DNA of 64,000 nt from an uncultured Acidobacteriota bacterium (GTDB lineage Bacteria > Acidobacteriota > JAQAZP01), in the NCBI GenBank assembly GCA_963836075.1, contig CAWIIB010000001.1, forward strand, positions 1,472,001 through 1,536,000, read 5' to 3'. Both the position numbers and the translations under genes were made by a program. Of this stretch, positions 1 to 64,000 are shown piece after piece; position 1 is the first letter of the stretch, and every line of letters begins with the position of its first letter. Below the pieces are notes generated by a model, which worked only from the letters and a program-made list of their open reading frames with translations, was not told where the DNA came from and ran no database searches.

Positions 1-150
1 ACGATTTGAAGCAATCGGCGTTTCTCGGCCATTTTCTGCCTAACTTACAGATTTGCAACCCTTTGCGCGAGTTCGAAGATTCGGACGCCTTTATCGTGGT
101 ATGACCGGTCCGCGATCTCCAGCTGTCCCTCGCTAAATTTCATATCATCC
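1..150 (-). pseudogene. C-terminal remnant of a large serine recombinase/resolvase-family protein
   Basis: Minus strand reads ...IADRSYHDKGVRIFELAQRVANL*VRQKMAEKRRLLQIV to the window edge. This resembles the 'ELA..A..LY......EKRRLL..V' tail of large serine recombinases. In-frame TAA at 45-47; no N-terminal part upstream. Confidence 0.5.
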
Positions 151-469
151 GATGACAAGCGTACGGCTTCACTTCGACCACAATTTCCAGAGCAACGCCC
201 AAAATCAACGATCGACCCAAGTACGTTGTGGTCTTGATCCATTTTTCTTGAGATCGGCCAGCTGTTGCGGCAGGGCGAGGTTCTCGATGGTCAGATCTGC
301 CCTCGATCGAAAAAACGATCCAACTGAGCAAAAAAGCACGGTCCAAGTGCGGTAAAATATTCTTATCAATCCACGATGCAACCCTGCAAGCGCGATTCAA
401 TCAAACTGTAGATGTTAAAGCTTTTTTGGTTTTTTTACGGGCAACATGCCCCGCGAAAGGAGCCCGATC

Positions 470-2917
470 ATGAAGAGGCAACAACTGCAGTGGTCCTGGC
501 GTGAGGGAATTACCGTACCCCTCATGACGTTGATGATGCTGGCCGCCGTGCCTGCGACAGCTGATATCCCTTACGAGCCAACACCCTACTGGGAGTCAGG
601 CGACACCGAGGTTTCCACCGGAGTGGCCCTGGCCGATGTGGACCAGGATGGCTGGCCTGATCTCGTCGTGGCCAACGGCAACGACATCCATCGGCAGCAC
701 CTGGTGATCTATTACAATCAGGGCTACGGCGTATTCCCCGATACGCCGGACTGGCAGTCATCGGACATTGATTACCACGCCCACCTCGCCGTGGGAGATG
801 TCAACGGAGACGGGTACCCTGATGTGGCTGTCTCTGTTTACCTGGGACCGGATGGATTCGGGGATCCCGGCCGCGTAAAACTCTACCTCAACGACGGGAG
901 CGGGACGCTTGGTGACAGTCCGGCCTGGTCAACGCCTTACGCCCACTATACCATCCGCTGTGCCTTTGGTGATCCGGACCTCGACGGGGACCTGGATCTG
1001 GCCGTGGCCTGCGGCGAATTTTACAATAATATTCAACAAGCCAACTTGATTTTCCGTAACGACGGCGGGACGTTGGAAGAGACCCCATTCTGGTCCTCGG
1101 ACGAGATCGATAAGAGCCACGACGTTTCCTGGGATGATGTGGACCTCGACGGCGATCTGGACCTGGCCGTCTGCAATACCGGAGAGCCGAACCGCGTTTA
1201 TTACAACCGCGGCGGTAATCTTTCCACCACCGCCGATTGGAGTTCCACCGATTCCTCGATGTTCGCCAACACTCTGGCCTGGGGTGACATAAACGGTGAC
1301 GGTTACCCGGACCTGGCCGTGGCTGACAATAACCAGTTAGGAGGATCAGGCAGGTTCAAGATCTACCTAAATAACGGCAGCGGAATCCTGGGTTCCTCTC
1401 CAGCCTGGTCTTCCGATGAGTTCGGTTTCGGCTCTTCCGTGGTATTCAGCGACATGGACGACGACGGCGACCTGGATCTGGCCACAGGCCAGTGGTGGGG
1501 GCCAGTGAGAATCTACCTCAACACGGAGGGGAGCTTCCCCACCTTGGCTTCCTGGGCCTCCAATACCAACAGCGTGATCGAGCGGATCTGTTTCGGCGAC
1601 GTGGACAAGGACAACACGAAAACCGTTACCGAGACCTTCGATGGCTCTGCGGGTCGCACGCTTTTTGTCCTGTCCCGACGTCCGGTGGAAAAGCTGTCGG
1701 AAGTGAGGGTGGGCAGTCAGGTGCTCTCCCCGGGGGAATATTGTGCTCATCTGGAAAACGGCTGGATCAGTTTGGTAGGCGATCCTGCCGGAGAAACCGT
1801 GACCGTGAGCCACACCTACTCCCTTGACCAGGACATGGCGGTGAGCAATTGGGACAGCAATCGCGGCAATTACATCTTTCGCAACATTGACGACCCGGAC
1901 GTGGAACCTCTGATCCTGGTGGGTCCCGGTCCGGGGTTCGACAATCCCCCGTTTGTCCGTGTCTTCCCGCCCGAAATGAACGCCGAGCCCATCTTCGAGT
2001 TCAGCGCTTACGGCGCACCGCACTACGGGGCGAACGTCACCTGCGGGGATGTCAACGGCAACGTATTGGACGAGATTCTCACTGGTCCCGGACCGGGTGA
2101 TATCTATGGCCCGCACGTGCGGGGCTTCCAGGTGGACGGCACCCCCCTGCCCGGGCTCAGTTTCCTCGCTTACGGCACAAACAAGTGGGGAGTCAATGTG
2201 GCGGCGGGGAACATCGACGATGATGAATTTGACGAGATCATCACCGGTGCTGGTCCTGGAGCCGTATTCGGCCCGCACGTCAGGGGCTTCAATTATGACG
2301 GGACGTCGGGAATCACTCCAGTTCCCGGAGTCAGCTACTTTGCCTATGGCACCCCCAAATGGGGGGTGAATGTGGCAGCGGGTGACATCGACGGTGACGG
2401 CTATGACGAAATCGTCACCGGCGCTGGTCCTGGTGCGGTATATGGACCTCACGTCCGGGGCTGGAACGTGGACGGGGGCCCGGCGACAGCCATATCAGAA
2501 GTGAGTTTCCTCGCCTACGGAACGAACAAGTTCGGCGTAAACGTGACCTGCGGCGACCTGGATGGTGACGGGATGGCCGAGTTGGTCACCGGGGCCGGGC
2601 CGGGTGCGGTATTCGGGGCTCACGTTCGTGGCTGGAATTTCGACGGAACTGCCCTGACCGAGTTGCCCGGGATCAACTTCTTTGCCTGGCTGCCCGAGGA
2701 AGTACGGCATGGGGCAAAAGTCTTCGCCGGTACCGATCTGGACGGTGACGGAGAGGATGAACTGGTGGTGGGCTGCGGGCCGGACCCTAACGCTGGCACA
2801 CCGGTAAAGGTATATGACTATGACGGTATGCAAGTGACTGAATGGTTTTCATTGGAAGCATTTCCGGGATTGGCCCGTGGAACGAGTGTGGCAGCGGGGA
2901 AATTCTATATCGATTGA
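470..2917 (+). CDS. Secreted FG-GAP/VCBS repeat beta-propeller protein with C-terminal CTD-B propeller
   Basis: Signal peptide (LMMLAAVPATA), seven D.D.DG..DL repeats, then GPGPG/GAGPG..GPHVRG repeats from ~1910. AGGAG upstream of ATG 470. Confidence 0.9.
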   Translation: MKRQQLQWSWREGITVPLMTLMMLAAVPATADIPYEPTPYWESGDTEVSTGVALADVDQDGWPDLVVANGNDIHRQHLVIYYNQGYGVFPDTPDWQSSDIDYHAHLAVGDVNGDGYPDVAVSVYLGPDGFGDPGRVKLYLNDGSGTLGDSPAWSTPYAHYTIRCAFGDPDLDGDLDLAVACGEFYNNIQQANLIFRNDGGTLEETPFWSSDEIDKSHDVSWDDVDLDGDLDLAVCNTGEPNRVYYNRGGNLSTTADWSSTDSSMFANTLAWGDINGDGYPDLAVADNNQLGGSGRFKIYLNNGSGILGSSPAWSSDEFGFGSSVVFSDMDDDGDLDLATGQWWGPVRIYLNTEGSFPTLASWASNTNSVIERICFGDVDKDNTKTVTETFDGSAGRTLFVLSRRPVEKLSEVRVGSQVLSPGEYCAHLENGWISLVGDPAGETVTVSHTYSLDQDMAVSNWDSNRGNYIFRNIDDPDVEPLILVGPGPGFDNPPFVRVFPPEMNAEPIFEFSAYGAPHYGANVTCGDVNGNVLDEILTGPGPGDIYGPHVRGFQVDGTPLPGLSFLAYGTNKWGVNVAAGNIDDDEFDEIITGAGPGAVFGPHVRGFNYDGTSGITPVPGVSYFAYGTPKWGVNVAAGDIDGDGYDEIVTGAGPGAVYGPHVRGWNVDGGPATAISEVSFLAYGTNKFGVNVTCGDLDGDGMAELVTGAGPGAVFGAHVRGWNFDGTALTELPGINFFAWLPEEVRHGAKVFAGTDLDGDGEDELVVGCGPDPNAGTPVKVYDYDGMQVTEWFSLEAFPGLARGTSVAAGKFYID

Positions 2918-2974
2918 TTACACTGCATGATGATGCACACCGGCCAGTCGAAGGGTCTCTGAGAGTTTGTCGCT

Positions 2975-3707
2975 CGCCAATCAAGCCAACGAAATCCGAA
3001 CCTTTACACAGGGTAAAGACCGACCGACATGGATTTTTGCGTCCCTGGAGGTCGTGGTCCAGGCTGTGGACATCGACCGTCGTGGGACGACGCAGCTACA
3101 CCAATACGAAGCGGCTCCTGAATGATGTGGCTAGCCGATGCACGTTCGCCGAACCTCCTTTGATCACCACCGATGGCTTCAAGTACTGCGCTCGGGTGAT
3201 TCGTCAGATCTTCGGCGATGGCTGTGTGTATGGCGTGGTCATGAAGACGAGGCGCAAGGACCGTGTTGTCAAGGTTGATCGGTATCGGGTCATCGGCTCC
3301 CGCTGGCAGCTTGAGGAAGCCCTTCTCCGATCTGAGGATTCCTCGAAGCTCAACACCTCATTCATTGAAAGATTGAACTTGACGATCAGGCAAGGGTCGG
3401 CTTATCTTTATCGAAAGAGCGCCTGCCACGCACGAGTGGCAGAAAATCTTGATCACCATCTGGATCTCCTTCAGTGTTATTACAACTTCATACGACCGCA
3501 CCGGTCCCTGAGATTCGGTCGGGAGGTGAGGACGCCAGCGATGCAAGCTGGGTTAGCGAGCCGGCGCCTGTCGTTCCGTGAGATATTCACGGCTGTGGAG
3601 GTCGTGAAGTTGTTCGTTGTCGTGGGAATGGTGGTTGTATTTAGCCGAGGTAGGGCAGAGGATCGGCTTCGTCAGGTGGCGTAGCAACAGTTCGTGAATG
3701 AAGCACC
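2975..3707 (+). mobile_element. 5'-truncated, frameshifted IS1-family transposase remnant
   Basis: QANEIRTF..WIF..EV / (frameshift ~3052) WSRLW..VVG.RS, ITTDG, NTSFIERLNLTIRQ, YYNFIRPHRSL, TPAMQAGL. Ends ...gaagcacc at 3707 (GGT-type terminus on the minus strand). Confidence 0.8.
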
Positions 3708-3754
3708 GTAGCGGTCAGGTTGCCAACGGGGCGGATAAGATGGGGGGAATGACA

Positions 3755-4774
3755 ATGCGGTACATGCAAGTTGTGACGATCCTGCTGCTCGCCTTTCTCG
3801 GCTCGGAACTGGCGAACGCCGAGATCTTTATCGACGATTTCGATCGTCCCGATGAACCCCTCGGACCACCGTGGGAGCTTCTGGACCAATCTCCGCTCTA
3901 TATCGAAAACCAGTCAGTGGTCGCCCGGGAAAATGAATACGGTCTGATGCTCTACGGCGAGCAATGTCCCAGTTGTTACTGTGGCGAGGCAATCTTGCTG
4001 GCGACATTCAATTTCTCGACGAACACGGACTACGATGGGCGCTTCCAGTTCTTCATCGGCGGGGGCGAGACCGAGAGTGACTACTGGGGATTCAATGCCA
4101 AGATCGGACTCGATGAGGTCTCCCTGTACAGCATCGACGACGTGAACGGCGAGATCGAGCTGGCCACCGTGCCCTCGCCCCTCATGCACGACTTCAACCA
4201 CGCCATGGTGTTTCGGTACGATCCCGATACTCAGGAGGTCTCGCTCGTCGTGTACGGTCCCGTTTCGCCCTTGGTCAACCTGACCGTGCCCGCTTCCAGT
4301 GATCCCTTCTGCTTCCTCGCGATCGGGATCGAAAACCTGGATGCCACAGGCGACGAGGGCCGAATTCAGGTCGTGCAGTTCCAGTATTGCTGCGAGAATG
4401 CCGTCCCGACGGTGGCGGTCGAGCTGACCTGCCGGCCGGCGTCGGGCACGGTGCCCTTCTCCACCACGCTGACTGTGGGCCTGACCAACCGGTACGCCGG
4501 GCAAAGCCGCCGCATGGCCGCGCACATCGACGTCGTGCTCGCCAGCGGTACGGCCTACTCCAACTGGCGTGCGGGGTATACCAATATCGACGGCGGCGGC
4601 AGCTATACCACGTCCTGGAACCAGGCCATTCCGGCTCTCGGACCGGTGATCGGCAGCAACGTGTTCACCCTGGTCGCCGAGGACGTGACGCCGGCGCCGT
4701 ACAACCAACCGCCCTATCCGGCGTCCGGCGACACCGCCGTCCACGACTGCACCGTGGTGGCGAACGCGCCCTGA
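3755..4774 (+). CDS. Secreted beta-sandwich (lectin/ConA-like?) protein with C-terminal CTD-A
   Basis: Signal peptide MRYMQVVTILLLAFLGSELANA; DDFDR start of the mature domain; CTD-A from ~4412. Upstream ATG 3698 lies inside the IS end. Confidence 0.85.
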   Translation: MRYMQVVTILLLAFLGSELANAEIFIDDFDRPDEPLGPPWELLDQSPLYIENQSVVARENEYGLMLYGEQCPSCYCGEAILLATFNFSTNTDYDGRFQFFIGGGETESDYWGFNAKIGLDEVSLYSIDDVNGEIELATVPSPLMHDFNHAMVFRYDPDTQEVSLVVYGPVSPLVNLTVPASSDPFCFLAIGIENLDATGDEGRIQVVQFQYCCENAVPTVAVELTCRPASGTVPFSTTLTVGLTNRYAGQSRRMAAHIDVVLASGTAYSNWRAGYTNIDGGGSYTTSWNQAIPALGPVIGSNVFTLVAEDVTPAPYNQPPYPASGDTAVHDCTVVANAP

Positions 4775-5126
4775 GGCCGGTCTCCGGGACGGGCGCCGAT
4801 CCCGCAAGGGTGTGCCCGTCCAGCGAGTTCCGGGGTATGATTTCGAGAGTCCAGCGAGGGTATACCGTTGTAGCGCCCAGATACTATGTCCGCGTGTACC
4901 TGATCCACCGAGTTTTGATCGGCTCTGAATCCCGATTTCCCTCAGATCTGAAGGCCAGCCCTCCAGACTGAACGGTGAAAAGGCAGGGGAATGATCCTGG
5001 CGACAAAGGAACGACGAGCGACAACTGATTAGGGCCGTTGGTGCACGTTCTCCCGAAAATCCTTGTTCTCTTCGGCCACGGCGATGGTGTGCCCGCCGCG
5101 GCAGGACACCTCGTGCACATGGTTGT

Positions 5127-6926
5127 TCATAATTGGCCCACCCTCTTCAGCAGTTCCAGCGACTCTAAAGTGCCTGTAACGTCTCGCCCTCCAGTCACGT
5201 GGGCCCAGACCTGCCCCCTGATCGTCACGCTGACTTCGGCCCAGCTGCCGGGCACCATCCCCGGTCCCACCACCGTGTAGTTGCCGCCCTGCTGCGAGCA
5301 GAGGAGCATAACCGTGTACACCTGGCCCTCCGGCGGCGGGGGCAGGTGCGCAACCTCAAAATTGGTCACACTGTCGTTTCCCGGGCAGATCAGTTTGGGG
5401 AACCACAGACGGTCCACCATCTGCCCGTCGCTGTCGGTTACTGTGGCCGTGGCCTCCCAGTACGGGTCGTTTCCAGGCTTCAGCGGCGGCCGCACCATGG
5501 GTGGGTCCTGTGAGGAGAAGCGGGCCTCCTGGCTCAGGAGGAGTTTCAGGCTCAGAATCGTTGGTTGCGTGTATTCGAACTCCATTATGCCGTGGACCAC
5601 AGCCGAGGCACTGGCCGTGGCCTTGCTCCTGGACAGCACTTCGGGGCCACTCCCCTCCATCCGGCCCACGGCATTGGCGCGCAACTCCTGCTCGGTGACG
5701 AAGGTGAAGCCATGCTCCGCTGAGGTGAACGTGGTCCGCACGTCGCTGGTGCCGGTCACCTGGTCCTGCCCCTGGCTCATGAATGAGGGGTAGGTCTTGT
5801 CCAGGGACGTACTACAGACCACCGGCTCATTAAAACACAGCGGAATGAACTCGACCCGTTCGCGGTCCACCCAGCCGCTGTTCATGGTAAGCCCCGCGGT
5901 CGGGCTGGCCATCGCCCCTTCGATGGCCTGCTGCATGGCGGCGACCTGCTCCGGGGTCATGGTCTGGCCGGCTATGGCCATGGCCTGCTCAAACCCCTCC
6001 ATTGACGGAATCTGTGCGGCGGCGCTATCCTCCTCGGCACTGCCAGGGCCGGGCACGGTCAGGTGGGGTGATTCCACGGTCTCCAGGCCCTCCGGCCCAG
6101 AGCGGATTACGCGCTTGGTCAGCCGATCGCCGCTGGCTCCGCCGTGGCCCACCGAGGATGTAGCATTGCCGGTGACAATGGCCGTTGCCGGACAGTCCCA
6201 GCCCCACCACCGGCGGTCCGACCGGGTGATGTTGAGGAACCATACTGGCCTGGTCACCGTCTTGCCACTCCGCTTGTCGACAACCTCCAGTTCCATTTCC
6301 CGCGCGTTCGGCGTGGCGGAGGTGACCGGGTTCCCCCTCTCATCGCTGAAGGAGCCGCCAAAGGCGAAGTAGTCGCTGTCGTTCCAAGTGGGGCTAGGGC
6401 CGTACCCGATGGCGCTGGGGATGGCGAGTTCCAGGGCCATCTGGAAGTCGGTGTCCCTGGCATAGCTGTTGTACTCGCCGTTGAAATTGGACGCAGGGCC
6501 GGGGTGAGTGCGAAACAGCATCACCGTGCGGTACTGGCCATCCTTGATCGGCGGCGGCAGGATCACCCCCGATTCGCCGCCGGCGGTGCCGCCAGCCGTG
6601 GCGTTCCGGATTACGGTGCGGTACTGGTACCCTTGGTCGGTCTGGCGCCGCTCCTGGTAAGCGATGAAGCCGACCTCACGCTCCTCCGGCGTACCCTCGT
6701 GAGACATGCTCCAGGCCAGCTGCATGGCCTCGAGCATGGTGTAATCGTATTTGATGAACGTATCGAACTCGATAGATGGGCAGACATCTTCCCAGGGACC
6801 CTCCAGTTCCAGTTGCTTCAGATCCGTGGTGTGCGCCCACGCCGCCGCTGCCGAGAGCAGGAGCAGGGCGGCGGCCAGGGCTCCCCGCAGGGCCGTGTGG
6901 CCCATGTGGCTGGTAATGCGTTGCAT
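5127..6926 (-). CDS. Secreted hypothetical protein with a degenerate JAB/MPN-like N-terminal motif
   Basis: 599-aa ORF, GGAGGAG RBS, signal peptide ending AAAWA; motif EREVG...FRTHPG...RDTD. Confidence 0.75.
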   Translation of the reverse strand: MQRITSHMGHTALRGALAAALLLLSAAAAWAHTTDLKQLELEGPWEDVCPSIEFDTFIKYDYTMLEAMQLAWSMSHEGTPEEREVGFIAYQERRQTDQGYQYRTVIRNATAGGTAGGESGVILPPPIKDGQYRTVMLFRTHPGPASNFNGEYNSYARDTDFQMALELAIPSAIGYGPSPTWNDSDYFAFGGSFSDERGNPVTSATPNAREMELEVVDKRSGKTVTRPVWFLNITRSDRRWWGWDCPATAIVTGNATSSVGHGGASGDRLTKRVIRSGPEGLETVESPHLTVPGPGSAEEDSAAAQIPSMEGFEQAMAIAGQTMTPEQVAAMQQAIEGAMASPTAGLTMNSGWVDRERVEFIPLCFNEPVVCSTSLDKTYPSFMSQGQDQVTGTSDVRTTFTSAEHGFTFVTEQELRANAVGRMEGSGPEVLSRSKATASASAVVHGIMEFEYTQPTILSLKLLLSQEARFSSQDPPMVRPPLKPGNDPYWEATATVTDSDGQMVDRLWFPKLICPGNDSVTNFEVAHLPPPPEGQVYTVMLLCSQQGGNYTVVGPGMVPGSWAEVSVTIRGQVWAHVTGGRDVTGTLESLELLKRVGQL

Positions 6927-7454
6927 GTGTCACTCCTCCATCAGGTCCGGTCCCGTGCCCTCCCCGGCGTTTCCGCAGGCGCGCTACGATCAGGATCAGC
7001 AGAACTCACAGCCGTTTGCGGATCAGGCGTTTTTCCCTGTTCGTTTTGCAGGATAAATGAAGTAAGCGTAGCGGCGGTTGATCCGGGCCGTCAAAGATTT
7101 GTCTGGTTTCCGGGTCGACCGCAGGAGGACGGTGATGATGCCGGATGCCGTGATTGCTGGCCGCGTGGCCGGCGCCGGACCAGGGTCAGCGGACGTCGGC
7201 CGTGCAAAGACCAATCCGTGGGGGACAGACCGGGACGTCGCGTTAGCGGTTTTTCAGGCCCGTTAGGCAGCAGCAGAAATATTTCACTGGTTCGGGTCTG
7301 AACGTCACACCAACTGATGGAAACTCACGAACTCGATCGACTGTATCGATCTCGAGGATCTGTCAGTTTCCATGCCGCTTTCTTCCACTCATAGCGATGA
7401 TGGAATCCGCCGACTGGCCGACCTGGGCTACCTTTGATGTTCACCTGGGCCGGA

Positions 7455-7949
7455 CTAGGGGTACGTGCGGACCTGGCTGAACGATTGTCCAGACAGAGAC
7501 ACCTTTCCTGTTTTGAGATCAACGGAGAAGAATCGCGCTGTCCCGATAACGCCGCCGGTCTCCCCTGGGGGAGGCGAATAACTGGTGGATCTGTCGGTGG
7601 CCACGGGCAGCTCGATGGTCACGGTGTAGAGCGGGATGAGGCCGTCGAGGTAGGCATCGTAGGCCTGCTCGTCCTTCCCCGATTTCTGCCACTCCTCCCA
7701 GGTGGTCACCGGGCCCTTCATCCGCATCAGTTTGAAGATCTGCGGTGCGGGATTCTGGTTCGACGTGAACATCCCTTGCTCCACCACCACACGCAGGTTC
7801 GGGTCCCGGGTGTCGATCATCAACACGGAGTTGTCGGTGATCGGCATACCGTCTTCGGTGAGGGTCACCTCGTCCGAAGCGAACATGACCCCGTACAGTG
7901 GAACCAGGGTGGCAACCGTCAGCAGGATGGCAAACATCAGGATCTTCAT
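7455..7949 (-). CDS. Small secreted hypothetical protein
   Basis: 164 aa, AGGAG RBS, hydrophobic N-terminal signal MKILMFAILLTVATLV. Confidence 0.7.
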   Translation of the reverse strand: MKILMFAILLTVATLVPLYGVMFASDEVTLTEDGMPITDNSVLMIDTRDPNLRVVVEQGMFTSNQNPAPQIFKLMRMKGPVTTWEEWQKSGKDEQAYDAYLDGLIPLYTVTIELPVATDRSTSYSPPPGETGGVIGTARFFSVDLKTGKVSLSGQSFSQVRTYP

Positions 7950-8315
7950 CTTCAGGCTCCTTTGGCTTCGGGCACCGAAAATCGAAGGATATTGATTGAT
8001 TATACCAAACCGGAGCGAACGCCTCCTGCGGAATCACCACCTGTACCTCGCCAAAACTCATTTCACCCATCGAGCCGTTGTCATCCTGGCTTCGCTGAAT
8101 CTTGATCTCCAGGTTATGTACGACTTGGAGAAATCGGTTGGTGAATACGGTCCATTTTGGGATCCTTTTGTAAAAGGCTCCCCCACACCACCTTGCCGCG
8201 CTCTTTTCCTCCTGATCTGCCGGCTTCAATATCAATGCAATCCAATGTAAACTCTGCGGGGCTGATTCCCAGTGGCTGACTGAACCGGCATGATAAAAAT
8301 CCATGTGAGACGAGC

Positions 8316-10721
8316 ATGAACCCCAAACGAAGCACGTATACCGGGCTGTTCCTGATTACCCTGGCCACACTGATGCTCGAGATATTGATGACTCGCATCT
8401 TCAGCGTGACCATGTGGTACCACTTCGCCTTCCTCGCCATATCCACTGCTCTGTTCGGTGCTACGCTGGGAGCAATCATCGTCTACCTTCGCCCTGGCTG
8501 GTTCAGCGGCGAGGTCGTTCACCAACGGATGGCCGCCGGCTCACTCCTCTTTGCTGTCACGGTGGTATTCAGTTTCCTCGTCCATCTCGCCGTACCTTTC
8601 AATACCGATTTCTCCCTGCGCGGCGTCCTCTCCATGGCCTTGACCTACGTGGTGATCTCCCTGCCCTACGTGTTCAGCGGTGTGGTGGTCACCCTCGCAC
8701 TGACCCGTTTCCCCGGCCACGTGGGCAGACTTTACGCTGCCGACCTTATCGGCGCCGCGCTGGGCTGCGTGGTGCTCCTTTGGACCATGAGCTATTCTGA
8801 CGGCCCGTCAGCGGTGATTTTCGTCGCCGCACTGGCCGCAGCCGGCGGGACATCATTTGCCTGCGCCGTTCGCTCACCCTGGCTCCGGCGCTGGGCCGTG
8901 ACCATCTGCGTCGCGCTGCTGGTCTTCACCGTGCTGAATACCGTCGCGGCCAGGAAGCAGACCCCCCTCCTCCATCTCACCTACACCAAGACAGGAAATG
9001 ATCGCCAGCCGCTCACGGTGCGTTGGAATTCCTTTTCTCGCGTGGCGGTACACGGTAACCCGCAGATCCTGAAGAGGCCCGTGGGCTGGGGGTTGAGCGA
9101 CACGTTCAACCCCACCCGCGGCATTCGCCGACTGACCATGCTTATCGATGCCCACGCGGCAACAAACATGATCCACTACACCGGCAATCCGAACGAGGCG
9201 GAGTATCTGAAATACGACATCATAAATCTGGCCCATTACCTTCGACAGGACGCCTCTGTGCTGGTTGTCGGTGCCGGCGGCGGCCGGGACGTACTCTCCG
9301 CTCTGGTATTCGGGCAGCACCGGGTGGAAGCGGTAGAAATCAATGACGATATCATCGACCTGGTCACCGGAGAATACGCCCCCTTCGTGGGAAACCTGCA
9401 CCAGGACCCGCGGGTGGCCTTCACCAACGATGAAGCGCGCAGTTACGTGGCCCGGCAACAGTCGGCCTACGACGTTATCCAGGTCTCATTCATCGACACC
9501 TGGGCCGCCACGTCCTCCGGCGCCTACGTACTCACCGAGCAGTCGCTCTACACGGTGGAGGCCTGGGCCGAGTTCTTCGAGAGCCTCAAACCCCGGGGCA
9601 TCCTCACTGTGTCACGGCTGTACTTCCGTGACGAGCCGGCCACCATGTACAGACTGGTCGGACTGGCTGCCGCAGCTCTTCGTGATCGGGGCGTGACGGA
9701 TCCCCGTCAGCAGATATTGCTCGTGCGCCACCTGCGCAAGAACCCGACAGGCGACAGCCCTGAGGGTGTGGGCACCATCCTGGTCAGTCGCGACCCGTTC
9801 AGCGAAGCTGACCTGGACACGCTGGAGTCAGTGGCAGACCGGCTCGACTTCTCGGTGATCCTCAGTCCCCGCTTCGCCCTTGACGGGATGTACTCCGCCG
9901 TGGCCGCCGGGGAGGATCTGGAGTCCATCTCCCGGGAGTACACGTTCAACATTCTTCCTCCCACCGATGATTCACCCTTCTTCTTCCACCTCCTCCGACT
10001 CCGCGACGCCTTCGGCACCGATATGGACAGTCAGGGGATGGTCAGGTACAACCTGCGAGCGGTTTTCGTCCTCGCGGTGCTGCTGATCGTGGTGGGCGTG
10101 CTCACGCTGCTCTGCATCCTCGTCCCGCTCCTGCTCACCCGCAAGAAGGGCACCCTGGACGGCGCGCTGCCGTTCTTCCTGTTCTTTGCCGCCATCGGCT
10201 TTGGCTTCATCATCGTGGAGATCTCCCAACTCCAGCGGCTGATGATTTTCCTGGGCCACCCCTCGTACAGTCTCTCGGTAGTTCTCTTCTCCCTGCTTGT
10301 CTCCGGCGGTATCGGCAGCTGGACCACGCGGGGAGTGACGACGCAGCGGCTCAGAGCGGCCATCTCGCTGAGACTGGGCACACTTCTCGGTATCCTGATC
10401 CTCTTTGGCGTATTCACACCCTCACTGCTGCATGCCGGGAGTGGGCTGGCCACACCTGTACGGATCCTCGTGGCCATAACCCTCATCGCGCCGTTGGGGC
10501 TGTTCATGGGCATGGCCTTCCCCCTGGGAATGAAGGCGGCCAGCGGCCGGGCCGCTGCACTCACCCCCTGGCTGTGGGGGATTAACGGCGCGACCTCGGT
10601 CTGCGGCTCGGTGCTCGCCGTCGTGGTGGCCCTCAGCTTCGGGATTACCGCCTCCTTCTGGAGCGGCTTTGCCTGCTACGTGCTGGCCCTGGCCGCACTG
10701 CGAGCGGCAACCCGGGTATAG
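8316..10721 (+). CDS. Membrane-embedded spermidine-synthase-like SAM-dependent transferase
   Basis: N- and C-terminal TM bundles (LEILMTRIFS, YAADLIGAALG, WGINGATSV) flanking VLVVGAGGGRD, AVEIN, DEARSY, SLYTVEA. Confidence 0.9.
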   Translation: MNPKRSTYTGLFLITLATLMLEILMTRIFSVTMWYHFAFLAISTALFGATLGAIIVYLRPGWFSGEVVHQRMAAGSLLFAVTVVFSFLVHLAVPFNTDFSLRGVLSMALTYVVISLPYVFSGVVVTLALTRFPGHVGRLYAADLIGAALGCVVLLWTMSYSDGPSAVIFVAALAAAGGTSFACAVRSPWLRRWAVTICVALLVFTVLNTVAARKQTPLLHLTYTKTGNDRQPLTVRWNSFSRVAVHGNPQILKRPVGWGLSDTFNPTRGIRRLTMLIDAHAATNMIHYTGNPNEAEYLKYDIINLAHYLRQDASVLVVGAGGGRDVLSALVFGQHRVEAVEINDDIIDLVTGEYAPFVGNLHQDPRVAFTNDEARSYVARQQSAYDVIQVSFIDTWAATSSGAYVLTEQSLYTVEAWAEFFESLKPRGILTVSRLYFRDEPATMYRLVGLAAAALRDRGVTDPRQQILLVRHLRKNPTGDSPEGVGTILVSRDPFSEADLDTLESVADRLDFSVILSPRFALDGMYSAVAAGEDLESISREYTFNILPPTDDSPFFFHLLRLRDAFGTDMDSQGMVRYNLRAVFVLAVLLIVVGVLTLLCILVPLLLTRKKGTLDGALPFFLFFAAIGFGFIIVEISQLQRLMIFLGHPSYSLSVVLFSLLVSGGIGSWTTRGVTTQRLRAAISLRLGTLLGILILFGVFTPSLLHAGSGLATPVRILVAITLIAPLGLFMGMAFPLGMKAASGRAAALTPWLWGINGATSVCGSVLAVVVALSFGITASFWSGFACYVLALAALRAATRV

Positions 10722-11178
10722 CCAGCCCAGCCCGTGCCTCCCGAAAAGGCTATTATTGAAGGCACTCAATCCGGGTTTGACACCAACGATCCCGGATCAT
10801 CCGTACCGCCACTTCATCCCGAACATGTACGCTCTGAGCCATCAGCCCGGGGAGCCATTTAAATCCGCTGATAACCTGAACATCACACAGCTGAACAAGA
10901 ATCACCCGGATTCTTCCTAGCCGGTCTCGATTCCCCATCAGACCACACTCAAGTTCCGCGCAGCTTCGGTTTCGACACATTAAGCTCATCAGCAACACCT
11001 TCTGATTTTCATTGCAGAAAATAGCCGCGAAGTATATCTTATTAATAGGATATCGAGGAATCGTGACACCTCCCGATGTTCCATTCAGACAACCTGTTGA
11101 TTTTATTGATGTACGGATTTTCAGCGAGCCACAGACGCGTGACCTCAGCTGCACCTTGAGAAGGAAAATCCGAATTAC

Positions 11179-11486
11179 CCTGTCACAGTCCTTGATGCCT
11201 TTGCACTATGGATATAGTGAGTGGGCACGGTGGAATCCCTGCACCCCCAAAATTCGCATTGAAATCTGAACCAAACTCGATTCAATTGTGGGAAACCCCA
11301 GGCGAGTGCCTTGAGAGCATTGCCGCATTGAATCGAACAGTCTCGGGAGGTCAATCATGTTCGGACGCACAAGCAGAAAAATACTCTTGGCAGCCATACT
11401 CATGACGTTGCCGTTGGCGGTGGCCCATGGTGCCGACAACACCCTGGAGCGCATGGACGGATGGCCGTACGCCGGAGCGCGCGCCG
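11179..11486 (+). repeat. 308-bp promoter/5'-leader/signal-peptide cassette, copy 1
   Basis: Aligns over its whole length with 13662..13969; the last 34 nt (atggacggatggccgtacgccggagcgcgcgccg) are identical. Confidence 0.9.
11277..11336 (+). promoter_or_regulatory. Candidate structured 5'-UTR RNA element, copy 1
   Basis: tcgattcaat/attgaatcga 10-bp closing stem encloses two hairpins (tgggaaacccca; ggcgagtgc..gcattgcc), directly before the GGGAGG RBS. Pairing is retained in the diverged copy 2. Confidence 0.45.
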
Positions 11487-13630
11487 TGGCCGTCGATGCC
11501 GCCCGCGATCTCGTCTATCTCGGCAGCGGCGGAGCGGTTCTCGTTCTCGACATGAGCGATCCCGCCGACCCGCAACTGGTCTCCGACAGTCTGCATACCG
11601 ACGGCCATGTCCGCGACTTGCGCTACGACGGAGCGAACCAGCATCTCTGTGTGGCGGATTGGCGGACCGGTCTCGAAATCTGGGACCTCGAGGACCCGCA
11701 GAATCCGGAGCGGCTCAGTTCGGTGCCGGTGTATTACTCGGGTACGGACGCCGACTTCCCGACCGACGGCCTCGTTATCCTGGGCGAGTACCTCTATATC
11801 AACGCCAACGATGCCCGCGTCCACGCCTTTGACATCTCGGATGCCGCCAACCCTGTCGATCTCGGCGTGCAGGCCGGTCCGTTCTGGTACTACATCGAGG
11901 ACCGGGATACGGATGACGTGGCCGCCTCAGGCGGCTACCTGTACGTCGGGGGCAGCGGCGGCCTGGCCAAGTACCTGATCCACGCGGATGGAACGCTGGA
12001 GAAGGTCGGAGAAAACCTCTACTCCAACCTGGGCTGCATGGAAGCGAAGAATCCGTACGTGTATGCGGGCGTCTCCGGCGGTCTCGGGGTATTCGATGTG
12101 AGCTATTCCTACCCGGAGCTGGTGGGGTCCGCAAACGTGTCCGAGGGACTGAACGACCTGGCGCTGATTGGAAATAACGTGGTGGCCGTGAACCGCGACG
12201 GCCTACTCGTCTTCGATGTCTCCACACCGCCGTCACCACAGCAGATCGCGTCCCTGGCGCTGCCTGACGAGGGACACCGGGTGCGGTTCGACGGTGATAT
12301 CGCCTATGTCGCCTGTGAAGGAGCGGGCCTCCAGGTGGTCGATATCAGCGATCTGTACAACCCCGTCCTCATCGGCAGCTACGACACGGTGGGTTCGACG
12401 GCCGCGGTGATGGTCGCCGGAGACTATGCCTTCCTCGGCCAGAGCACTGACGGCCTGGTGATCACGGATATCAGCAATCCGAACGCCGTCCAGACCGTGG
12501 GCACGTCCGAAGGCGGCTCGGCCATTGAGTCCCTGCTGCTCGGCGACTATCTCTATGTTACCGACTATTACACCCCGGCGTTGCACGTCTTCGATGTCAG
12601 TGACGTGTCGAACCCGGTCGAGGTTGGCGCCGTCTCCGACTTCACCGCGGTCGACCTGGCGACCGACGGCGAGTTCCTCTACGCCACGCGCTTCTCGGTG
12701 GCCACGCAGCTCTACTACCTGCACGTCTTCGACCTGTCGGATCCCACCTCGCCGGTGGAGCTGAGCACGATTCCAATGTCGCCTCACATCCTCGAACTCG
12801 ATTACGCGAATGATCATCTGTTCGCCATCGAGTTCTACGACACGGGCCTGCACATCATCAACGTTTCCGATCCGTACAATCCATTCGAGGACGCCTTCTA
12901 TCCCGTTGACTGGGGCGAGGATGTCTGCACCCAGGGGAATTACGCCTTCGTGACCTCATTCCACCAGGGCCTGCTCGTGCTGGACATCAGCGAGCCGGCC
13001 AGCCCGACCCTTGCCGGAAACTTCTACGAGGTATTCCAGTTCGGCGATGTGGCCGTCACCGGCGACCTGGCCTTCATCACCACGGGGACCACCGGAGAGC
13101 AGTACCTGCGGCTCTACGATGTGAGCGATCTGGGCAACATCAACGAACTCGACCGGATGCTCCTGCCCGGCGACGCCTGGGACCTGACGGCTCAAGACGG
13201 CTTTGCCTACGTTGCCGACGGGTTTGCCGGCCTCCAGGTCATCAGCGCCGGAGCGGATGTCCCGACCATCGGCGCGGAGTTCAGCTGTGTGCCCTCATCC
13301 GGCACGGTGCCCTTCAGCACCCAGATGACCGTGACCCTGGCCAACCTGTACACCGGTGAGCGCCGCCGGATCGCCGGCCGGATCGACATCACTCTGGCCG
13401 GCGGTTACTCGTTCCCCAGCTGGCGCACGGGGTATGCCAACGTGGCCGCCGGCGGTGGATACACCACGGCCTGGGTGACCGACATCCCGGCAATCGGCTC
13501 GGTGGTCGGGGACAACACGTTCCAGCTCTTTGTCGAAGACGTCACCCCTTCGCCTTTCAATCAGCCGCCTTACCCGCCGGCAGGCGACACCGCAAACGCT
13601 GCTTGCACGGTGACCGGCGTAGCACCGTGA
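11357..13630 (+). CDS. Secreted LVIVD-repeat beta-propeller protein with C-terminal CTD-A
   Basis: Signal peptide; many GL.V.D(I/V)S.P..P repeats; CTD-A from ~13268. Confidence 0.92.
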   Translation: MFGRTSRKILLAAILMTLPLAVAHGADNTLERMDGWPYAGARAVAVDAARDLVYLGSGGAVLVLDMSDPADPQLVSDSLHTDGHVRDLRYDGANQHLCVADWRTGLEIWDLEDPQNPERLSSVPVYYSGTDADFPTDGLVILGEYLYINANDARVHAFDISDAANPVDLGVQAGPFWYYIEDRDTDDVAASGGYLYVGGSGGLAKYLIHADGTLEKVGENLYSNLGCMEAKNPYVYAGVSGGLGVFDVSYSYPELVGSANVSEGLNDLALIGNNVVAVNRDGLLVFDVSTPPSPQQIASLALPDEGHRVRFDGDIAYVACEGAGLQVVDISDLYNPVLIGSYDTVGSTAAVMVAGDYAFLGQSTDGLVITDISNPNAVQTVGTSEGGSAIESLLLGDYLYVTDYYTPALHVFDVSDVSNPVEVGAVSDFTAVDLATDGEFLYATRFSVATQLYYLHVFDLSDPTSPVELSTIPMSPHILELDYANDHLFAIEFYDTGLHIINVSDPYNPFEDAFYPVDWGEDVCTQGNYAFVTSFHQGLLVLDISEPASPTLAGNFYEVFQFGDVAVTGDLAFITTGTTGEQYLRLYDVSDLGNINELDRMLLPGDAWDLTAQDGFAYVADGFAGLQVISAGADVPTIGAEFSCVPSSGTVPFSTQMTVTLANLYTGERRRIAGRIDITLAGGYSFPSWRTGYANVAAGGGYTTAWVTDIPAIGSVVGDNTFQLFVEDVTPSPFNQPPYPPAGDTANAACTVTGVAP

Positions 13631-13661
13631 GAATTCTGTGAAACAGGAGGGGGATTACCAG

Positions 13662-13969
13662 CCTGTCACAGTCTTTGAAGCGTTTGCATATAAGGATATA
13701 GTGAGTGGGCACGGGAAATCCCCGCACACCCCAAATCCGCATTGAAATCTGAACCACACTCCGGTCAATTATGGGAAACCCCAGGCGGGTGCCGTGAGGG
13801 CAGCGCCGAAATGACTCGGACAGTCTCGGGAGGTCAACTATGTTCGGAGGCACTAGCAAGAAATTATTTTTGGTAACTTTACTCATGACGTTGTCGTTGG
13901 CGATGGCCCAGGGTGACGAGATCACCCTGGATCGAATGGACGGATGGCCGTACGCCGGAGCGCGCGCCG
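13662..13969 (+). repeat. 308-bp promoter/5'-leader/signal-peptide cassette, copy 2
   Basis: Diverged copy of 11179..11486; similarity stops abruptly after the codons for MDGWPYAGARA. Confidence 0.9.
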
Positions 13970-16249
13970 GCCAGACCATCTTCGGTGAACCGCAGTACTG
14001 GGGCTTCGCGGGCGGCTTCGCCACCGTCCCCGGCGACTTCGACAACGACGGTGACGCCGACCTCTTCACCGTCCATCCGCCCGTCTACGACAGCTTCGGC
14101 CAGCTCATCTACCCGGGCGACTACACGATCAATTTCAACACCGACGGCCTGGGCTCTTTCAGCTCCCAGACACTCATCGACTCGCAGGGTGCCTACAGAG
14201 TCCTGGCCGAAGACCTTAACGACGACAACGCCCTCGACATCATCGACGGCGACCTCGGCGTCATGCTCGGCAACGGCGACGGAACCTTCGGCCCGATCAT
14301 CCAGTACAGCAACGGCAGCGGCCACGGCCCGGCCCTCCGCGTCGCCTTCGGCGACATGGACGGTGACGATGACACCGATATCATCGTCCCCAACGACGGC
14401 CCGGTCCTGCTCAATTACGGTGACGGCACCTTCTACACCAACTTCGTCTCGAGCGATGTCGCCGCCGGCACTGCTGTCGGCGTCGGCGATATCAACGAGG
14501 ACGGCCATCTCGACGTCGCCACCATCCGCAGCGCCTACGACGTCGTCAACATCCAGCTCGGCCTCGGAGATGGTTTCGGCAACCCGGGTGAGTCCTACAC
14601 CGTCCCCATCGGCGGGGAATACCCGATCGATATGGCCCTCACCGATATGAATGGCGATGACCACCTCGACCTCGTAACCCTGAACGACGACACCGACGAT
14701 GTCACCGTCATCCTCGGCAACGGCGACGGCACGTTCGGCGCCCCGGCGACCTACGACCCGCACGAGCCGGCGTATTACGTTGTGGAAGTATTCAAGGTCG
14801 CGGACGTCAGCGGCGATGGCGCCCCGGATGTGATGGTCACCAGTACCGGTCTACGGCGACGCAGAGAGTCATCAGGAGTCCGGGCTGTTGCTCAACGACG
14901 GCGCCGGCGGACTCGCGCTCGTTCAGACGATCGAGCGCTTCGGTCAGCTCGGCGAGAACATCGTCGCCGCCGATCTCAACGACGACGGCAATACCGATCT
15001 CGCCAACGCATCCCACCTGCTGTTCAATCAGCTTCCGGCAACGACCGGCATGGGCGTGCAGCCGCTCGACGACTTCTTCTCCATCGGGCCGTATGGCGGT
15101 CCGTTCGACCCGCCGAGCAAGACCTACACGCTGGCTAACAACGAGGCGTTCCCGATCGAATACAGCGCCGGCGCGGACGCCGACTGGATCACCATCGACA
15201 ACACGGGCGGGATGATCCCGGCCGGCGAAAGCATCGACGTCACCGTCAGCATCAACGGGAACGCGGAGTCGCTGCCGCACGGCGACTACTCGGCTCTGGT
15301 GTCGCTCGTCAACCTGACCAATCATCACGGCGACCGCACGCGGGGCGTCACGCTGCAGGTCGGCATCCCCCAGGTGGTCTACTCGTTCCCCCTGGATACC
15401 GATCCCGGCTGGCAGACCGAGGGCGACTGGGCCTTCGGCCAGCCCACCGGCCAGGGCGGCGCGCACGGCTCGCCCGATCCGACCAGCGGATACACCGGAC
15501 CGAACGTGTACGGCTACAACCTGAACGGCGACTACTCGGGCTTCCTGTGGGATACGAATCTCACCACCGGCGCCATCGACTGCTCGAACCTGAGCCACGT
15601 GACTTTGCGCTTCCGGCGCTGGCTCGGGGTGCGGGATCAACCCGATAATGCCTACGTCCGCCTGAGCACCGACGGCGACTTCTTCCTCTACGTGTGGTTC
15701 AACGAGAATGAGGTCTACGATAACGACTGGCAACTCGTGGAGTACGACATCTCCGGCTTCGCCGACGGCGAGTCGACCGTGTATCTCCAGTGGACCCTGG
15801 GTCCGACCTATAGCGGCGGCGCCTGCGGATGGAACATCGACGACGTCGAAATCCTGGCTGTCGAGAATGGCGCATCGCCGTCCACGGTAGATGCCGGCAT
15901 GAGTTGCTCCCCATCCTCCGGCACCCTGCCATTTTCCGAGCACTTCGGGGCGACGTTGACCAACCAGTACAAGAATTTCAATCGTGTCATCAACGGCCGA
16001 ATCAGTGTGGCCCTTGCCGGCGGCCAGTTCTACTCCAACTGGAAATCGGGGCAGGTGACCCTGGGCGGAGGCGAATCCTACACCAGGTCGTTCAACCAGG
16101 TTCTGCCGAATCTCGGTGCGCTCATCGGCACAAACACCTTCACCCTGGTCGCGGAAGACACGACGCCCGCGCCGTACAATCAGCCGCCCTACCCGCCCGC
16201 TGGTGATACAGCCACAGCCACTTGTACCGTGACGGGGGTTGCGCCATAG
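13840..16249 (+). CDS. Secreted FG-GAP repeat + BACON-like Ig + MAM/ConA-like module + CTD-A protein (frameshift ~14848)
   Basis: ORFs 13840..15138 and 14888..16249 join. FG-GAP repeats continue in the second frame (VYGDAESHQESGLLLNDGAGG), followed by ADWITID..GGMIPAGES, WQTEGDWAFGQPTG..WNIDDV and CTD-A. Confidence 0.85.
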
Positions 16250-16294
16250 CATGACCTTCAGAGATGACGACAGGCAGGCCAGAGCCCTTCCCTC

Positions 16295-16325
16295 ATGCAC
16301 CACGAAGGGGACCTTCGTGGTGCAT
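16295..16325. terminator. Perfect 14-bp hairpin between convergent genes
   Basis: atgcaccacgaagg-gga-ccttcgtggtgcat. Confidence 0.55.
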
Positions 16326-16432
16326 TTAAGAGGAAGTCGGAACACTCCGCAGCAGACTCAACCTGGCCGCGGACTGCGGAGTGCCCGACCTATCTGGATG
16401 GGCGCATCGAATTCGGTAAGAGCCGCAAGTTC

Positions 16433-17518
16433 TCACAGGGGGCAGTCGAACGTAGGGTCCACCGCGCAGCGGTAGAAGGTCCGGAACCCCGTGACCGCCT
16501 CGTCCAGACCGGGGATGTTGGCCATGATGTCGCCCTCGGTGTAGTAGTCCCGCGAGTAGTAGACCCGCGTGCCCCAGCCGCGGAACTTGACGATCGACAT
16601 GCCCTTGGCGCTGAAGGGGACGCCACCGAACTGGCCGACCATCGTCCAGGTCGCCGTATACACACCGTTGATCAGGCTCTCGTCTTCGACCGTGGTGACG
16701 AGGTCCGGCGAACTGCTGAACAACCGGCCGAGGAACTCCGTCATCGTGCCGATGCCATCGATCTCGACGATCGGGTCGCGATACGCGATGTCGGCGGTGT
16801 AGTAGGGCAGTAGGGATTGCCAGTTCTCGGCGTTTATCTCGACGAGCGCACGGGCGATCTCCATCCGCTGCCAGCGGAGCCAGAGCCTGGAACGGTCCCG
16901 GTCATCGTCATCGCCATCGCCCGCAATGAAGGAGCCGCTTATCGGCTTGACCCCGGGAAGGGCGTCGTACGAGGTGCCCTCGAATGGGCAGTCGAAGGTG
17001 GGATCCACCGCGCAGCGGTAGAAGGTCCTGAAACCGATCACCGCCTCGTCGAGACCGGGGATATTGATCATGATGTCGTTCTCGGAGTAGTAATCCCGCT
17101 GATAGTAGACCCGCGTGCTCAAACCGCGGAACTTGATGATCGAAATGCCCTTGGCGCTGTAGGGAACGCCGCTGAACTGGCCGACCATCGTCCAGGTTGC
17201 CGTGTAGGTGCCGCGGACCAGGGTCTCGTCCTCAATCGTCGTGACGAGGTCCGGCGAGCTGCCGAACAGCCGCCCGAGGAACTCCGTCATCGTTTCGATG
17301 CCGTAAATGTCGACGATCGGATCGTGGTATTCGATGTCGTTGGCGTAGTACGGCAAAATGGATGGCCAGTTCGTCGACTGCACTTCGATCAGGGCGCGCC
17401 CGACCTCCATCCGCTCCTGGTAAAGCCGGCCGAAACCGGAAGCCTCTGCGTCGCAAAAGACAGGCAGGAGCATGAGGGTGCACAAGATAACTACTGCTGG
17501 TCCTGAGAGCTTCTTCAT
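16433..17518 (-). CDS. Secreted tandem SnoaL/NTF2-like domain protein
   Basis: GAGGAG RBS, signal peptide, two near-identical ~145-aa units (YY..DI.Y.DPIV.I.GI..MTEFL...WTMVGQF.GVP.SAKG.SI.KF...RDYY...YRCAVDPTFDCP). Confidence 0.9.
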   Translation of the reverse strand: MKKLSGPAVVILCTLMLLPVFCDAEASGFGRLYQERMEVGRALIEVQSTNWPSILPYYANDIEYHDPIVDIYGIETMTEFLGRLFGSSPDLVTTIEDETLVRGTYTATWTMVGQFSGVPYSAKGISIIKFRGLSTRVYYQRDYYSENDIMINIPGLDEAVIGFRTFYRCAVDPTFDCPFEGTSYDALPGVKPISGSFIAGDGDDDDRDRSRLWLRWQRMEIARALVEINAENWQSLLPYYTADIAYRDPIVEIDGIGTMTEFLGRLFSSSPDLVTTVEDESLINGVYTATWTMVGQFGGVPFSAKGMSIVKFRGWGTRVYYSRDYYTEGDIMANIPGLDEAVTGFRTFYRCAVDPTFDCPL

Positions 17519-17767
17519 TCTGGTTCTCCTCTGGATGATGAAGTGGTCAACGAGATCGGCCACTCAACGACCGACCCGCCAACTGACGATGGGCGATATT
17601 CATCGCAACACTAGATGACTGTCGGCAAAGCAGGAAATGGTCGGGGAAATGCCAGCGGGGGACCTGTGTGCCTCATCCACCGAACACGACGATCAGTGCC
17701 CAGAGGGCATTGAACCGAGTCAATTTCTGCATCACTTTCGTCCATTCCTCTTGATCACAGTCGCTTG

Positions 17768-17796
17768 TTTGTAGCACCAAACAGATAATTTGTCAA
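17768..17796 (-). promoter_or_regulatory. sigma70-type promoter candidate for the SnoaL gene
   Basis: Minus strand TTGACA-N17-TACAAA with a TG extension, next to an AT-rich tract. Confidence 0.5.
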
Positions 17797-17943
17797 TATA
17801 TTTATAGATATTATATAGATATATTTTAGTCAACGCCAAAGAGCGCACTTCAGAAACGCTCTCCTTTTTTCTGTACGAATTGCAGCCATTGAGGTGGAGT
17901 AATGACGAGGCCCTGATGTATGGCGGGATAAAGTAGACCGAGT

Positions 17944-18990
17944 CTACGGAAGGAGTTCCCACCGGGCGCCCCGCCCACGTCCGCTGAGTCGAAGCTTACC
18001 CTGCTTCTTCAACTCGGCCAGGACCTTCTTGATCAGTTGGGGACTCACCATGGGAAGTTGGGCTGCAAGGTCGCCGAGAGTAAACAGTTCCACCTGGGCA
18101 AGAACAGCCTTTTTGATGAGATCACTCTTGGCCGGACGGGCTTCCACTGTTCCAACCTGCCGCTCAAACTCCCTGTAGGCTCGGTGCAGGACACCTAAAA
18201 AGTAGTTCCACCAGGGGACAATGCTGTTCTGGCCTTCATGCCAACCGATGGAACACTCTTCGAGCACGCGGTAATACTCGTCCTTGCTGTCCTCCACCAG
18301 ACGCTCCAGACTGATATAACGTGCCACCTCATAACCATCTGTCTGAAGCAGCAGTGTCGTTGCGAGGCGGGAGACGCGTCCATTCCCGTCAAGGAACGGA
18401 TGGATGCACAAGAGGTCGAGAACGAAAGTGCCGATAGCCAGCAAGGGCGGGACCCGCTGGTTTTCTTTAGTATTGCGGTAATTCCTGCAGAGCGACTCCA
18501 CGGTTCTTGGGGTGGCGCTGGCAGAAGTGGGAATGAACCGAACCCTCCTCTCGCCATTGGGCAGGATTTCGATGATCTCATTGTCCCGCTGTTTCCACTC
18601 CCCGGCATCACCCGAAAGCCCTCCCTGTGCCATGGCATGAAACCGCTGGATGACCGCCGGTGTGATGGGCACTCTTCTCTTACGTGAAAAGATCCAGTCC
18701 AGAACCTTGCGATACCCCGCAAGTTCTTCTTCCGAGCGATCCCTGGGCTTGACCCCACCCTGGACAACAGGTCGAAGCCTGTGCGACGGAATCGTCACCC
18801 CCTCGATGCGGTTCGATGATTCGACACTCTGGATAATTGCCTGCTCGCGGAGCGCGTCCAGCACTTCCGGTTTCTGTCTAATCCAAAGATCCTGTTTCCC
18901 CCGTGCCTCCATGCAGGAGGCGAGAAGCCACCCCGTGCCGACCGGGATCGACATCTTCATGAGTTTGGCCGGATCAAGAGATAACACCAT
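17944..18990 (-). CDS. Fic family protein with C-terminal winged-HTH
   Basis: Canonical HPFLDGNGRVSR motif; SSNRIEG inhibitory-type motif; C-terminal ..L..L...G.L...GRGRGARW. Confidence 0.93.
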   Translation of the reverse strand: MVLSLDPAKLMKMSIPVGTGWLLASCMEARGKQDLWIRQKPEVLDALREQAIIQSVESSNRIEGVTIPSHRLRPVVQGGVKPRDRSEEELAGYRKVLDWIFSRKRRVPITPAVIQRFHAMAQGGLSGDAGEWKQRDNEIIEILPNGERRVRFIPTSASATPRTVESLCRNYRNTKENQRVPPLLAIGTFVLDLLCIHPFLDGNGRVSRLATTLLLQTDGYEVARYISLERLVEDSKDEYYRVLEECSIGWHEGQNSIVPWWNYFLGVLHRAYREFERQVGTVEARPAKSDLIKKAVLAQVELFTLGDLAAQLPMVSPQLIKKVLAELKKQGKLRLSGRGRGARWELLP

Positions 18991-19642
18991 TCCTCTCCCC
19001 TGCTATCAGTGGCCTAATAATAGCCTATTACCAAATTAATAGCCAATTCACTACGGGCGGCCTCTTGAAGGCTTGTGGCGAGAGACGTTCGTAATCAGCG
19101 GCATTCGGGGAGCCATTTTTCTGCACTACAATACCTCCCGTCCCTGAAAAAGCAGACCTGAAAGGCTGCTCCAGCAAATTCGGGTGAGCACACACGATCC
19201 CATTGCATCACATCCTGCCTGAGATTTCTGGCCAGCTCGAACATCTAACGGGCCTCCTGATCCGAGCGGCGGCGGAAAGGAGGGCGGAATTGTAAGCGAT
19301 GTTGAATTACCAGTCCGGGCTGAGGCCTGTTAGTGGCCGAGGACATCACTCCATCGCCATACAACCAGCCGCCCTACCCTCCGGCGGGTGACACTGCGAC
19401 TGCCTCATGCACGGTGACGGGGATCGCGCCTTGATGGAACACCCGGCATCGGCTCGGGACACAAGCTCCGCCGTCAAGTGGACATCTGTAAAGTAGAGAT
19501 TCTTGCCTGCCACCCATCCCACCACCACAGCACACATTGCCTAAGTTGGCTACATGCAATAGCATGTCAATATCGTAAACAGCAATCCGCAAAACGGATA
19601 AATGAAACACCGCTTCACGTCATCTCACGGAAGGAGTCAACC

Positions 19643-20710
19643 ATGGGATTCATGGATTTCATCAAGGGTGAACTGCTCGAGATCATCGAGTGGACGGACG
19701 ACTCGCGCGACATCCTGGCTTACCGGTTTCCGGACGAAGACAAGGCGATCAAGAACGGCGCCCAATTGATCGTCCGGGAATCTCAGATCGCCCAGTTCGT
19801 CTATCTGGGCGAGTTCGGCGACACCTTCGGACCCGGCAAGCACAGCCTGACCACCGACAACATCCCGATCCTGACCCGTCTGAAATCCTGGAAGTTCGGC
19901 TTCGAGTCGCCGTTCAAGGCTGACGTCTACTATCTCAACACGCGACTGTTCACCGGCAACAAGTGGGGCACGTCAAACCCGATCATGATGCGCGACAATG
20001 ATTTCGGTATCGTCCGCGCGCGAGCCTTCGGCACCTACGATTTCCGTATCGTCGACCCCAAGATCTTCCTCAAGGAGGTCGCCGGCTCCGATCACAATTT
20101 CCGGCTGGACGAATTCTCGGAGACGATGCGCTCGCGCATCGTGAGTGTCTTCAGCGATGCCCTCGCGACGTCGAACATCCCGGTGCTCGACGCCGCCACG
20201 AAGTACACGGAACTCGGCGAAGCGCTGCTGCCGCTGATCAACCCCGCGATGATCGCGAAGTACGGCCTCGAGATCACCAGCTTCATCCTCGAGAACATCT
20301 CCGTGCCCCCCGAGGTCGAGGAGGCGATCGACAAGCGCTCGGGCATGGCCGCGGTGGGAGACCTCAACGACTACGTCAAGTACCAGTTGGGACAGGGAAT
20401 GGAATCGGGCGGCGGCGGTTCCGGCGGGATGGCCACCGAGATGGCGGTGGGGCTCGCCATCGCCCAGCAGATCATGCAGCAACAGGGGGCCGGTCTGACC
20501 CCCGGCACGCCGGCCGGAGCTTCCGCGGCCCCGGCGATGGGCGGATCGTTGCTTCCAGACCTGATGTCCGTCGAACAGGTGGCCCAGGCGTTGGGCGTCT
20601 CGACGGACGACGTGTCGAGTATCATCGAGTCGGGCGAACTCGCGGCCAAAAAGATCGGATCGTCGGTGCGGATCAAGCGCTCGGCCCTCGAAGCCTATCT
20701 CGCCGACTGA
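19643..20710 (+). CDS. SPFH/band-7 (YdjI-like) protein with C-terminal excisionase-type HTH
   Basis: IKNGAQLIVRESQ, FGPGKH.L.TDNIP, KWGT.NP, RAFGTY; tail LMSVEQVAQALGVS...I.SGEL.AKKIG..VRI. Confidence 0.9.
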   Translation: MGFMDFIKGELLEIIEWTDDSRDILAYRFPDEDKAIKNGAQLIVRESQIAQFVYLGEFGDTFGPGKHSLTTDNIPILTRLKSWKFGFESPFKADVYYLNTRLFTGNKWGTSNPIMMRDNDFGIVRARAFGTYDFRIVDPKIFLKEVAGSDHNFRLDEFSETMRSRIVSVFSDALATSNIPVLDAATKYTELGEALLPLINPAMIAKYGLEITSFILENISVPPEVEEAIDKRSGMAAVGDLNDYVKYQLGQGMESGGGGSGGMATEMAVGLAIAQQIMQQQGAGLTPGTPAGASAAPAMGGSLLPDLMSVEQVAQALGVSTDDVSSIIESGELAAKKIGSSVRIKRSALEAYLAD

Positions 20711-20726
20711 ACTCGGGCGACCCGCC

Positions 20727-21821
20727 ATGACCGACCAGCAGACTGCGATCGAACGGCACTCCTGCCCCGCCTGTGGGGCGCGAGCGGAGTGGAACCCCGC
20801 ACGGCAGGCGCTCGTCTGCGCGTATTGCGGCACCGAATCGCCGGCAGAGCTGGATCGGACAACGGGCGGGATTCGCGAGATCGACCTCGTCCAGACGCTC
20901 CGGGAATTGCCCGAAGAATTGCGGGGCTGGTCCACCGACACTCGAAGCGTCAAGTGCCGCAGTTGTCACGCGGTCTCGGTATTCGAACCGGGCCGGGTGG
21001 GCCAGAACTGCGAATTCTGCGGCTCACCCGAACTGGTCGACTACGACGAGATCAAATCACCGATCCGCCCACAGAGTCTTTTGCCGTTCCGCATCGACGA
21101 AGTGCGGGTGCGCGAACGCGTCCGCAAGTGGTTCGCCGGCAAGTGGCTCGCCCCCTCGAAGTTCAGCAGGAAGGCCTTCGTCGACACCATCCGCGGGCTC
21201 TACATTCCCTACTGGACCTTCGACTCACAGGTGCACTGTTCGTGGACGGCGGATTCAGGAACCTATTATTACACCACCGAGCGCTACACCGGGAAAGATG
21301 GGAAGCAGAGGACACGGCAGGTCAGACACGTGAGGTGGCGTCCGGCCGCGGGAGAGCTCGAACACTTCTTCGACGACGAACCGGTCCCGGGCACGCAAGG
21401 CCTGCCCCCGGACGTGTTGCGGCGGATCGGCCCCTTTCCCACGACGGATCTCGTTCCCTACGACACCGCATTTCTTTCCGGATTCGTGGTCGAGCACTAC
21501 AAGGTCGTGTTGATCGACGCCGCTCGGAAAGCGCGGGAATCCTTCGCGGAAAAACTGCGTGGCATGTGCGGCGCGCGTGTTCCGGGAGACACATACCGGA
21601 ATCTCGTCATTCATCCGGAGTACTCCGGAGAGACATTCAAGCACATCCTCGTACCGGTCTGGATTCTGAACTACGGGTTCCGCCGCAAGACTTACCAGCT
21701 GTTGATCAACGGCTACACCGGAACGGTCGACGGCAAGTATCCCAGGAGCGGTTGGAAGCTCTTTTCCCTCGCGTTGCTTGCAGTGATCATCGTTGCCGTC
21801 ATCGTCTGGATCGCGGCTTGA
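20727..21821 (+). CDS. Double zinc-ribbon membrane-anchored protein (YdjG-like)
   Basis: CPACGA..CAYCG and CRSC..CEFCG; YIPYWTFD; ILVPVW; NGYTG.V.G..P; C-terminal TM helix. Confidence 0.88.
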   Translation: MTDQQTAIERHSCPACGARAEWNPARQALVCAYCGTESPAELDRTTGGIREIDLVQTLRELPEELRGWSTDTRSVKCRSCHAVSVFEPGRVGQNCEFCGSPELVDYDEIKSPIRPQSLLPFRIDEVRVRERVRKWFAGKWLAPSKFSRKAFVDTIRGLYIPYWTFDSQVHCSWTADSGTYYYTTERYTGKDGKQRTRQVRHVRWRPAAGELEHFFDDEPVPGTQGLPPDVLRRIGPFPTTDLVPYDTAFLSGFVVEHYKVVLIDAARKARESFAEKLRGMCGARVPGDTYRNLVIHPEYSGETFKHILVPVWILNYGFRRKTYQLLINGYTGTVDGKYPRSGWKLFSLALLAVIIVAVIVWIAA

Positions 21822-21998
21822 CCGGGTCGAAGAAACACCTGGTCTCCGGCGGATTTTCGCTGCGGGGAGCCGAGTCAATGCCGGAGAGCGTACATCGGGA
21901 ACGCTCTCCTTTTCGCGTGCGGCTGCCATATCTCCGATACCGGAGGACACCGAAAAGTTACATGCAAAGTCGGGGTTTTGGAAGGATCGGCCAGGGAA

Positions 21999-23492
21999 TT
22001 ACCGCACCACACGCAGAACCGGCAATGCGCCGTCGTTTGTGACCAGCGCCCTGAAGCGCGGGTACTGGTAAAGCCCGTACATCGCGGCCGGCTCCAGAAC
22101 GAGCGCGGCGCGTACCGCGGCCTCACCCTCGAGCGGGACCCACAGCGACCCCCTTGCCAGCTCGCGCTCGATCGGCTGCCCCCGCTTCACGATCTGCCGC
22201 CCGGCGTAGCGGGAGTACAGGTCGTCGAATTCGTCTTCCAGGCGCAGCAGCGTACACCTTTCCACCCAGGCGGTGCGGGACGCGGTCAATATCTCGTACG
22301 GGATGCCGTGCCGCTCGAGCAGCGTCGTGAAATCCTGCGCAGCCCGGGGCTCGACCGCGTAGCCCAGCGGCGTCGGCACGCTCTTCTTGACGGCCAGGTC
22401 CGTCATCATGTTGGCGGTGGGAACCAGGAGCGTATGCCCCGTCGTGGACTCGATCACCGGGAACTCCACGACCTTCGCGCCGATGTTGACCCAGAGGTAG
22501 TTGGTGGGAATGAAGGCGGGCAGGGATCTGCGCCGGGCGCGCTCAATGGCTGCCAGGTCCTCCTGGCGGTGCCCGTCGCCGTTGACCAGGCGCCGGAGAA
22601 GGACCAGGTAGGCGTCAACGCGGTTGCCGAGGTCCGCGGACGGATCCTCGTGCGCGCGCCTGACCCCGGCCTCGATGATGAACGACAGGCCTCCGTACAT
22701 GCCGAGCGCGTTGAGCCCTCCGTCAATGTCCGGGGCGGAAAAGCGCTGTTCGTCGTCGGGGGGCAGCCCGCCGACTGAATAGCGCAGGTATGAATGACCC
22801 GCCTGGGCCTCGGCTGCGCCCGACTCCTCTACCCACCGCAGGGCCGCAGACACCACCGCTGGGTCGTAGAGCGGGTTGTTCAGCCCGTCCATCGTGATGT
22901 CGGGCCAGGCGATCCAGCCTCGCTGGCGGCGCTCCTCGGAGTCGCGGGTGAATTCGTGGCAATCCACCGCCACGTGCGGTCTCAGGCGCCGGGCCACCCG
23001 GTGGAGCGCCTGGGTCTCGGGCTGCTCGAGGACGATGTGGTCGCGGTTCAGGTCGGCGCCGGCCGCGTTCGTGCGCCTGCCTGCCTCGGCGCCGTCCGGG
23101 TTGACCAGCGGCATGAGCCAGAGGTCCACATCGCGAGGAAGCAACTGCGGCTTATTCACGATCTCCCGCACCAGGTACAGGAGCGCATCCTTCCCGGAGA
23201 CCTCGTCGCCGTGTTGCTGCGCGTAGAACAGGATCCTCCAGTTGGCCGTCACGGAGTGGCTCGCGTGCACCAGGTAGAGGGCCCGGCCCTCGACACTTGC
23301 ACCTTCCACGGACACACTGACCGGACCCTGCCCGTCCACGCTCTGGAGAAAGGCCTCCATGTCCGCGAACGAGATCGTCTTCGCGAGCTGGCGGTGGTCT
23401 TCGGGAAAGGCAGCAGCGGGAGTCGGCGCCCACCGCGCGGTCGGGAGAACCATGAGAAACGCGAGACAGAGATGCTTCAAGAGGGCTGTCAT
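21999..23492 (-). CDS. Secreted M14-family zinc carboxypeptidase
   Basis: Signal peptide; AQQHGDEVSG, PLVNPDG, RTNAAGADLNRD, VDCHE. Confidence 0.9.
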   Translation of the reverse strand: MTALLKHLCLAFLMVLPTARWAPTPAAAFPEDHRQLAKTISFADMEAFLQSVDGQGPVSVSVEGASVEGRALYLVHASHSVTANWRILFYAQQHGDEVSGKDALLYLVREIVNKPQLLPRDVDLWLMPLVNPDGAEAGRRTNAAGADLNRDHIVLEQPETQALHRVARRLRPHVAVDCHEFTRDSEERRQRGWIAWPDITMDGLNNPLYDPAVVSAALRWVEESGAAEAQAGHSYLRYSVGGLPPDDEQRFSAPDIDGGLNALGMYGGLSFIIEAGVRRAHEDPSADLGNRVDAYLVLLRRLVNGDGHRQEDLAAIERARRRSLPAFIPTNYLWVNIGAKVVEFPVIESTTGHTLLVPTANMMTDLAVKKSVPTPLGYAVEPRAAQDFTTLLERHGIPYEILTASRTAWVERCTLLRLEDEFDDLYSRYAGRQIVKRGQPIERELARGSLWVPLEGEAAVRAALVLEPAAMYGLYQYPRFRALVTNDGALPVLRVVR

Positions 23493-23518
23493 GTCGACAC
23501 TCCAGTGGTTCTCGAGTT

Positions 23519-25183
23519 TCACTGCATCCAGGACTGCGGTCCGTAGATGGCCACCAGCAGAAACAACGCCGCGATAACGTGCAGGAGCAATACGAGCTTC
23601 CACACCCAGCGTATCCATACGGGCCATGGCACCCGGGCCGCGCCCAGCACGCCCATCAGGACGGCCGATGTGGGAATCAGCATGTTGCCGAACCCATCCC
23701 CGAACTGGAACGCGAGCACGCCCACCTGCCGATCCAGGCCGAGGATGTCGCAGAGGGGTGTCATGACCGGCATTGTCAACGCCGCCTGGCCCGAGCCCGA
23801 GGGCACGAAGAAGTTCACGATGGCCTGGCCGCACATGATCAGCGTGGCAGCCAGAGGTTTGACCAACCCTTCGAGCGGCGCGGCGATCGCCATCAGCACC
23901 GTGTCGAGCACCTGGCCCTGCCGAAGCACCTCCAGCACGCCGGCCGAAAGGGCGATGATCAGAGCCGGCTCGATCATCGACGCCGCACCGTCTTTGAACT
24001 CGGTCGCAATGCGGCCGACCCGGAACCCGCCCAACCAGCCGCCCAGAAGACCCGCCACGATGAAAAGGGCGGCCATCTCGTCGATGTACCAGTCCCAGAC
24101 GGCAACGCCGACCCCCGAGAACACCAGTGTTCCGACGGCGACCAGGACCACCAGCCACTCTCGCACACGAAGCGGGCTCGAGTCCGTGTCTGCGCGATAC
24201 CCGAGACGCCGGCGCCAATGTTCATCAAGCGCGTATGTCGGCGATCGGCGGGGGTCGCGCTGCACGCGCGCCGCCCACCACATCACGAACAGGGCGGCCG
24301 TCGCCGTGACGACGGCCCAAACCACGAGGCGAAAGCCGAGGCCGCTGGGATACGGCAGTTCCGCGATGCTCTGGGCGATCCCGATGGTGAACGGGTTGTA
24401 AAACGCACCAGCGAACCCGACCTGCGAGGCCAGATAGCAGATGCAGATGCCGGTGGTCGTGTCGTAACCCAGGCGGATCGCCAGAGGTATGGTCACCAGC
24501 ACGAACGCGATCGTGCTCTCGCCCATGCCGAAGATCGCGCCCCCCGCGCTGAAGAGCAGCATCGACGCCGGAATGACGAGCAGCCGTATCCGACCTTCAC
24601 CGAGCCGGGTCACGCCACGCACCAGCGCGCGGTCAATCGCTCCGGTTGCCAGCAGCACGCCGAACGCCGCGCCGATCAACAGGACGAAGGCGATGACCTG
24701 AGCCCGCACCTTGAACCCGGTGATTGGCGCCAGCGCTACCTCGCGGGCCGCGATCCTGACCTTCTCGAGGAAACTGCGCGGATCTTCCTCGGCCAGGCGG
24801 CGGTAAGTGTTCGGCGTGATCGTCTCGCGGGTCAAGCCCGGCTTCGGCACGAGAATGCGGTCGCCCGGGGTCAGTGCCGTCAACGGCGCACGTGAATCGC
24901 GTTCGACCAGGGACTCGAGCGCGGTCTCCGCGGGCGCACCGGCCTCCTCGAGGATCGCGGCCAGATCATCGTCCGCACTGACCGTGTGCGGGACGAGGAC
25001 CTGAAACGTCTTCGTGGTGCGGTCATAGGCGCCTCGCGGCAGCACGAGTGTCGCCATTGCCGCCAGCACCAGGATTACCGCGAGGATCACGAGGGTGCCT
25101 GGTATCCGACTACCCGTCGCCTCGAGATTGGCCTGGTAAATATCCGGGGGCCCGCTCTGGTTCGCCTGGTGAAGGTCCGCCAT
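23519..25183 (-). CDS. yfcC: YfcC/DcuC-type amino-acid or dipeptide transporter with a LysM-like loop insertion
   Basis: NPFTIGIAQSIAELP, NFFVPSGSGQAALTMP, AFQFGDGF.N.L.PTS motifs; many TM helices. Confidence 0.9.
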   Translation of the reverse strand: MADLHQANQSGPPDIYQANLEATGSRIPGTLVILAVILVLAAMATLVLPRGAYDRTTKTFQVLVPHTVSADDDLAAILEEAGAPAETALESLVERDSRAPLTALTPGDRILVPKPGLTRETITPNTYRRLAEEDPRSFLEKVRIAAREVALAPITGFKVRAQVIAFVLLIGAAFGVLLATGAIDRALVRGVTRLGEGRIRLLVIPASMLLFSAGGAIFGMGESTIAFVLVTIPLAIRLGYDTTTGICICYLASQVGFAGAFYNPFTIGIAQSIAELPYPSGLGFRLVVWAVVTATAALFVMWWAARVQRDPRRSPTYALDEHWRRRLGYRADTDSSPLRVREWLVVLVAVGTLVFSGVGVAVWDWYIDEMAALFIVAGLLGGWLGGFRVGRIATEFKDGAASMIEPALIIALSAGVLEVLRQGQVLDTVLMAIAAPLEGLVKPLAATLIMCGQAIVNFFVPSGSGQAALTMPVMTPLCDILGLDRQVGVLAFQFGDGFGNMLIPTSAVLMGVLGAARVPWPVWIRWVWKLVLLLHVIAALFLLVAIYGPQSWMQ

Positions 25184-25184
25184 T

Positions 25185-26411
25185 TCAGGGACCACTCGCG
25201 CTTGCGGCCTTGGCGGCGTCCACTTCGACGTCGAGAAGCACATCCAGCGCCGAGAAACCGTTCAACTCGGTGTCGAACGCCACGAACCGCGTGCGATGGT
25301 CCGCCCGCACAATGAGGGCGATGCCGTCCTTCTCGGCCCGCCGGGGCGTAGCCGGATCCGCGGCAAGCCGCTCGATCAGCCGGGTCACGGTTTCGCTGGC
25401 GAATGGTTCGACCGGGAGCCCGGCACTCGGCTCGGGAGGAGGGGCAGGGGTGACGGCCGACTTCCCGGCGGCCGGCGACATGGTACGCCGGCCGAAGTCA
25501 ATCCCGTCGCCACGGGACATGAGCGAGATCCGTAATCCATGGCGGTCGGTCCCTTTGCGACGCACCTCCCGGGCATCGATCTGCAATACCGCGCGCTCAC
25601 CAATGGCATATCCCGTCCCGGTCGCACGATCCACGTAAAGCGCGCAGTCTTCGGCGATCCCCCAGCCCATCTCCTGTCCCGCGATTTCCATGGCGACGAT
25701 CATGCGCCCGATTCGTCCGCGGCGCAGGAAGTGCTGGCCGACAAGGCCATAGGTGAAGAAGCCCATCCCCTGCCCCATCTCAAAACCACCTTCCGTGAGG
25801 CCTTCGAGCAGGGCCGACCGGCTCGACCCCCCGGCGATCATGGGATCACACATCATCGCGGCACCGGCGCTGGACCCGGCAATGCGGCCGTCGCGGGAGA
25901 GCAGTCTGCTCGCCGCGCGGTATCCCGCCGAATCGACCCCGCCGGGTCGGAACACGCGCGTGATCCTCGACTGGTCGCCGCCGGTGAACCACAGGGCATC
26001 CGCATCCTCGATCTGCCGCACATACTCGGGATCTTCGGCACGCTCCGGCGTCGTCGCAAGAATTTCGAGGACCCGGATCGACTGGCCGGGCTGCGCATAA
26101 TTGGCCAGGTCCTCCACGGCAGCCGGCCCGCTCACCTCCGGCTCGCCGCTTGCGGTGGGAAGCACGAGGACGCGCTTGCCGGCACCCCTGGTGAAGTCGG
26201 TGATGATGTCGATGTTTTCAGACCTGAGGCCGCCACCGACCATCAGAAGGTCCCCTCGATTTTTAGCCGCCGGCCCGAAACAGGACGTTGCACACAGCGC
26301 CAGCACGACCACGATGATGCTCTGCCACGGGATCGATCGGTACGAGGGGATGGCAAGGCGGGAATGGCCCGAAGCCGTCCGGACCGAATAAGGCGTTTTT
26401 TTGCCGAGCAT
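25185..26411 (-). CDS. cphB: Exported cyanophycinase (peptidase S51), probable lipoprotein
   Basis: MVGGG, VLPTAS, WFTGGDQSRI, nucleophile motif GSSAGAAMM, QHFLRRGRIGRM; hydrophobic stretch ending LALCATSC. Confidence 0.88.
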   Translation of the reverse strand: MLGKKTPYSVRTASGHSRLAIPSYRSIPWQSIIVVVLALCATSCFGPAAKNRGDLLMVGGGLRSENIDIITDFTRGAGKRVLVLPTASGEPEVSGPAAVEDLANYAQPGQSIRVLEILATTPERAEDPEYVRQIEDADALWFTGGDQSRITRVFRPGGVDSAGYRAASRLLSRDGRIAGSSAGAAMMCDPMIAGGSSRSALLEGLTEGGFEMGQGMGFFTYGLVGQHFLRRGRIGRMIVAMEIAGQEMGWGIAEDCALYVDRATGTGYAIGERAVLQIDAREVRRKGTDRHGLRISLMSRGDGIDFGRRTMSPAAGKSAVTPAPPPEPSAGLPVEPFASETVTRLIERLAADPATPRRAEKDGIALIVRADHRTRFVAFDTELNGFSALDVLLDVEVDAAKAASASGP

Positions 26412-26502
26412 GGGCGTGACCTCATTCTGTATACATCGATGCCGGAGTGAGCGACCTGTCCCCTCTTGCTCTTTGAGGCATGGCCGAAGCCGCCGGGTCC
26501 GC

Positions 26503-29193
26503 TCAGAACGAGTACTTGACACCGAACACGATGCTGCCCACGTCCTGCCAGTCGGTGGCGATGCCGAAGGTGGTCGTGTCCCGCTCCCGGCGCTCGGTGA
26601 CGAACTGGTTGTTGGTCACGTTGAAAAAATCCACCAGCAGGCTCAGTTCGGTGTCCTTGATGTTGAAGTCCTTGGACACCCGCAGGTCGAGCCACCAGAC
26701 GCTGCCCAGACGGTAGGATCCCCGGGGTTCGACGAAGTACTGGTAGTTGTACCCGTTGAAGGGGTAATCGTCGATCGGGGCGTAATCCTCGACCAGCCCC
26801 CGCCGGGTGTACGGCCTGCCGCTGCGCCAGAAGAATGACGCGCCGGCCACGATGCCCCAGGGCAGGTGGTAGGAGCCGTTCAGCTTGACGTAGTGCCGGT
26901 CGTCCCAGGGGAGGTAGCCGTAACGGTTGTGGATCGTCTCGGGGATGTCGCCGTAATAGCTGTACCCCTCGGCCTGGCCCGCGCCGGCCACCGTGCCCTT
27001 GGCCTCGGAAAGCGTGTAGACCAGGAGGAACTGGTAGTTGCTGGACAACCGCTTCTTCAGCTGAAGTTCCAGGCCCTTGTAATCCCTATTGGCGTCCTTC
27101 TGGTTGGTGAAGTAGTACCAGTAGTCGCTGGTTTCACCGGCCAGGATCTCGTCGTAGTTGCCCACCCGGTCCTCGATCAGGTTGTCCTGCCAGTTGTAGA
27201 TCAGTTTGGCCCCGGCGGAGAAGTCGGTGAGGAACTCGAACTCGTAGCCGGCAACGATCTCATCCTTGTAGTTCGGGGTCAGGTCGGGGTCGATCTGCGT
27301 GCTGCTGACGTCGCCGCCGCTGGAGGAGAGCAGGTCCCAGTTGTCGGGATTGAAGGGGTCGTTGGGATCGTATGTCCCCTCGTAGCGGTAGGTGGTGGAC
27401 GATGATCGGTTGAGATACGATGCCAGCCAGATGCCCACGGCGTCGAAGTAGCGGGCGTAGTTGAAGTAGGCCTTGGAGCGGCCGTCACCCCGGATGTCCC
27501 AGCTCACGCCGGCCCGCGGCGCCAGCAGGTTGTCGAAGGTGTAGGCGTTGCTCTGCCCGCCCGACTCGTTCATGTAGGTCTGGGTCTGACGCTCCCAGCG
27601 CAGGCCGAGGTTGAAGGTCAAGTTGTCGCGCCAGGTCCAGGCGTCCTGGGCGAAGAAGGTGAGGATGTCGCCGCCGTTCTGGGCCAGCAGCGGCGTGGAG
27701 TACGTCCAGCGGTCGGGGAGCGAGTTGCCCTGGCCGTCCACCCGGTGGATGGTGATGGTGTTGCAGAAGAGGCCGTCCTCGTGCATGGTGAGGTCCTGGT
27801 ATTCCGCACCGAACTTGAAATTGTGCTCGCCGGCCCAGTCGCTGCGGTAGTAGTTGAGGATCGCCTGGTACATGTCCCGTGGCCGGAGGTCGTCCCACTG
27901 GGTGCCGGAGTTGCCGGAGTAGATCCGGGTCCCGCCGTAGTTGTCGTCGATGATCTCGATGTCGCCGTCCAGTCCCGGCGTAGCATTGGCCGGCCCGGTT
28001 CTGATCATCACCTCGTGGTGCGCCGCCTTGACCTCGAGAAAGAGGTTGGGGGTAAAGATGCTGGTCCACTGCAACTTGGCCAGGTAGCCGCCCTGGTCCT
28101 TGATGCCCAGGGCGCTGGACAGGATGATCGGGTCGGTGGAGAGGGCGTCGCGGCTGTCGATGGTGGCCGGGTCGCTGGCGTATTGGGCGATGACCTTGTT
28201 GTCCGCGTTGACCTGCCAGGTCAGCTTGGCCATGTACTCCTCGAAAACCTCGCTCAGCTTGATGCTCTCGCCGTAATCGTTGATCCCGGTGATCCGCCGG
28301 GTGGAGTTGCTGTACGAGGCGAAAAACCAGAGCTTGTCCCGGATGATCGGGCCGCCCAGGTGGAAGGCGCCCTCGATATTGTAGTAGTCCTCCTGTTCAA
28401 CCGGGTTGGTTTCGGAATTCTCGTGCCGCCGGAGGTCGAGGTTGGTGTAGTAGACGGGCACGGCGCCGTGGAATTCGTTGCCCCCCGACTTGGTCACCAC
28501 GTTGACGATGGACCCGGTGGCCCGGCCGTACTCGGCCTCGAAAGCCCCGGTCTTCATCTCCACTTCCTGGATCGCCTCGTAGCTGAAATTGATACCGAAT
28601 GTGCCGGAGCCGTTGTCGGTGGTGTCCACGCCGTCGATGAGATAGACGTTGTCGCGGTTGCTGGCCCCATGGGCGTAGACGTTCGCCGTACCGGCCACAC
28701 CGGCGGCCATGGTCATGGCATCGAAATAGGAACGGCCGGTGGGGATGTCCTCCATGAACTCGTAGGTGATGGTCTCGCTGATCGAACTCTTCTTGGCGTC
28801 AATCAGCGGGGCCGTGCCGATCACCGTAATCTCGCCCAGGTCGCCCGTGGATTCGGCCATGGTGAAGTCCACCCGCTCGGTCTCGCCGATGTTGACCATG
28901 ATATCGGTCTGGATCACGCGCTGAAAGCCGTCCAGAACGGCCGCGACCTGGTAGTCATGGCCCACGGGGACCAGCGGCATGCGCCAGCGGCCGTCCTCAT
29001 CGGTGACCGCCATGCGCTCCCCCTGCATGGCCGGACCGCTGACCGTGACGGTCACGCCGGGCATCGGGTCGCCGTTCTGGTCCAGCACGAATCCGATCAT
29101 CTGGCCGTCCTGGGTATCGGCGAAGGACACGAAGACAGCAAAGAAAGCGAGCACCAGGACCCCGCAAAACAGTTGCTTGATGGGTGCGATCAT
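26503..29193 (-). CDS. TonB-dependent receptor with N-terminal carboxypeptidase-regulatory-like domain
   Basis: G.V.D..G.PMPGVTVTV, YLIDGVD, AEYGRATG..VNVVTKSGGNEFHG, GGPIIRDKLWFF, FAQDAW, NLGLRW, C-terminal YSF. Confidence 0.95.
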   Translation of the reverse strand: MIAPIKQLFCGVLVLAFFAVFVSFADTQDGQMIGFVLDQNGDPMPGVTVTVSGPAMQGERMAVTDEDGRWRMPLVPVGHDYQVAAVLDGFQRVIQTDIMVNIGETERVDFTMAESTGDLGEITVIGTAPLIDAKKSSISETITYEFMEDIPTGRSYFDAMTMAAGVAGTANVYAHGASNRDNVYLIDGVDTTDNGSGTFGINFSYEAIQEVEMKTGAFEAEYGRATGSIVNVVTKSGGNEFHGAVPVYYTNLDLRRHENSETNPVEQEDYYNIEGAFHLGGPIIRDKLWFFASYSNSTRRITGINDYGESIKLSEVFEEYMAKLTWQVNADNKVIAQYASDPATIDSRDALSTDPIILSSALGIKDQGGYLAKLQWTSIFTPNLFLEVKAAHHEVMIRTGPANATPGLDGDIEIIDDNYGGTRIYSGNSGTQWDDLRPRDMYQAILNYYRSDWAGEHNFKFGAEYQDLTMHEDGLFCNTITIHRVDGQGNSLPDRWTYSTPLLAQNGGDILTFFAQDAWTWRDNLTFNLGLRWERQTQTYMNESGGQSNAYTFDNLLAPRAGVSWDIRGDGRSKAYFNYARYFDAVGIWLASYLNRSSSTTYRYEGTYDPNDPFNPDNWDLLSSSGGDVSSTQIDPDLTPNYKDEIVAGYEFEFLTDFSAGAKLIYNWQDNLIEDRVGNYDEILAGETSDYWYYFTNQKDANRDYKGLELQLKKRLSSNYQFLLVYTLSEAKGTVAGAGQAEGYSYYGDIPETIHNRYGYLPWDDRHYVKLNGSYHLPWGIVAGASFFWRSGRPYTRRGLVEDYAPIDDYPFNGYNYQYFVEPRGSYRLGSVWWLDLRVSKDFNIKDTELSLLVDFFNVTNNQFVTERRERDTTTFGIATDWQDVGSIVFGVKYSF

Positions 29194-29650
29194 GGCTGAA
29201 AATCCTCCCCCATATGGTCGGTCAGATGAACTTCACGGTGGCACAAGAAATTCTGCGGAAAAAAACATGGATCAGTTCCAGTTATCTTATCGGCAATATA
29301 GTGATGAATCAGTTATAAAGCAAGGCGTTACGCGGACATAGCCCGTGTCTCTGCCTGGGCAAACGCCTCCGGGTCCCGGCCATGGGCCTGCTCGAACAGG
29401 GGAATCCGCTTCTGGTTGCTGTTGCACATGGAGACGCCAATGACGACGAAGAGCAGCGAGGCCTTGAGACCCAATAGATTTTGCACAAACCATCAGATTC
29501 GTCGTTTAACCAAGTACAGCGTGGTCAGCGGCTGACACGTTGGGGCCGACAAGCTACGGAGAGGCTGCAGGTCGGGAGGCTCGGCAGCCGAACCAAAATC
29601 GAAAATGACAAGTTCCAGTTCGCGGGAACCTTTTGCATACGGTGTTTCCC

Positions 29651-30856
29651 ATGAGCGACCAAATCCCAGAATGCCCCACCTGCCACCGGGTGAATTCCTC
29701 AGGCGCCAACTACTGCAGTCAATGCGCCACCCCCATTTCCCGGGCGGACGATCTGACCGCTGACGATATGACGATGGCGGAGGAGGCCGTCAATGAGCTC
29801 ACACCCGGCAGCACCTTCGCCGGGAGATACCTGATCATCGAGGAGTTGGGCTGTGGCGGGATGGGCAGGGTGTACAAGGCCATCGACAGAATCGTTAATG
29901 AGAAGGTGGCGTTGAAACTGGTCAGAGCCGGAGTCTCCAGCCAGGCGACGATTATCCAGCGGTTCGCCAACGAACTGAAGGTCACCCGGCATATCATCCA
30001 CAAGAATGTCGGACGGATGTACGATATCAACCAGGAGGCGGGAACCCACTACATCACCATGGAATTCGTCTCCGGCCAGGATCTCACCGGTTTGCTCCGG
30101 CAGGCGGGGCAACTGACCATCGAATCGACCATTTCCATCGCCAGGCAGGCGTGCCTGGGGCTGGCTGAAGCGCACCGCCTGGGCGTGGTGCACCGTGACT
30201 TGAAACCGAGCAATATCATGATCGACGCGGGGGGGAATGTCCGGATCATCGATTTCGGCATTGCGCGCTCCCCGGAGGCCACCGACATTATGCTGGAGGG
30301 CCGATTGATCGGTACCCCCAACTACATGTCCCCCGAACAGGCACAGGGCGGTGAGGTCGATCATCTCTCTGATATATATTCACTCGGCACGATTCTCTTT
30401 GAGATGTTGACCGGACGGCTTCCTTTCAAGGGTAAAACACCCTCTGACGTGGTCAGAATGCATATCAGCGAGTTGCCGCCCGATCCCAGGGAGATCAACC
30501 CCCTCATCCCCGAGTACCTGGGCAAGGTCGTTCTGAATTGCATGGAGAAGGAGAAAAATAAGCGGTATCAGTCGACGCTCGAGCTTTCCATCGCGCTGGA
30601 GCCGCCAGACGCCCTCGGAAAGCGCGAAAGAAATATGGATCGGGAGTATTTTTACGATGAACAGCGCTCATCCCTGACCGTGACCGATTGCTCTCCCCTG
30701 GGTGTTGGAAAACCGGCCGGATTACCTCATGCAGGACAGCGCAAGGGGCGCTCCTTGAAAAGTGGGGACAGGCAAAATCAACCGCCCGGGCTGATATGCG
30801 ACGGGTGGGCCATCGCACAACCTCACATCGAGTGCCCCGCCCCCGGCCGACGATGA
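29651..30856 (+). CDS. Hanks-type Ser/Thr protein kinase with N-terminal zinc ribbon
   Basis: CPTC..NYCSQC; GCGGMGRVY, VALK, HRDLKPSN, DFG, GTPNYMSPE, DIYSLG. No recognisable domain after ~30600. Confidence 0.92.
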   Translation: MSDQIPECPTCHRVNSSGANYCSQCATPISRADDLTADDMTMAEEAVNELTPGSTFAGRYLIIEELGCGGMGRVYKAIDRIVNEKVALKLVRAGVSSQATIIQRFANELKVTRHIIHKNVGRMYDINQEAGTHYITMEFVSGQDLTGLLRQAGQLTIESTISIARQACLGLAEAHRLGVVHRDLKPSNIMIDAGGNVRIIDFGIARSPEATDIMLEGRLIGTPNYMSPEQAQGGEVDHLSDIYSLGTILFEMLTGRLPFKGKTPSDVVRMHISELPPDPREINPLIPEYLGKVVLNCMEKEKNKRYQSTLELSIALEPPDALGKRERNMDREYFYDEQRSSLTVTDCSPLGVGKPAGLPHAGQRKGRSLKSGDRQNQPPGLICDGWAIAQPHIECPAPGRR

Positions 30857-30925
30857 GAGTCGTTCGTAACCAGTTGCGCTGGGGGGCCGTGAACAGTCGC
30901 TGGCGGGATACACGATTTCCTGGTC

Positions 30926-32269
30926 TTAGCGAGCGGCAGCTATTCCCCACAGGGAGCAATTGTCAGTGTCCGTGGTTCCCGAGGGCGGTCGTGGTGGCTG
31001 GTTGTACGGTGGCGGGGTAATGTCCTCCATGGTCAATGTTCCCACATTTTCTCCCACCAGATGGTTGTTGCGGGGCACAAGGCAATTGAAAGAGCGTGTA
31101 ACCGTGCCCTGGGGCGGAACCTGGACAACGCCGCTGCGAAAGTTGTCAATGATCTTGCCACTGGCCAGTTCCCAGTCCAGCTGACCGGCAAATATCCGGC
31201 CGTAATCGATCTGGTTGGTCACCGAGATGTTTATCTGGGTCATGAAGGGCAGGGTCCCCGAAGAAGGTGTGCAGGCCAACCCGGCGGAAAAGACCACCTG
31301 CTCGCCCTGGAAAAGGTAGACCTTGGCGTCGATGGCGCCGATAACCACATCGGGCAGCCCATCCAGTGTCCAGTCGCAGACAAAAGGTCGAGAGCGACCC
31401 GACTCCAGAAGAATTGGCACCCCATCGGCTTCCACTTCCTCATACCCGGAAAAGGCGGGGTCTGCATCGGTCCAGATATTGGCATAGAAAAGCAGCTGCC
31501 CCTCGGTGTTCCCGGCAAGCAGGTCCTTCCTTCCGTCGTTGTCGAAATCACCGATGACGGGGCTGGAACGGTTGGCTTCCACGATCAGGTCCGCGCCGTC
31601 CGCCTGGGCGTAGGTTTCCTCGAGATAGACGGGAGCGGTGTCAGTGCCTTCGTTGATAAACACATGGATCAGGCCGGCGTAGGACCCGCTCACCAGATCG
31701 CGCTTTCCGTCATTGTTCCAATCAACGATTGTGGGGGTCGCGCGATCGCCCACGTCAATGTCCGTGGTGAGAGGGGGCTGTCCCAGCTGGAGCCGGACTC
31801 CGCCGTCGAAGGTTGGCTCCGTATCGCTGCCCACATTCAGATAAATTTTCACGTTCCCATGGGAGGTGCCCATCAGCAGGTCCTTTTTGTCATCATCATC
31901 CCAGTAAACGACGCGGGGAAAGAGGCCCATGCAGCCCACGGCAATCTCGGTCAGGTCCTGGCCCTCTGACTGGGCAAAGAAGAAATCAGCAAAATCAGGC
32001 ACTTCCAACGTACCCTGGTTCAGGTAAATGCGGACCTTTCCGAAACCACTCTCGCACCCTCCATCACCGACGACCAGATCTGCCAGGCCATCGTTGTTCC
32101 AGTCCACATAGGAAGGGACGGAGTTTCCGTCAACAACCAGATCCTCCCCCCCGGCCTGAACCACTTCTCCGGCACCCAGGTTGAACAGGGCAAAAGCCGG
32201 AAGACCAGCAATCAGACAAAGGAGGCCCACGCAACCTGCGCTGACCGTGCATTTGGTTGTCAGAGTCAT
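30926..32269 (-). CDS. Secreted FG-GAP/VCBS repeat protein with divergent CTD-A
   Basis: Signal peptide; DWNNDG..DL repeats; tail LACTPSSGTLPF...EDITPPPYNQPPRPPSGTTDTDNC. Confidence 0.9.
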   Translation of the reverse strand: MTLTTKCTVSAGCVGLLCLIAGLPAFALFNLGAGEVVQAGGEDLVVDGNSVPSYVDWNNDGLADLVVGDGGCESGFGKVRIYLNQGTLEVPDFADFFFAQSEGQDLTEIAVGCMGLFPRVVYWDDDDKKDLLMGTSHGNVKIYLNVGSDTEPTFDGGVRLQLGQPPLTTDIDVGDRATPTIVDWNNDGKRDLVSGSYAGLIHVFINEGTDTAPVYLEETYAQADGADLIVEANRSSPVIGDFDNDGRKDLLAGNTEGQLLFYANIWTDADPAFSGYEEVEADGVPILLESGRSRPFVCDWTLDGLPDVVIGAIDAKVYLFQGEQVVFSAGLACTPSSGTLPFMTQINISVTNQIDYGRIFAGQLDWELASGKIIDNFRSGVVQVPPQGTVTRSFNCLVPRNNHLVGENVGTLTMEDITPPPYNQPPRPPSGTTDTDNCSLWGIAAAR

Positions 32270-32640
32270 ATTTTCCCCCTGTCGCTCGCCGGAACCGGGT
32301 GCATGTATAAATTCAAGAAGTTGGCGGAATCACTCATCATGAGTAAACGTACTCAATGACATAAAGTAAGTATACGGCATGCTGCCCGCGATTCGCCACC
32401 TGCAGAGTTCGAGGTGCTATATTATCTAAGTCAAGCAGATGCGCTACCAGAGGCCGTACTCACGAACTGAGCCTCCGGAATAACCGGGACGGTCCACGTC
32501 AGTCTCTTGATCGATCAGGAACGGTGATTATCCTTGATACGAACACACGCAGGTTGTATTGTCATATTGATATGAAAATAGCGGTGAGAGCGATAGCGCC
32601 GTGAGGTAATTGTGGAACAGGAACTCCGGGGAGCAGCATC

Positions 32641-34941
32641 ATGAAAAGCAGATTCGATATCCTGGCGGCCGCGGGGATCATCATGGCCCTGCTTGGCGGG
32701 GGGATGGCCTGGGCGCAAACAGAGGGCAAAGCCCCCGGCGACCCGCTGCGCCATGCGCTCTCCGGTCTCGGCCCCGGCCCGCTGTACGACCGGGTCCTGC
32801 CGCTGGCCGGCGTGCCCGAGCTGGACGGGAGCGATTCGGCCCCGGTGGTCCCCATCAACCGCTGGCGCCAGGCGCTCTTCGAGCTGCGTCTCGCGTCGCT
32901 GCCTGCCCCGCCGTCGTCCTGGCCCACCCCATTGCAGGTACGCGAGATGACGGCGGCCCTGGGAGGGGACGACGCGATTCCGCTGGCGGTGCTCGACGTG
33001 TCGTACAGTCGACTGCGGCCTGATTCGATCACCAGTGGCGCCCTCTCCATCGAGGGCGACCGCGTTGCCGTCTCCCCGGGTGCGTCCACCGCCGAATACC
33101 TCACCGCAGCGCGGGCCTTCGCGGCCACGGCCCTGGCGGCGCGGTCGTATCACGGCGAGAGCGTAACCTTCGTCCTGTCGCGAACCCTGTACGTGACCGG
33201 CGGGCCCCTGCCCGCACGCGTGGACGTGGACTTCGACGACGGTCTCGGCCTGCGCGAGGTGACGTTCGACACGCCGGTCACCGTGACCTATGCGAGCACC
33301 GGCCCGCGCACGTTGCACCTCCGTGCGAGCCACGCGGACGGCCATGTCCTGTGGAGCCGCTTCCCCTTCGAGGTGGCCGCGCTGCGCGCGCCCGCCCCGA
33401 GCGCGACCTGGCCGCTCACCGCGGACATCCCTTTCGAGGGCACGGCGGCGTCCGGTGAGGCCTATATCTATCTGGCGGACGGACATGCGTCGCTGGAGGA
33501 TCCGGTGGTGGTGATCGAGGGCTTCGACCTCGACGACAGCATGGGGTGGGACGTGCTGTACGACCTGCTGAACCAGGAGAACCTGCTCGAGGACCTGCGC
33601 GCGCAAGGACGCGACGCGGTGATCCTGAATTTCACGTCGGCCACGGACCCCATCCAGCGCAACGCGTATCTCGTCGTGAAACTGCTGCAGACGGTGCAGG
33701 CGGCGATCGCACCGGGCCGGGAGTTTCCCCTGGTGGGTGCGAGCATGGGCGGGCTGGTGTGCCGTTATGCGCTGTCCTACATGGAGCAGACGGCATTGCC
33801 CCACGGCGTGAACACCTTCGTCTCCTTCGACGCGCCGCAGCTGGGCGCCGACATCCCGCTGGGCATGCAGTACTGGCTGGACTTCTTCCAGGGCGAGTCG
33901 GAGGAGGCCGCGTACCTGCTCAGCCGTCTGGACACGCCGGCCGCGCGCCAGATGTTGCTCTATCACCACACGTCGCCACCGTCCTCCGGAGGCGTCGCCG
34001 ATCCGCAGCGCGCCGCGTTCCTGGCCGATCTGGCGGCCCTCGGAGATTACCCGGCACAGCCGCGCCTGGTGGCGGTGGTCAATGGCAGCGGCCACGGCGC
34101 GAACCAGGGTTTCGCGGCTGGTGAGCAGATCGTGCACTGGGAGTACGCCAGCTTTCTCGTCGACATCACCGGCAACATCTGGGCCGTGCCCGACGGCGCC
34201 GGCCAGCTCATTTTCGACGGCGAGATCGACCTCATCTGGCCTCTGGAGGATTCGTTCATGTCGGTCACCGTTTCCGGCACCCGGCCGTGGGACAACGCGC
34301 CGGGCGGCTCCCGCGCTTCGATGGCGGAAATGGACGCAGTCGAGGCTCCCTACGGCGACATCATCGCCTTGCACCCGGCGCACGCGTTCATCCCCACGGT
34401 CAGCGCCCTCGCCCTCGCCGTGGACGACCCCTTCCACGATATCGCCGGCGACCCCGACCTCCTCTCTCTTACGCCTTTCGCGGCGGTGTACTTTCCCGTC
34501 GAGAACCAGGAACACATCCTCATCACGCCCGAGAACAAGGCGTGGCTCCTCGCTGAGCTCGCGGGCCCGATCTCCACGGTCGCCGCAGGATTGACCTGTG
34601 AGCCTTCTTCGGGGACGCTGCCCTTCGCTACGACGATGACCGCCGTGCTGGACAACCTCTACGCGCAGCAGGTCCGGCGGATCGCCGGACGGATCGACAT
34701 CGACCTGGCGGGGGGGCAGCACTACTCGAACTGGCGCTCCGGCTGGACCAACATCGACGCCGGGGGGAGCTTTGCCTCGTCCTGGAACCAGGCCCTGCCG
34801 GCGCTGGGCAGCCTGGTCGGGCCGAACGACTTCCGGCTCCTGGCGGCGGATGTCACGCCGTCGCCGTACAACCAGCCGCCCTACCCGCCGGCCGGAGACA
34901 CCGACACGGCCAACTGCACGGTGACGGGGATCGCGCCGTAA
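32641..34941 (+). CDS. Secreted alpha/beta-hydrolase (PGAP1/lipase-like) with CTD-A
   Basis: Signal peptide; VVIEGFD, GASMGG nucleophile elbow, SFDAPQLGA.IP; CTD-A from ~34579. Confidence 0.92.
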   Translation: MKSRFDILAAAGIIMALLGGGMAWAQTEGKAPGDPLRHALSGLGPGPLYDRVLPLAGVPELDGSDSAPVVPINRWRQALFELRLASLPAPPSSWPTPLQVREMTAALGGDDAIPLAVLDVSYSRLRPDSITSGALSIEGDRVAVSPGASTAEYLTAARAFAATALAARSYHGESVTFVLSRTLYVTGGPLPARVDVDFDDGLGLREVTFDTPVTVTYASTGPRTLHLRASHADGHVLWSRFPFEVAALRAPAPSATWPLTADIPFEGTAASGEAYIYLADGHASLEDPVVVIEGFDLDDSMGWDVLYDLLNQENLLEDLRAQGRDAVILNFTSATDPIQRNAYLVVKLLQTVQAAIAPGREFPLVGASMGGLVCRYALSYMEQTALPHGVNTFVSFDAPQLGADIPLGMQYWLDFFQGESEEAAYLLSRLDTPAARQMLLYHHTSPPSSGGVADPQRAAFLADLAALGDYPAQPRLVAVVNGSGHGANQGFAAGEQIVHWEYASFLVDITGNIWAVPDGAGQLIFDGEIDLIWPLEDSFMSVTVSGTRPWDNAPGGSRASMAEMDAVEAPYGDIIALHPAHAFIPTVSALALAVDDPFHDIAGDPDLLSLTPFAAVYFPVENQEHILITPENKAWLLAELAGPISTVAAGLTCEPSSGTLPFATTMTAVLDNLYAQQVRRIAGRIDIDLAGGQHYSNWRSGWTNIDAGGSFASSWNQALPALGSLVGPNDFRLLAADVTPSPYNQPPYPPAGDTDTANCTVTGIAP

Positions 34942-35078
34942 GCTGACAGATTAGAGGTCTGAGGTTTCTGGCCGGGGCTCAGTCTCCTGGCGGGGTTGGG
35001 GCCAGGCGAACACCTGCCGGAACGTTCTCCCTTGTAGCGGCCCGGGGAGCCAGCATCCAGGAAGGGGGACTATGCATT

Positions 35079-36683
35079 TCACATGTCATGACGATACAAA
35101 TCATCTTTCGCCATTTTCAGTTTCTCCGGATAGGAACCCTTCTTAAAATCCTTTAGCCATCTTTTCAGCATAATATATCCACCAAATCGGAGCAGATAGT
35201 TTCTGTAGTATTTCCTGTACCATTTATTAAATGCTGACGTTATGTATTTAACTCTACCTATAAATATCGTAAATGATGAAAAAATGACGATGCGGGGGAA
35301 GTGAAAGAGAATATTCTTAACGATTTTCAGGAAATTCCGAAAATTATAAAAGTTCGACATTATTCTCCCCACCGCCCGCTGCAGTTCCTCGGGAGTGACA
35401 TTGTCGTCAGGTACATATAGTGGAAACTGGCCGTCATAATATTCCCAGCCCAGCCTGTGTAACGGATACAGGCGACGCGTGTTTTCAAGCCGCGCGCGAA
35501 GTTCAGTACCTGGAAGTGGCATGGTCATAAGAACCTGAACCGTATCAATTTTTGCCTTCTGAATAAACTTCCGGAATTCCATTACCTTCTGATCCAGTGG
35601 GATACAAAATTTTTCATCAGGTCTTTTTGGATAACCGAATATAAACATCCCGTGAATAAAAAACCCGTGTTCATGAAAGTTTTTTGTCCACTGCAACATG
35701 TCTTTGGCAAGATAGCCCTTTTTCATCGCAATCAATTCCTGGTCGATGGGCGATTCATAGCCGATGCATATTGCGGATATATTTGCTTCCTTCATGCTTT
35801 GTAACAGTTCAGGATATTTGGCGTCGGTGATACGTGTTTGTACAGTAATCTTCAACCGAATATTATGTTTCTGTTGATACGCTGCAAGGAGTTTACAAAA
35901 CTCGATAGCCTCCTCCCGGTTGGCAGCAAAATGATCGCTTGCTTCAAAAAAGTGACGGACTTTTTTGTTTTCCACGAGATATTCGATCTGTTCCATAATT
36001 TTCTTCGGGCTCGCACATCTTGCTTTTTCTTTGACCGCGCAAAATTCACATCGCAGGTTGCATCCCCGGGTACGGTTGATGGGATAGTATTTCATCTTTG
36101 CGTAGCGAAGGAGATTGAAATCAGGCATGGGAAGTTTGTCAAAATCATGGATCAAGGGTCTTTCAGGAGTTTTGAACACATTGCTGTTTTTTAGAAAGGC
36201 GATACCGTCAACTGTATCCAGCGGCGCTCCCTTCTCCCACGCCAACAGCACTTCCCGTATGGTCAGCTCACCCTCCCTGAAAACAACGACATCAATATTG
36301 TTCGCCAGTGCCTCCTCGGGCAGATTTTCAATATGCTTACCGCCGGCAACTGTTCTCGCGCCCTCTTCTTTGTAGACCAGGGCTAATTCGTAAAGTCGGG
36401 GGATGGTAGAAGATATGGAGCCGTAAAAACCCACTACGTCGGCGGGGCGTTCTTTTTGCAGCTTCCGGTGATCAATCTGGCCATCGTCAGTCCTGGGACA
36501 ATATCTGCCGTGACAATTGTTCTCATCAATTATTTCAACATCCCACAATTCCAGCTTGCTCGCCACCGTGGCAACATAAACGGGACCTACCGATGTTGGA
36601 CTGCTGGCCGCAAATGTGTAAATATTGAAGTTTGGAAATGATGGAATGATTATTCGCAGGCGATATCTTTTACTTTGTGCCAT
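35079..36683 (-). CDS. B12-binding radical SAM protein (AT-rich)
   Basis: VAGGKH, REGE, RTRGCNLRCEFC, IGYES, GMFIFG, PLPGT. Visibly lower GC than flanks. Confidence 0.92.
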   Translation of the reverse strand: MAQSKRYRLRIIIPSFPNFNIYTFAASSPTSVGPVYVATVASKLELWDVEIIDENNCHGRYCPRTDDGQIDHRKLQKERPADVVGFYGSISSTIPRLYELALVYKEEGARTVAGGKHIENLPEEALANNIDVVVFREGELTIREVLLAWEKGAPLDTVDGIAFLKNSNVFKTPERPLIHDFDKLPMPDFNLLRYAKMKYYPINRTRGCNLRCEFCAVKEKARCASPKKIMEQIEYLVENKKVRHFFEASDHFAANREEAIEFCKLLAAYQQKHNIRLKITVQTRITDAKYPELLQSMKEANISAICIGYESPIDQELIAMKKGYLAKDMLQWTKNFHEHGFFIHGMFIFGYPKRPDEKFCIPLDQKVMEFRKFIQKAKIDTVQVLMTMPLPGTELRARLENTRRLYPLHRLGWEYYDGQFPLYVPDDNVTPEELQRAVGRIMSNFYNFRNFLKIVKNILFHFPRIVIFSSFTIFIGRVKYITSAFNKWYRKYYRNYLLRFGGYIMLKRWLKDFKKGSYPEKLKMAKDDLYRHDM

Positions 36684-37157
36684 GTGATTCTATCTCCGGC
36701 TGTGCGTTGCATCATCTCTGCCGTATTCACGAACTGCTGCAACACCGCCTGACGAAGCCGCTCCCTTACCCTACCCCGGCCAAGCAGGACTTCCACCGGA
36801 TGGATGCAAGTTGTACCAGTAGCGAAGCAGATGCAAATGGTACGTGAAATGTGCTGCCGCTGATGGGTGACACGCGCTGCTTCAATAAGGATAGGCCTAT
36901 TCTTGCCTTATCGTCAAGTTCAGTTCCTCTATCGCGAAAGTCAGTGTGAAGATGAATAAAAGCGGATCTGGATTGGCTCTTTTTTCCGTCTCCGTTGGTG
37001 TGGTTTAAATCATCTAACCGTCCAGTCGGGCCGTCATTGATTGAGTTGTCCGCATACTGTAATATATCAATAACTTAGACGGTTGACCGGCAATAATGGA
37101 GACACGAGGTGTCGCACCGAAGCAGTGGTCTTTTCGAATCAGGAGTTGGAAGAAGTG

Positions 37158-39625
37158 ATGAACTACAGTTTCAGATCAAGGGCCCGCGCCCTGTCAATCC
37201 TTGCCCTGCTGCTCTGCGTATTCCTGTTCACTGCGAGCGGCCTCGCCGAAGAATCACGGCCCCTCCTGACACCCGAGCAGCAGAAGTGGCTGGATGAGAA
37301 CCCGCACAGCCTCCCCATCTGGATGACCCCGGAGGAGCAAGCGCGCAAGGATGAGATCGGCATCAACTTCCGCGGCACGGCGGCGCCTCCGGTGCCGGTG
37401 CGCATGGCCGGCGAGTTCGAGCCGGTGACCGGCGTGCTGATCCGCTGGCCCCTGGGCATCCCCTACGACCTGATTGCCGAGATGTCCGAGGACGTGGAGG
37501 TCTGGACCATCGTCGGCAGCGCTTCACAGCAGAGCACTCGGCGGAAAGCGCCTACAGTTCCAGCGGCGTGAACATGGCCAACTGCCACTTCTTCATCGCC
37601 GGCACCGACTCCTACTGGACCCGGGACTACGGGCCCTGGTATGTCTACACCGGCAACGACGAGCAGGGTATCGTCGACCACATCTACAACCGCCCGCGGC
37701 CCAACGATGACGAGATCCCCCAGGAGTTCGGCGACTACCTCGGCATCCCGGTCTACGGCATGGACCTGGTGGCCACCGGCGGCAACTGGATGTGTGACGG
37801 CCGCGGCGTGGGCATGAGCACCCGTCTGATCCTCGACGAGAACCCGGGGATGACCGGGGCCCAGGTGGACCAGATCCTCCTCGACTACTGCGGCATCACC
37901 GACTACTACCCGCTGCCCTACACCGAGTCGGGCGGCATCCATCACATCGACTGCACCAAGAAGTTTCTCGACGTGGACACCATCCTGGTGGAGCAGAAGA
38001 CTCCCGCCGACCCGGAACTGGAGGCCAACGTGGCCTACCTCCGGACCCTGACCAGTTCCTGGGGCACGCCGTACGAGATCATCCGGGTGCCGGTGGGCAA
38101 CGGCTACACCGAGGCCTACACCAACTCGCTGATCCTGAACACCAAGGTGCTGGTGCCCACCTTCGGCACCTCCAATGACGCCGTGGCGCTGCAGATCTAC
38201 GAGGATGCCATGCCGGGCTACGAGATCATCGGCTTCGACGGCTCCTGGCTCTCCGACGACGCGATCCACTGCCGGGCCAAGGGGATCATGGACCGCTACA
38301 TGCTGTACATCGATCACACCCCGCTGACCGATCCCCAGGTATCCGGCGGCAGCTACCTGGTGACCGCCGAAATCCACCCCTACAGCGGTCAGCCGGTCAG
38401 CTCCGGATCCCCCCAGCTGCGCTACAGCTTGAACGGCGACCCGTTCACCAGCGTCACCATGACCAGCACCGGCGGCGACAGTTGGCAGGGCACCATCCCG
38501 GCCCAGGCTGACGGCACCTCGGTCCGCTACTACATCCACGCCGAGGACGACTCCGGCCGGGCGGAGAATCACCCCTACATCGGATCCGCCGGCGCGCACC
38601 GGTTCGTGGTATCCAGCACCGGCTCCTACCTGATCGCGGGGCCCGGTCCGGGTGAGGCCAACCCACCGCTGGTGCGGGTCTTCCCGCCCGGGCAGGATGC
38701 GGCACACGTGTACGAGTTCAGCGCCTACGGCGCGTCGCAGTATGGCGTGAACGTCTCTTGCGGGGATGTGACCGGTGACGGGTTTGACAAAATCCTCACC
38801 GGTGCCGGGCCGGGAGCGATTTACGGCCCCCACGTGCGCGGCTTCTCCGTGGACGGCACGCCTCTGGCCGGGCTGAACTTCCTGGCCTACGGCACCAACA
38901 AGTACGGGGTGAATGTTTCGGCGGGCGACCTCGACGGCGACGGCTTCGACGAGATCGTCACCGGCGCCGGTCCGGGTGCGGTATTCGGGCCCCACGTGCG
39001 CGCATTTGACTACGACGGCTCGCCGGGTATCACCCCCCTGTCCGGGGTGAACTACTTCGCCTACGGCACGCCCAAGTGGGGGGTCAATGTCACCTGTGGG
39101 GACATCGACGGCGACGGCTATGACGAAATCGTCACCGGCGCAGGCCCCGGGGCTGTGTATGGGCCACATGTCCGGGGATGGAACGTGGACGGCGGGACCG
39201 CGTCAGCCATGCCGGGAGTGAGCTTCCTGGCCTACGGTACGAACAAGTTCGGGGTGAATGTGAGTTGCGGGGACATGGACGGCGACGGGATGGACGAGAT
39301 CGTCACCGGGGCCGGTCCCGGTGCCGTGTTCGGCGCCCACGTGCGCGGCTGGAACTACGATGGTTCAACCGTAACCGAGTTGCCGGGGATCAACTTCTTT
39401 GCCTGGCCGTCGGGAGAGGGACGATACGGGGCGAAGGTCTGCGCCGGAACCGACCTGGACGATGACGGGCGGGCCGATCTGGTGGTTGGTCAGGGCCCGG
39501 ACCCGTCTGCGGCCACGCCGGTCAAGGTCTACCGCTACGACGGCGCGCAACTGACCCGGTGGTTCGACCTGGAGGCCTACACCGGCCTGACCCACGGGAC
39601 CACCGTGGCGGCCGGGAGGTTCTGA
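37158..39625 (+). CDS. Secreted agmatine/peptidylarginine deiminase-family protein + Ig-like domain + CTD-B (frameshift ~37537)
   Basis: ORFs 37083..37571 and 37568..39625 join. R..GEFEP, WTRDYGP, GGN, HIDC, YTNS, DAIHC; signal peptide; CTD-B from ~38627. Confidence 0.88.
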
Positions 39626-39656
39626 AATCCCTTCTGCGTGATCGAGGCGCTCAGCT

Positions 39657-40350
39657 CTATTTTTTCGCTTTTTTCTGCCGCTCCTTCTCCGCCTTGCGAT
39701 AGGCCTTGTAATTCGCCCTCGCCTCCTTATCGGTCATGATTTTGAACGGCACCTTGAGCTGGGCCCTGTCGAACTGGACAAGGAGCCAGGACCTGGCCGT
39801 ACTGGGTGCCGCCGGGAACATTGAAGAACAGGCGGCCGAGGCTTGCACGCCCGTTGGTCAGCTCGATCTTTTCACAGGGCATGGGTGATTCCTCAGTGGG
39901 CGCCAAGAAGAAGCCGATTCGGCTTGTTCCGGTTGTCCCCGGCGGGAAGTGATTTATAGATTCCCCCTGCATGTTGGCTCTCTTGTTCAGCATCTTGAGC
40001 TCTCCTGCCGCTGCCCCGTATTCCTCCAGGGTGGCCAGGGCAATGACACTCCCCTCGGGGGTCAGCAGCTTGATCTCCCCACGCTCGAGATCCTGGCTCT
40101 CCTCCTCCTGGAGCAGCGTGATGCCCACATCCAGCAGCATCCAGTCTTCACCCACAAAGAAATTCGCCGGCTGGAAACCGAGCACTACCCACGCCTCCGT
40201 GTTGTAGACCACCCGGATATAAGTCCCTTTCATCTCCATCCTTGACCGCACCGCCGTCCTGGTCTCTTCTTCGGCCAGGCTGACACCGGCAGTGGTGATG
40301 GTGATCAGGGCGATAAGCAGCGCACTCCAACATTTCCGGTTACTCAACAA
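39657..40350 (-). CDS. Secreted hypothetical protein (frameshift ~39795)
   Basis: AGGAGGAG RBS, TTG start, signal peptide; LFFNVPGGTQYG continues in another frame as RSWLLVQF...KVPF. Confidence 0.7.
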
Positions 40351-40586
40351 TCGTTCTCCTCCTTGCAGGTAGCAGGACGTTCAACTGCACCGTCCGACAC
40401 AGTGAGCCCACCTGAACCCAATCCTCAGGGATTCAACTGAATTATTGAGCATGCTACAACCCGGAGGAGTGATTTTCAACCGATGGCGATTCAGCGGCAC
40501 GGCATTCCCCACCGTTCCGCCATCCATCAGTGCTGTCTTGGTGGGACGCCCACGTAGGAACCGGCGGCGGCAGGGAGTGAATCGCT

Positions 40587-41574
40587 TCAGGGAGCCGTGC
40601 CGCTGACCGTACACTGCGCCGTGTCGCTGTCGGCGGAGGGCAGGTAGGGCGGCTGATTGTACGGCGCCGGGGTCACGTCCTCGGCCAGCAGGGTGAACAC
40701 GTTGGCCCCCACCAGGGTGGCCAGCGCCGGCAGGTTCTGGGTCCAGGAGGTGCTGAACTCTTCACCGGCTGTCAGGTTGGTGTAGCCGGAACGCCAGTTG
40801 GTGAACTGGCTGCCCCCACCGGTGGTCAGATCAACCCGCCCGGCGACACGGCGGGTTTCCCCGGTGAGATTGCCCAGCTGCGCCTGGAAAGTGAAGCTGA
40901 AGGGCAACTGCCCGGAGGCCGGCACGCAGCTCAGCGTGGCGGTCACCGTGTCGGTTGGCCCGCCGGACGGCTTCACCGTAGATCTCAACGTCGTCGATGT
41001 TCCAGCCCGAATAGGCCCAGCCACCGGCGGCCTGAGTGACCTCATGGCCCCACCGCAGGTAGACCGTGGCCTGGTTGTCGGCAACGGCGGAGAGGTCGAA
41101 CACCTGCTCGTACCATGCATCGTCGGCGACTTCAGCAAAGCCGTTGTTCCAGAGCTCGGTCCAGTTCGAACCATCGCTGGACACCTCCACGGTGGCTACC
41201 ACCCAGGGCTGCCAGTCACTGTTCAGCCAGCGCTGGAAGTGGAGGCTCACCTGGGTCAGGTCGCTACAGTCGATCGCCGTGGTGCTCAGGTACATCGGGC
41301 CGGCTTCGACGAGGGCAAAATCCCCGTACAGGTTGATACCGTAAACGTTTGTGCCCGTAGCCCCGGCCGTGGGGTCGGGATAGCCGAACGAGTCGCCGCC
41401 CAGACCCTGGGGCTGGCCGAACTGCCACTCCCCTTCCATGGTCCATCCGGGCTCGGTATCCATGTTCCAGGAATACTGCACCACCGGCTCAGCGGATACG
41501 CCGCCGGCGGTCAGGGCGGCGAAAATCAGTGCGAGAAAGATGAAAGCAACAGCACCAAATATCTGACGTCTCAT
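40587..41574 (-). CDS. Secreted MAM/ConA-like module + CTD-A protein (frameshift ~40970)
   Basis: ORF 40831..41574 (signal, GWTMEGEWQFGQP..WNIDDVEIYG) joins the CTD-A frame of 40587..41174. Confidence 0.85.
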
Positions 41575-41621
41575 GAAGTGTCTCCAAAGGATGGGAATCT
41601 AAGTGGAACATTTCTTTTCCC

Positions 41622-41651
41622 ATTATAAACATCAATCAAATACATTGTCAA
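41622..41651 (-). promoter_or_regulatory. Consensus sigma70 promoter for the 41574 gene
   Basis: Minus strand TTGACA-N18-TATAAT about 50 nt upstream of the ATG. Confidence 0.7.
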
Positions 41652-42067
41652 CTAATTTAGTAGAGTATCGAGATGTCAAACCCGCAATGCCGGAGGGCTG
41701 GTACGGTTCCCACGTCAGCATGCAGGCGATGGGCGTGCGGTTCCATTTCTTTTGCCTTTTTTCCAATTTCAGTCATCTTTGAAAAGAGATTTCACCATCA
41801 GGTGTGACCGGCCGGTGATGCGTTCATCCCTGAATTCGACGCGCTGGTCACGCCATCGCTACGCCTGGTCACATTCACCAGTCCTGTTGACATTACTCGA
41901 TGAAACCAATCCACATTACGATGCGTTCAGGCTTGTTAGCGACGAGGTGCAGGACAGTACATCAGCCGGCAATGCCCTGTTCCCGCGTTGCAACAATTTA
42001 CAGGGCTGCGGCAATTTCTGCTGCGGTTCACACGGGTTTCGCATCGCAACAGATTGGAGCACCATCC

Positions 42068-43621
42068 ATGAGAAATGGAACTGCACTACTCTTCATCTTT
42101 GTTCTTTGCCTGGGCTTGATGACCGGTTCCGCTGAGGCGCAGTGGGCCTCGGCGGTCACCGAGGAAGTGACCTCGGGTCCGAATTTCGACCACCTGGGCG
42201 ACAACGCCGTTCTGGTGGACAACGCCGGAACCCTGCACGCGGTGTTCGACCGGATCGATGACGATCCCGACTACGGCCACAATCTCTACTACACTCAGAA
42301 GCCGCTGGAGGGCAGCTGGTCCACACCGTTTCCCATCGGGGATCACAACGAGCTGCAGAGTTCCGCCTCGATGACCATCGACCGGGCCAGCGGTACGCTC
42401 TATGTGGCGTATTTTGAAGGTGAGGACTTCCTGCTCGCTATCCATGACGGACTGTCTTGGGTCTACGAGGAGCTGACCATCCCGGCCGATTACAGCTTCG
42501 GCAATGCCGATGTGGCATTCGGCCCGTCCGGAAACCTGCACCTGACCTACCTCGCGCACGATGACATTTCCGAAGTGTGGACCGTGGGCTACGGCTACTG
42601 GGACGGCACGAACTTTCATGTCCAGGTGCTCGACGAGGTCACGCTCATCGAGGCCGGCCGGTTCACCCTGCCCGACATCAGCGTGCGTTCCGACGGCAGC
42701 GTGGCCATCATCTATCGCAACTGCTGGCAGTATATGGAGTTCAGGGTGGAAGTTGCGGAAAACTCGTCCCTCGGCGGTACTGACTGGACCTATCACAACC
42801 TGAACATCTCGGGGCCAACGTGCTATGCCGGGCCGCTGGTCACCACGCCGGACGATGACATCCACGTGACGATCCACACCAACCTGGAGATGATGTTCCC
42901 CGGACAGATCTACTACAACCATCAGGCGGCCGGGTCGGGGATCTGGGACGGGCCCCAGTTGGTCAGCGGTTCGTTCAATGCCCGGTTCCCGAGTATGGTG
43001 GTGGAGGACGACGGGACGGTGCACATCGTCTGCCATGAAACCGACGGACTGCACGCCACCGGCAATCTGATTTACATCACCAACAGCGGCGGGTCCTGGA
43101 CGCAGCAGTACATCGTCGAGGGTGACGCCGAAGACCCGTCTCTGGACATGGACAGTGGTGGAAACTGCAGCCTGATCTATCGCGTAGGTCTGGAATACTA
43201 CGCGGACAACGACATCTTCTACTACGGGTGTGTCCAGCCGTCAGGGCCCGCCGCCACACTGGCTGCCGCCCTGGACTGCACGCCGTCCACGGGAACAGTG
43301 CCGTTCCAGACGGCGGTCTCCGTCACACTGGAAAACCTCTACCAGGACCAGGCTCGCCGGATGGCGGCCCACATGGATGCCACACTGGCCAGCGGCAGTT
43401 TCTTCCCCAACTGGCGGGCGGGCTACGCCAACCTGTCCGCCGGGGAGAGCTTCGTCACCAGCTGGATGCAGACCATCCCGGCGCTGGGCTCGGTGATTGG
43501 GGACAATATCTTCACCATCGTGGCCCAGGACGTGACGCCGGCGCCTTTCAACCAGCCGCCGTACCCGGCAGCCGGCGACACCGCATCCGACGCCTGCACC
43601 GTGACCGGCAAGGCACCGTAA
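42068..43621 (+). CDS. Secreted beta-propeller (BNR/sialidase-like repeats) protein with CTD-A
   Basis: Signal peptide; repeated D..G.(L/V)H..Y...W blades; CTD-A from ~43259. Confidence 0.88.
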   Translation: MRNGTALLFIFVLCLGLMTGSAEAQWASAVTEEVTSGPNFDHLGDNAVLVDNAGTLHAVFDRIDDDPDYGHNLYYTQKPLEGSWSTPFPIGDHNELQSSASMTIDRASGTLYVAYFEGEDFLLAIHDGLSWVYEELTIPADYSFGNADVAFGPSGNLHLTYLAHDDISEVWTVGYGYWDGTNFHVQVLDEVTLIEAGRFTLPDISVRSDGSVAIIYRNCWQYMEFRVEVAENSSLGGTDWTYHNLNISGPTCYAGPLVTTPDDDIHVTIHTNLEMMFPGQIYYNHQAAGSGIWDGPQLVSGSFNARFPSMVVEDDGTVHIVCHETDGLHATGNLIYITNSGGSWTQQYIVEGDAEDPSLDMDSGGNCSLIYRVGLEYYADNDIFYYGCVQPSGPAATLAAALDCTPSTGTVPFQTAVSVTLENLYQDQARRMAAHMDATLASGSFFPNWRAGYANLSAGESFVTSWMQTIPALGSVIGDNIFTIVAQDVTPAPFNQPPYPAAGDTASDACTVTGKAP

Positions 43622-43676
43622 ACGGTCAGATGAAGAAGCCGCACCGCTAAGCACCACGGGGCGCCAGGCAGATCAG

Positions 43677-43716
43677 AGGCGGAATCTTTCGCAAGAGAGG
43701 TTCCGCCTTTTTCTTT
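43677..43716 (+). terminator. Rho-independent terminator
   Basis: aggcggaatct-ttcgcaagag-aggttccgcct followed by a T tract. Confidence 0.75.
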
Positions 43717-43837
43717 CAACAAAGCAGTCGATGGTCACCCCCACTGTGGGGCCCTCATTGCCGGGCGCGCATACATGCTGTATCATATCAACGGTTTAGA
43801 CAGTTCCTGGAGCATCGGAAGCTGGCATGGAGAGAGA

Positions 43838-45317
43838 ATGAACACGGTCGACATCTGCCTGGTCAATCCCCCCACTCCAGCAGCCAACCCCTACAATCTG
43901 GCCATACCCTACCTGTCAGCCAACCTGAAAAAACATGGTTTCTCCACGAAGATCATCGACGCGTCGGCGCTATGCCTTGGCCCGGATGAGCTGGCGGAAA
44001 CGGTTGCAGGATACCGCCCGCGCTTTGCCGGGGTGACCGTGTTTTCAAGCCTGCGGGTGAGGCCGGCGCAAGAGACCCTGACCGCACTGAAGAAGGTGAT
44101 GCCGGAGGTCACCACGGTCTGCGGCGGGATCATGGCGACGCTCTGCCCCGAGGAGTTTGCCCCGCTGTGCGACCTGGTGGTCACCGGCCCGGGGGAACAA
44201 CGGATCGTCGATATCGTGAGGGACTTCCCCGGCCGCGGCGTTTTTGACCTTCCCGGAGTGGCCTGGTTCAATCGTCGAGGCGGAAGAACTGGTGGTCAAT
44301 CCCCCGGAGTTCCTCACCGATCTCGATGCGTTGCCCTTCCCCGACTGGGACGGCGTCCTGGAAGATGTGAGCATGGATCGTGTTTTTGACCACAACGAAA
44401 TCTCGTACAAACAGGAACTGGTGGTGCCCTTCCTGAGTTCCCGGGGGTGTCCCCTCCGCTGCGCGTTCTGCAGCAACTGGGTTATTGGGGCAAAGAAAGT
44501 AAGCAGCAGGTCGGCACAAAACATTGTCGAAGAACTGCGGCAGTGGAAGGAGCGTCTCGGCATATCCCTGTTCCATTTTTGCGACGACAATTTCGGTATC
44601 GACCCCCGGCACGTGACCGATGTCTGTGACGCGATAACCGGCGCCGATCTGGATATCCGCTGGAGGTGTACCATCCCGGCCACCTCCACGTGCGATGATT
44701 CCACCGTCCGTAAGCTGAAAGCGGCGGGCTGCGCCAAAGCTTTTATGGGAGTCGAGTCCGCTGATCCGGAGATCCTGCGATCGATCAACAAACCGCTCAA
44801 GCTCTCCAACGTGCAGCGCACTGTTTACCTGTTAATGAAGGCCGGCATCCCCACCACCACGTCGTTCATTCTCGGGCTTCCCGGCGACACGGAAGAGACG
44901 GTGCTGAAGACCATGCAATTCGCCGCGGACCTGCACGCCTCGGAGCTGTCCATCTGGGCAGCCAACCCGTTCCCCAAAACTGTTATGTGGGAGATGGTGC
45001 AGCAGGAAGGCGGGCAACTGGACCCGGGCGATGTCTTCGATCCGTCCCCGCCACCGGTCAGGTATGTGACCCCGGGCCTCAAGGGCTGGGATCTGGCGAG
45101 ATTGATCATTTTCTTCTTTTCGTACTGGGCCTACCACAACCTCCCCCAGGCGATCCGCTTTCTCACCTCCCCGCTCGGCTGGACCAGATGGAGTTTGCGC
45201 TACCGGATGAAAGTCACCCTGGCAGTGGTATATTTACTGCTGCTCCTGCTCCTGTGCCGGATATTCAGGCGCCCGCTTCGCTTTCCGCGGTGGGCCAGAG
45301 ACAAGCGGAACCGTTAA
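43838..45317 (+). CDS. B12-binding radical SAM protein (frameshift ~44275)
   Basis: LVNPP..YLSA.LK..G, CGG..AT, GPGE in frame 1; LPFPDW, SRGCPLRCAFC, DDNF, GVES, FILGLPG in frame 2. Confidence 0.88.
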
Positions 45318-45336
45318 CCAGGTAACAGGTGAGTGA

Positions 45337-47076
45337 TTGAACCAGAATACGGACAGGCGAAACCTCCCCGGCAGGACCGCGGCCCTCGCGGCAGCCGCCC
45401 TGCTGACGGTTTTGATCAGTTGCGGCGGCAGCGCACCAGAGCCCGCTGCAGAATCCAGCAAGGTGGTCATCATCGCCCTTGACGGTGTCAGCTGGAACAC
45501 GGCGGCTCCCCTGGTCGAGCGCGGCGAGATGCCCCACCTGGCATCCCTGGTCAGCAACGGCTGCTGGGGCAGCCTGGACACGCTGAAACCGACCTGGACA
45601 CCCATCATCTTCACCACCATGGCCACGGGCAAGAGCCCCGAGGAACACGGTGTCAACAACTTCATCGACGCCAACGGCACACCACTCTCCAGCAACATGC
45701 GGCGGGTCAAGGCGCTGTGGAACATGGTGAGCGAGGCATCGCGCAAGGTGGTCTTCGTGGGGTGGCCGGTCACCTGGCCGGCGGAAGAGGTCAACGGCGT
45801 CCTGGTGGCGGAGAACTTCGGGATGCACGAGGAGAACCGGATCCACCCACCCGAACTGCAGCCCGAGCTGGCCCGCCGCCTGGCTGTTCTGGAGCGGAAC
45901 GATCCGCATCCCGACGTGAAACGCCTGCTGAAAATCACCCGGAAGGCGATCAAGGATCTCAGCGGTGCGGCCCTCAAGGGGGGCAAAGCGGGACAGGCCG
46001 CCAGGCCACAAAAGACACGCGACACGGAGCAGCCCGCCCGCCGTAAGAAGAAGGACAAGACCAGGCTCAAGGGCCTGCACGTGAACCAGGTGATGGAATA
46101 TATCCGGACCAGGCTGCGCCTGGAAAAGGAGGTCAGCGCGCCATACTTCATCGAACTGGTGGCCCGGGAGGCCCCGGACCTGGCCGTGGTCTATTTTGCC
46201 GGAACGGATATGCTCCAGCACACCTGCGGGGCCAGGGACAACCAGTCCGCCCAGGGGGTCCAGCCAAACCCGGAGATGCTGTCCGCCATTGACGAGGTCC
46301 ACAGGTTCTATGACGCAATCGTCGGTGAGCTGCAGGAAGGCATCTCTGCTCTTCCCGGTTACGAGGACTGCATTTTCATTGTGCTCTCGGACCACGGGTT
46401 CGACCTGGACGCCGGGGATCAACCGTTTGCCCTGCGCCGCCGCCAACCGGTGGAAGGATCGCCGCTCTATCCGGCTGGCGCTGGCACTGGCGGAACGGCT
46501 GCAGACGCCGTAGTGCCCCTGCCCCAGTATCTGGTGGGAGAATCTCTTCTTCCGGACACACCGGCCGAATCCCCTGGCGACCTCCACCAGACATCCATTT
46601 TCGAGAGTATCGAGCCCGGGTCAGGAGAGAACCAGGGCTGGTGGCTCTGCCGGTTCGATCCCCGGCTGGACGGTCCGGCCAGGTATCAGGCGCTCAACCG
46701 GATGGTCCACTACGGCGAGTCCGGACTGGAGTCGAGAAATCTCTTCACCACCATTGCCCACGATTTCCAGCCACCGGGGATCTTCGTCATCCAGGGCGGG
46801 CAGGTGCAGGCCGCGGGCCCGCTGGGCGACCTCGCGGTGGACCAGATTGCCCCCACTGTGCTGGCCCTGATGGGAATGGCGGTGGCCGACGACATGCCAG
46901 GCGGCCCCATACCCCTGCCGCTGACCCTGGCGGATGGTGCACCAGCCCTGCTCACCCCTCCCTCGCGAGTCACCACCTATGACACAGTAGCCCGGGAAGC
47001 GGACGAGGAGGCGGTCAGTTCCGGCTCCGATGAAAAGATACGCAACCAGTTGCGGTTGATGGGGTATATCGAGTAG
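45337..47076 (+). CDS. Alkaline-phosphatase-superfamily (phosphodiesterase/NPP-like) lipoprotein
   Basis: LISC lipobox; IIALDG, PTWTP..FTTMATG, SDHGF, IAPTVLALMG, C-terminal LR.MGYIE. Confidence 0.88.
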   Translation: MNQNTDRRNLPGRTAALAAAALLTVLISCGGSAPEPAAESSKVVIIALDGVSWNTAAPLVERGEMPHLASLVSNGCWGSLDTLKPTWTPIIFTTMATGKSPEEHGVNNFIDANGTPLSSNMRRVKALWNMVSEASRKVVFVGWPVTWPAEEVNGVLVAENFGMHEENRIHPPELQPELARRLAVLERNDPHPDVKRLLKITRKAIKDLSGAALKGGKAGQAARPQKTRDTEQPARRKKKDKTRLKGLHVNQVMEYIRTRLRLEKEVSAPYFIELVAREAPDLAVVYFAGTDMLQHTCGARDNQSAQGVQPNPEMLSAIDEVHRFYDAIVGELQEGISALPGYEDCIFIVLSDHGFDLDAGDQPFALRRRQPVEGSPLYPAGAGTGGTAADAVVPLPQYLVGESLLPDTPAESPGDLHQTSIFESIEPGSGENQGWWLCRFDPRLDGPARYQALNRMVHYGESGLESRNLFTTIAHDFQPPGIFVIQGGQVQAAGPLGDLAVDQIAPTVLALMGMAVADDMPGGPIPLPLTLADGAPALLTPPSRVTTYDTVAREADEEAVSSGSDEKIRNQLRLMGYIE

Positions 47077-47275
47077 TGACCTGGTGAGTCCATGGAGTTC
47101 ATTTTTCCTGGGCCAAAAAGCTTGACACGATCACACAAAGTCACCTAGACTCCGCCTCTCCTTTTTATACGGGCTTGTTACATCAGGGGTATTCGCGTAT
47201 CCGGACGAACGATATCGCGGGATACGACACTCACGAACAGCAGCGTTCCGGCGATGCGGAACGTGTGGAGGAACC

Positions 47276-48295
47276 ATGAGAGAAGAAGTCAAACAGATGG
47301 TCGAAGCCGGCGACGTGGATGGGTTGATCGGCACTTTCCAGGCCGCAGACCGCTACGCCGCCATTGAGATCGCCGAAGCGCTGGAATCTTTCGGGGAAAA
47401 GGCCGTGCGGCCGTTGTCGGGCCTGCTGGATCAGCCGTCGGCCGGTTTGCGCGAGGACGTGGTACGGGTCCTGGGCAAGATCCGCAGCCCCCAGGCGGTG
47501 GACACGCTGATCGAAGCCTTGAAGGATGAAGACAAGTATGTCCGCGAAAACGCAGCCCGGGCCCTGGGTGGAATCGGCGACGCCAAGGCCGTGCCCGGCC
47601 TGACCAGTCTGCTCGACGAGGAAGAGAGCAACATCCGGGAGACGGCGATCCGGGCTCTGGGAGAACTGGGCGACAAGCGAGCCGTGGATTCGCTGCTGCC
47701 GGCGCTCAACGACCGGGACAGTCATATCCGCGAGGCGGCGGTGAATGCTTTGGGGCTCATCGGAGATCACTCGGCGCTGGAGGCGGTTCAGCAGACCTGC
47801 CAGGACCGGGACTCCCTGGTGCAGGAGAGCAGTGCCCGGGCATTGGGCCGCATCGGCGATCCCGCGGCTGTTGATGCATTGATCACCTTGCTGCAGGACG
47901 GCAACACCTACACCAGGATGTACGCCGCCCGTTCCCTGGGAACACTGGGTAACGAGAGCGCCCTGGCCCCCCTGAAGCTGGCGACGGAAGACCCTGAAGA
48001 GAGGGTGAGCAAGGAAGCCGCAGCGGCCCTGGAACTGCTCGGTTCGGCAAAGAAGCAGAAGCCGGTGGCAAAGCCCCGCAAGATCGTAAAGAAACCGAAG
48101 CCCACGGCAAAGGTCGCCAAGGCCACCGGCAAAACCGCCGCCAAAGCCAGAACCCAAAAGGCCGCAGCCAAGGGCAGGACCGTCAAAAAAGTCACCGCCA
48201 AGCCCGTGACCAAGGCCGCCAAAAAGACCACCGGTAAAGCCACCAGGAAACCGGGAAAAACCGCGACCCGGAAAAAGAAAAGCAAAAAGAACTGA
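47276..48295 (+). CDS. HEAT/PBS-lyase repeat protein with Lys/Ala-rich histone-H1-like tail
   Basis: Repeats of L.D....VR..A..ALG.IGD..AV; last ~80 aa rich in K/A/T/P. Confidence 0.9.
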   Translation: MREEVKQMVEAGDVDGLIGTFQAADRYAAIEIAEALESFGEKAVRPLSGLLDQPSAGLREDVVRVLGKIRSPQAVDTLIEALKDEDKYVRENAARALGGIGDAKAVPGLTSLLDEEESNIRETAIRALGELGDKRAVDSLLPALNDRDSHIREAAVNALGLIGDHSALEAVQQTCQDRDSLVQESSARALGRIGDPAAVDALITLLQDGNTYTRMYAARSLGTLGNESALAPLKLATEDPEERVSKEAAAALELLGSAKKQKPVAKPRKIVKKPKPTAKVAKATGKTAAKARTQKAAAKGRTVKKVTAKPVTKAAKKTTGKATRKPGKTATRKKKSKKN

Positions 48296-48306
48296 TCCGG
48301 AAAATC

Positions 48307-48347
48307 AAAAGGCGGAACCCCTCGCTTGAGGAGTTCCGCCTTTTTTT
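48307..48347. terminator. Bidirectional rho-independent terminator
   Basis: aaaaggcggaaccc-ctcgcttgag-gagttccgccttttttt between convergent genes. Confidence 0.85.
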
Positions 48348-48388
48348 ATGGCATCAGGGGATGGCGGCTGTACCCCCAGCTGGTAAGG

Positions 48389-48970
48389 CTACCTGGGGCT
48401 CACCCCGGTGACCACCGAGTCAGTTGCAATCTCCACTCTCGGCTCCTCGACGATCTTTACCGCGTTGACCACCATGCCCTTCTTCAGATCCGTGGCCGCC
48501 ACCTGTTTGCCGTCGACCAGCAAGGTGTACTCCGGCTTGACTTCATACTGCTTGTTCTCACCGTTGGCCAGGGTCAGAACAATGCTTTTCGAGCTGACCC
48601 AGAATACGGTCCCGGTGAGTTCCGATGTGGTCCGTTCCAGGAGCGGCGTCTGGGTGGTGGTCATCTCGCCGGTCAGAATGGTCCCCAGTTCGACCTCGCC
48701 CAGCGGCATCTCCACACCGTCGACGATGACGATCCGGTCCGGTGTGGCAAGGAAAACCCGGTAGTCCCCCTCCGGAATCATCCTGACCACAATGGAATCA
48801 TGCGCGATGTTCAAGAGCTCCCCCTTGAGCGTCGTTTTGGAGACCAGAGTGTCGCCCGTGGGCATCTTTTCAGTGGTCTGGATGGCCTGGGCCGTCGCTC
48901 CAACGGTGTAGCCGAACGCGCAGATGATCAGCGCCACCATGTAAACCGTCCTGCTGATATTGAGTCTCAT
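48389..48970 (-). CDS. Secreted protein with two OB-fold-like (DUF5666-like) repeats
   Basis: Signal peptide; two units ending VDG......L..G; GGGAGA RBS. Confidence 0.75.
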   Translation of the reverse strand: MRLNISRTVYMVALIICAFGYTVGATAQAIQTTEKMPTGDTLVSKTTLKGELLNIAHDSIVVRMIPEGDYRVFLATPDRIVIVDGVEMPLGEVELGTILTGEMTTTQTPLLERTTSELTGTVFWVSSKSIVLTLANGENKQYEVKPEYTLLVDGKQVAATDLKKGMVVNAVKIVEEPRVEIATDSVVTGVSPR

Positions 48971-49202
48971 TCTCTTCTCCCTTTGCCTGTGCAGACATGC
49001 GAGTAATGCATACGCCGCCAGTGGTGGCCGCGTCTGCCGGACTGATGTGGATGGCATTGTGGAACCGGACCCTGAAAATATAGAACCTGGCCCATTCACA
49101 GTCAACCACATTCCTTCGGGATGGAGAATCCGTGGAGTGTCGTATAATGGACCATCCCTTTGCGGATGGTCGTTTTGAATTACATCCATCAGGAGAACGA
49201 AT

Positions 49203-50171
49203 ATGACATTACGAACGGCAACACTTTTCTGTGCCCTGGCGTTGATGACCTGCTTCACGCAGTTCTCCGTGGCGCAGGAACCGACCTCGCCCCCGGAGCA
49301 CCGGGTGGAGATGTGGCTGGATCTCTATACCGGTGAGCCGGTGGAGTTCGATGAAATGATCAGTGACCTGACCCAGGCCGACCTGATCTTTCTTGGTGAG
49401 CACCATACCGTCCCGCGCCATCACCAGTGGCAGCAGAAGATCATCGAGACACTGGCCTCCGGTGGGGCATCACTGGTGCTGGGGCTGGAAATGGTGGGCC
49501 GGCAATACCAGCCGGAACTGGACCGCTACGGCGAGGGGGAAATCGATTTCGAGGAGCTGGCGGAATCGACGGAGTGGGGCGAATACTGGGGCAACTACGC
49601 CGACTACAAAGCGATCCTCGAATCGGCCCGCAAGGCCGGAACCAGGATCCTGGCTCTCAACGCCAGCCTGGACGTGGTTCGAAAAATTGGCCGGCAGGGA
49701 GTGGAGGCCCTGACCGAGGCCGAACGCGACGCCCTGCCGTCCCGGCTGAACCTGGATGATGAAGCCTATTTCGCTCTGCTGAAAATGCAGATGATGGTTC
49801 ATGCCGGCGTCACCGAAGATCAATTGCAAAACATCTTTGCCGCCCAGGTGGCCCGCGACGAAACCATGGCCGAAACCATGGCCCACTACCTGAAGTCACC
49901 GGCGGGCAAGGGCCGCAAGGCTGTGGTGCTCTGTGGCGCCGGACACTGCACATACGGCTACGGGACCGTCTCCCGTTTGGCGAGCCGCCTTCCCCAGGCC
50001 ACGGTGCGGATCGTCATTCTCTCGGAAAGCGGCGACGTGGAACTGCCGCCGGAAATGAAAAAATACGCCAGGGACATCGAGATCTCGCACCAGCAGTTGC
50101 GGGATGTTGTCAAACAGCCCCTGGGCGATTACCTGAGTATCATTCAACCAAAGCCCGAATCGGCGAAGTAG
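49203..50171 (+). CDS. chaN: ChaN family (haem-uptake/Tiki-like) periplasmic protein
   Basis: IFLGEHH, LGLEM, ALN, AQVARDETMA, CGAGH. Confidence 0.88.
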   Translation: MTLRTATLFCALALMTCFTQFSVAQEPTSPPEHRVEMWLDLYTGEPVEFDEMISDLTQADLIFLGEHHTVPRHHQWQQKIIETLASGGASLVLGLEMVGRQYQPELDRYGEGEIDFEELAESTEWGEYWGNYADYKAILESARKAGTRILALNASLDVVRKIGRQGVEALTEAERDALPSRLNLDDEAYFALLKMQMMVHAGVTEDQLQNIFAAQVARDETMAETMAHYLKSPAGKGRKAVVLCGAGHCTYGYGTVSRLASRLPQATVRIVILSESGDVELPPEMKKYARDIEISHQQLRDVVKQPLGDYLSIIQPKPESAK

Positions 50172-50186
50172 CAGCTGAGGAGACCG

Positions 50187-51845
50187 ATGATGACAGACCA
50201 GGACAGGACCCATTCCGTCAGTCCCACCGGCGAATCGTTTCCCTTGCCCCTGGAGAGCGAGTACGGGGCGGAGTTTCAGCGGGTGAAATTGCTGGCGGAC
50301 GAAGCGCGCGCGGAGGGGAAGGAAATCGTTGTGGTCATGGGTGTCGGTTTTGTGGGAGCGGTGATGGCCGCCATCGTTGCCGACGCCCGGGACGAAAACG
50401 GGAACCCCACGAAGTTTGTCATCGGCTGCCAGCGTCCCAGCACCCGCAGTTACTGGAAAATCCCGCTGCTCAACCGCGGGGAAGCTCCCGTGAAAGCAGA
50501 GGACCCTGAAGTGGACGTGCTGATCACCCGCTGCGTGACGGAAATCGGCACACTGATCGCCACCTACAACAACGATTGCCTGAAGCTGGCCGACTGTGTT
50601 GTGGTGGATGTCCAGTGCGACTATCAGAAACAGGATCTGGGCCGGATGAAGACCGGTGAGACCGACATGATCGCCCTGGAAGCGACCATGCGGACCATCG
50701 GGCAGAAAATCCCGCCGGAGTGCCTGACGCTCATCGAGACCACCGTGGCCCCGGGCACCACCGAATTCGTGGCCTGGCCCATCCTCAAAAAAGCCTTTGC
50801 CAAGCGGGATATCGATGCCGATCCGGTGCTGGCCCACAGCTTCGAGCGGGTGATGCCGGGCCGTGAATATGTGTCGAGCATCAGGGATTTCTGGCGGGTC
50901 TGTGCCGGTTGCAACGCGGAAGCCTCCCGGCGTGTGGAAACATTCCTGCACCAGGTGCTCAATACGGAGGAGTTCCCGTTGACGGTGATGGACCGGCCCA
51001 TCGAGTCGGAAACCACCAAGATCGTGGAGAACTCCTACCGGGCGACGATCCTGGCCTTCCTCAACGAGTGGAGCCTGTTTTCGGAGCGCAATGGTGTGGA
51101 CCTGGTCAAGGTGATCAACGCGATCAAGATGCGCCCCACCCACAGCAATATGATCTTCCCCGGTCCGGGGATCGGCGGGTATTGCCTGCCCAAGGACGGC
51201 GGCCTGGGCTACTGGGCCTACCGGCACATCCTGGGGTTCGAAGACGGCGACAGCGTGTTCAAGCTGACGCCCACGGCCATTGACATCAATGACACCCGCG
51301 GCCTGCATGTGGCCGAACTGGTGCGGGACGCCCTGCGCAACATGGGCCGCTACATCGCCGGGGCGGATGTGGTGATCTGCGGCGCCAGCTACCGTCAGGA
51401 TGTTGGTGATACGCGGTACAGCGGCAGTGAGCTGGTGGTGCGGAAACTCACCGAGATGGGGGCGGATATCCGGGTGCACGACCCGTACGTGGAGCACTGG
51501 TACGAGCTGGAGAACCAGGACGTCTACCCCTCTGCCGGTCATTCGTGGAGCCGGTTCTTCCGCAACCAGGACGGCCTGGCGGATACGCGGATCAACCGGG
51601 ACCTGCCGGCGGTCCTGGCCGGTGCGGAGGCGGTTATTCTGGCCGTGCCGCACGAACCGTATCTGAAACTCACACCGGATGATGTTGTCGGTTATGCCGG
51701 GAAACCCCTGGCGGTGATCGACTGCTTCGGGATCCTTTCCGACGATCAGATCCGCCGCTATTTCGAACTGGGCTGTGAGGTGAAAGCCCTGGGGCGGGGC
51801 CACATCCAGCGCATCAAGAAAGAGGTGCGAGAATCCAACGGCTGA
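50187..51845 (+). CDS. UDP-glucose/GDP-mannose dehydrogenase family nucleotide-sugar dehydrogenase
   Basis: VMGVGFVG, ETTVAPGTTE, ERVMPG, KIVENSYR, GIGGYCLPKD, DTRYS, HDPYV. Confidence 0.95.
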   Translation: MMTDQDRTHSVSPTGESFPLPLESEYGAEFQRVKLLADEARAEGKEIVVVMGVGFVGAVMAAIVADARDENGNPTKFVIGCQRPSTRSYWKIPLLNRGEAPVKAEDPEVDVLITRCVTEIGTLIATYNNDCLKLADCVVVDVQCDYQKQDLGRMKTGETDMIALEATMRTIGQKIPPECLTLIETTVAPGTTEFVAWPILKKAFAKRDIDADPVLAHSFERVMPGREYVSSIRDFWRVCAGCNAEASRRVETFLHQVLNTEEFPLTVMDRPIESETTKIVENSYRATILAFLNEWSLFSERNGVDLVKVINAIKMRPTHSNMIFPGPGIGGYCLPKDGGLGYWAYRHILGFEDGDSVFKLTPTAIDINDTRGLHVAELVRDALRNMGRYIAGADVVICGASYRQDVGDTRYSGSELVVRKLTEMGADIRVHDPYVEHWYELENQDVYPSAGHSWSRFFRNQDGLADTRINRDLPAVLAGAEAVILAVPHEPYLKLTPDDVVGYAGKPLAVIDCFGILSDDQIRRYFELGCEVKALGRGHIQRIKKEVRESNG

Positions 51846-51962
51846 TCCGGAAGCCGACGACTGAAAGTGGCGGCGAGATGGTCTGGTCATCTGTTACAAT
51901 CGGAGCAGTTACCGTACGGAAAGCACTGGTTCCTCACAATTAAACTTTGCAGGAGAGACACC

Positions 51963-54641
51963 ATGAGACGGCACCGTTCCATCCTGACAAGTCTGATCGT
52001 TCTGCTTGCTCTGGTCATTGCGGCCCAGGGCCTGTGGGCCGCGGCTCCGGCCCAACCCGGTGCCGAATTCTTCACCAACGTCACCGACGATGTGGGCCTC
52101 ACCGGCATCATCGGCTACCGCCTCAACATCGCCGATCTCAACGGTGACGGCTACCCCGATATTTTCGCCCACCTGCCGCTGACCCATGCCACGGGGGACG
52201 TCCTGAACAAGGAGTTCATCTATCTCAACATGCCGGGCAGCGAGCCGGGCAGCCGGGAGTTCGTCGACTTCACCGAGGAGTCGGGAATCAGGGCCAACCG
52301 CCAGGGAACCACCGACGGGCGGCACACCGACTCGGGCATCTTCGCCGACGTGGACAACGACGGAGACGTGGATATCTTCACCCTGGTCTATCTCCATGAC
52401 AACTACACCCTGAACGAGGGCACCAACGAGCTGATGCTCAACGACGGCGACGCCCACTTCACCCTGGCGCCCAACTCGCCCTTCCACACCGAGCAGATCT
52501 GGAATACCGCCGGCGCGGTCTTTCTCGACTACAACAACGACTCCAACATCGACCTGTTCATCGGCAACTGGTACTATGTCAACAACCTGTCCAAGGACCA
52601 CCTCTACATGGGTCACGGGGACGGCAGTTTCACCAGGGTCTCGGTGGAAGCGGGCTTCGACGAAACATTCACCGCCATTTACGGCGTGGCCGCCTGCGAC
52701 TGGAACAACGACGGCTATACCGACATCTTCGCCCCGAGCTACAGCCACACCAGGCCCGCGGCACGGTCCCGCCACTGGCGCAACAACGGTGACGGCACCT
52801 TCACCGAGGTGCAGGAAGAGACTAACTACACCGAGTACACGGGGTACCAGTCGACCCGGGCCTCCTTCGGCTGCATGCCCGCCGACTTCGACAACGACGG
52901 CGATATCGACCTCTTCGAGATCCTGACCCACGGGCGGGGCGACGGCACCAGCGGCGTGCACTCCACGGTGCTGGTCAACGAGGACGATGTGTTCACCTGG
53001 GATTTCGCCGCGGTGGACGGCCGGAGCGACGAGGACCCGCTGATCACCCACCACGGTGATCACTACGCCAGCTGGTTCGACATCGAAAATGACGGCCTCT
53101 ATGACTTCGTCCTCACCGAATCGGCCTACGACAACAACCGCATCTATATCTTCAAGCAGGCGCCGGACCACACCTTCTCGCCGGTGACGGTGCAATCAGG
53201 GATCAACCAGATCAACCTCGACGACCTGCCGGTGCACAACGCCATGGGCTTCGACTACGACCGCGACGGCGACGAGGACCTGCTGGTGGGTATCGGCAAC
53301 GCCACCGACTCCATGCAGCTCTTCAGAAACGACGTGGGTCTCCAGAACAACTGGCTCAACATCACCCTGGAGGGCAAGGGCGAACCGGGGTTCAGCAACC
53401 GCAGCGCCATCGGCGCCCGGGTCAGCGTCACCGCCGGCGGCACCACCTGGACCCGCGAAGTCTATGCCGGCAACGGCCACCACGGGCCCCAGGTGCCTTT
53501 CTGCCTCTCCTTCGGGCTGGGCCAGGCCACCGTGGTGGACCGGGTGGAGATCCGCTGGCCCAACGCCAGCCTCTCCCGGACCCTGCTCACCGCCGTGCCG
53601 GTCAACTCCTTCATCACCGTTGCCGAGTGGGAAGACGAACCGACGATCATCGCCGGCCCCGGTCCGGCACAGGCCAACCCGCCCGAGGTGCGGGTCTTCA
53701 GCACCGGCAACACCGAGTCCCCGTTCTTCACCTTCACCGCCTATGGCGCCAGCCAGTACGGGGTCAATGTCTCCACCGGCCAGCTGGATGGCCAGGGCTA
53801 TCCGGAGATCGTCACCGGCGCCGGTCCCGGAGCCGTGTTCGGGCCCCACGTCCGCGGCTGGTCCATCGCCGGCGTGGCCATCCCGGGGGTGAACTTCCTG
53901 GCCTACGGCACGAACAAGTACGGGGTCAACGTGGCCCTGGGCGACCTGGACAACGACGGGTTCGACGAGATCATCACCGGCGCCGGGCCCGGAGCCGTGT
54001 TCGGACCCCACGTGCGCGGCTGGAACCACGACGGCACACCGGGGGTGGAACCCATTCCCGGGATCAGCTACTTCGCCTACGGCACACCCAAGTGGGGGGT
54101 CAACGTCACCTCCGGCGATATCGACGGCGACGGGTTCGACGAGATCGTCACCGGCGCCGGGCCCGGAGCGGTCTACGGCCCGCACGTCCGCGGCTGGAAC
54201 GTTGACGGCGGTGCGGCAGCGGCCATACCGGCGGTGAGCTTCTTCGCCTACGGTACGCTGAAGTTCGGGGTCAATGTCAGCTGCGGCGACGTGGACGGCG
54301 ACGGCATGGACGAGATCATCACCGGCGCCGGGCCGGGCGCGGTCTTCGGGCCCCACGTGCGGGGCTGGAACTATGACGGCGCCGCTCTGACCACCCTGCC
54401 CGGCTTCAGCTTCTTTGCCTGGGAGCCGTCCGAGGCCCGCTTCGGGGCCAATGTCGCCGCCGGGGCCGACCTGGACGAGGACGGCCGCAACGAGCTGGTG
54501 GTGGGCGCCGGCCCGGATCCCGACTTCGGCGCCATGATCAAGGTCTACACCTACAACGGGTCGGCGGTATCCCAGTGGCTCACGCTGGACGCCTTCCCCG
54601 GCCTGACCCACGGGGCCACGGTGGCGGCGGGGAGCATGTAA
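51963..54641 (+). CDS. Secreted CRTAC1/ASPIC-UnbV FG-GAP protein with CTD-B
   Basis: Signal; D.DNDGD.D repeats; NWL.I.L.G...NRSAIGARV...FGLG......EIRWP; CTD-B from ~53643. Confidence 0.92.
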   Translation: MRRHRSILTSLIVLLALVIAAQGLWAAAPAQPGAEFFTNVTDDVGLTGIIGYRLNIADLNGDGYPDIFAHLPLTHATGDVLNKEFIYLNMPGSEPGSREFVDFTEESGIRANRQGTTDGRHTDSGIFADVDNDGDVDIFTLVYLHDNYTLNEGTNELMLNDGDAHFTLAPNSPFHTEQIWNTAGAVFLDYNNDSNIDLFIGNWYYVNNLSKDHLYMGHGDGSFTRVSVEAGFDETFTAIYGVAACDWNNDGYTDIFAPSYSHTRPAARSRHWRNNGDGTFTEVQEETNYTEYTGYQSTRASFGCMPADFDNDGDIDLFEILTHGRGDGTSGVHSTVLVNEDDVFTWDFAAVDGRSDEDPLITHHGDHYASWFDIENDGLYDFVLTESAYDNNRIYIFKQAPDHTFSPVTVQSGINQINLDDLPVHNAMGFDYDRDGDEDLLVGIGNATDSMQLFRNDVGLQNNWLNITLEGKGEPGFSNRSAIGARVSVTAGGTTWTREVYAGNGHHGPQVPFCLSFGLGQATVVDRVEIRWPNASLSRTLLTAVPVNSFITVAEWEDEPTIIAGPGPAQANPPEVRVFSTGNTESPFFTFTAYGASQYGVNVSTGQLDGQGYPEIVTGAGPGAVFGPHVRGWSIAGVAIPGVNFLAYGTNKYGVNVALGDLDNDGFDEIITGAGPGAVFGPHVRGWNHDGTPGVEPIPGISYFAYGTPKWGVNVTSGDIDGDGFDEIVTGAGPGAVYGPHVRGWNVDGGAAAAIPAVSFFAYGTLKFGVNVSCGDVDGDGMDEIITGAGPGAVFGPHVRGWNYDGAALTTLPGFSFFAWEPSEARFGANVAAGADLDEDGRNELVVGAGPDPDFGAMIKVYTYNGSAVSQWLTLDAFPGLTHGATVAAGSM

Positions 54642-54813
54642 AGCCCTGTATGTGAATTGCTGAAAACTATCGACAGAACAGGATTTGCGATATACTCGTT
54701 GCATTGCAAAACTCTTCAGAGGAATACGCTATGTACGGCTGGTCGGCGCTCCGCGGACTTGAACGTACGTCATTCGATCACCGGGTCGGAGGGATGACAA
54801 CAAGGAGAAAATA

Positions 54814-55662
54814 ATGGTGAAGCCGACGAACCGTCGCTGGTTGATCACGATTGCCGCGCTGGCCATAGGACCGCTGGCCGCCGGTACCGACAGTCAGGCC
54901 ACAATGGCCGATGGGGAGAACCCGCTGGTGGAGCGCTGGGAATTCGACCTCGGCGGTTTCTTTCTCGGAGCCAACACCGATGTAACTCTCTACTCGAACG
55001 TTCTTGATCAGGGCACGCAGGTCAATCTGGAGGACGACCTGGGCTTCGACAGTTCAGGGACGAGCTTCCACATCAACGCTGCGGTCCGTCTGGGCCGCCG
55101 GCACCAGTTCTCGCTGGGCTATTTCCAGATGCCGCGGGATACGTTGGAGCAGATCAGCTTCGATCTGGAGTGGGGCGATGAAACGTTCCCGGTGAATGCC
55201 ACTGTCACAGGCTTTTTTGATCTGACCTTTCTGGAGTTCGGCTATGACTACTGGATTGTGACCAAGGACCGGACCGCCCTCTCCATCGGACTCAGTCTGT
55301 CCTGGGTCACTTTGAAAACCGGTCTGGGCGTTGAGGGTGTGGAGATCGGTGGCGTCGGCGCCGACATCAGCACCGATGTCCCGGTCCCCACGCTGGCCCT
55401 GGAGTTACGGCAGCACCTGGTTCAACGGTTGATCCTCGATGCCGGCCTGGGCTACATGACCCTCAGCCCCATACCGGATTACAAGGGCAATGTCTGGCGG
55501 AGCTTCATCGCCCTCGAGCACCACACCTGGGATCACATCGGGTTTGGCCTGAAATACAACTACGAGACGTACGACATCACCAAGGATGAGGGGACCCGCC
55601 TCGACTGGGACCTCGGTTTCGACCTCTCGGGGTTCGAAGCCTATCTTCACTTCATGTTCTGA
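54814..55662 (+). CDS. Outer-membrane beta-barrel protein
   Basis: Signal peptide, amphipathic beta strands, LEDDLGF motif, C-terminal Y.HF.F. Confidence 0.8.
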   Translation: MVKPTNRRWLITIAALAIGPLAAGTDSQATMADGENPLVERWEFDLGGFFLGANTDVTLYSNVLDQGTQVNLEDDLGFDSSGTSFHINAAVRLGRRHQFSLGYFQMPRDTLEQISFDLEWGDETFPVNATVTGFFDLTFLEFGYDYWIVTKDRTALSIGLSLSWVTLKTGLGVEGVEIGGVGADISTDVPVPTLALELRQHLVQRLILDAGLGYMTLSPIPDYKGNVWRSFIALEHHTWDHIGFGLKYNYETYDITKDEGTRLDWDLGFDLSGFEAYLHFMF

Positions 55663-55833
55663 TCTACTGCCACGGATCGTGCCGGCCTCACCAGGCCGGC
55701 GCGGTACGAGTGAAGCCCACCTGCCGTCCCGAAGGTGAATCCGAGGACGAGGGATTCATCGTCATCGCCAGGCGTCCCACGATTCCGGCCAGTCAGGGCG
55801 ACACCGCCGAACAGTGAATACGTCGAAAGAACT

Positions 55834-55875
55834 CGGCCCGCCCCGGGCCGTCTCTCGACGGCCCGGGGCGGGCCG
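55834..55875. terminator. Perfect 19-bp GC-rich hairpin between convergent genes
   Basis: cggcccgccccgggccgtc-tctc-gacggcccggggcgggccg; no U tract. Confidence 0.55.
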
Positions 55876-55895
55876 GATAGTGCGGAGCAGCAACT

Positions 55896-58800
55896 TCAGG
55901 GGGCGATCCCGATCACCGTACACTGGTCGAAGTTGGTGCTGCCCGAAGGGGCGTGCGGCGGCTGGTTGTACGGCGCCGGGGTCACATCCCGGGACATGAA
56001 GCTGAACAGGTTGTTGCCGATGACGTAGCCCAGGGCCGGGATGGTCTGGTTCCACTGGGTGACGGCGCTCTCCAGCGGCTGGATGGTCTGGTAGCCGCGC
56101 CGCCAGTTGGCGATGTGCTTGCCGCTGGCCAGGTCCACGTCCACCTGGGTGGCCACCCGCCGGAGACTGCTGCAGGTGTTGCTGACGGTGTATTTCATGT
56201 GCGAGGCAAAGGGAACCGTGCCCGCCGAAGGAATACAGCTCAGGTCATCCACGATGGTGGGGACAATCGACTTCTTGCCCCAGATCTCAATGTCGTCGAT
56301 GTTCCAACCACAGTATGTATTGGCACTGTCGGTGGGGCCCATGGTCCAGCGGACAGCCACGTCAGAGCGGCCGTCGGCCACCGCCGAGATGTCGATGTCC
56401 ATCGATACCCAGCTGCTGTCAACGATTTCAGTCTGGTTCTCCCACACCACTACCCAGGGGCCGCCTTCAGCGCTGACCCGGATGCAGGCATGGTCGTGGC
56501 CCGGGTCCTCCACCCCCAGCCAGCGCCGGAATTTCAGCCGGGTGTCGGTGCTGTCCGAACAGTCGAAGAGAGTGGTGGTCAGATGCTCCGCCAGCAGGTC
56601 GTTGGGATAGTCGCCGGCGAGGTTGTAGCCGTAAGCGTTGGTTCCCGTCCAGCCACTGACCGGGTCGGGTCCCCCGTTCTCGCCCCCGGCGCCCAGCGGC
56701 TGGCCCAGAGACCAGCCGCCCTCGGTGGTCCAGCCCGGGTTCCAGCCCAGCAGCCACTGCTGCTGCCGCACCGGATCACTGATCGGCGCCGCGATGTTGA
56801 CAATGCCCTTGGTGCTGTTGCTCAGCCCCGAGGGCGGGAAGGGCGGCTGGTTGAACGGTGCTGGAGTAACGTCGGTGACGATTACGTCGTAGGTGTTGAC
56901 TCCGATGCCGCTCCCGTCGGAATAGTCGTAGAGCTGGGTGTGGGTCTCCTTCTGGTCCGCACCGAGCACCATCGTCCCCTGCCAGTGTCCGGGCAGTTCG
57001 GTACCGTCGGCCAGGGTGACATCAACGTTGTAGGCCAGTGTCCGTTCCACCGGTGCGTAGCAGCCCGCGGTGAGCGAGCAGACGATTTCCACCGGCGCGG
57101 TGCCCGAGGCGGGAGTGCAGGTGAGGTCCACCCAGGGCAGCGCCGGGATGGAATCCACACCGAACCCGGTGAACGAATCACCCTCGCCGCTGAGGAAGTT
57201 GGCATACAACTGGTCGGTCCAGCTCTGGGTGGCCGTGATCTCGGTCTCCATGGCAATCCGCTCACCGCCGAGCTTCCAGTTGGTGAAACTGGAGTAGTCG
57301 ATGCCGTCATAGGTGACGGTCCATTCCAGGTGGTCATTAGACGAGTGAGTCACCCCGCCGCCGCCGGTGGCGTACACCGGGAAATCATCCCACCCGGTTC
57401 TGCCAGGCCACCACTTGATGATGGCGCCTTCGGTCTGGTCGAAGGTGCCGCTCCAGGTCTGTGGTTCACCGTAGTTTCCGGCCGGATCTCTCCGCCGGAC
57501 CGAGATCTCCCAGCTCTTGCCGGCCGCACCGGTGAGGAAGAGGATTCCCGGTTCGTTGGCCAGGCCCAGGGGCCCGTCACCGAACACGTTTCCACCCAGG
57601 CGGCAGGGCACGGTGAGGCTGAACGGCAGCTCAGCCAGGTTGAGCGAAACAGGATCCTGGCCATGGTAGGTGATGTCAGCATCGAGGAAGTAGTTTCTCC
57701 CGTCTTCGTACAGCCCGTGCTTCCAGTTCGGTGGGCTGTAATCGCCGGGTACGAAATTGTCGTCGTTCAGCACGTAGTCGACAAAATCCTTGAATATCGT
57801 ATTGGCCACCGACCGCGCTTCCGACGTGTGCCCGCCCTGCAGGGTGATGCATGAGGTGTGTTCGAGGCCGTTGTCGCTGAGCCAGTTGTCCATGTCGATG
57901 AAGTGGTTCAGCGGGAAGAAGCAGTCGTGTGAGCTGTAGGAGAGGAAGAGGTATTTCCCCTGCAGGGTTTGAAGGTTGTCCGAATGGTCCGGGCTCAACT
58001 GGTTGGCCTTCTGGACCATCGGCAGGTCTTCGGTTGCCGGGCCAAAGGCCGGGACCAGCAGGTCGGGGTTCATGCCGGCCGGCGGGTCGTAATCGTAGCG
58101 GAAGGCGCCGGGGCCCACATTGACGTTGTAGGTGCTGGCAAAGGCCGGATAGGTGGCCACCGGTATCTCACTCAACTTGCCCAGCGCCAGGGGGGAGATC
58201 ATGGCGAACACGCCGATGACCGAGTAGTCATACGTCTGACAGGCGGTGTTCTGAGCCAGGGTCAACGCGCTGAAACCGGCACGGGACCCGCCAAAGGCGA
58301 TGATCCGGTCCTTGTCGCACCCGTAGGTGTTGTGCAGCATCTGGATCAGCAGGTCCATCGCCTTCCGGGCCTGGTCGTTCACCCCCATGCAGTGGTATCC
58401 GCCGTTGTTCCAGCGAACATACACGACACCGCGGTTGTCCTCGTCAAAGAGGTAGGCATCCTTGACCCTGGTCAGGTTGTAGGGCAGTTCGTTGAACACC
58501 CCGCCATTGAGCCCCTTGCTGCCGTAGCCGGCCCCGCTGATCACCACCGGGTAGCGGTTTGCCGCATCGATGGAGAAGTGGGGCGGGAAGGTGATGGTGA
58601 ACATCGACTGTGTCGGGGTCTGCTCCACACCCTCGAGCATCACGTGGTTGACCACGATCTGGATCCGGTTGATGCCCGTCTGCAGATCCTCGATCCGGTT
58701 GAGGACATTCACCCCGTCGATCTCCGGCATGCAGTAGTCCTCCCAGGAGCGGAGCATCTCCTCCAGGGTACTGCTCCGCACGCCCAGGTCATCGGTGTAC

Positions 58801-59024
58801 ATCCAGTCGTAGTCGTTGTAGGCCGGGATGTAGTCCACCCGGCCCGGGTCGGGATCCAACCCGTATCCGGGATTGAAATACCCTTCCCCGGTCTCGGGAT
58901 TGGAGATGGTCCAGTTCGTGTTGATCACGAATGGATCGTCAGGGTCGTCGGCACTGGCGGTGAACGTGCATACCGCAAGGGCAAGCAGAATGAAACCGGC
59001 CACGGCCAAACTTCTCATCGTCAT
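55896..59024 (-). CDS. Large secreted alpha/beta-hydrolase-like protein + internal CTD-A + MAM/ConA-like module + terminal CTD-A
   Basis: Signal; YPVVI, DRIIAFGGSRAG elbow, SSHD, GGH; two DVTPAP(F/Y)NQPP modules. Confidence 0.88.
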   Translation of the reverse strand: MTMRSLAVAGFILLALAVCTFTASADDPDDPFVINTNWTISNPETGEGYFNPGYGLDPDPGRVDYIPAYNDYDWMYTDDLGVRSSTLEEMLRSWEDYCMPEIDGVNVLNRIEDLQTGINRIQIVVNHVMLEGVEQTPTQSMFTITFPPHFSIDAANRYPVVISGAGYGSKGLNGGVFNELPYNLTRVKDAYLFDEDNRGVVYVRWNNGGYHCMGVNDQARKAMDLLIQMLHNTYGCDKDRIIAFGGSRAGFSALTLAQNTACQTYDYSVIGVFAMISPLALGKLSEIPVATYPAFASTYNVNVGPGAFRYDYDPPAGMNPDLLVPAFGPATEDLPMVQKANQLSPDHSDNLQTLQGKYLFLSYSSHDCFFPLNHFIDMDNWLSDNGLEHTSCITLQGGHTSEARSVANTIFKDFVDYVLNDDNFVPGDYSPPNWKHGLYEDGRNYFLDADITYHGQDPVSLNLAELPFSLTVPCRLGGNVFGDGPLGLANEPGILFLTGAAGKSWEISVRRRDPAGNYGEPQTWSGTFDQTEGAIIKWWPGRTGWDDFPVYATGGGGVTHSSNDHLEWTVTYDGIDYSSFTNWKLGGERIAMETEITATQSWTDQLYANFLSGEGDSFTGFGVDSIPALPWVDLTCTPASGTAPVEIVCSLTAGCYAPVERTLAYNVDVTLADGTELPGHWQGTMVLGADQKETHTQLYDYSDGSGIGVNTYDVIVTDVTPAPFNQPPFPPSGLSNSTKGIVNIAAPISDPVRQQQWLLGWNPGWTTEGGWSLGQPLGAGGENGGPDPVSGWTGTNAYGYNLAGDYPNDLLAEHLTTTLFDCSDSTDTRLKFRRWLGVEDPGHDHACIRVSAEGGPWVVVWENQTEIVDSSWVSMDIDISAVADGRSDVAVRWTMGPTDSANTYCGWNIDDIEIWGKKSIVPTIVDDLSCIPSAGTVPFASHMKYTVSNTCSSLRRVATQVDVDLASGKHIANWRRGYQTIQPLESAVTQWNQTIPALGYVIGNNLFSFMSRDVTPAPYNQPPHAPSGSTNFDQCTVIGIAP

Positions 59025-59118
59025 CCCCCTTTGTTCTTTGTCCCCCTGAAACCGCACAGACACCCCGGCGGTTCACGGGACCTGCCTGAAAAATGTGGTC
59101 CACCGCTCGTCAGGAATA

Positions 59119-59145
59119 GATTCCTTTTTCCAGGAAAAAGGAATC
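59119..59145. promoter_or_regulatory. Perfect 27-bp palindrome, operator candidate
   Basis: gattcctttttcc-a-ggaaaaaggaatc, ~95 nt upstream of the 59024 start. Confidence 0.5.
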
Positions 59146-60162
59146 AGGGCAGCCGTACACGGGCGGGAGCCCTGCCCGGCCTGAAGGCCACCCTCTACTG
59201 CTGGTAAAGCTGGAACAAATCCGGAGAAACAGATCTATGGAGAAAAGATAAGCGCTGGGAATCAAAAAGTCAAACCGGGTGAAGCACTGCTAAAAGCTGT
59301 AGAATAAAGCCGTTCCAACAAAAAACAGACAAACGAATCATCGGTACATACCATTTTCACCAAATAAAAATAGTTGTTGCGCCTCGTCCTCGATTTACCT
59401 ATACATCTTCAGTGGCGTGACCACGCCCCACGTTTCATTCAACAAAATATGTGATCGACGGTATTGAGGATATCGGTGCACCCGATTTGACGGCAGCCGC
59501 AGACATCCTCAAATGGACGGACAAAGTATCTTCTTGCAATTGCTTATGGAGGTGACCATGGAACCCTAAAACCTGTCCCGAACACTGCGCCCTGGACCCG
59601 ATCCATTCAGCCGATGAGGCGGACTGACCGGTGCCCCCTTTCCCTTCAGCCTGACCTGCCTCCGCCGCACGGGACACACACAACCGAACCCCATTCGTCC
59701 CGGTTCATCTCATTCCGTAAGCGTGCCCATAACTGTCATTCTTGTCTTTTTTTCTGTGGAAGCCCGCCCCGCAGGAAAAAGATAAATGAACCCGGTGCGA
59801 GCTGTTTTGTTCCGTTCACATTTTTTTCAGAACTACGGTTAAGAAAAGTATCTCCCGGAGAACAGTATATTTTGAGAGCAGGAACGTCCCGAGTTTTCAT
59901 GTTGGGAGGCCATTGAAAAATTTCCGCATAGATTTCACAACCATTGAAAACGGATCGTTATGCCAGGTGCAGGCAACTGAATTTCCCTGCAGGTTTTCCT
60001 CAGAGATTTCGCAGTACGAATTGAAGAGCGGCGAAGCATTCCAGTCAGGTCCTCCGACGACCAGAATTTCAAACCAAATAACGTAGGTCCAGGCAATGGG
60101 TATTGCCGGTGTGGGGGGAAAGGAACCGTTTCTCTCGACATCCTGACCAGGGGAGGTAGGCC

Positions 60163-61413
60163 ATGAAATACGTACTTGTCGTTCTGGCGATCATGACATT
60201 CACGGTTTCCGGATTGATTGATCACTCACAACTTTCCGCAAACGGCGCTACGAGCGAACAGACCGGCCAGATGGTAGTGAGCGGCAGTGCTCCCCAGGCC
60301 TCACCCGGCTACAGGGCCATCCGGCTCCAGTGCATCGATCCGAAAGCAAACGCGCAGTTCGGACATGCCGTCGACATGGACGGCAACTATCTCGTCGTGG
60401 GCACCTGCTACGACGACCAGGCAGCCGGAAAAATCGGTCAGGTCTACGTTTTCCAGTTGGAGCAGGGCGAGTGGACTCCCTGTGCGAAGCTGCGCCCGGA
60501 AACTGCGCTGCCGGGCCCCTGGTTCGGCTGGTCGGTCTCCATATCCGGATCACGAATCCTGGTGGGAACCAGGGGTGGTCCGGCACATCTCTTCACCAGA
60601 ACGGGCGACCAGTGGGTCGAGGAGTGTCAGTTGGCGGAGACAAACCTTGATCCTGAAGACCAGTTCGGATGGTCGGTGAGTCTGTCCGGTACCCGTGCCG
60701 TGGTGGGGTGCTGGGCCGAGGCCGTATTTGTCTATCACCTGTCGGAGGGATCGTGGGCCAGGGAGGACGTGCTGCGGGTGGTCGGCCCGGATACCGTCAT
60801 CGGTTTTGGCGTCAGTGTCGCGGCGGACCGGGATACCATTCTCGTCGGGGCGCCGATGGATTCCGTCGGAGGCCTGTGGTCCGGGTCCGCGTATGTTTTC
60901 ACCCACGATGGAGAATCGTGGATCGAAGAGGCCCGGTTGACGGCATCGGACAGCGCCGCCGGCCAGGGATTCGGAAAACAGGTCGCCCTGAGCGGAGACC
61001 TGGTGATCGTCAGCGCTCCGGACTCGCAGGACCTCGCGGGCGCGTCCTATATATTCGGCCGCAGCAAGACCGGGTGGACCGAGGAAGCCAGACTCGATAC
61101 CGGCTGCACGAGGCCCTGCGATCTCTTCGGCGGATCGGTGACCATCGACGGCAACCGTGCCGCGGTGGGCGCCTGCGGGGTGAGCGAAGGAGACTGGTGG
61201 GGCGCCGGCGCCGTCTACGTCTTCAGCCGCTCGCTCGACCGGTGGAAACACGTTTCGACCCTCACTCCCCCACAGCGCCAGCAGGAGTGCTTTTTCGGCT
61301 ACACCGTCGCCCTCCAGGGGGGGCGAGTTCTCGTCGGGGCACATTGCCAGGATTGCCCGAAAGCCGGGGAGGACGCGGGAACGGCGTATGTCTTCGACTC
61401 AACAGTGAACTGA
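60163..61413 (+). CDS. Secreted FG-GAP (integrin-alpha-type) seven-blade propeller, no CTD
   Basis: FG.SV...G....VGA......G.AYVF repeats; signal peptide; GGAGG RBS. Confidence 0.92.
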   Translation: MKYVLVVLAIMTFTVSGLIDHSQLSANGATSEQTGQMVVSGSAPQASPGYRAIRLQCIDPKANAQFGHAVDMDGNYLVVGTCYDDQAAGKIGQVYVFQLEQGEWTPCAKLRPETALPGPWFGWSVSISGSRILVGTRGGPAHLFTRTGDQWVEECQLAETNLDPEDQFGWSVSLSGTRAVVGCWAEAVFVYHLSEGSWAREDVLRVVGPDTVIGFGVSVAADRDTILVGAPMDSVGGLWSGSAYVFTHDGESWIEEARLTASDSAAGQGFGKQVALSGDLVIVSAPDSQDLAGASYIFGRSKTGWTEEARLDTGCTRPCDLFGGSVTIDGNRAAVGACGVSEGDWWGAGAVYVFSRSLDRWKHVSTLTPPQRQQECFFGYTVALQGGRVLVGAHCQDCPKAGEDAGTAYVFDSTVN

Positions 61414-61606
61414 ATTGACCACGCCGGATACCGCCCGGGGGTGTCCGGAACCATCAACCACTGATCGGTGAAAGGGGGGTGATGCCATGCCCGTTATGCA
61501 ATGGCAGAGGATGAACGGGAAACGATTCAAGTCCGACCTTTCATGCTCAAGAGACCCGCATCCTCACTGAATGTATGTCGTCAGACAACTTCCGGAGGAG
61601 ACCGAG

Positions 61607-63490
61607 ATGAGTAGAAAACTGCTGATTGCCTGTGCGCTGCTGGCGGTTCTCTTCAGCGCCGCAGCCCAGGCCGAAACGGTGGTGCCGGGTGGTGAGGTGT
61701 ACGGCACATGGGATGAGGTCGGCTCACCCTATCTGATCAAGGGCGAGATCACCGTCCCCGAATGTCAGACCCTGACCATCGACCCCGGTGTGGTGGTGGA
61801 CGTTCGCGGGCACTTCAAGATGATCGTTCACGGCACACTGGAAGCCGTGGGTACGGAGAGGCACAGGATCCTGTTCACCGCCGCCGACACCGTGGAGGGC
61901 TGGCACGGGATCCGATTCGTCGACACCATGGAGACCAGCCACCTCCAGTGGTGCATCATCGAACACGGACGGGCCAAGGGAATTGATATCAATGATCCGG
62001 ACGGTTGGGGTGGGGGAATCCTCTGCAGCGGCTCCAGCCCGGCCATCACCGACTGCATCGTCAGGAACTGTTCAGCCATCGGCTCCGGCGGCGGAATTTT
62101 CTTCCATCAATCCAAGTCGGAGATCACCCGCTGCAATTTCACCGGAAACTACGCCTCGATTCTGGGCGGGGGTGTGGCTGTCTACTTATCCGACATCGCG
62201 ATTCGGCAAAGCGGTATCACCGACAACAGCAGCGAAATGTGGGGGGGGCGGTCTTCACCCAGGATTCTTTCACCGGGATCGAAGACTGCACCATCCTCCG
62301 GAATCAGGCCGACCGGTTGGGTGGAGGGATCAGCGCCTACAACTGGAACCAATACTTTGAACGACAGTTGACCGTACGGGGCTGTACCATCACCGGAAAC
62401 AGTTCGGGGATGTGGGGCGGCGGGATCTCCGGTGACACCATCACCATGGAGATCGAGGGCAACGTCATATCGGGGAACCGGGCTCCGGGCAAGTATGGCG
62501 GTGGAATCTACGTCAACAACTGCGCCGGAACCGTTGAAAACAACATCATCTCGAGGAACACGGCGCTTGCCGGCGGCGGCATCGGCATGGCCACCAACTC
62601 TGTTGTCGATCTGATCAACAACCGTATCACCGGCAACTCGGCCGTGGAGGATGGCGGGGGTATCCGGTGGACCATCGGAAGCACTTCAGTGCTCAGAAAC
62701 ATGACCATTGCCGACAACACGGCGCCAAACGGGGCAGGGATCTTCGCTTGCAACAGATGCGACGTCCGTGCGATAAACACGATTTTCTGGGGCAATAAAG
62801 CGACGACCGGTGAGGCGGCATGGGTCGGGACGTCTTCAACCCTGCGCATCAGCTACTCCGATGTGCAACCGGGAAACTCCTCAGTTCTACGTGGCCCTGG
62901 GCGGCACGCTGGAATGGGGCGAGGGCATGATTTCCGAGGATCCGCTTTTCCGCGATCCGGACAACGGTGACTTCCACCTCTGCCAGGACCCCTGCCAGCC
63001 GGGGGTGAAAAATCCCTGTGTCGACGCGGGTCACCCGGTTAGCCCGATGATCCCCGGATCCACCCGCAGCGACTGCTGCTGCGACGTGGGGCGGGTGGAC
63101 ATGGGCTACCACTCCCCGGTCCCGAATTCAGTGGCCACCGACATCCGGATCGACCCCGAATCGGGTGTGCTCCCCTTCACCACCCGGGTCAGCGCCACCA
63201 TGAGCAATGTCCTGGGTGTGGAACGGACCCTGGCCGGCCGGATCGCCGTCACCCTGGCCAACGGGATGTGCTACCACAACCTCTGCCCGGGAGTTGTCGA
63301 ACTGGGCCCGCATGAGAGCCACTCGCTCATCTGGAACCAGGACCTGCCGGCCCAGGAGAGATACCTGGGGACCAACATCTTCGAACTCTTTGCCGTGGAT
63401 GTCACCCCGGCGCCGTTCAACCAGTCACCCTATCCCATGTCCGGCAATACCGACAAGGACACGGCCACCGTTACCGGCAGCAGCCGGTAG
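61607..63490 (+). CDS. Secreted right-handed parallel beta-helix protein with CTD-A (frameshifts ~62245 and ~62880)
   Basis: Three ORFs join: GTW...SPY.I.G..., GGGI/N.A repeats, ISYSDVQ, I..DPLF....GDFHL....PCVDAG, DMGYH, then CTD-A from ~63131. Confidence 0.85.
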
Positions 63491-63562
63491 CAGAACCGGA
63501 TACCCGCACGGGGGACCACAGCTCCCCCTGCGGGGTTCTTTTCCGCTCGAGTTTTCGGGGGA

Positions 63563-64000
63563 CTACGAACCGGCGGGGCCGGGCCCCGTGAATTCGAGGT
63601 GGATGCCGTCTTCGCCGATCTTCACGTCGCCGGGAACCGGGTATCGCTCGTAGAGGCTGAACTGGATGCCGGCCTGACGCTGGTCGAAGACTTTGCGGTC
63701 CAGCAGCACGGTCCAGGGGACGAAGAGCTGGTTCTCGTGCTGCAGCACCTTCTGCTCCGAGAGGTTGAGCTCCCCGGAGAGGGTCTCCCGCACCCGGTTC
63801 CGCGACTGGTCATCCGGGCAGGTGATCACCGCCGACACCAGGGTGCCGTCGGGAGAGACGTCTTCAAAGGGCCGGGCCAGCGCCCGGGCCCGGCGGGCCA
63901 TCTGGTTCGGCACCTGGGTCAGGAACTTGCTGGCCACCGAACAGAAGTGGACATCGGTGGCACAGCCGGAATCGTTGCGGGCCCGGTCCATCAACTGCTC
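63563..64000 (-). CDS. C-terminal part of a probable radical SAM protein (COG2108-like), truncated by the window edge
   Basis: VHFCS..SK..Q..NQM.RRA..LARPFE.V..DGTL resembles the COG2108 tail; the CxxxCxxC motif is not in the window. Confidence 0.5.
   Translation of the reverse strand, partial: EQLMDRARNDSGCATDVHFCSVASKFLTQVPNQMARRARALARPFEDVSPDGTLVSAVITCPDDQSRNRVRETLSGELNLSEQKVLQHENQLFVPWTVLLDRKVFDQRQAGIQFSLYERYPVPGDVKIGEDGIHLEFTGPGPAGS

Follow-up and report, generated by a model that had tools for sequence, protein, structure and literature searches.

Nine exported proteins encoded in the window (the whole stretch of DNA analysed, 64,000 nucleotides) end in the same module of about 117 residues, here termed CTD-A, which by sequence comparison is a domain of no named family. 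We give roughly even odds (about 50%) to the reading that CTD-A is a lineage-specific sorting or anchoring handle carried, in each genome, by approximately 190 enzymes and adhesins that are exported through Sec.

The original prediction, which described one shared tail on nine proteins and quoted four motifs from it, is confirmed by motif scan, translation, and alignment, and all of the motifs (C.P.SGT.PF, NWR.G, DVTP.P[YF]NQPP, and CTVTG.AP) occur in the copies. The window has ten full copies, nine terminal and one internal. Terminal copies on the forward strand end at 4774, 13630, 16249, 34941, 43621, and 63490; those on the reverse strand belong to open reading frames (ORFs) 30926-32269, 40587-41174, and 55896-59063. 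Aligned with one another, the ten copies fill 117 columns; identity to copy one ranges over 35-62%, and P7, G10, P13, R31, G44, G53, G79, N81, D89, T91, P92, P94, N96, Q97, and P99 are invariant. The window copies are matched within their own genome at E values of 1.7e-39 to 4e-54, and therefore their likeness is not by chance. Frameshifts split three of the nine tagged genes in this record; once the upstream pieces of the split genes are included, all nine have a signal-peptide-like N-terminus. The features are as follows.

3698..4774, forward strand: exported protein whose cargo part matches no Pfam family; likely start near 3755 (MRYMQVV...); CTD-A at 4418-4771.
11357..13630, forward strand: LVIVD beta-propeller protein with signal peptide (Pfam LVIVD, E 4e-54); CTD-A at 13274-13627.
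13840..16249, forward strand: FG-GAP protein with signal peptide; frameshift at about 14845-14890 (ORFs 13840-15138 and 14888-16249); CTD-A at 15893-16246.
19330..19434, forward strand: CTD-A remnant comprising the last ~35 residues (EDITPSPYNQPPYPPAGDT...CTVTGIAP), with an in-frame stop directly upstream and no cargo; a Fic/DOC gene adjoins it on the opposite strand; the original prediction does not name this piece as a remnant.
30926..32269, reverse strand: FG-GAP protein carrying a signal peptide; divergent CTD-A copy at 30929-31282, ending ...CSLWGIAAAR.
32641..34941, forward strand: exported protein whose alpha/beta-hydrolase signals are weak and fall short of the Pfam cut-offs; CTD-A at 34585-34938.
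40587..41574, reverse strand: exported protein, broken by a frameshift into ORFs 40831-41574 and 40587-41174; CTD-A at 40590-40940.
41900..43621, forward strand: exported protein whose sole match, to BNR_4, is weak (E 0.006, below cut-off); CTD-A at 43265-43618.
55896..59063, reverse strand: exported protein of 1055 residues with no Pfam family; terminal CTD-A at 55899-56249.
About 56787-57146, reverse strand: internal CTD-A copy in the 1055-residue ORF, lacking the last Cys.
61571..63490, forward strand: beta-helix protein with signal peptide and at least two frameshifts (ORFs 61571-62371, 62005-62970, and 62810-63490).
63137-63487, forward strand: CTD-A of the beta-helix protein, with both Cys absent.

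The cargo names originally proposed for these proteins stand in part. Pfam backs LVIVD, FG-GAP (two genes), and beta-helix; the labels 'lipase-like' and 'BNR-like' correspond to matches that are all below curated cut-offs, and 'lectin-like', 'MAM-like', and 'large hydrolase' have zero Pfam matches in the window.

Across the whole genome the CTD-A HMM gives 221 matches, 189 of them full length, and 187 of these 189 lie within 10 residues of the stop codon, terminal and single. The final residue is Pro in 163 of the 187 terminal copies, and 111 end in 'AP'. By an author's heuristic, signal-peptide-like N-termini are found in 131 of 168 tagged ORFs of at least 300 residues versus 1454 of 5798 control ORFs; the remaining 37 tagged ORFs fail the heuristic. 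The copies of a single genome are related by descent, so that independence is overstated both in the counts and in the Fisher test. A lipobox-like motif is present in only three of the 131. The location anticipated for the module, nearly exclusive to the C-termini of signal-peptide proteins, thus holds genome-wide. Tagged genes occur about once per 33 kb and are clustered: as many as 12 copies fall within 64 kb, and 30% of gaps are shorter than 5 kb versus 14% in random placements. Other tails in the genome amount to eight dockerin matches, one sub-threshold FlgD_ig, and one PEP-CTERM-like sequence, versus approximately 190 CTD-A. Three copies represent a Cys-rich variant without the loop, which, as a bridge query to distant relatives, retrieved only four proteins, all orthologues.

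Among the genomes searched, CTD-A is confined to one genus, which there constitutes a whole class; it is carried by three of three genomes of the genus and by none of 38 others searched in the Acidobacteriota phylum, in agreement with the proposed lineage specificity. Among 1.84 billion proteins there are 501 CTD-A cluster representatives. The domain is at the end of 146 of 150 database representatives; eight of the 150 have tandem double tags, and a few internal copies also exist. Source names were checked for 16 cluster members: three are named, each as 'hypothetical protein'. In the portion of the literature returned by full-text search, no description of CTD-A was found.

The cargoes are diverse. 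Families among 69 representatives include Beta_helix (12), FG-GAP (5), subtilase S8 (4), and peptidase C25 (2), together with papain C1, M28, PA14, PKD, and MAM. Only a few residues separate cargo from tag, and the domain is preceded by no conserved cleavage-type linker. The LVIVD cargo offers a direct comparison with other tails: its 120 listed homologues comprise four with CTD-A, about 54 with FlgD_ig and/or Por_Secre_tail (the author's count from the table), and one each with SLH and CW_binding_2. In six of the 19 closest relatives of this cargo, the same junction (...GLQI[IV]RAG) is followed by a dockerin-like tail. CTD-A is therefore equivalent in position to known sorting or anchoring tails on homologous cargo. 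Tags also appear to move between genes: the orthologue P0152 shares 83% identity with the window protein in the cargo but only 53% in the tag, whereas its tag and that of the neighbouring gene are 82% identical, which is sequence evidence of tag exchange in which P0152 would have swapped its tag for its neighbour's.

The AF2 model of the domain (118 residues; pLDDT 96, pTM 0.84) is an eight-strand Ig-like sandwich with a long ordered loop at 90-105. On this model the most conserved part of CTD-A is predicted to be a surface loop, not core positions alone. VIA-align gives the matrix protein RbmA (4be5) as its best match (Z 11.7), with unrelated Ig domains close behind (Z 10-11), CARDB 3idu at Z 9.8, PKD 4xed at Z 9.0, and an Ig-like crowd at Z 9-11.7; Foldseek TM scores to RbmA are 0.68-0.72. 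Both the model and the structure comparisons bear out the Ig-like fold foreseen by the original prediction, and as modelled it is a generic Ig sandwich without a function-specific match. The T9SS CTD is absent from the fold matches listed by Foldseek and VIA-align, and fold likeness to it is still compatible with these results. Families of the Ig-like E-set (RbmA FnIII, CARDB, PKD, and macroglobulin MG domains) have folds similar to the one predicted; unlike CTD-A they are not limited to C-termini, and they have no sequence match to it. CARDB leads in the protein atlas score 0.86-0.88, under the 0.9 line, and the CARDB model PF07705 has no match in the genome (G000), with 7 of 14 controls giving a signal. 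The opening of CTD-A, A.L.C.PSSGTLPF, may resemble the strand with which PKD domains of bacteria begin. A homodimer prediction with two A1 copies scored 0.00, which counts neither for nor against self-association.

The sequence comparisons agree with the earlier statement that no named family matches the tail. Por_Secre_tail, FlgD_ig, and all other Pfam models match none of the ten copies at E<=10, NCBIfam yields a noise match only, hhalign of the A1 copy against 16 FlgD_ig/T9SS tails gives a probability of 0.8%, and the best hit of a PDB sequence search with the CTD-A profile has an E value of 0.35. No strong match to a characterised family was found, and occurrence across the genome is bound to C-termini and signal peptides, two points on which the original prediction had staked its case. 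The first and last Cys probably form a disulfide staple, as also predicted: in 168 sequences both are present in 115, neither in 24, and a single one in 29, so that the pair co-varies as expected for such a bond (odds ratio 17.9).

Known C-terminal tails provide several points of comparison. Dockerin (PF00404), whose fold is a duplicated calcium-binding helix pair, is likewise a C-terminal module common to many secreted enzymes; it is a non-covalent tether kept on the mature protein, the retention proposed here for CTD-A, and it is a dockerin-like tail that occupies the CTD-A junction in the closest LVIVD-cargo orthologues of other organisms. CTD-A differs from dockerin in its predicted all-beta sandwich, in having no Pfam match, and in that no repeat scaffold protein was found; the eight dockerin matches of the genome lie outside CTD-A. 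The T9SS type A CTD (PF18962/TIGR04183, FlgD_ig PF13860) resembles CTD-A, for which such a fold is predicted, as an Ig-like sandwich at the extreme C-terminus of Sec-exported proteins, and each of the two marks tens to hundreds of otherwise unrelated proteins in a genome, among them C25 and S8 peptidases and beta-helix and propeller proteins. For the T9SS CTD of RgpB, a seven-strand Ig-like beta-sandwich is described that serves as the signal for export across the outer membrane (PMC4804311). CTD-A has no sequence or profile similarity to such domains and differs from them in its eight predicted strands, 117 residues, Cys pair, long invariant proline-rich loop, and terminal Pro. The hosts differ as well: reviews assign T9SS to Bacteroidetes and the FCB superphylum, whereas CTD-A is found in Acidobacteriota. 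In the present genome T9SS core parts were undetected (the SprA control was silent). The LPXTG, PEP-CTERM/exosortase, GlyGly-CTERM, and MYXO-CTERM systems also place one tail on many exported proteins (PMC1569441; PMC3237569; PMC11980579). With these short sorting signals CTD-A shares the many-to-one pattern and the expectation of a lineage-specific reader; they are stretches of some 25-35 residues in which a motif is combined with a transmembrane helix and a basic tail, whereas CTD-A is a soluble folded domain, and direct inspection of the sequences upholds the original observation that a hydrophobic helix, a basic tail, and the LPxTG and PEP motifs are all absent from it.

The handle would work as follows. 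A type-I signal peptide at the N-terminus would carry the protein over the inner membrane, and the tag would then fold in the periplasm and display an invariant proline-rich loop (D-V-T-P-x-P-Y/F-N-Q-P-P-Y-P..G-D-T). This loop and a conserved P-x-S-G turn would lie at the end of the domain distal to the cargo, a tip location that we infer for the conserved residues. One shared partner may read the handle, so that unrelated cargoes would be brought to, and kept at, the same place on or around the cell surface. Retention of the tag on the mature protein as a tether (dockerin/SLH logic) seems more likely than its removal after passage across the outer membrane (T9SS logic); co-variation of the Cys pair, the C-terminal Pro cap, and the tandem and internal copies may be read as signs of a lasting extracellular domain.

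Searches for such a partner were made in a genome of 94.7% completeness. PorV (PF19572) has no match in this genome, and the control was positive in Bacteroides thetaiotaomicron; SprA (PF14349, SprA_N) has no candidate, with the control silent in all 14 genomes, and Slam/DUF560 (PF04575) has no match, with the control likewise silent in all 14. In the T11SS (Slam), the cargo carries a C-terminal beta-barrel domain and the outer-membrane protein is DUF560/SlipAM. The best GldK match, of FGE type, is sub-threshold at 89.8 bits versus a cut-off of 350. None of 287 ORFs of at least 900 residues has three or more internal repeats of at least 60 residues, a search that diverged repeats would escape, and there is therefore no obvious scaffoldin. 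Clustering of neighbour families around tagged genes produced large single-linkage clusters and no reader candidate. Of the originally proposed recognition domain for a secretion or display system, the domain stands, but these searches turned up neither a reader nor a translocon for it, and neither a peptidase nor a scaffold.

A PorU-like C25 peptidase (NF033707, E 1.4e-59, 201.8 bits versus a cut-off of 420) is encoded in the genome. It covers model positions 106-733 only, lacking the C-terminal third of the PorU model. Genes for a radical-SAM/SPASM enzyme, an HprK-like kinase, and PFOR neighbour it, whereas PorV is absent there. As a reader of the tag it was rejected: it was not found in genome G002 at E<=1e-40, and full-length relatives of 37-43% identity occur in tag-less Acidobacteriota families.

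Instead of a lasting handle, CTD-A could be the export signal of an undescribed outer-membrane route, in which a lineage-specific translocon or attachment complex, with parts unrelated to those of the T9SS, reads the tag in the periplasm and the tag, like a T9SS CTD, is then removed or made the point of covalent attachment. Such a signal would suit a strictly C-terminal tag with fixed spacing to the stop, cargoes that are type-I signal-peptide non-lipoproteins with the outer membrane still to cross, and a number of tagged proteins per genome comparable to T9SS cargo sets. T9SS-type tails fill the same slot in distant homologues of the LVIVD cargo, and the T9SS CTD joins an Ig-like fold to an export role (PMC4804311). 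We nevertheless regard this route as rather doubtful, given that among translocons and processing peptidases there is no candidate co-varying with the tag, that no cleavage-type linker is conserved upstream, and that the tandem and internal copies, the probable disulfide, and the proline cap better suit a domain that persists than one that is discarded. The related proposal that CTD-A is a very divergent true T9SS CTD, served by a cryptic T9SS, is highly improbable. It has in its favour the same logic, in which many cargoes combine a Sec signal with an Ig-like domain at the C-terminus, along with the PorU-like peptidase, but that protein falls far below its cut-off and its occurrence does not follow that of the tag, the profile comparisons with T9SS tails are negative, PorV was not found though its control gave a signal, GldK is below cut-off, and SprA_N has no candidates (control silent).

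CTD-A may otherwise be a passive or adhesive module without a dedicated reader, that is, a stabilising Ig-like spacer or a binder of an environmental polymer or particle that would have spread across the secretome by tandem duplication and recombination. The generic Ig/FnIII/CARDB/PKD-like fold, with RbmA as best match, the weak CARDB leads, the clustering of tagged genes, the exchange of tags between neighbouring genes, and the failure of the searches to find a reader all point this way. A module of this kind would be expected at varied positions and copy numbers, yet nearly all full copies are terminal and single; conservation is strongest in the surface loop and not in the core alone, and sorting or anchoring modules occupy the same slot in relatives. 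Among the cargoes, moreover, proteases, beta-helix, and FG-GAP proteins prevail over glycoside hydrolases, and this makes a classical carbohydrate-binding module less likely. On balance we find this explanation unlikely. The preferred reading remains a putative sorting or anchoring handle with one putative shared reader.

Shared C-terminal tails have repeatedly led to sorting machines (sortase, exosortase, rhombosortase, T9SS, and myxosortase). Since no T9SS was seen and the genome has almost no other sorting tails, the cell must sort or hold its surface enzymes otherwise. It is a tentative suggestion, with the odds against it, that CTD-A addresses proteins to an undescribed pathway of outer-membrane export or surface attachment, which would have parts unrelated to T9SS, serve about 190 cargoes per cell, and be confined to a class-level lineage of Acidobacteriota. 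As a compact, stable domain CTD-A is also a candidate display handle, and its profile can be used in phylogenetic profiling for the reader. Across homologues of one cargo, CTD-A, dockerin-like, and T9SS-type tails replace one another at a fixed junction; for this lineage, the tag provides a ready list of the surface and secreted proteome.

CTD-A, a module of ~117 residues, forms the C-terminus of nine genes in the window, at the places where the original prediction had put it. Its copies were located by a six-frame motif scan and ORF translation:

4774, 13630, 16249, 34941, 43621 and 63490 (+): ends of terminal CTD-A copies
30926-32269, 40587-41174 and 55896-59063 (-): ORFs with a terminal CTD-A copy
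about 56787-57146 (-): internal CTD-A copy, inside ORF 55896-59063
19330-19434: 3' remnant of CTD-A, 35 residues, with an in-frame stop just upstream

The alignment of the ten copies has 117 columns and 15 invariant positions, with 35-62% identity to the first copy. All nine tagged genes have a signal-peptide-like start, upstream pieces of split genes included. Frameshifts split three of the nine (13840-16249, 40587-41574 (-), and 61571-63490), and genome-wide some fragmentary matches change frame inside the tag itself; the frameshifted genes reflect either assembly errors or gene decay. Among the cargo labels first proposed, those backed by Pfam are LVIVD, FG-GAP (in two genes), and beta-helix; the lipase-like hydrolase and BNR-like labels correspond to weak alpha/beta-hydrolase and BNR matches under the cut-off, and the other tagged cargoes matched no Pfam family. 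On one side of the remnant lies a Fic/DOC gene (17944-18990, -); on the other is an SPFH/Band-7 and HTH_17 gene (19478-20710, +), which is followed by four ORFs without a Pfam family (20727-24401); the region around the remnant (16433-20710) could be an inserted element that took away the cargo.

The ten copies were made into an HMM, which was run against all stop-to-stop ORFs of at least 60 aa in the window's own genome (6.23 Mb in 10 contigs, 94.7% complete, 4.6% contamination; the window is contig C1, 1472001-1536000). It gives 221 domain matches in 220 ORFs; 189 are full-length, 187 of these ending within 10 residues of the stop, and the 32 fragmentary matches are mostly parts of frameshifted genes. 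The final residue is Pro in 163 of the 187 terminal tags, with an "AP" ending in 111. Cys occupies profile position 5 in 137 of 168 copies and position 110 in 122; 115 copies have both, 24 have neither, and 29 have a single one (odds ratio 17.9; p 9e-11, which overstates independence because the copies are kin), and the pair probably forms a disulfide. By our own heuristic on stop-to-stop ORFs, a signal-peptide-like start occurs in 131/168 tagged ORFs of at least 300 aa versus 1454/5798 untagged ORFs of such size, many of which are spurious; a lipobox-like motif is present in only three of the 131. Tagged genes are clustered, with 30% of neighbor gaps below 5 kb (mean 14%, maximum 21% in 200 random placements) and up to 12 copies per 64 kb. 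The tagged proteins are acidic and very poor in lysine (0.9%), with a median pI of ~4.05 for the cargo part and ~4.65 for the tag.

Other tail types are scarce in this genome: eight dockerins, one sub-threshold FlgD_ig, and one PEP-CTERM-like tail. A Cys-rich variant of CTD-A without the proline loop (...FDVNIDC.TP...CNG...CNCDL...DSC..TT.C) terminates three proteins found by genome search, and only four database proteins match it:

C1:1909419-1911143 (+): Cys-rich tag variant
C1|-|587828|589276 (-, reverse-strand coordinates): Cys-rich tag variant
C9|-|1122467|1124644 (-, reverse-strand coordinates) = C9:2392206-2394383: Cys-rich tag variant, locus L095

Sequence comparison also places a second C-terminal module, of ~330 aa and FG-GAP type, on three window proteins without CTD-A, one of which has a PAD_porph domain; the modules are 66-76% identical and end in ...VKVY.YDG.Q.T.WF.LEA..GL..G..VAAG:

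446-2917 (+): protein with the second module
37568-39625 (+): protein with the second module
51867-54641 (+): protein with the second module

CTD-A matches no named family, as first proposed. All ten copies were without a Pfam match at E<=10, NCBIfam gave a single noise match, and the best PDB sequence match had E 0.35. The CARDB model had no match in the genome (control positive in 7/14), and profile-profile comparison with sixteen FlgD_ig/T9SS tails, drawn from homologues of one tagged cargo, gave a probability of 0.8%. A full-text literature search found no description of the module. The Ig-like fold originally suggested is favored by modeling: AlphaFold2 on the ten-row alignment (pLDDT 96, pTM 0.84) predicts an eight-stranded sandwich in which residues 90-105, the invariant DVTPxP[YF]NQPPYPPxGDT stretch, form a long ordered loop. 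Foldseek and VIA-align match the model to generic Ig-like domains only, the nearest being RbmA FnIII (Z 11.7, TM 0.68-0.72), followed by the AlkC Ig domain (Z 10.9), CARDB (9.8), PKD (9.0), and macroglobulin and transglutaminase domains. Because successive sandwich strands alternate in direction, the P-x-S-G turn and the 24-31 and 90-105 loops, all three conserved, are expected together at one end, with both termini at the other.

Among 41 genomes (the window's own and 40 relatives), CTD-A occurs in three, all of one genus, and is missing from all 38 that represent 31 other families in the phylum; in the set compared, the class consists of these three genomes only. With 150 candidates scored in each of the two same-genus genomes, G001 has 138 matches and G002 has 112. 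In a set of 185,579 species, each represented by one genome, 122 stretches with the motif D[VT]TP[AS]P[YF]NQ were confirmed, and the 78 loci listed all lie in two MAG assemblies, one labeled Acidobacteriota. Among 1.84 billion cluster representatives, the profile matched 501 proteins at E<=0.001 (347 at E<=1e-30); in the best 150 of the 501 the domain is terminal in 146, a tandem pair in 8, and internal in 3. Source names exist for 3 of 16 listed proteins, all "hypothetical protein." The cargo families of 69 complete-looking representatives include Beta_helix (12), FG-GAP (5), subtilase (4), and peptidase C25 (2), as well as MAM, PA14, papain, M28, and PKD.

The C-terminal slot was compared by a homologue search in which the query was the LVIVD protein (11357-13630, +) reduced to its cargo. 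Among 120 homologues listed, four have CTD-A, ~54 (hand count) have FlgD_ig and/or Por_Secre_tail, one has SLH, and one CW_binding_2. Outside the lineage, the closest orthologues (57-76% identity) keep the same junction, ...GLQI[IV]RAG, past which stands a dockerin-like tail or a short FADDFESGD...W tail; close orthologues in other organisms (P0154-P0163) have the short conserved form [ML][IF][FS][AT]DDFE[ST]GD...W[SL]... where others have CTD-A or the dockerin-like tail. The same-genus orthologue P0152 shares 83% identity with the window's LVIVD protein in its cargo and only 53% in its tag, whereas it shares 82% with the tag carried by the gene next downstream of that protein; tags therefore appear to have been exchanged between genes. 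The LVIVD protein and this downstream FG-GAP gene are also nearly alike in their first ~45 residues despite different cargoes, so that N-terminal ends, besides tags, are common to neighbors:

11357-11490 and 13840-13970 (+): near-identical N-terminal ends from translation, signal peptide plus ...L[ED]RMDGWPYAGARA

Known export components were sought as a possible reader, a partner that recognizes CTD-A. Por_Secre_tail, SprA_N, and Slam had no match in the window's genome, with silent controls; PorV had none with a working control, and GldK gave only FGE-type matches far under the cut-off. The best PorU-like protein (C1:1027244-1030054, 937 aa, terminal C25 domain; 201.8 bits versus a 420-bit cut-off) is without a neighboring PorV. 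It is present in G001, was not found in G002 at E<=1e-40, and has full-length relatives (37-43% identical) in families that lack CTD-A; since its distribution thus departs from that of the tag, it was rejected as reader. A search of the genome for proteins with numerous long internal repeats gave none. Two secretin genes make a T2SS-type or pilus-type channel available. Outside the window, two paralogous ORFs of ~2180 aa each unite three parts in a single frame, namely a TamB/AsmA-like region, 3-5 POTRA repeats, and an Omp85 barrel; they end in Phe, as outer-membrane barrels do, and look like TamB-TamA fusions:

C9:2267510-2274076 (+): TamB/POTRA/Omp85 ORF, locus L090
C9:1011951-1018484 (+): TamB/POTRA/Omp85 ORF, locus L091

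We infer that CTD-A is a sorting or anchoring tag rather than a spacer, because it is strictly terminal, its cargoes are diverse and bear export signals, and the junction is fixed, and because known anchoring or sorting tails replace it in relatives and other tails are nearly absent from the genome. Such a tag would work like a dockerin, yet lies outside that family; T11SS cargo domains are another case for comparison. It would also work like the T9SS C-terminal domain as described in PMC4804311, yet is no member of that family. A tether retained on the protein is weakly favored over an export signal that is discarded, since CTD-A probably contains a disulfide, ends in a proline cap, occurs in tandem pairs, and has dockerin-like tails in its place in the nearest orthologues, all of which fit a lasting extracellular domain.
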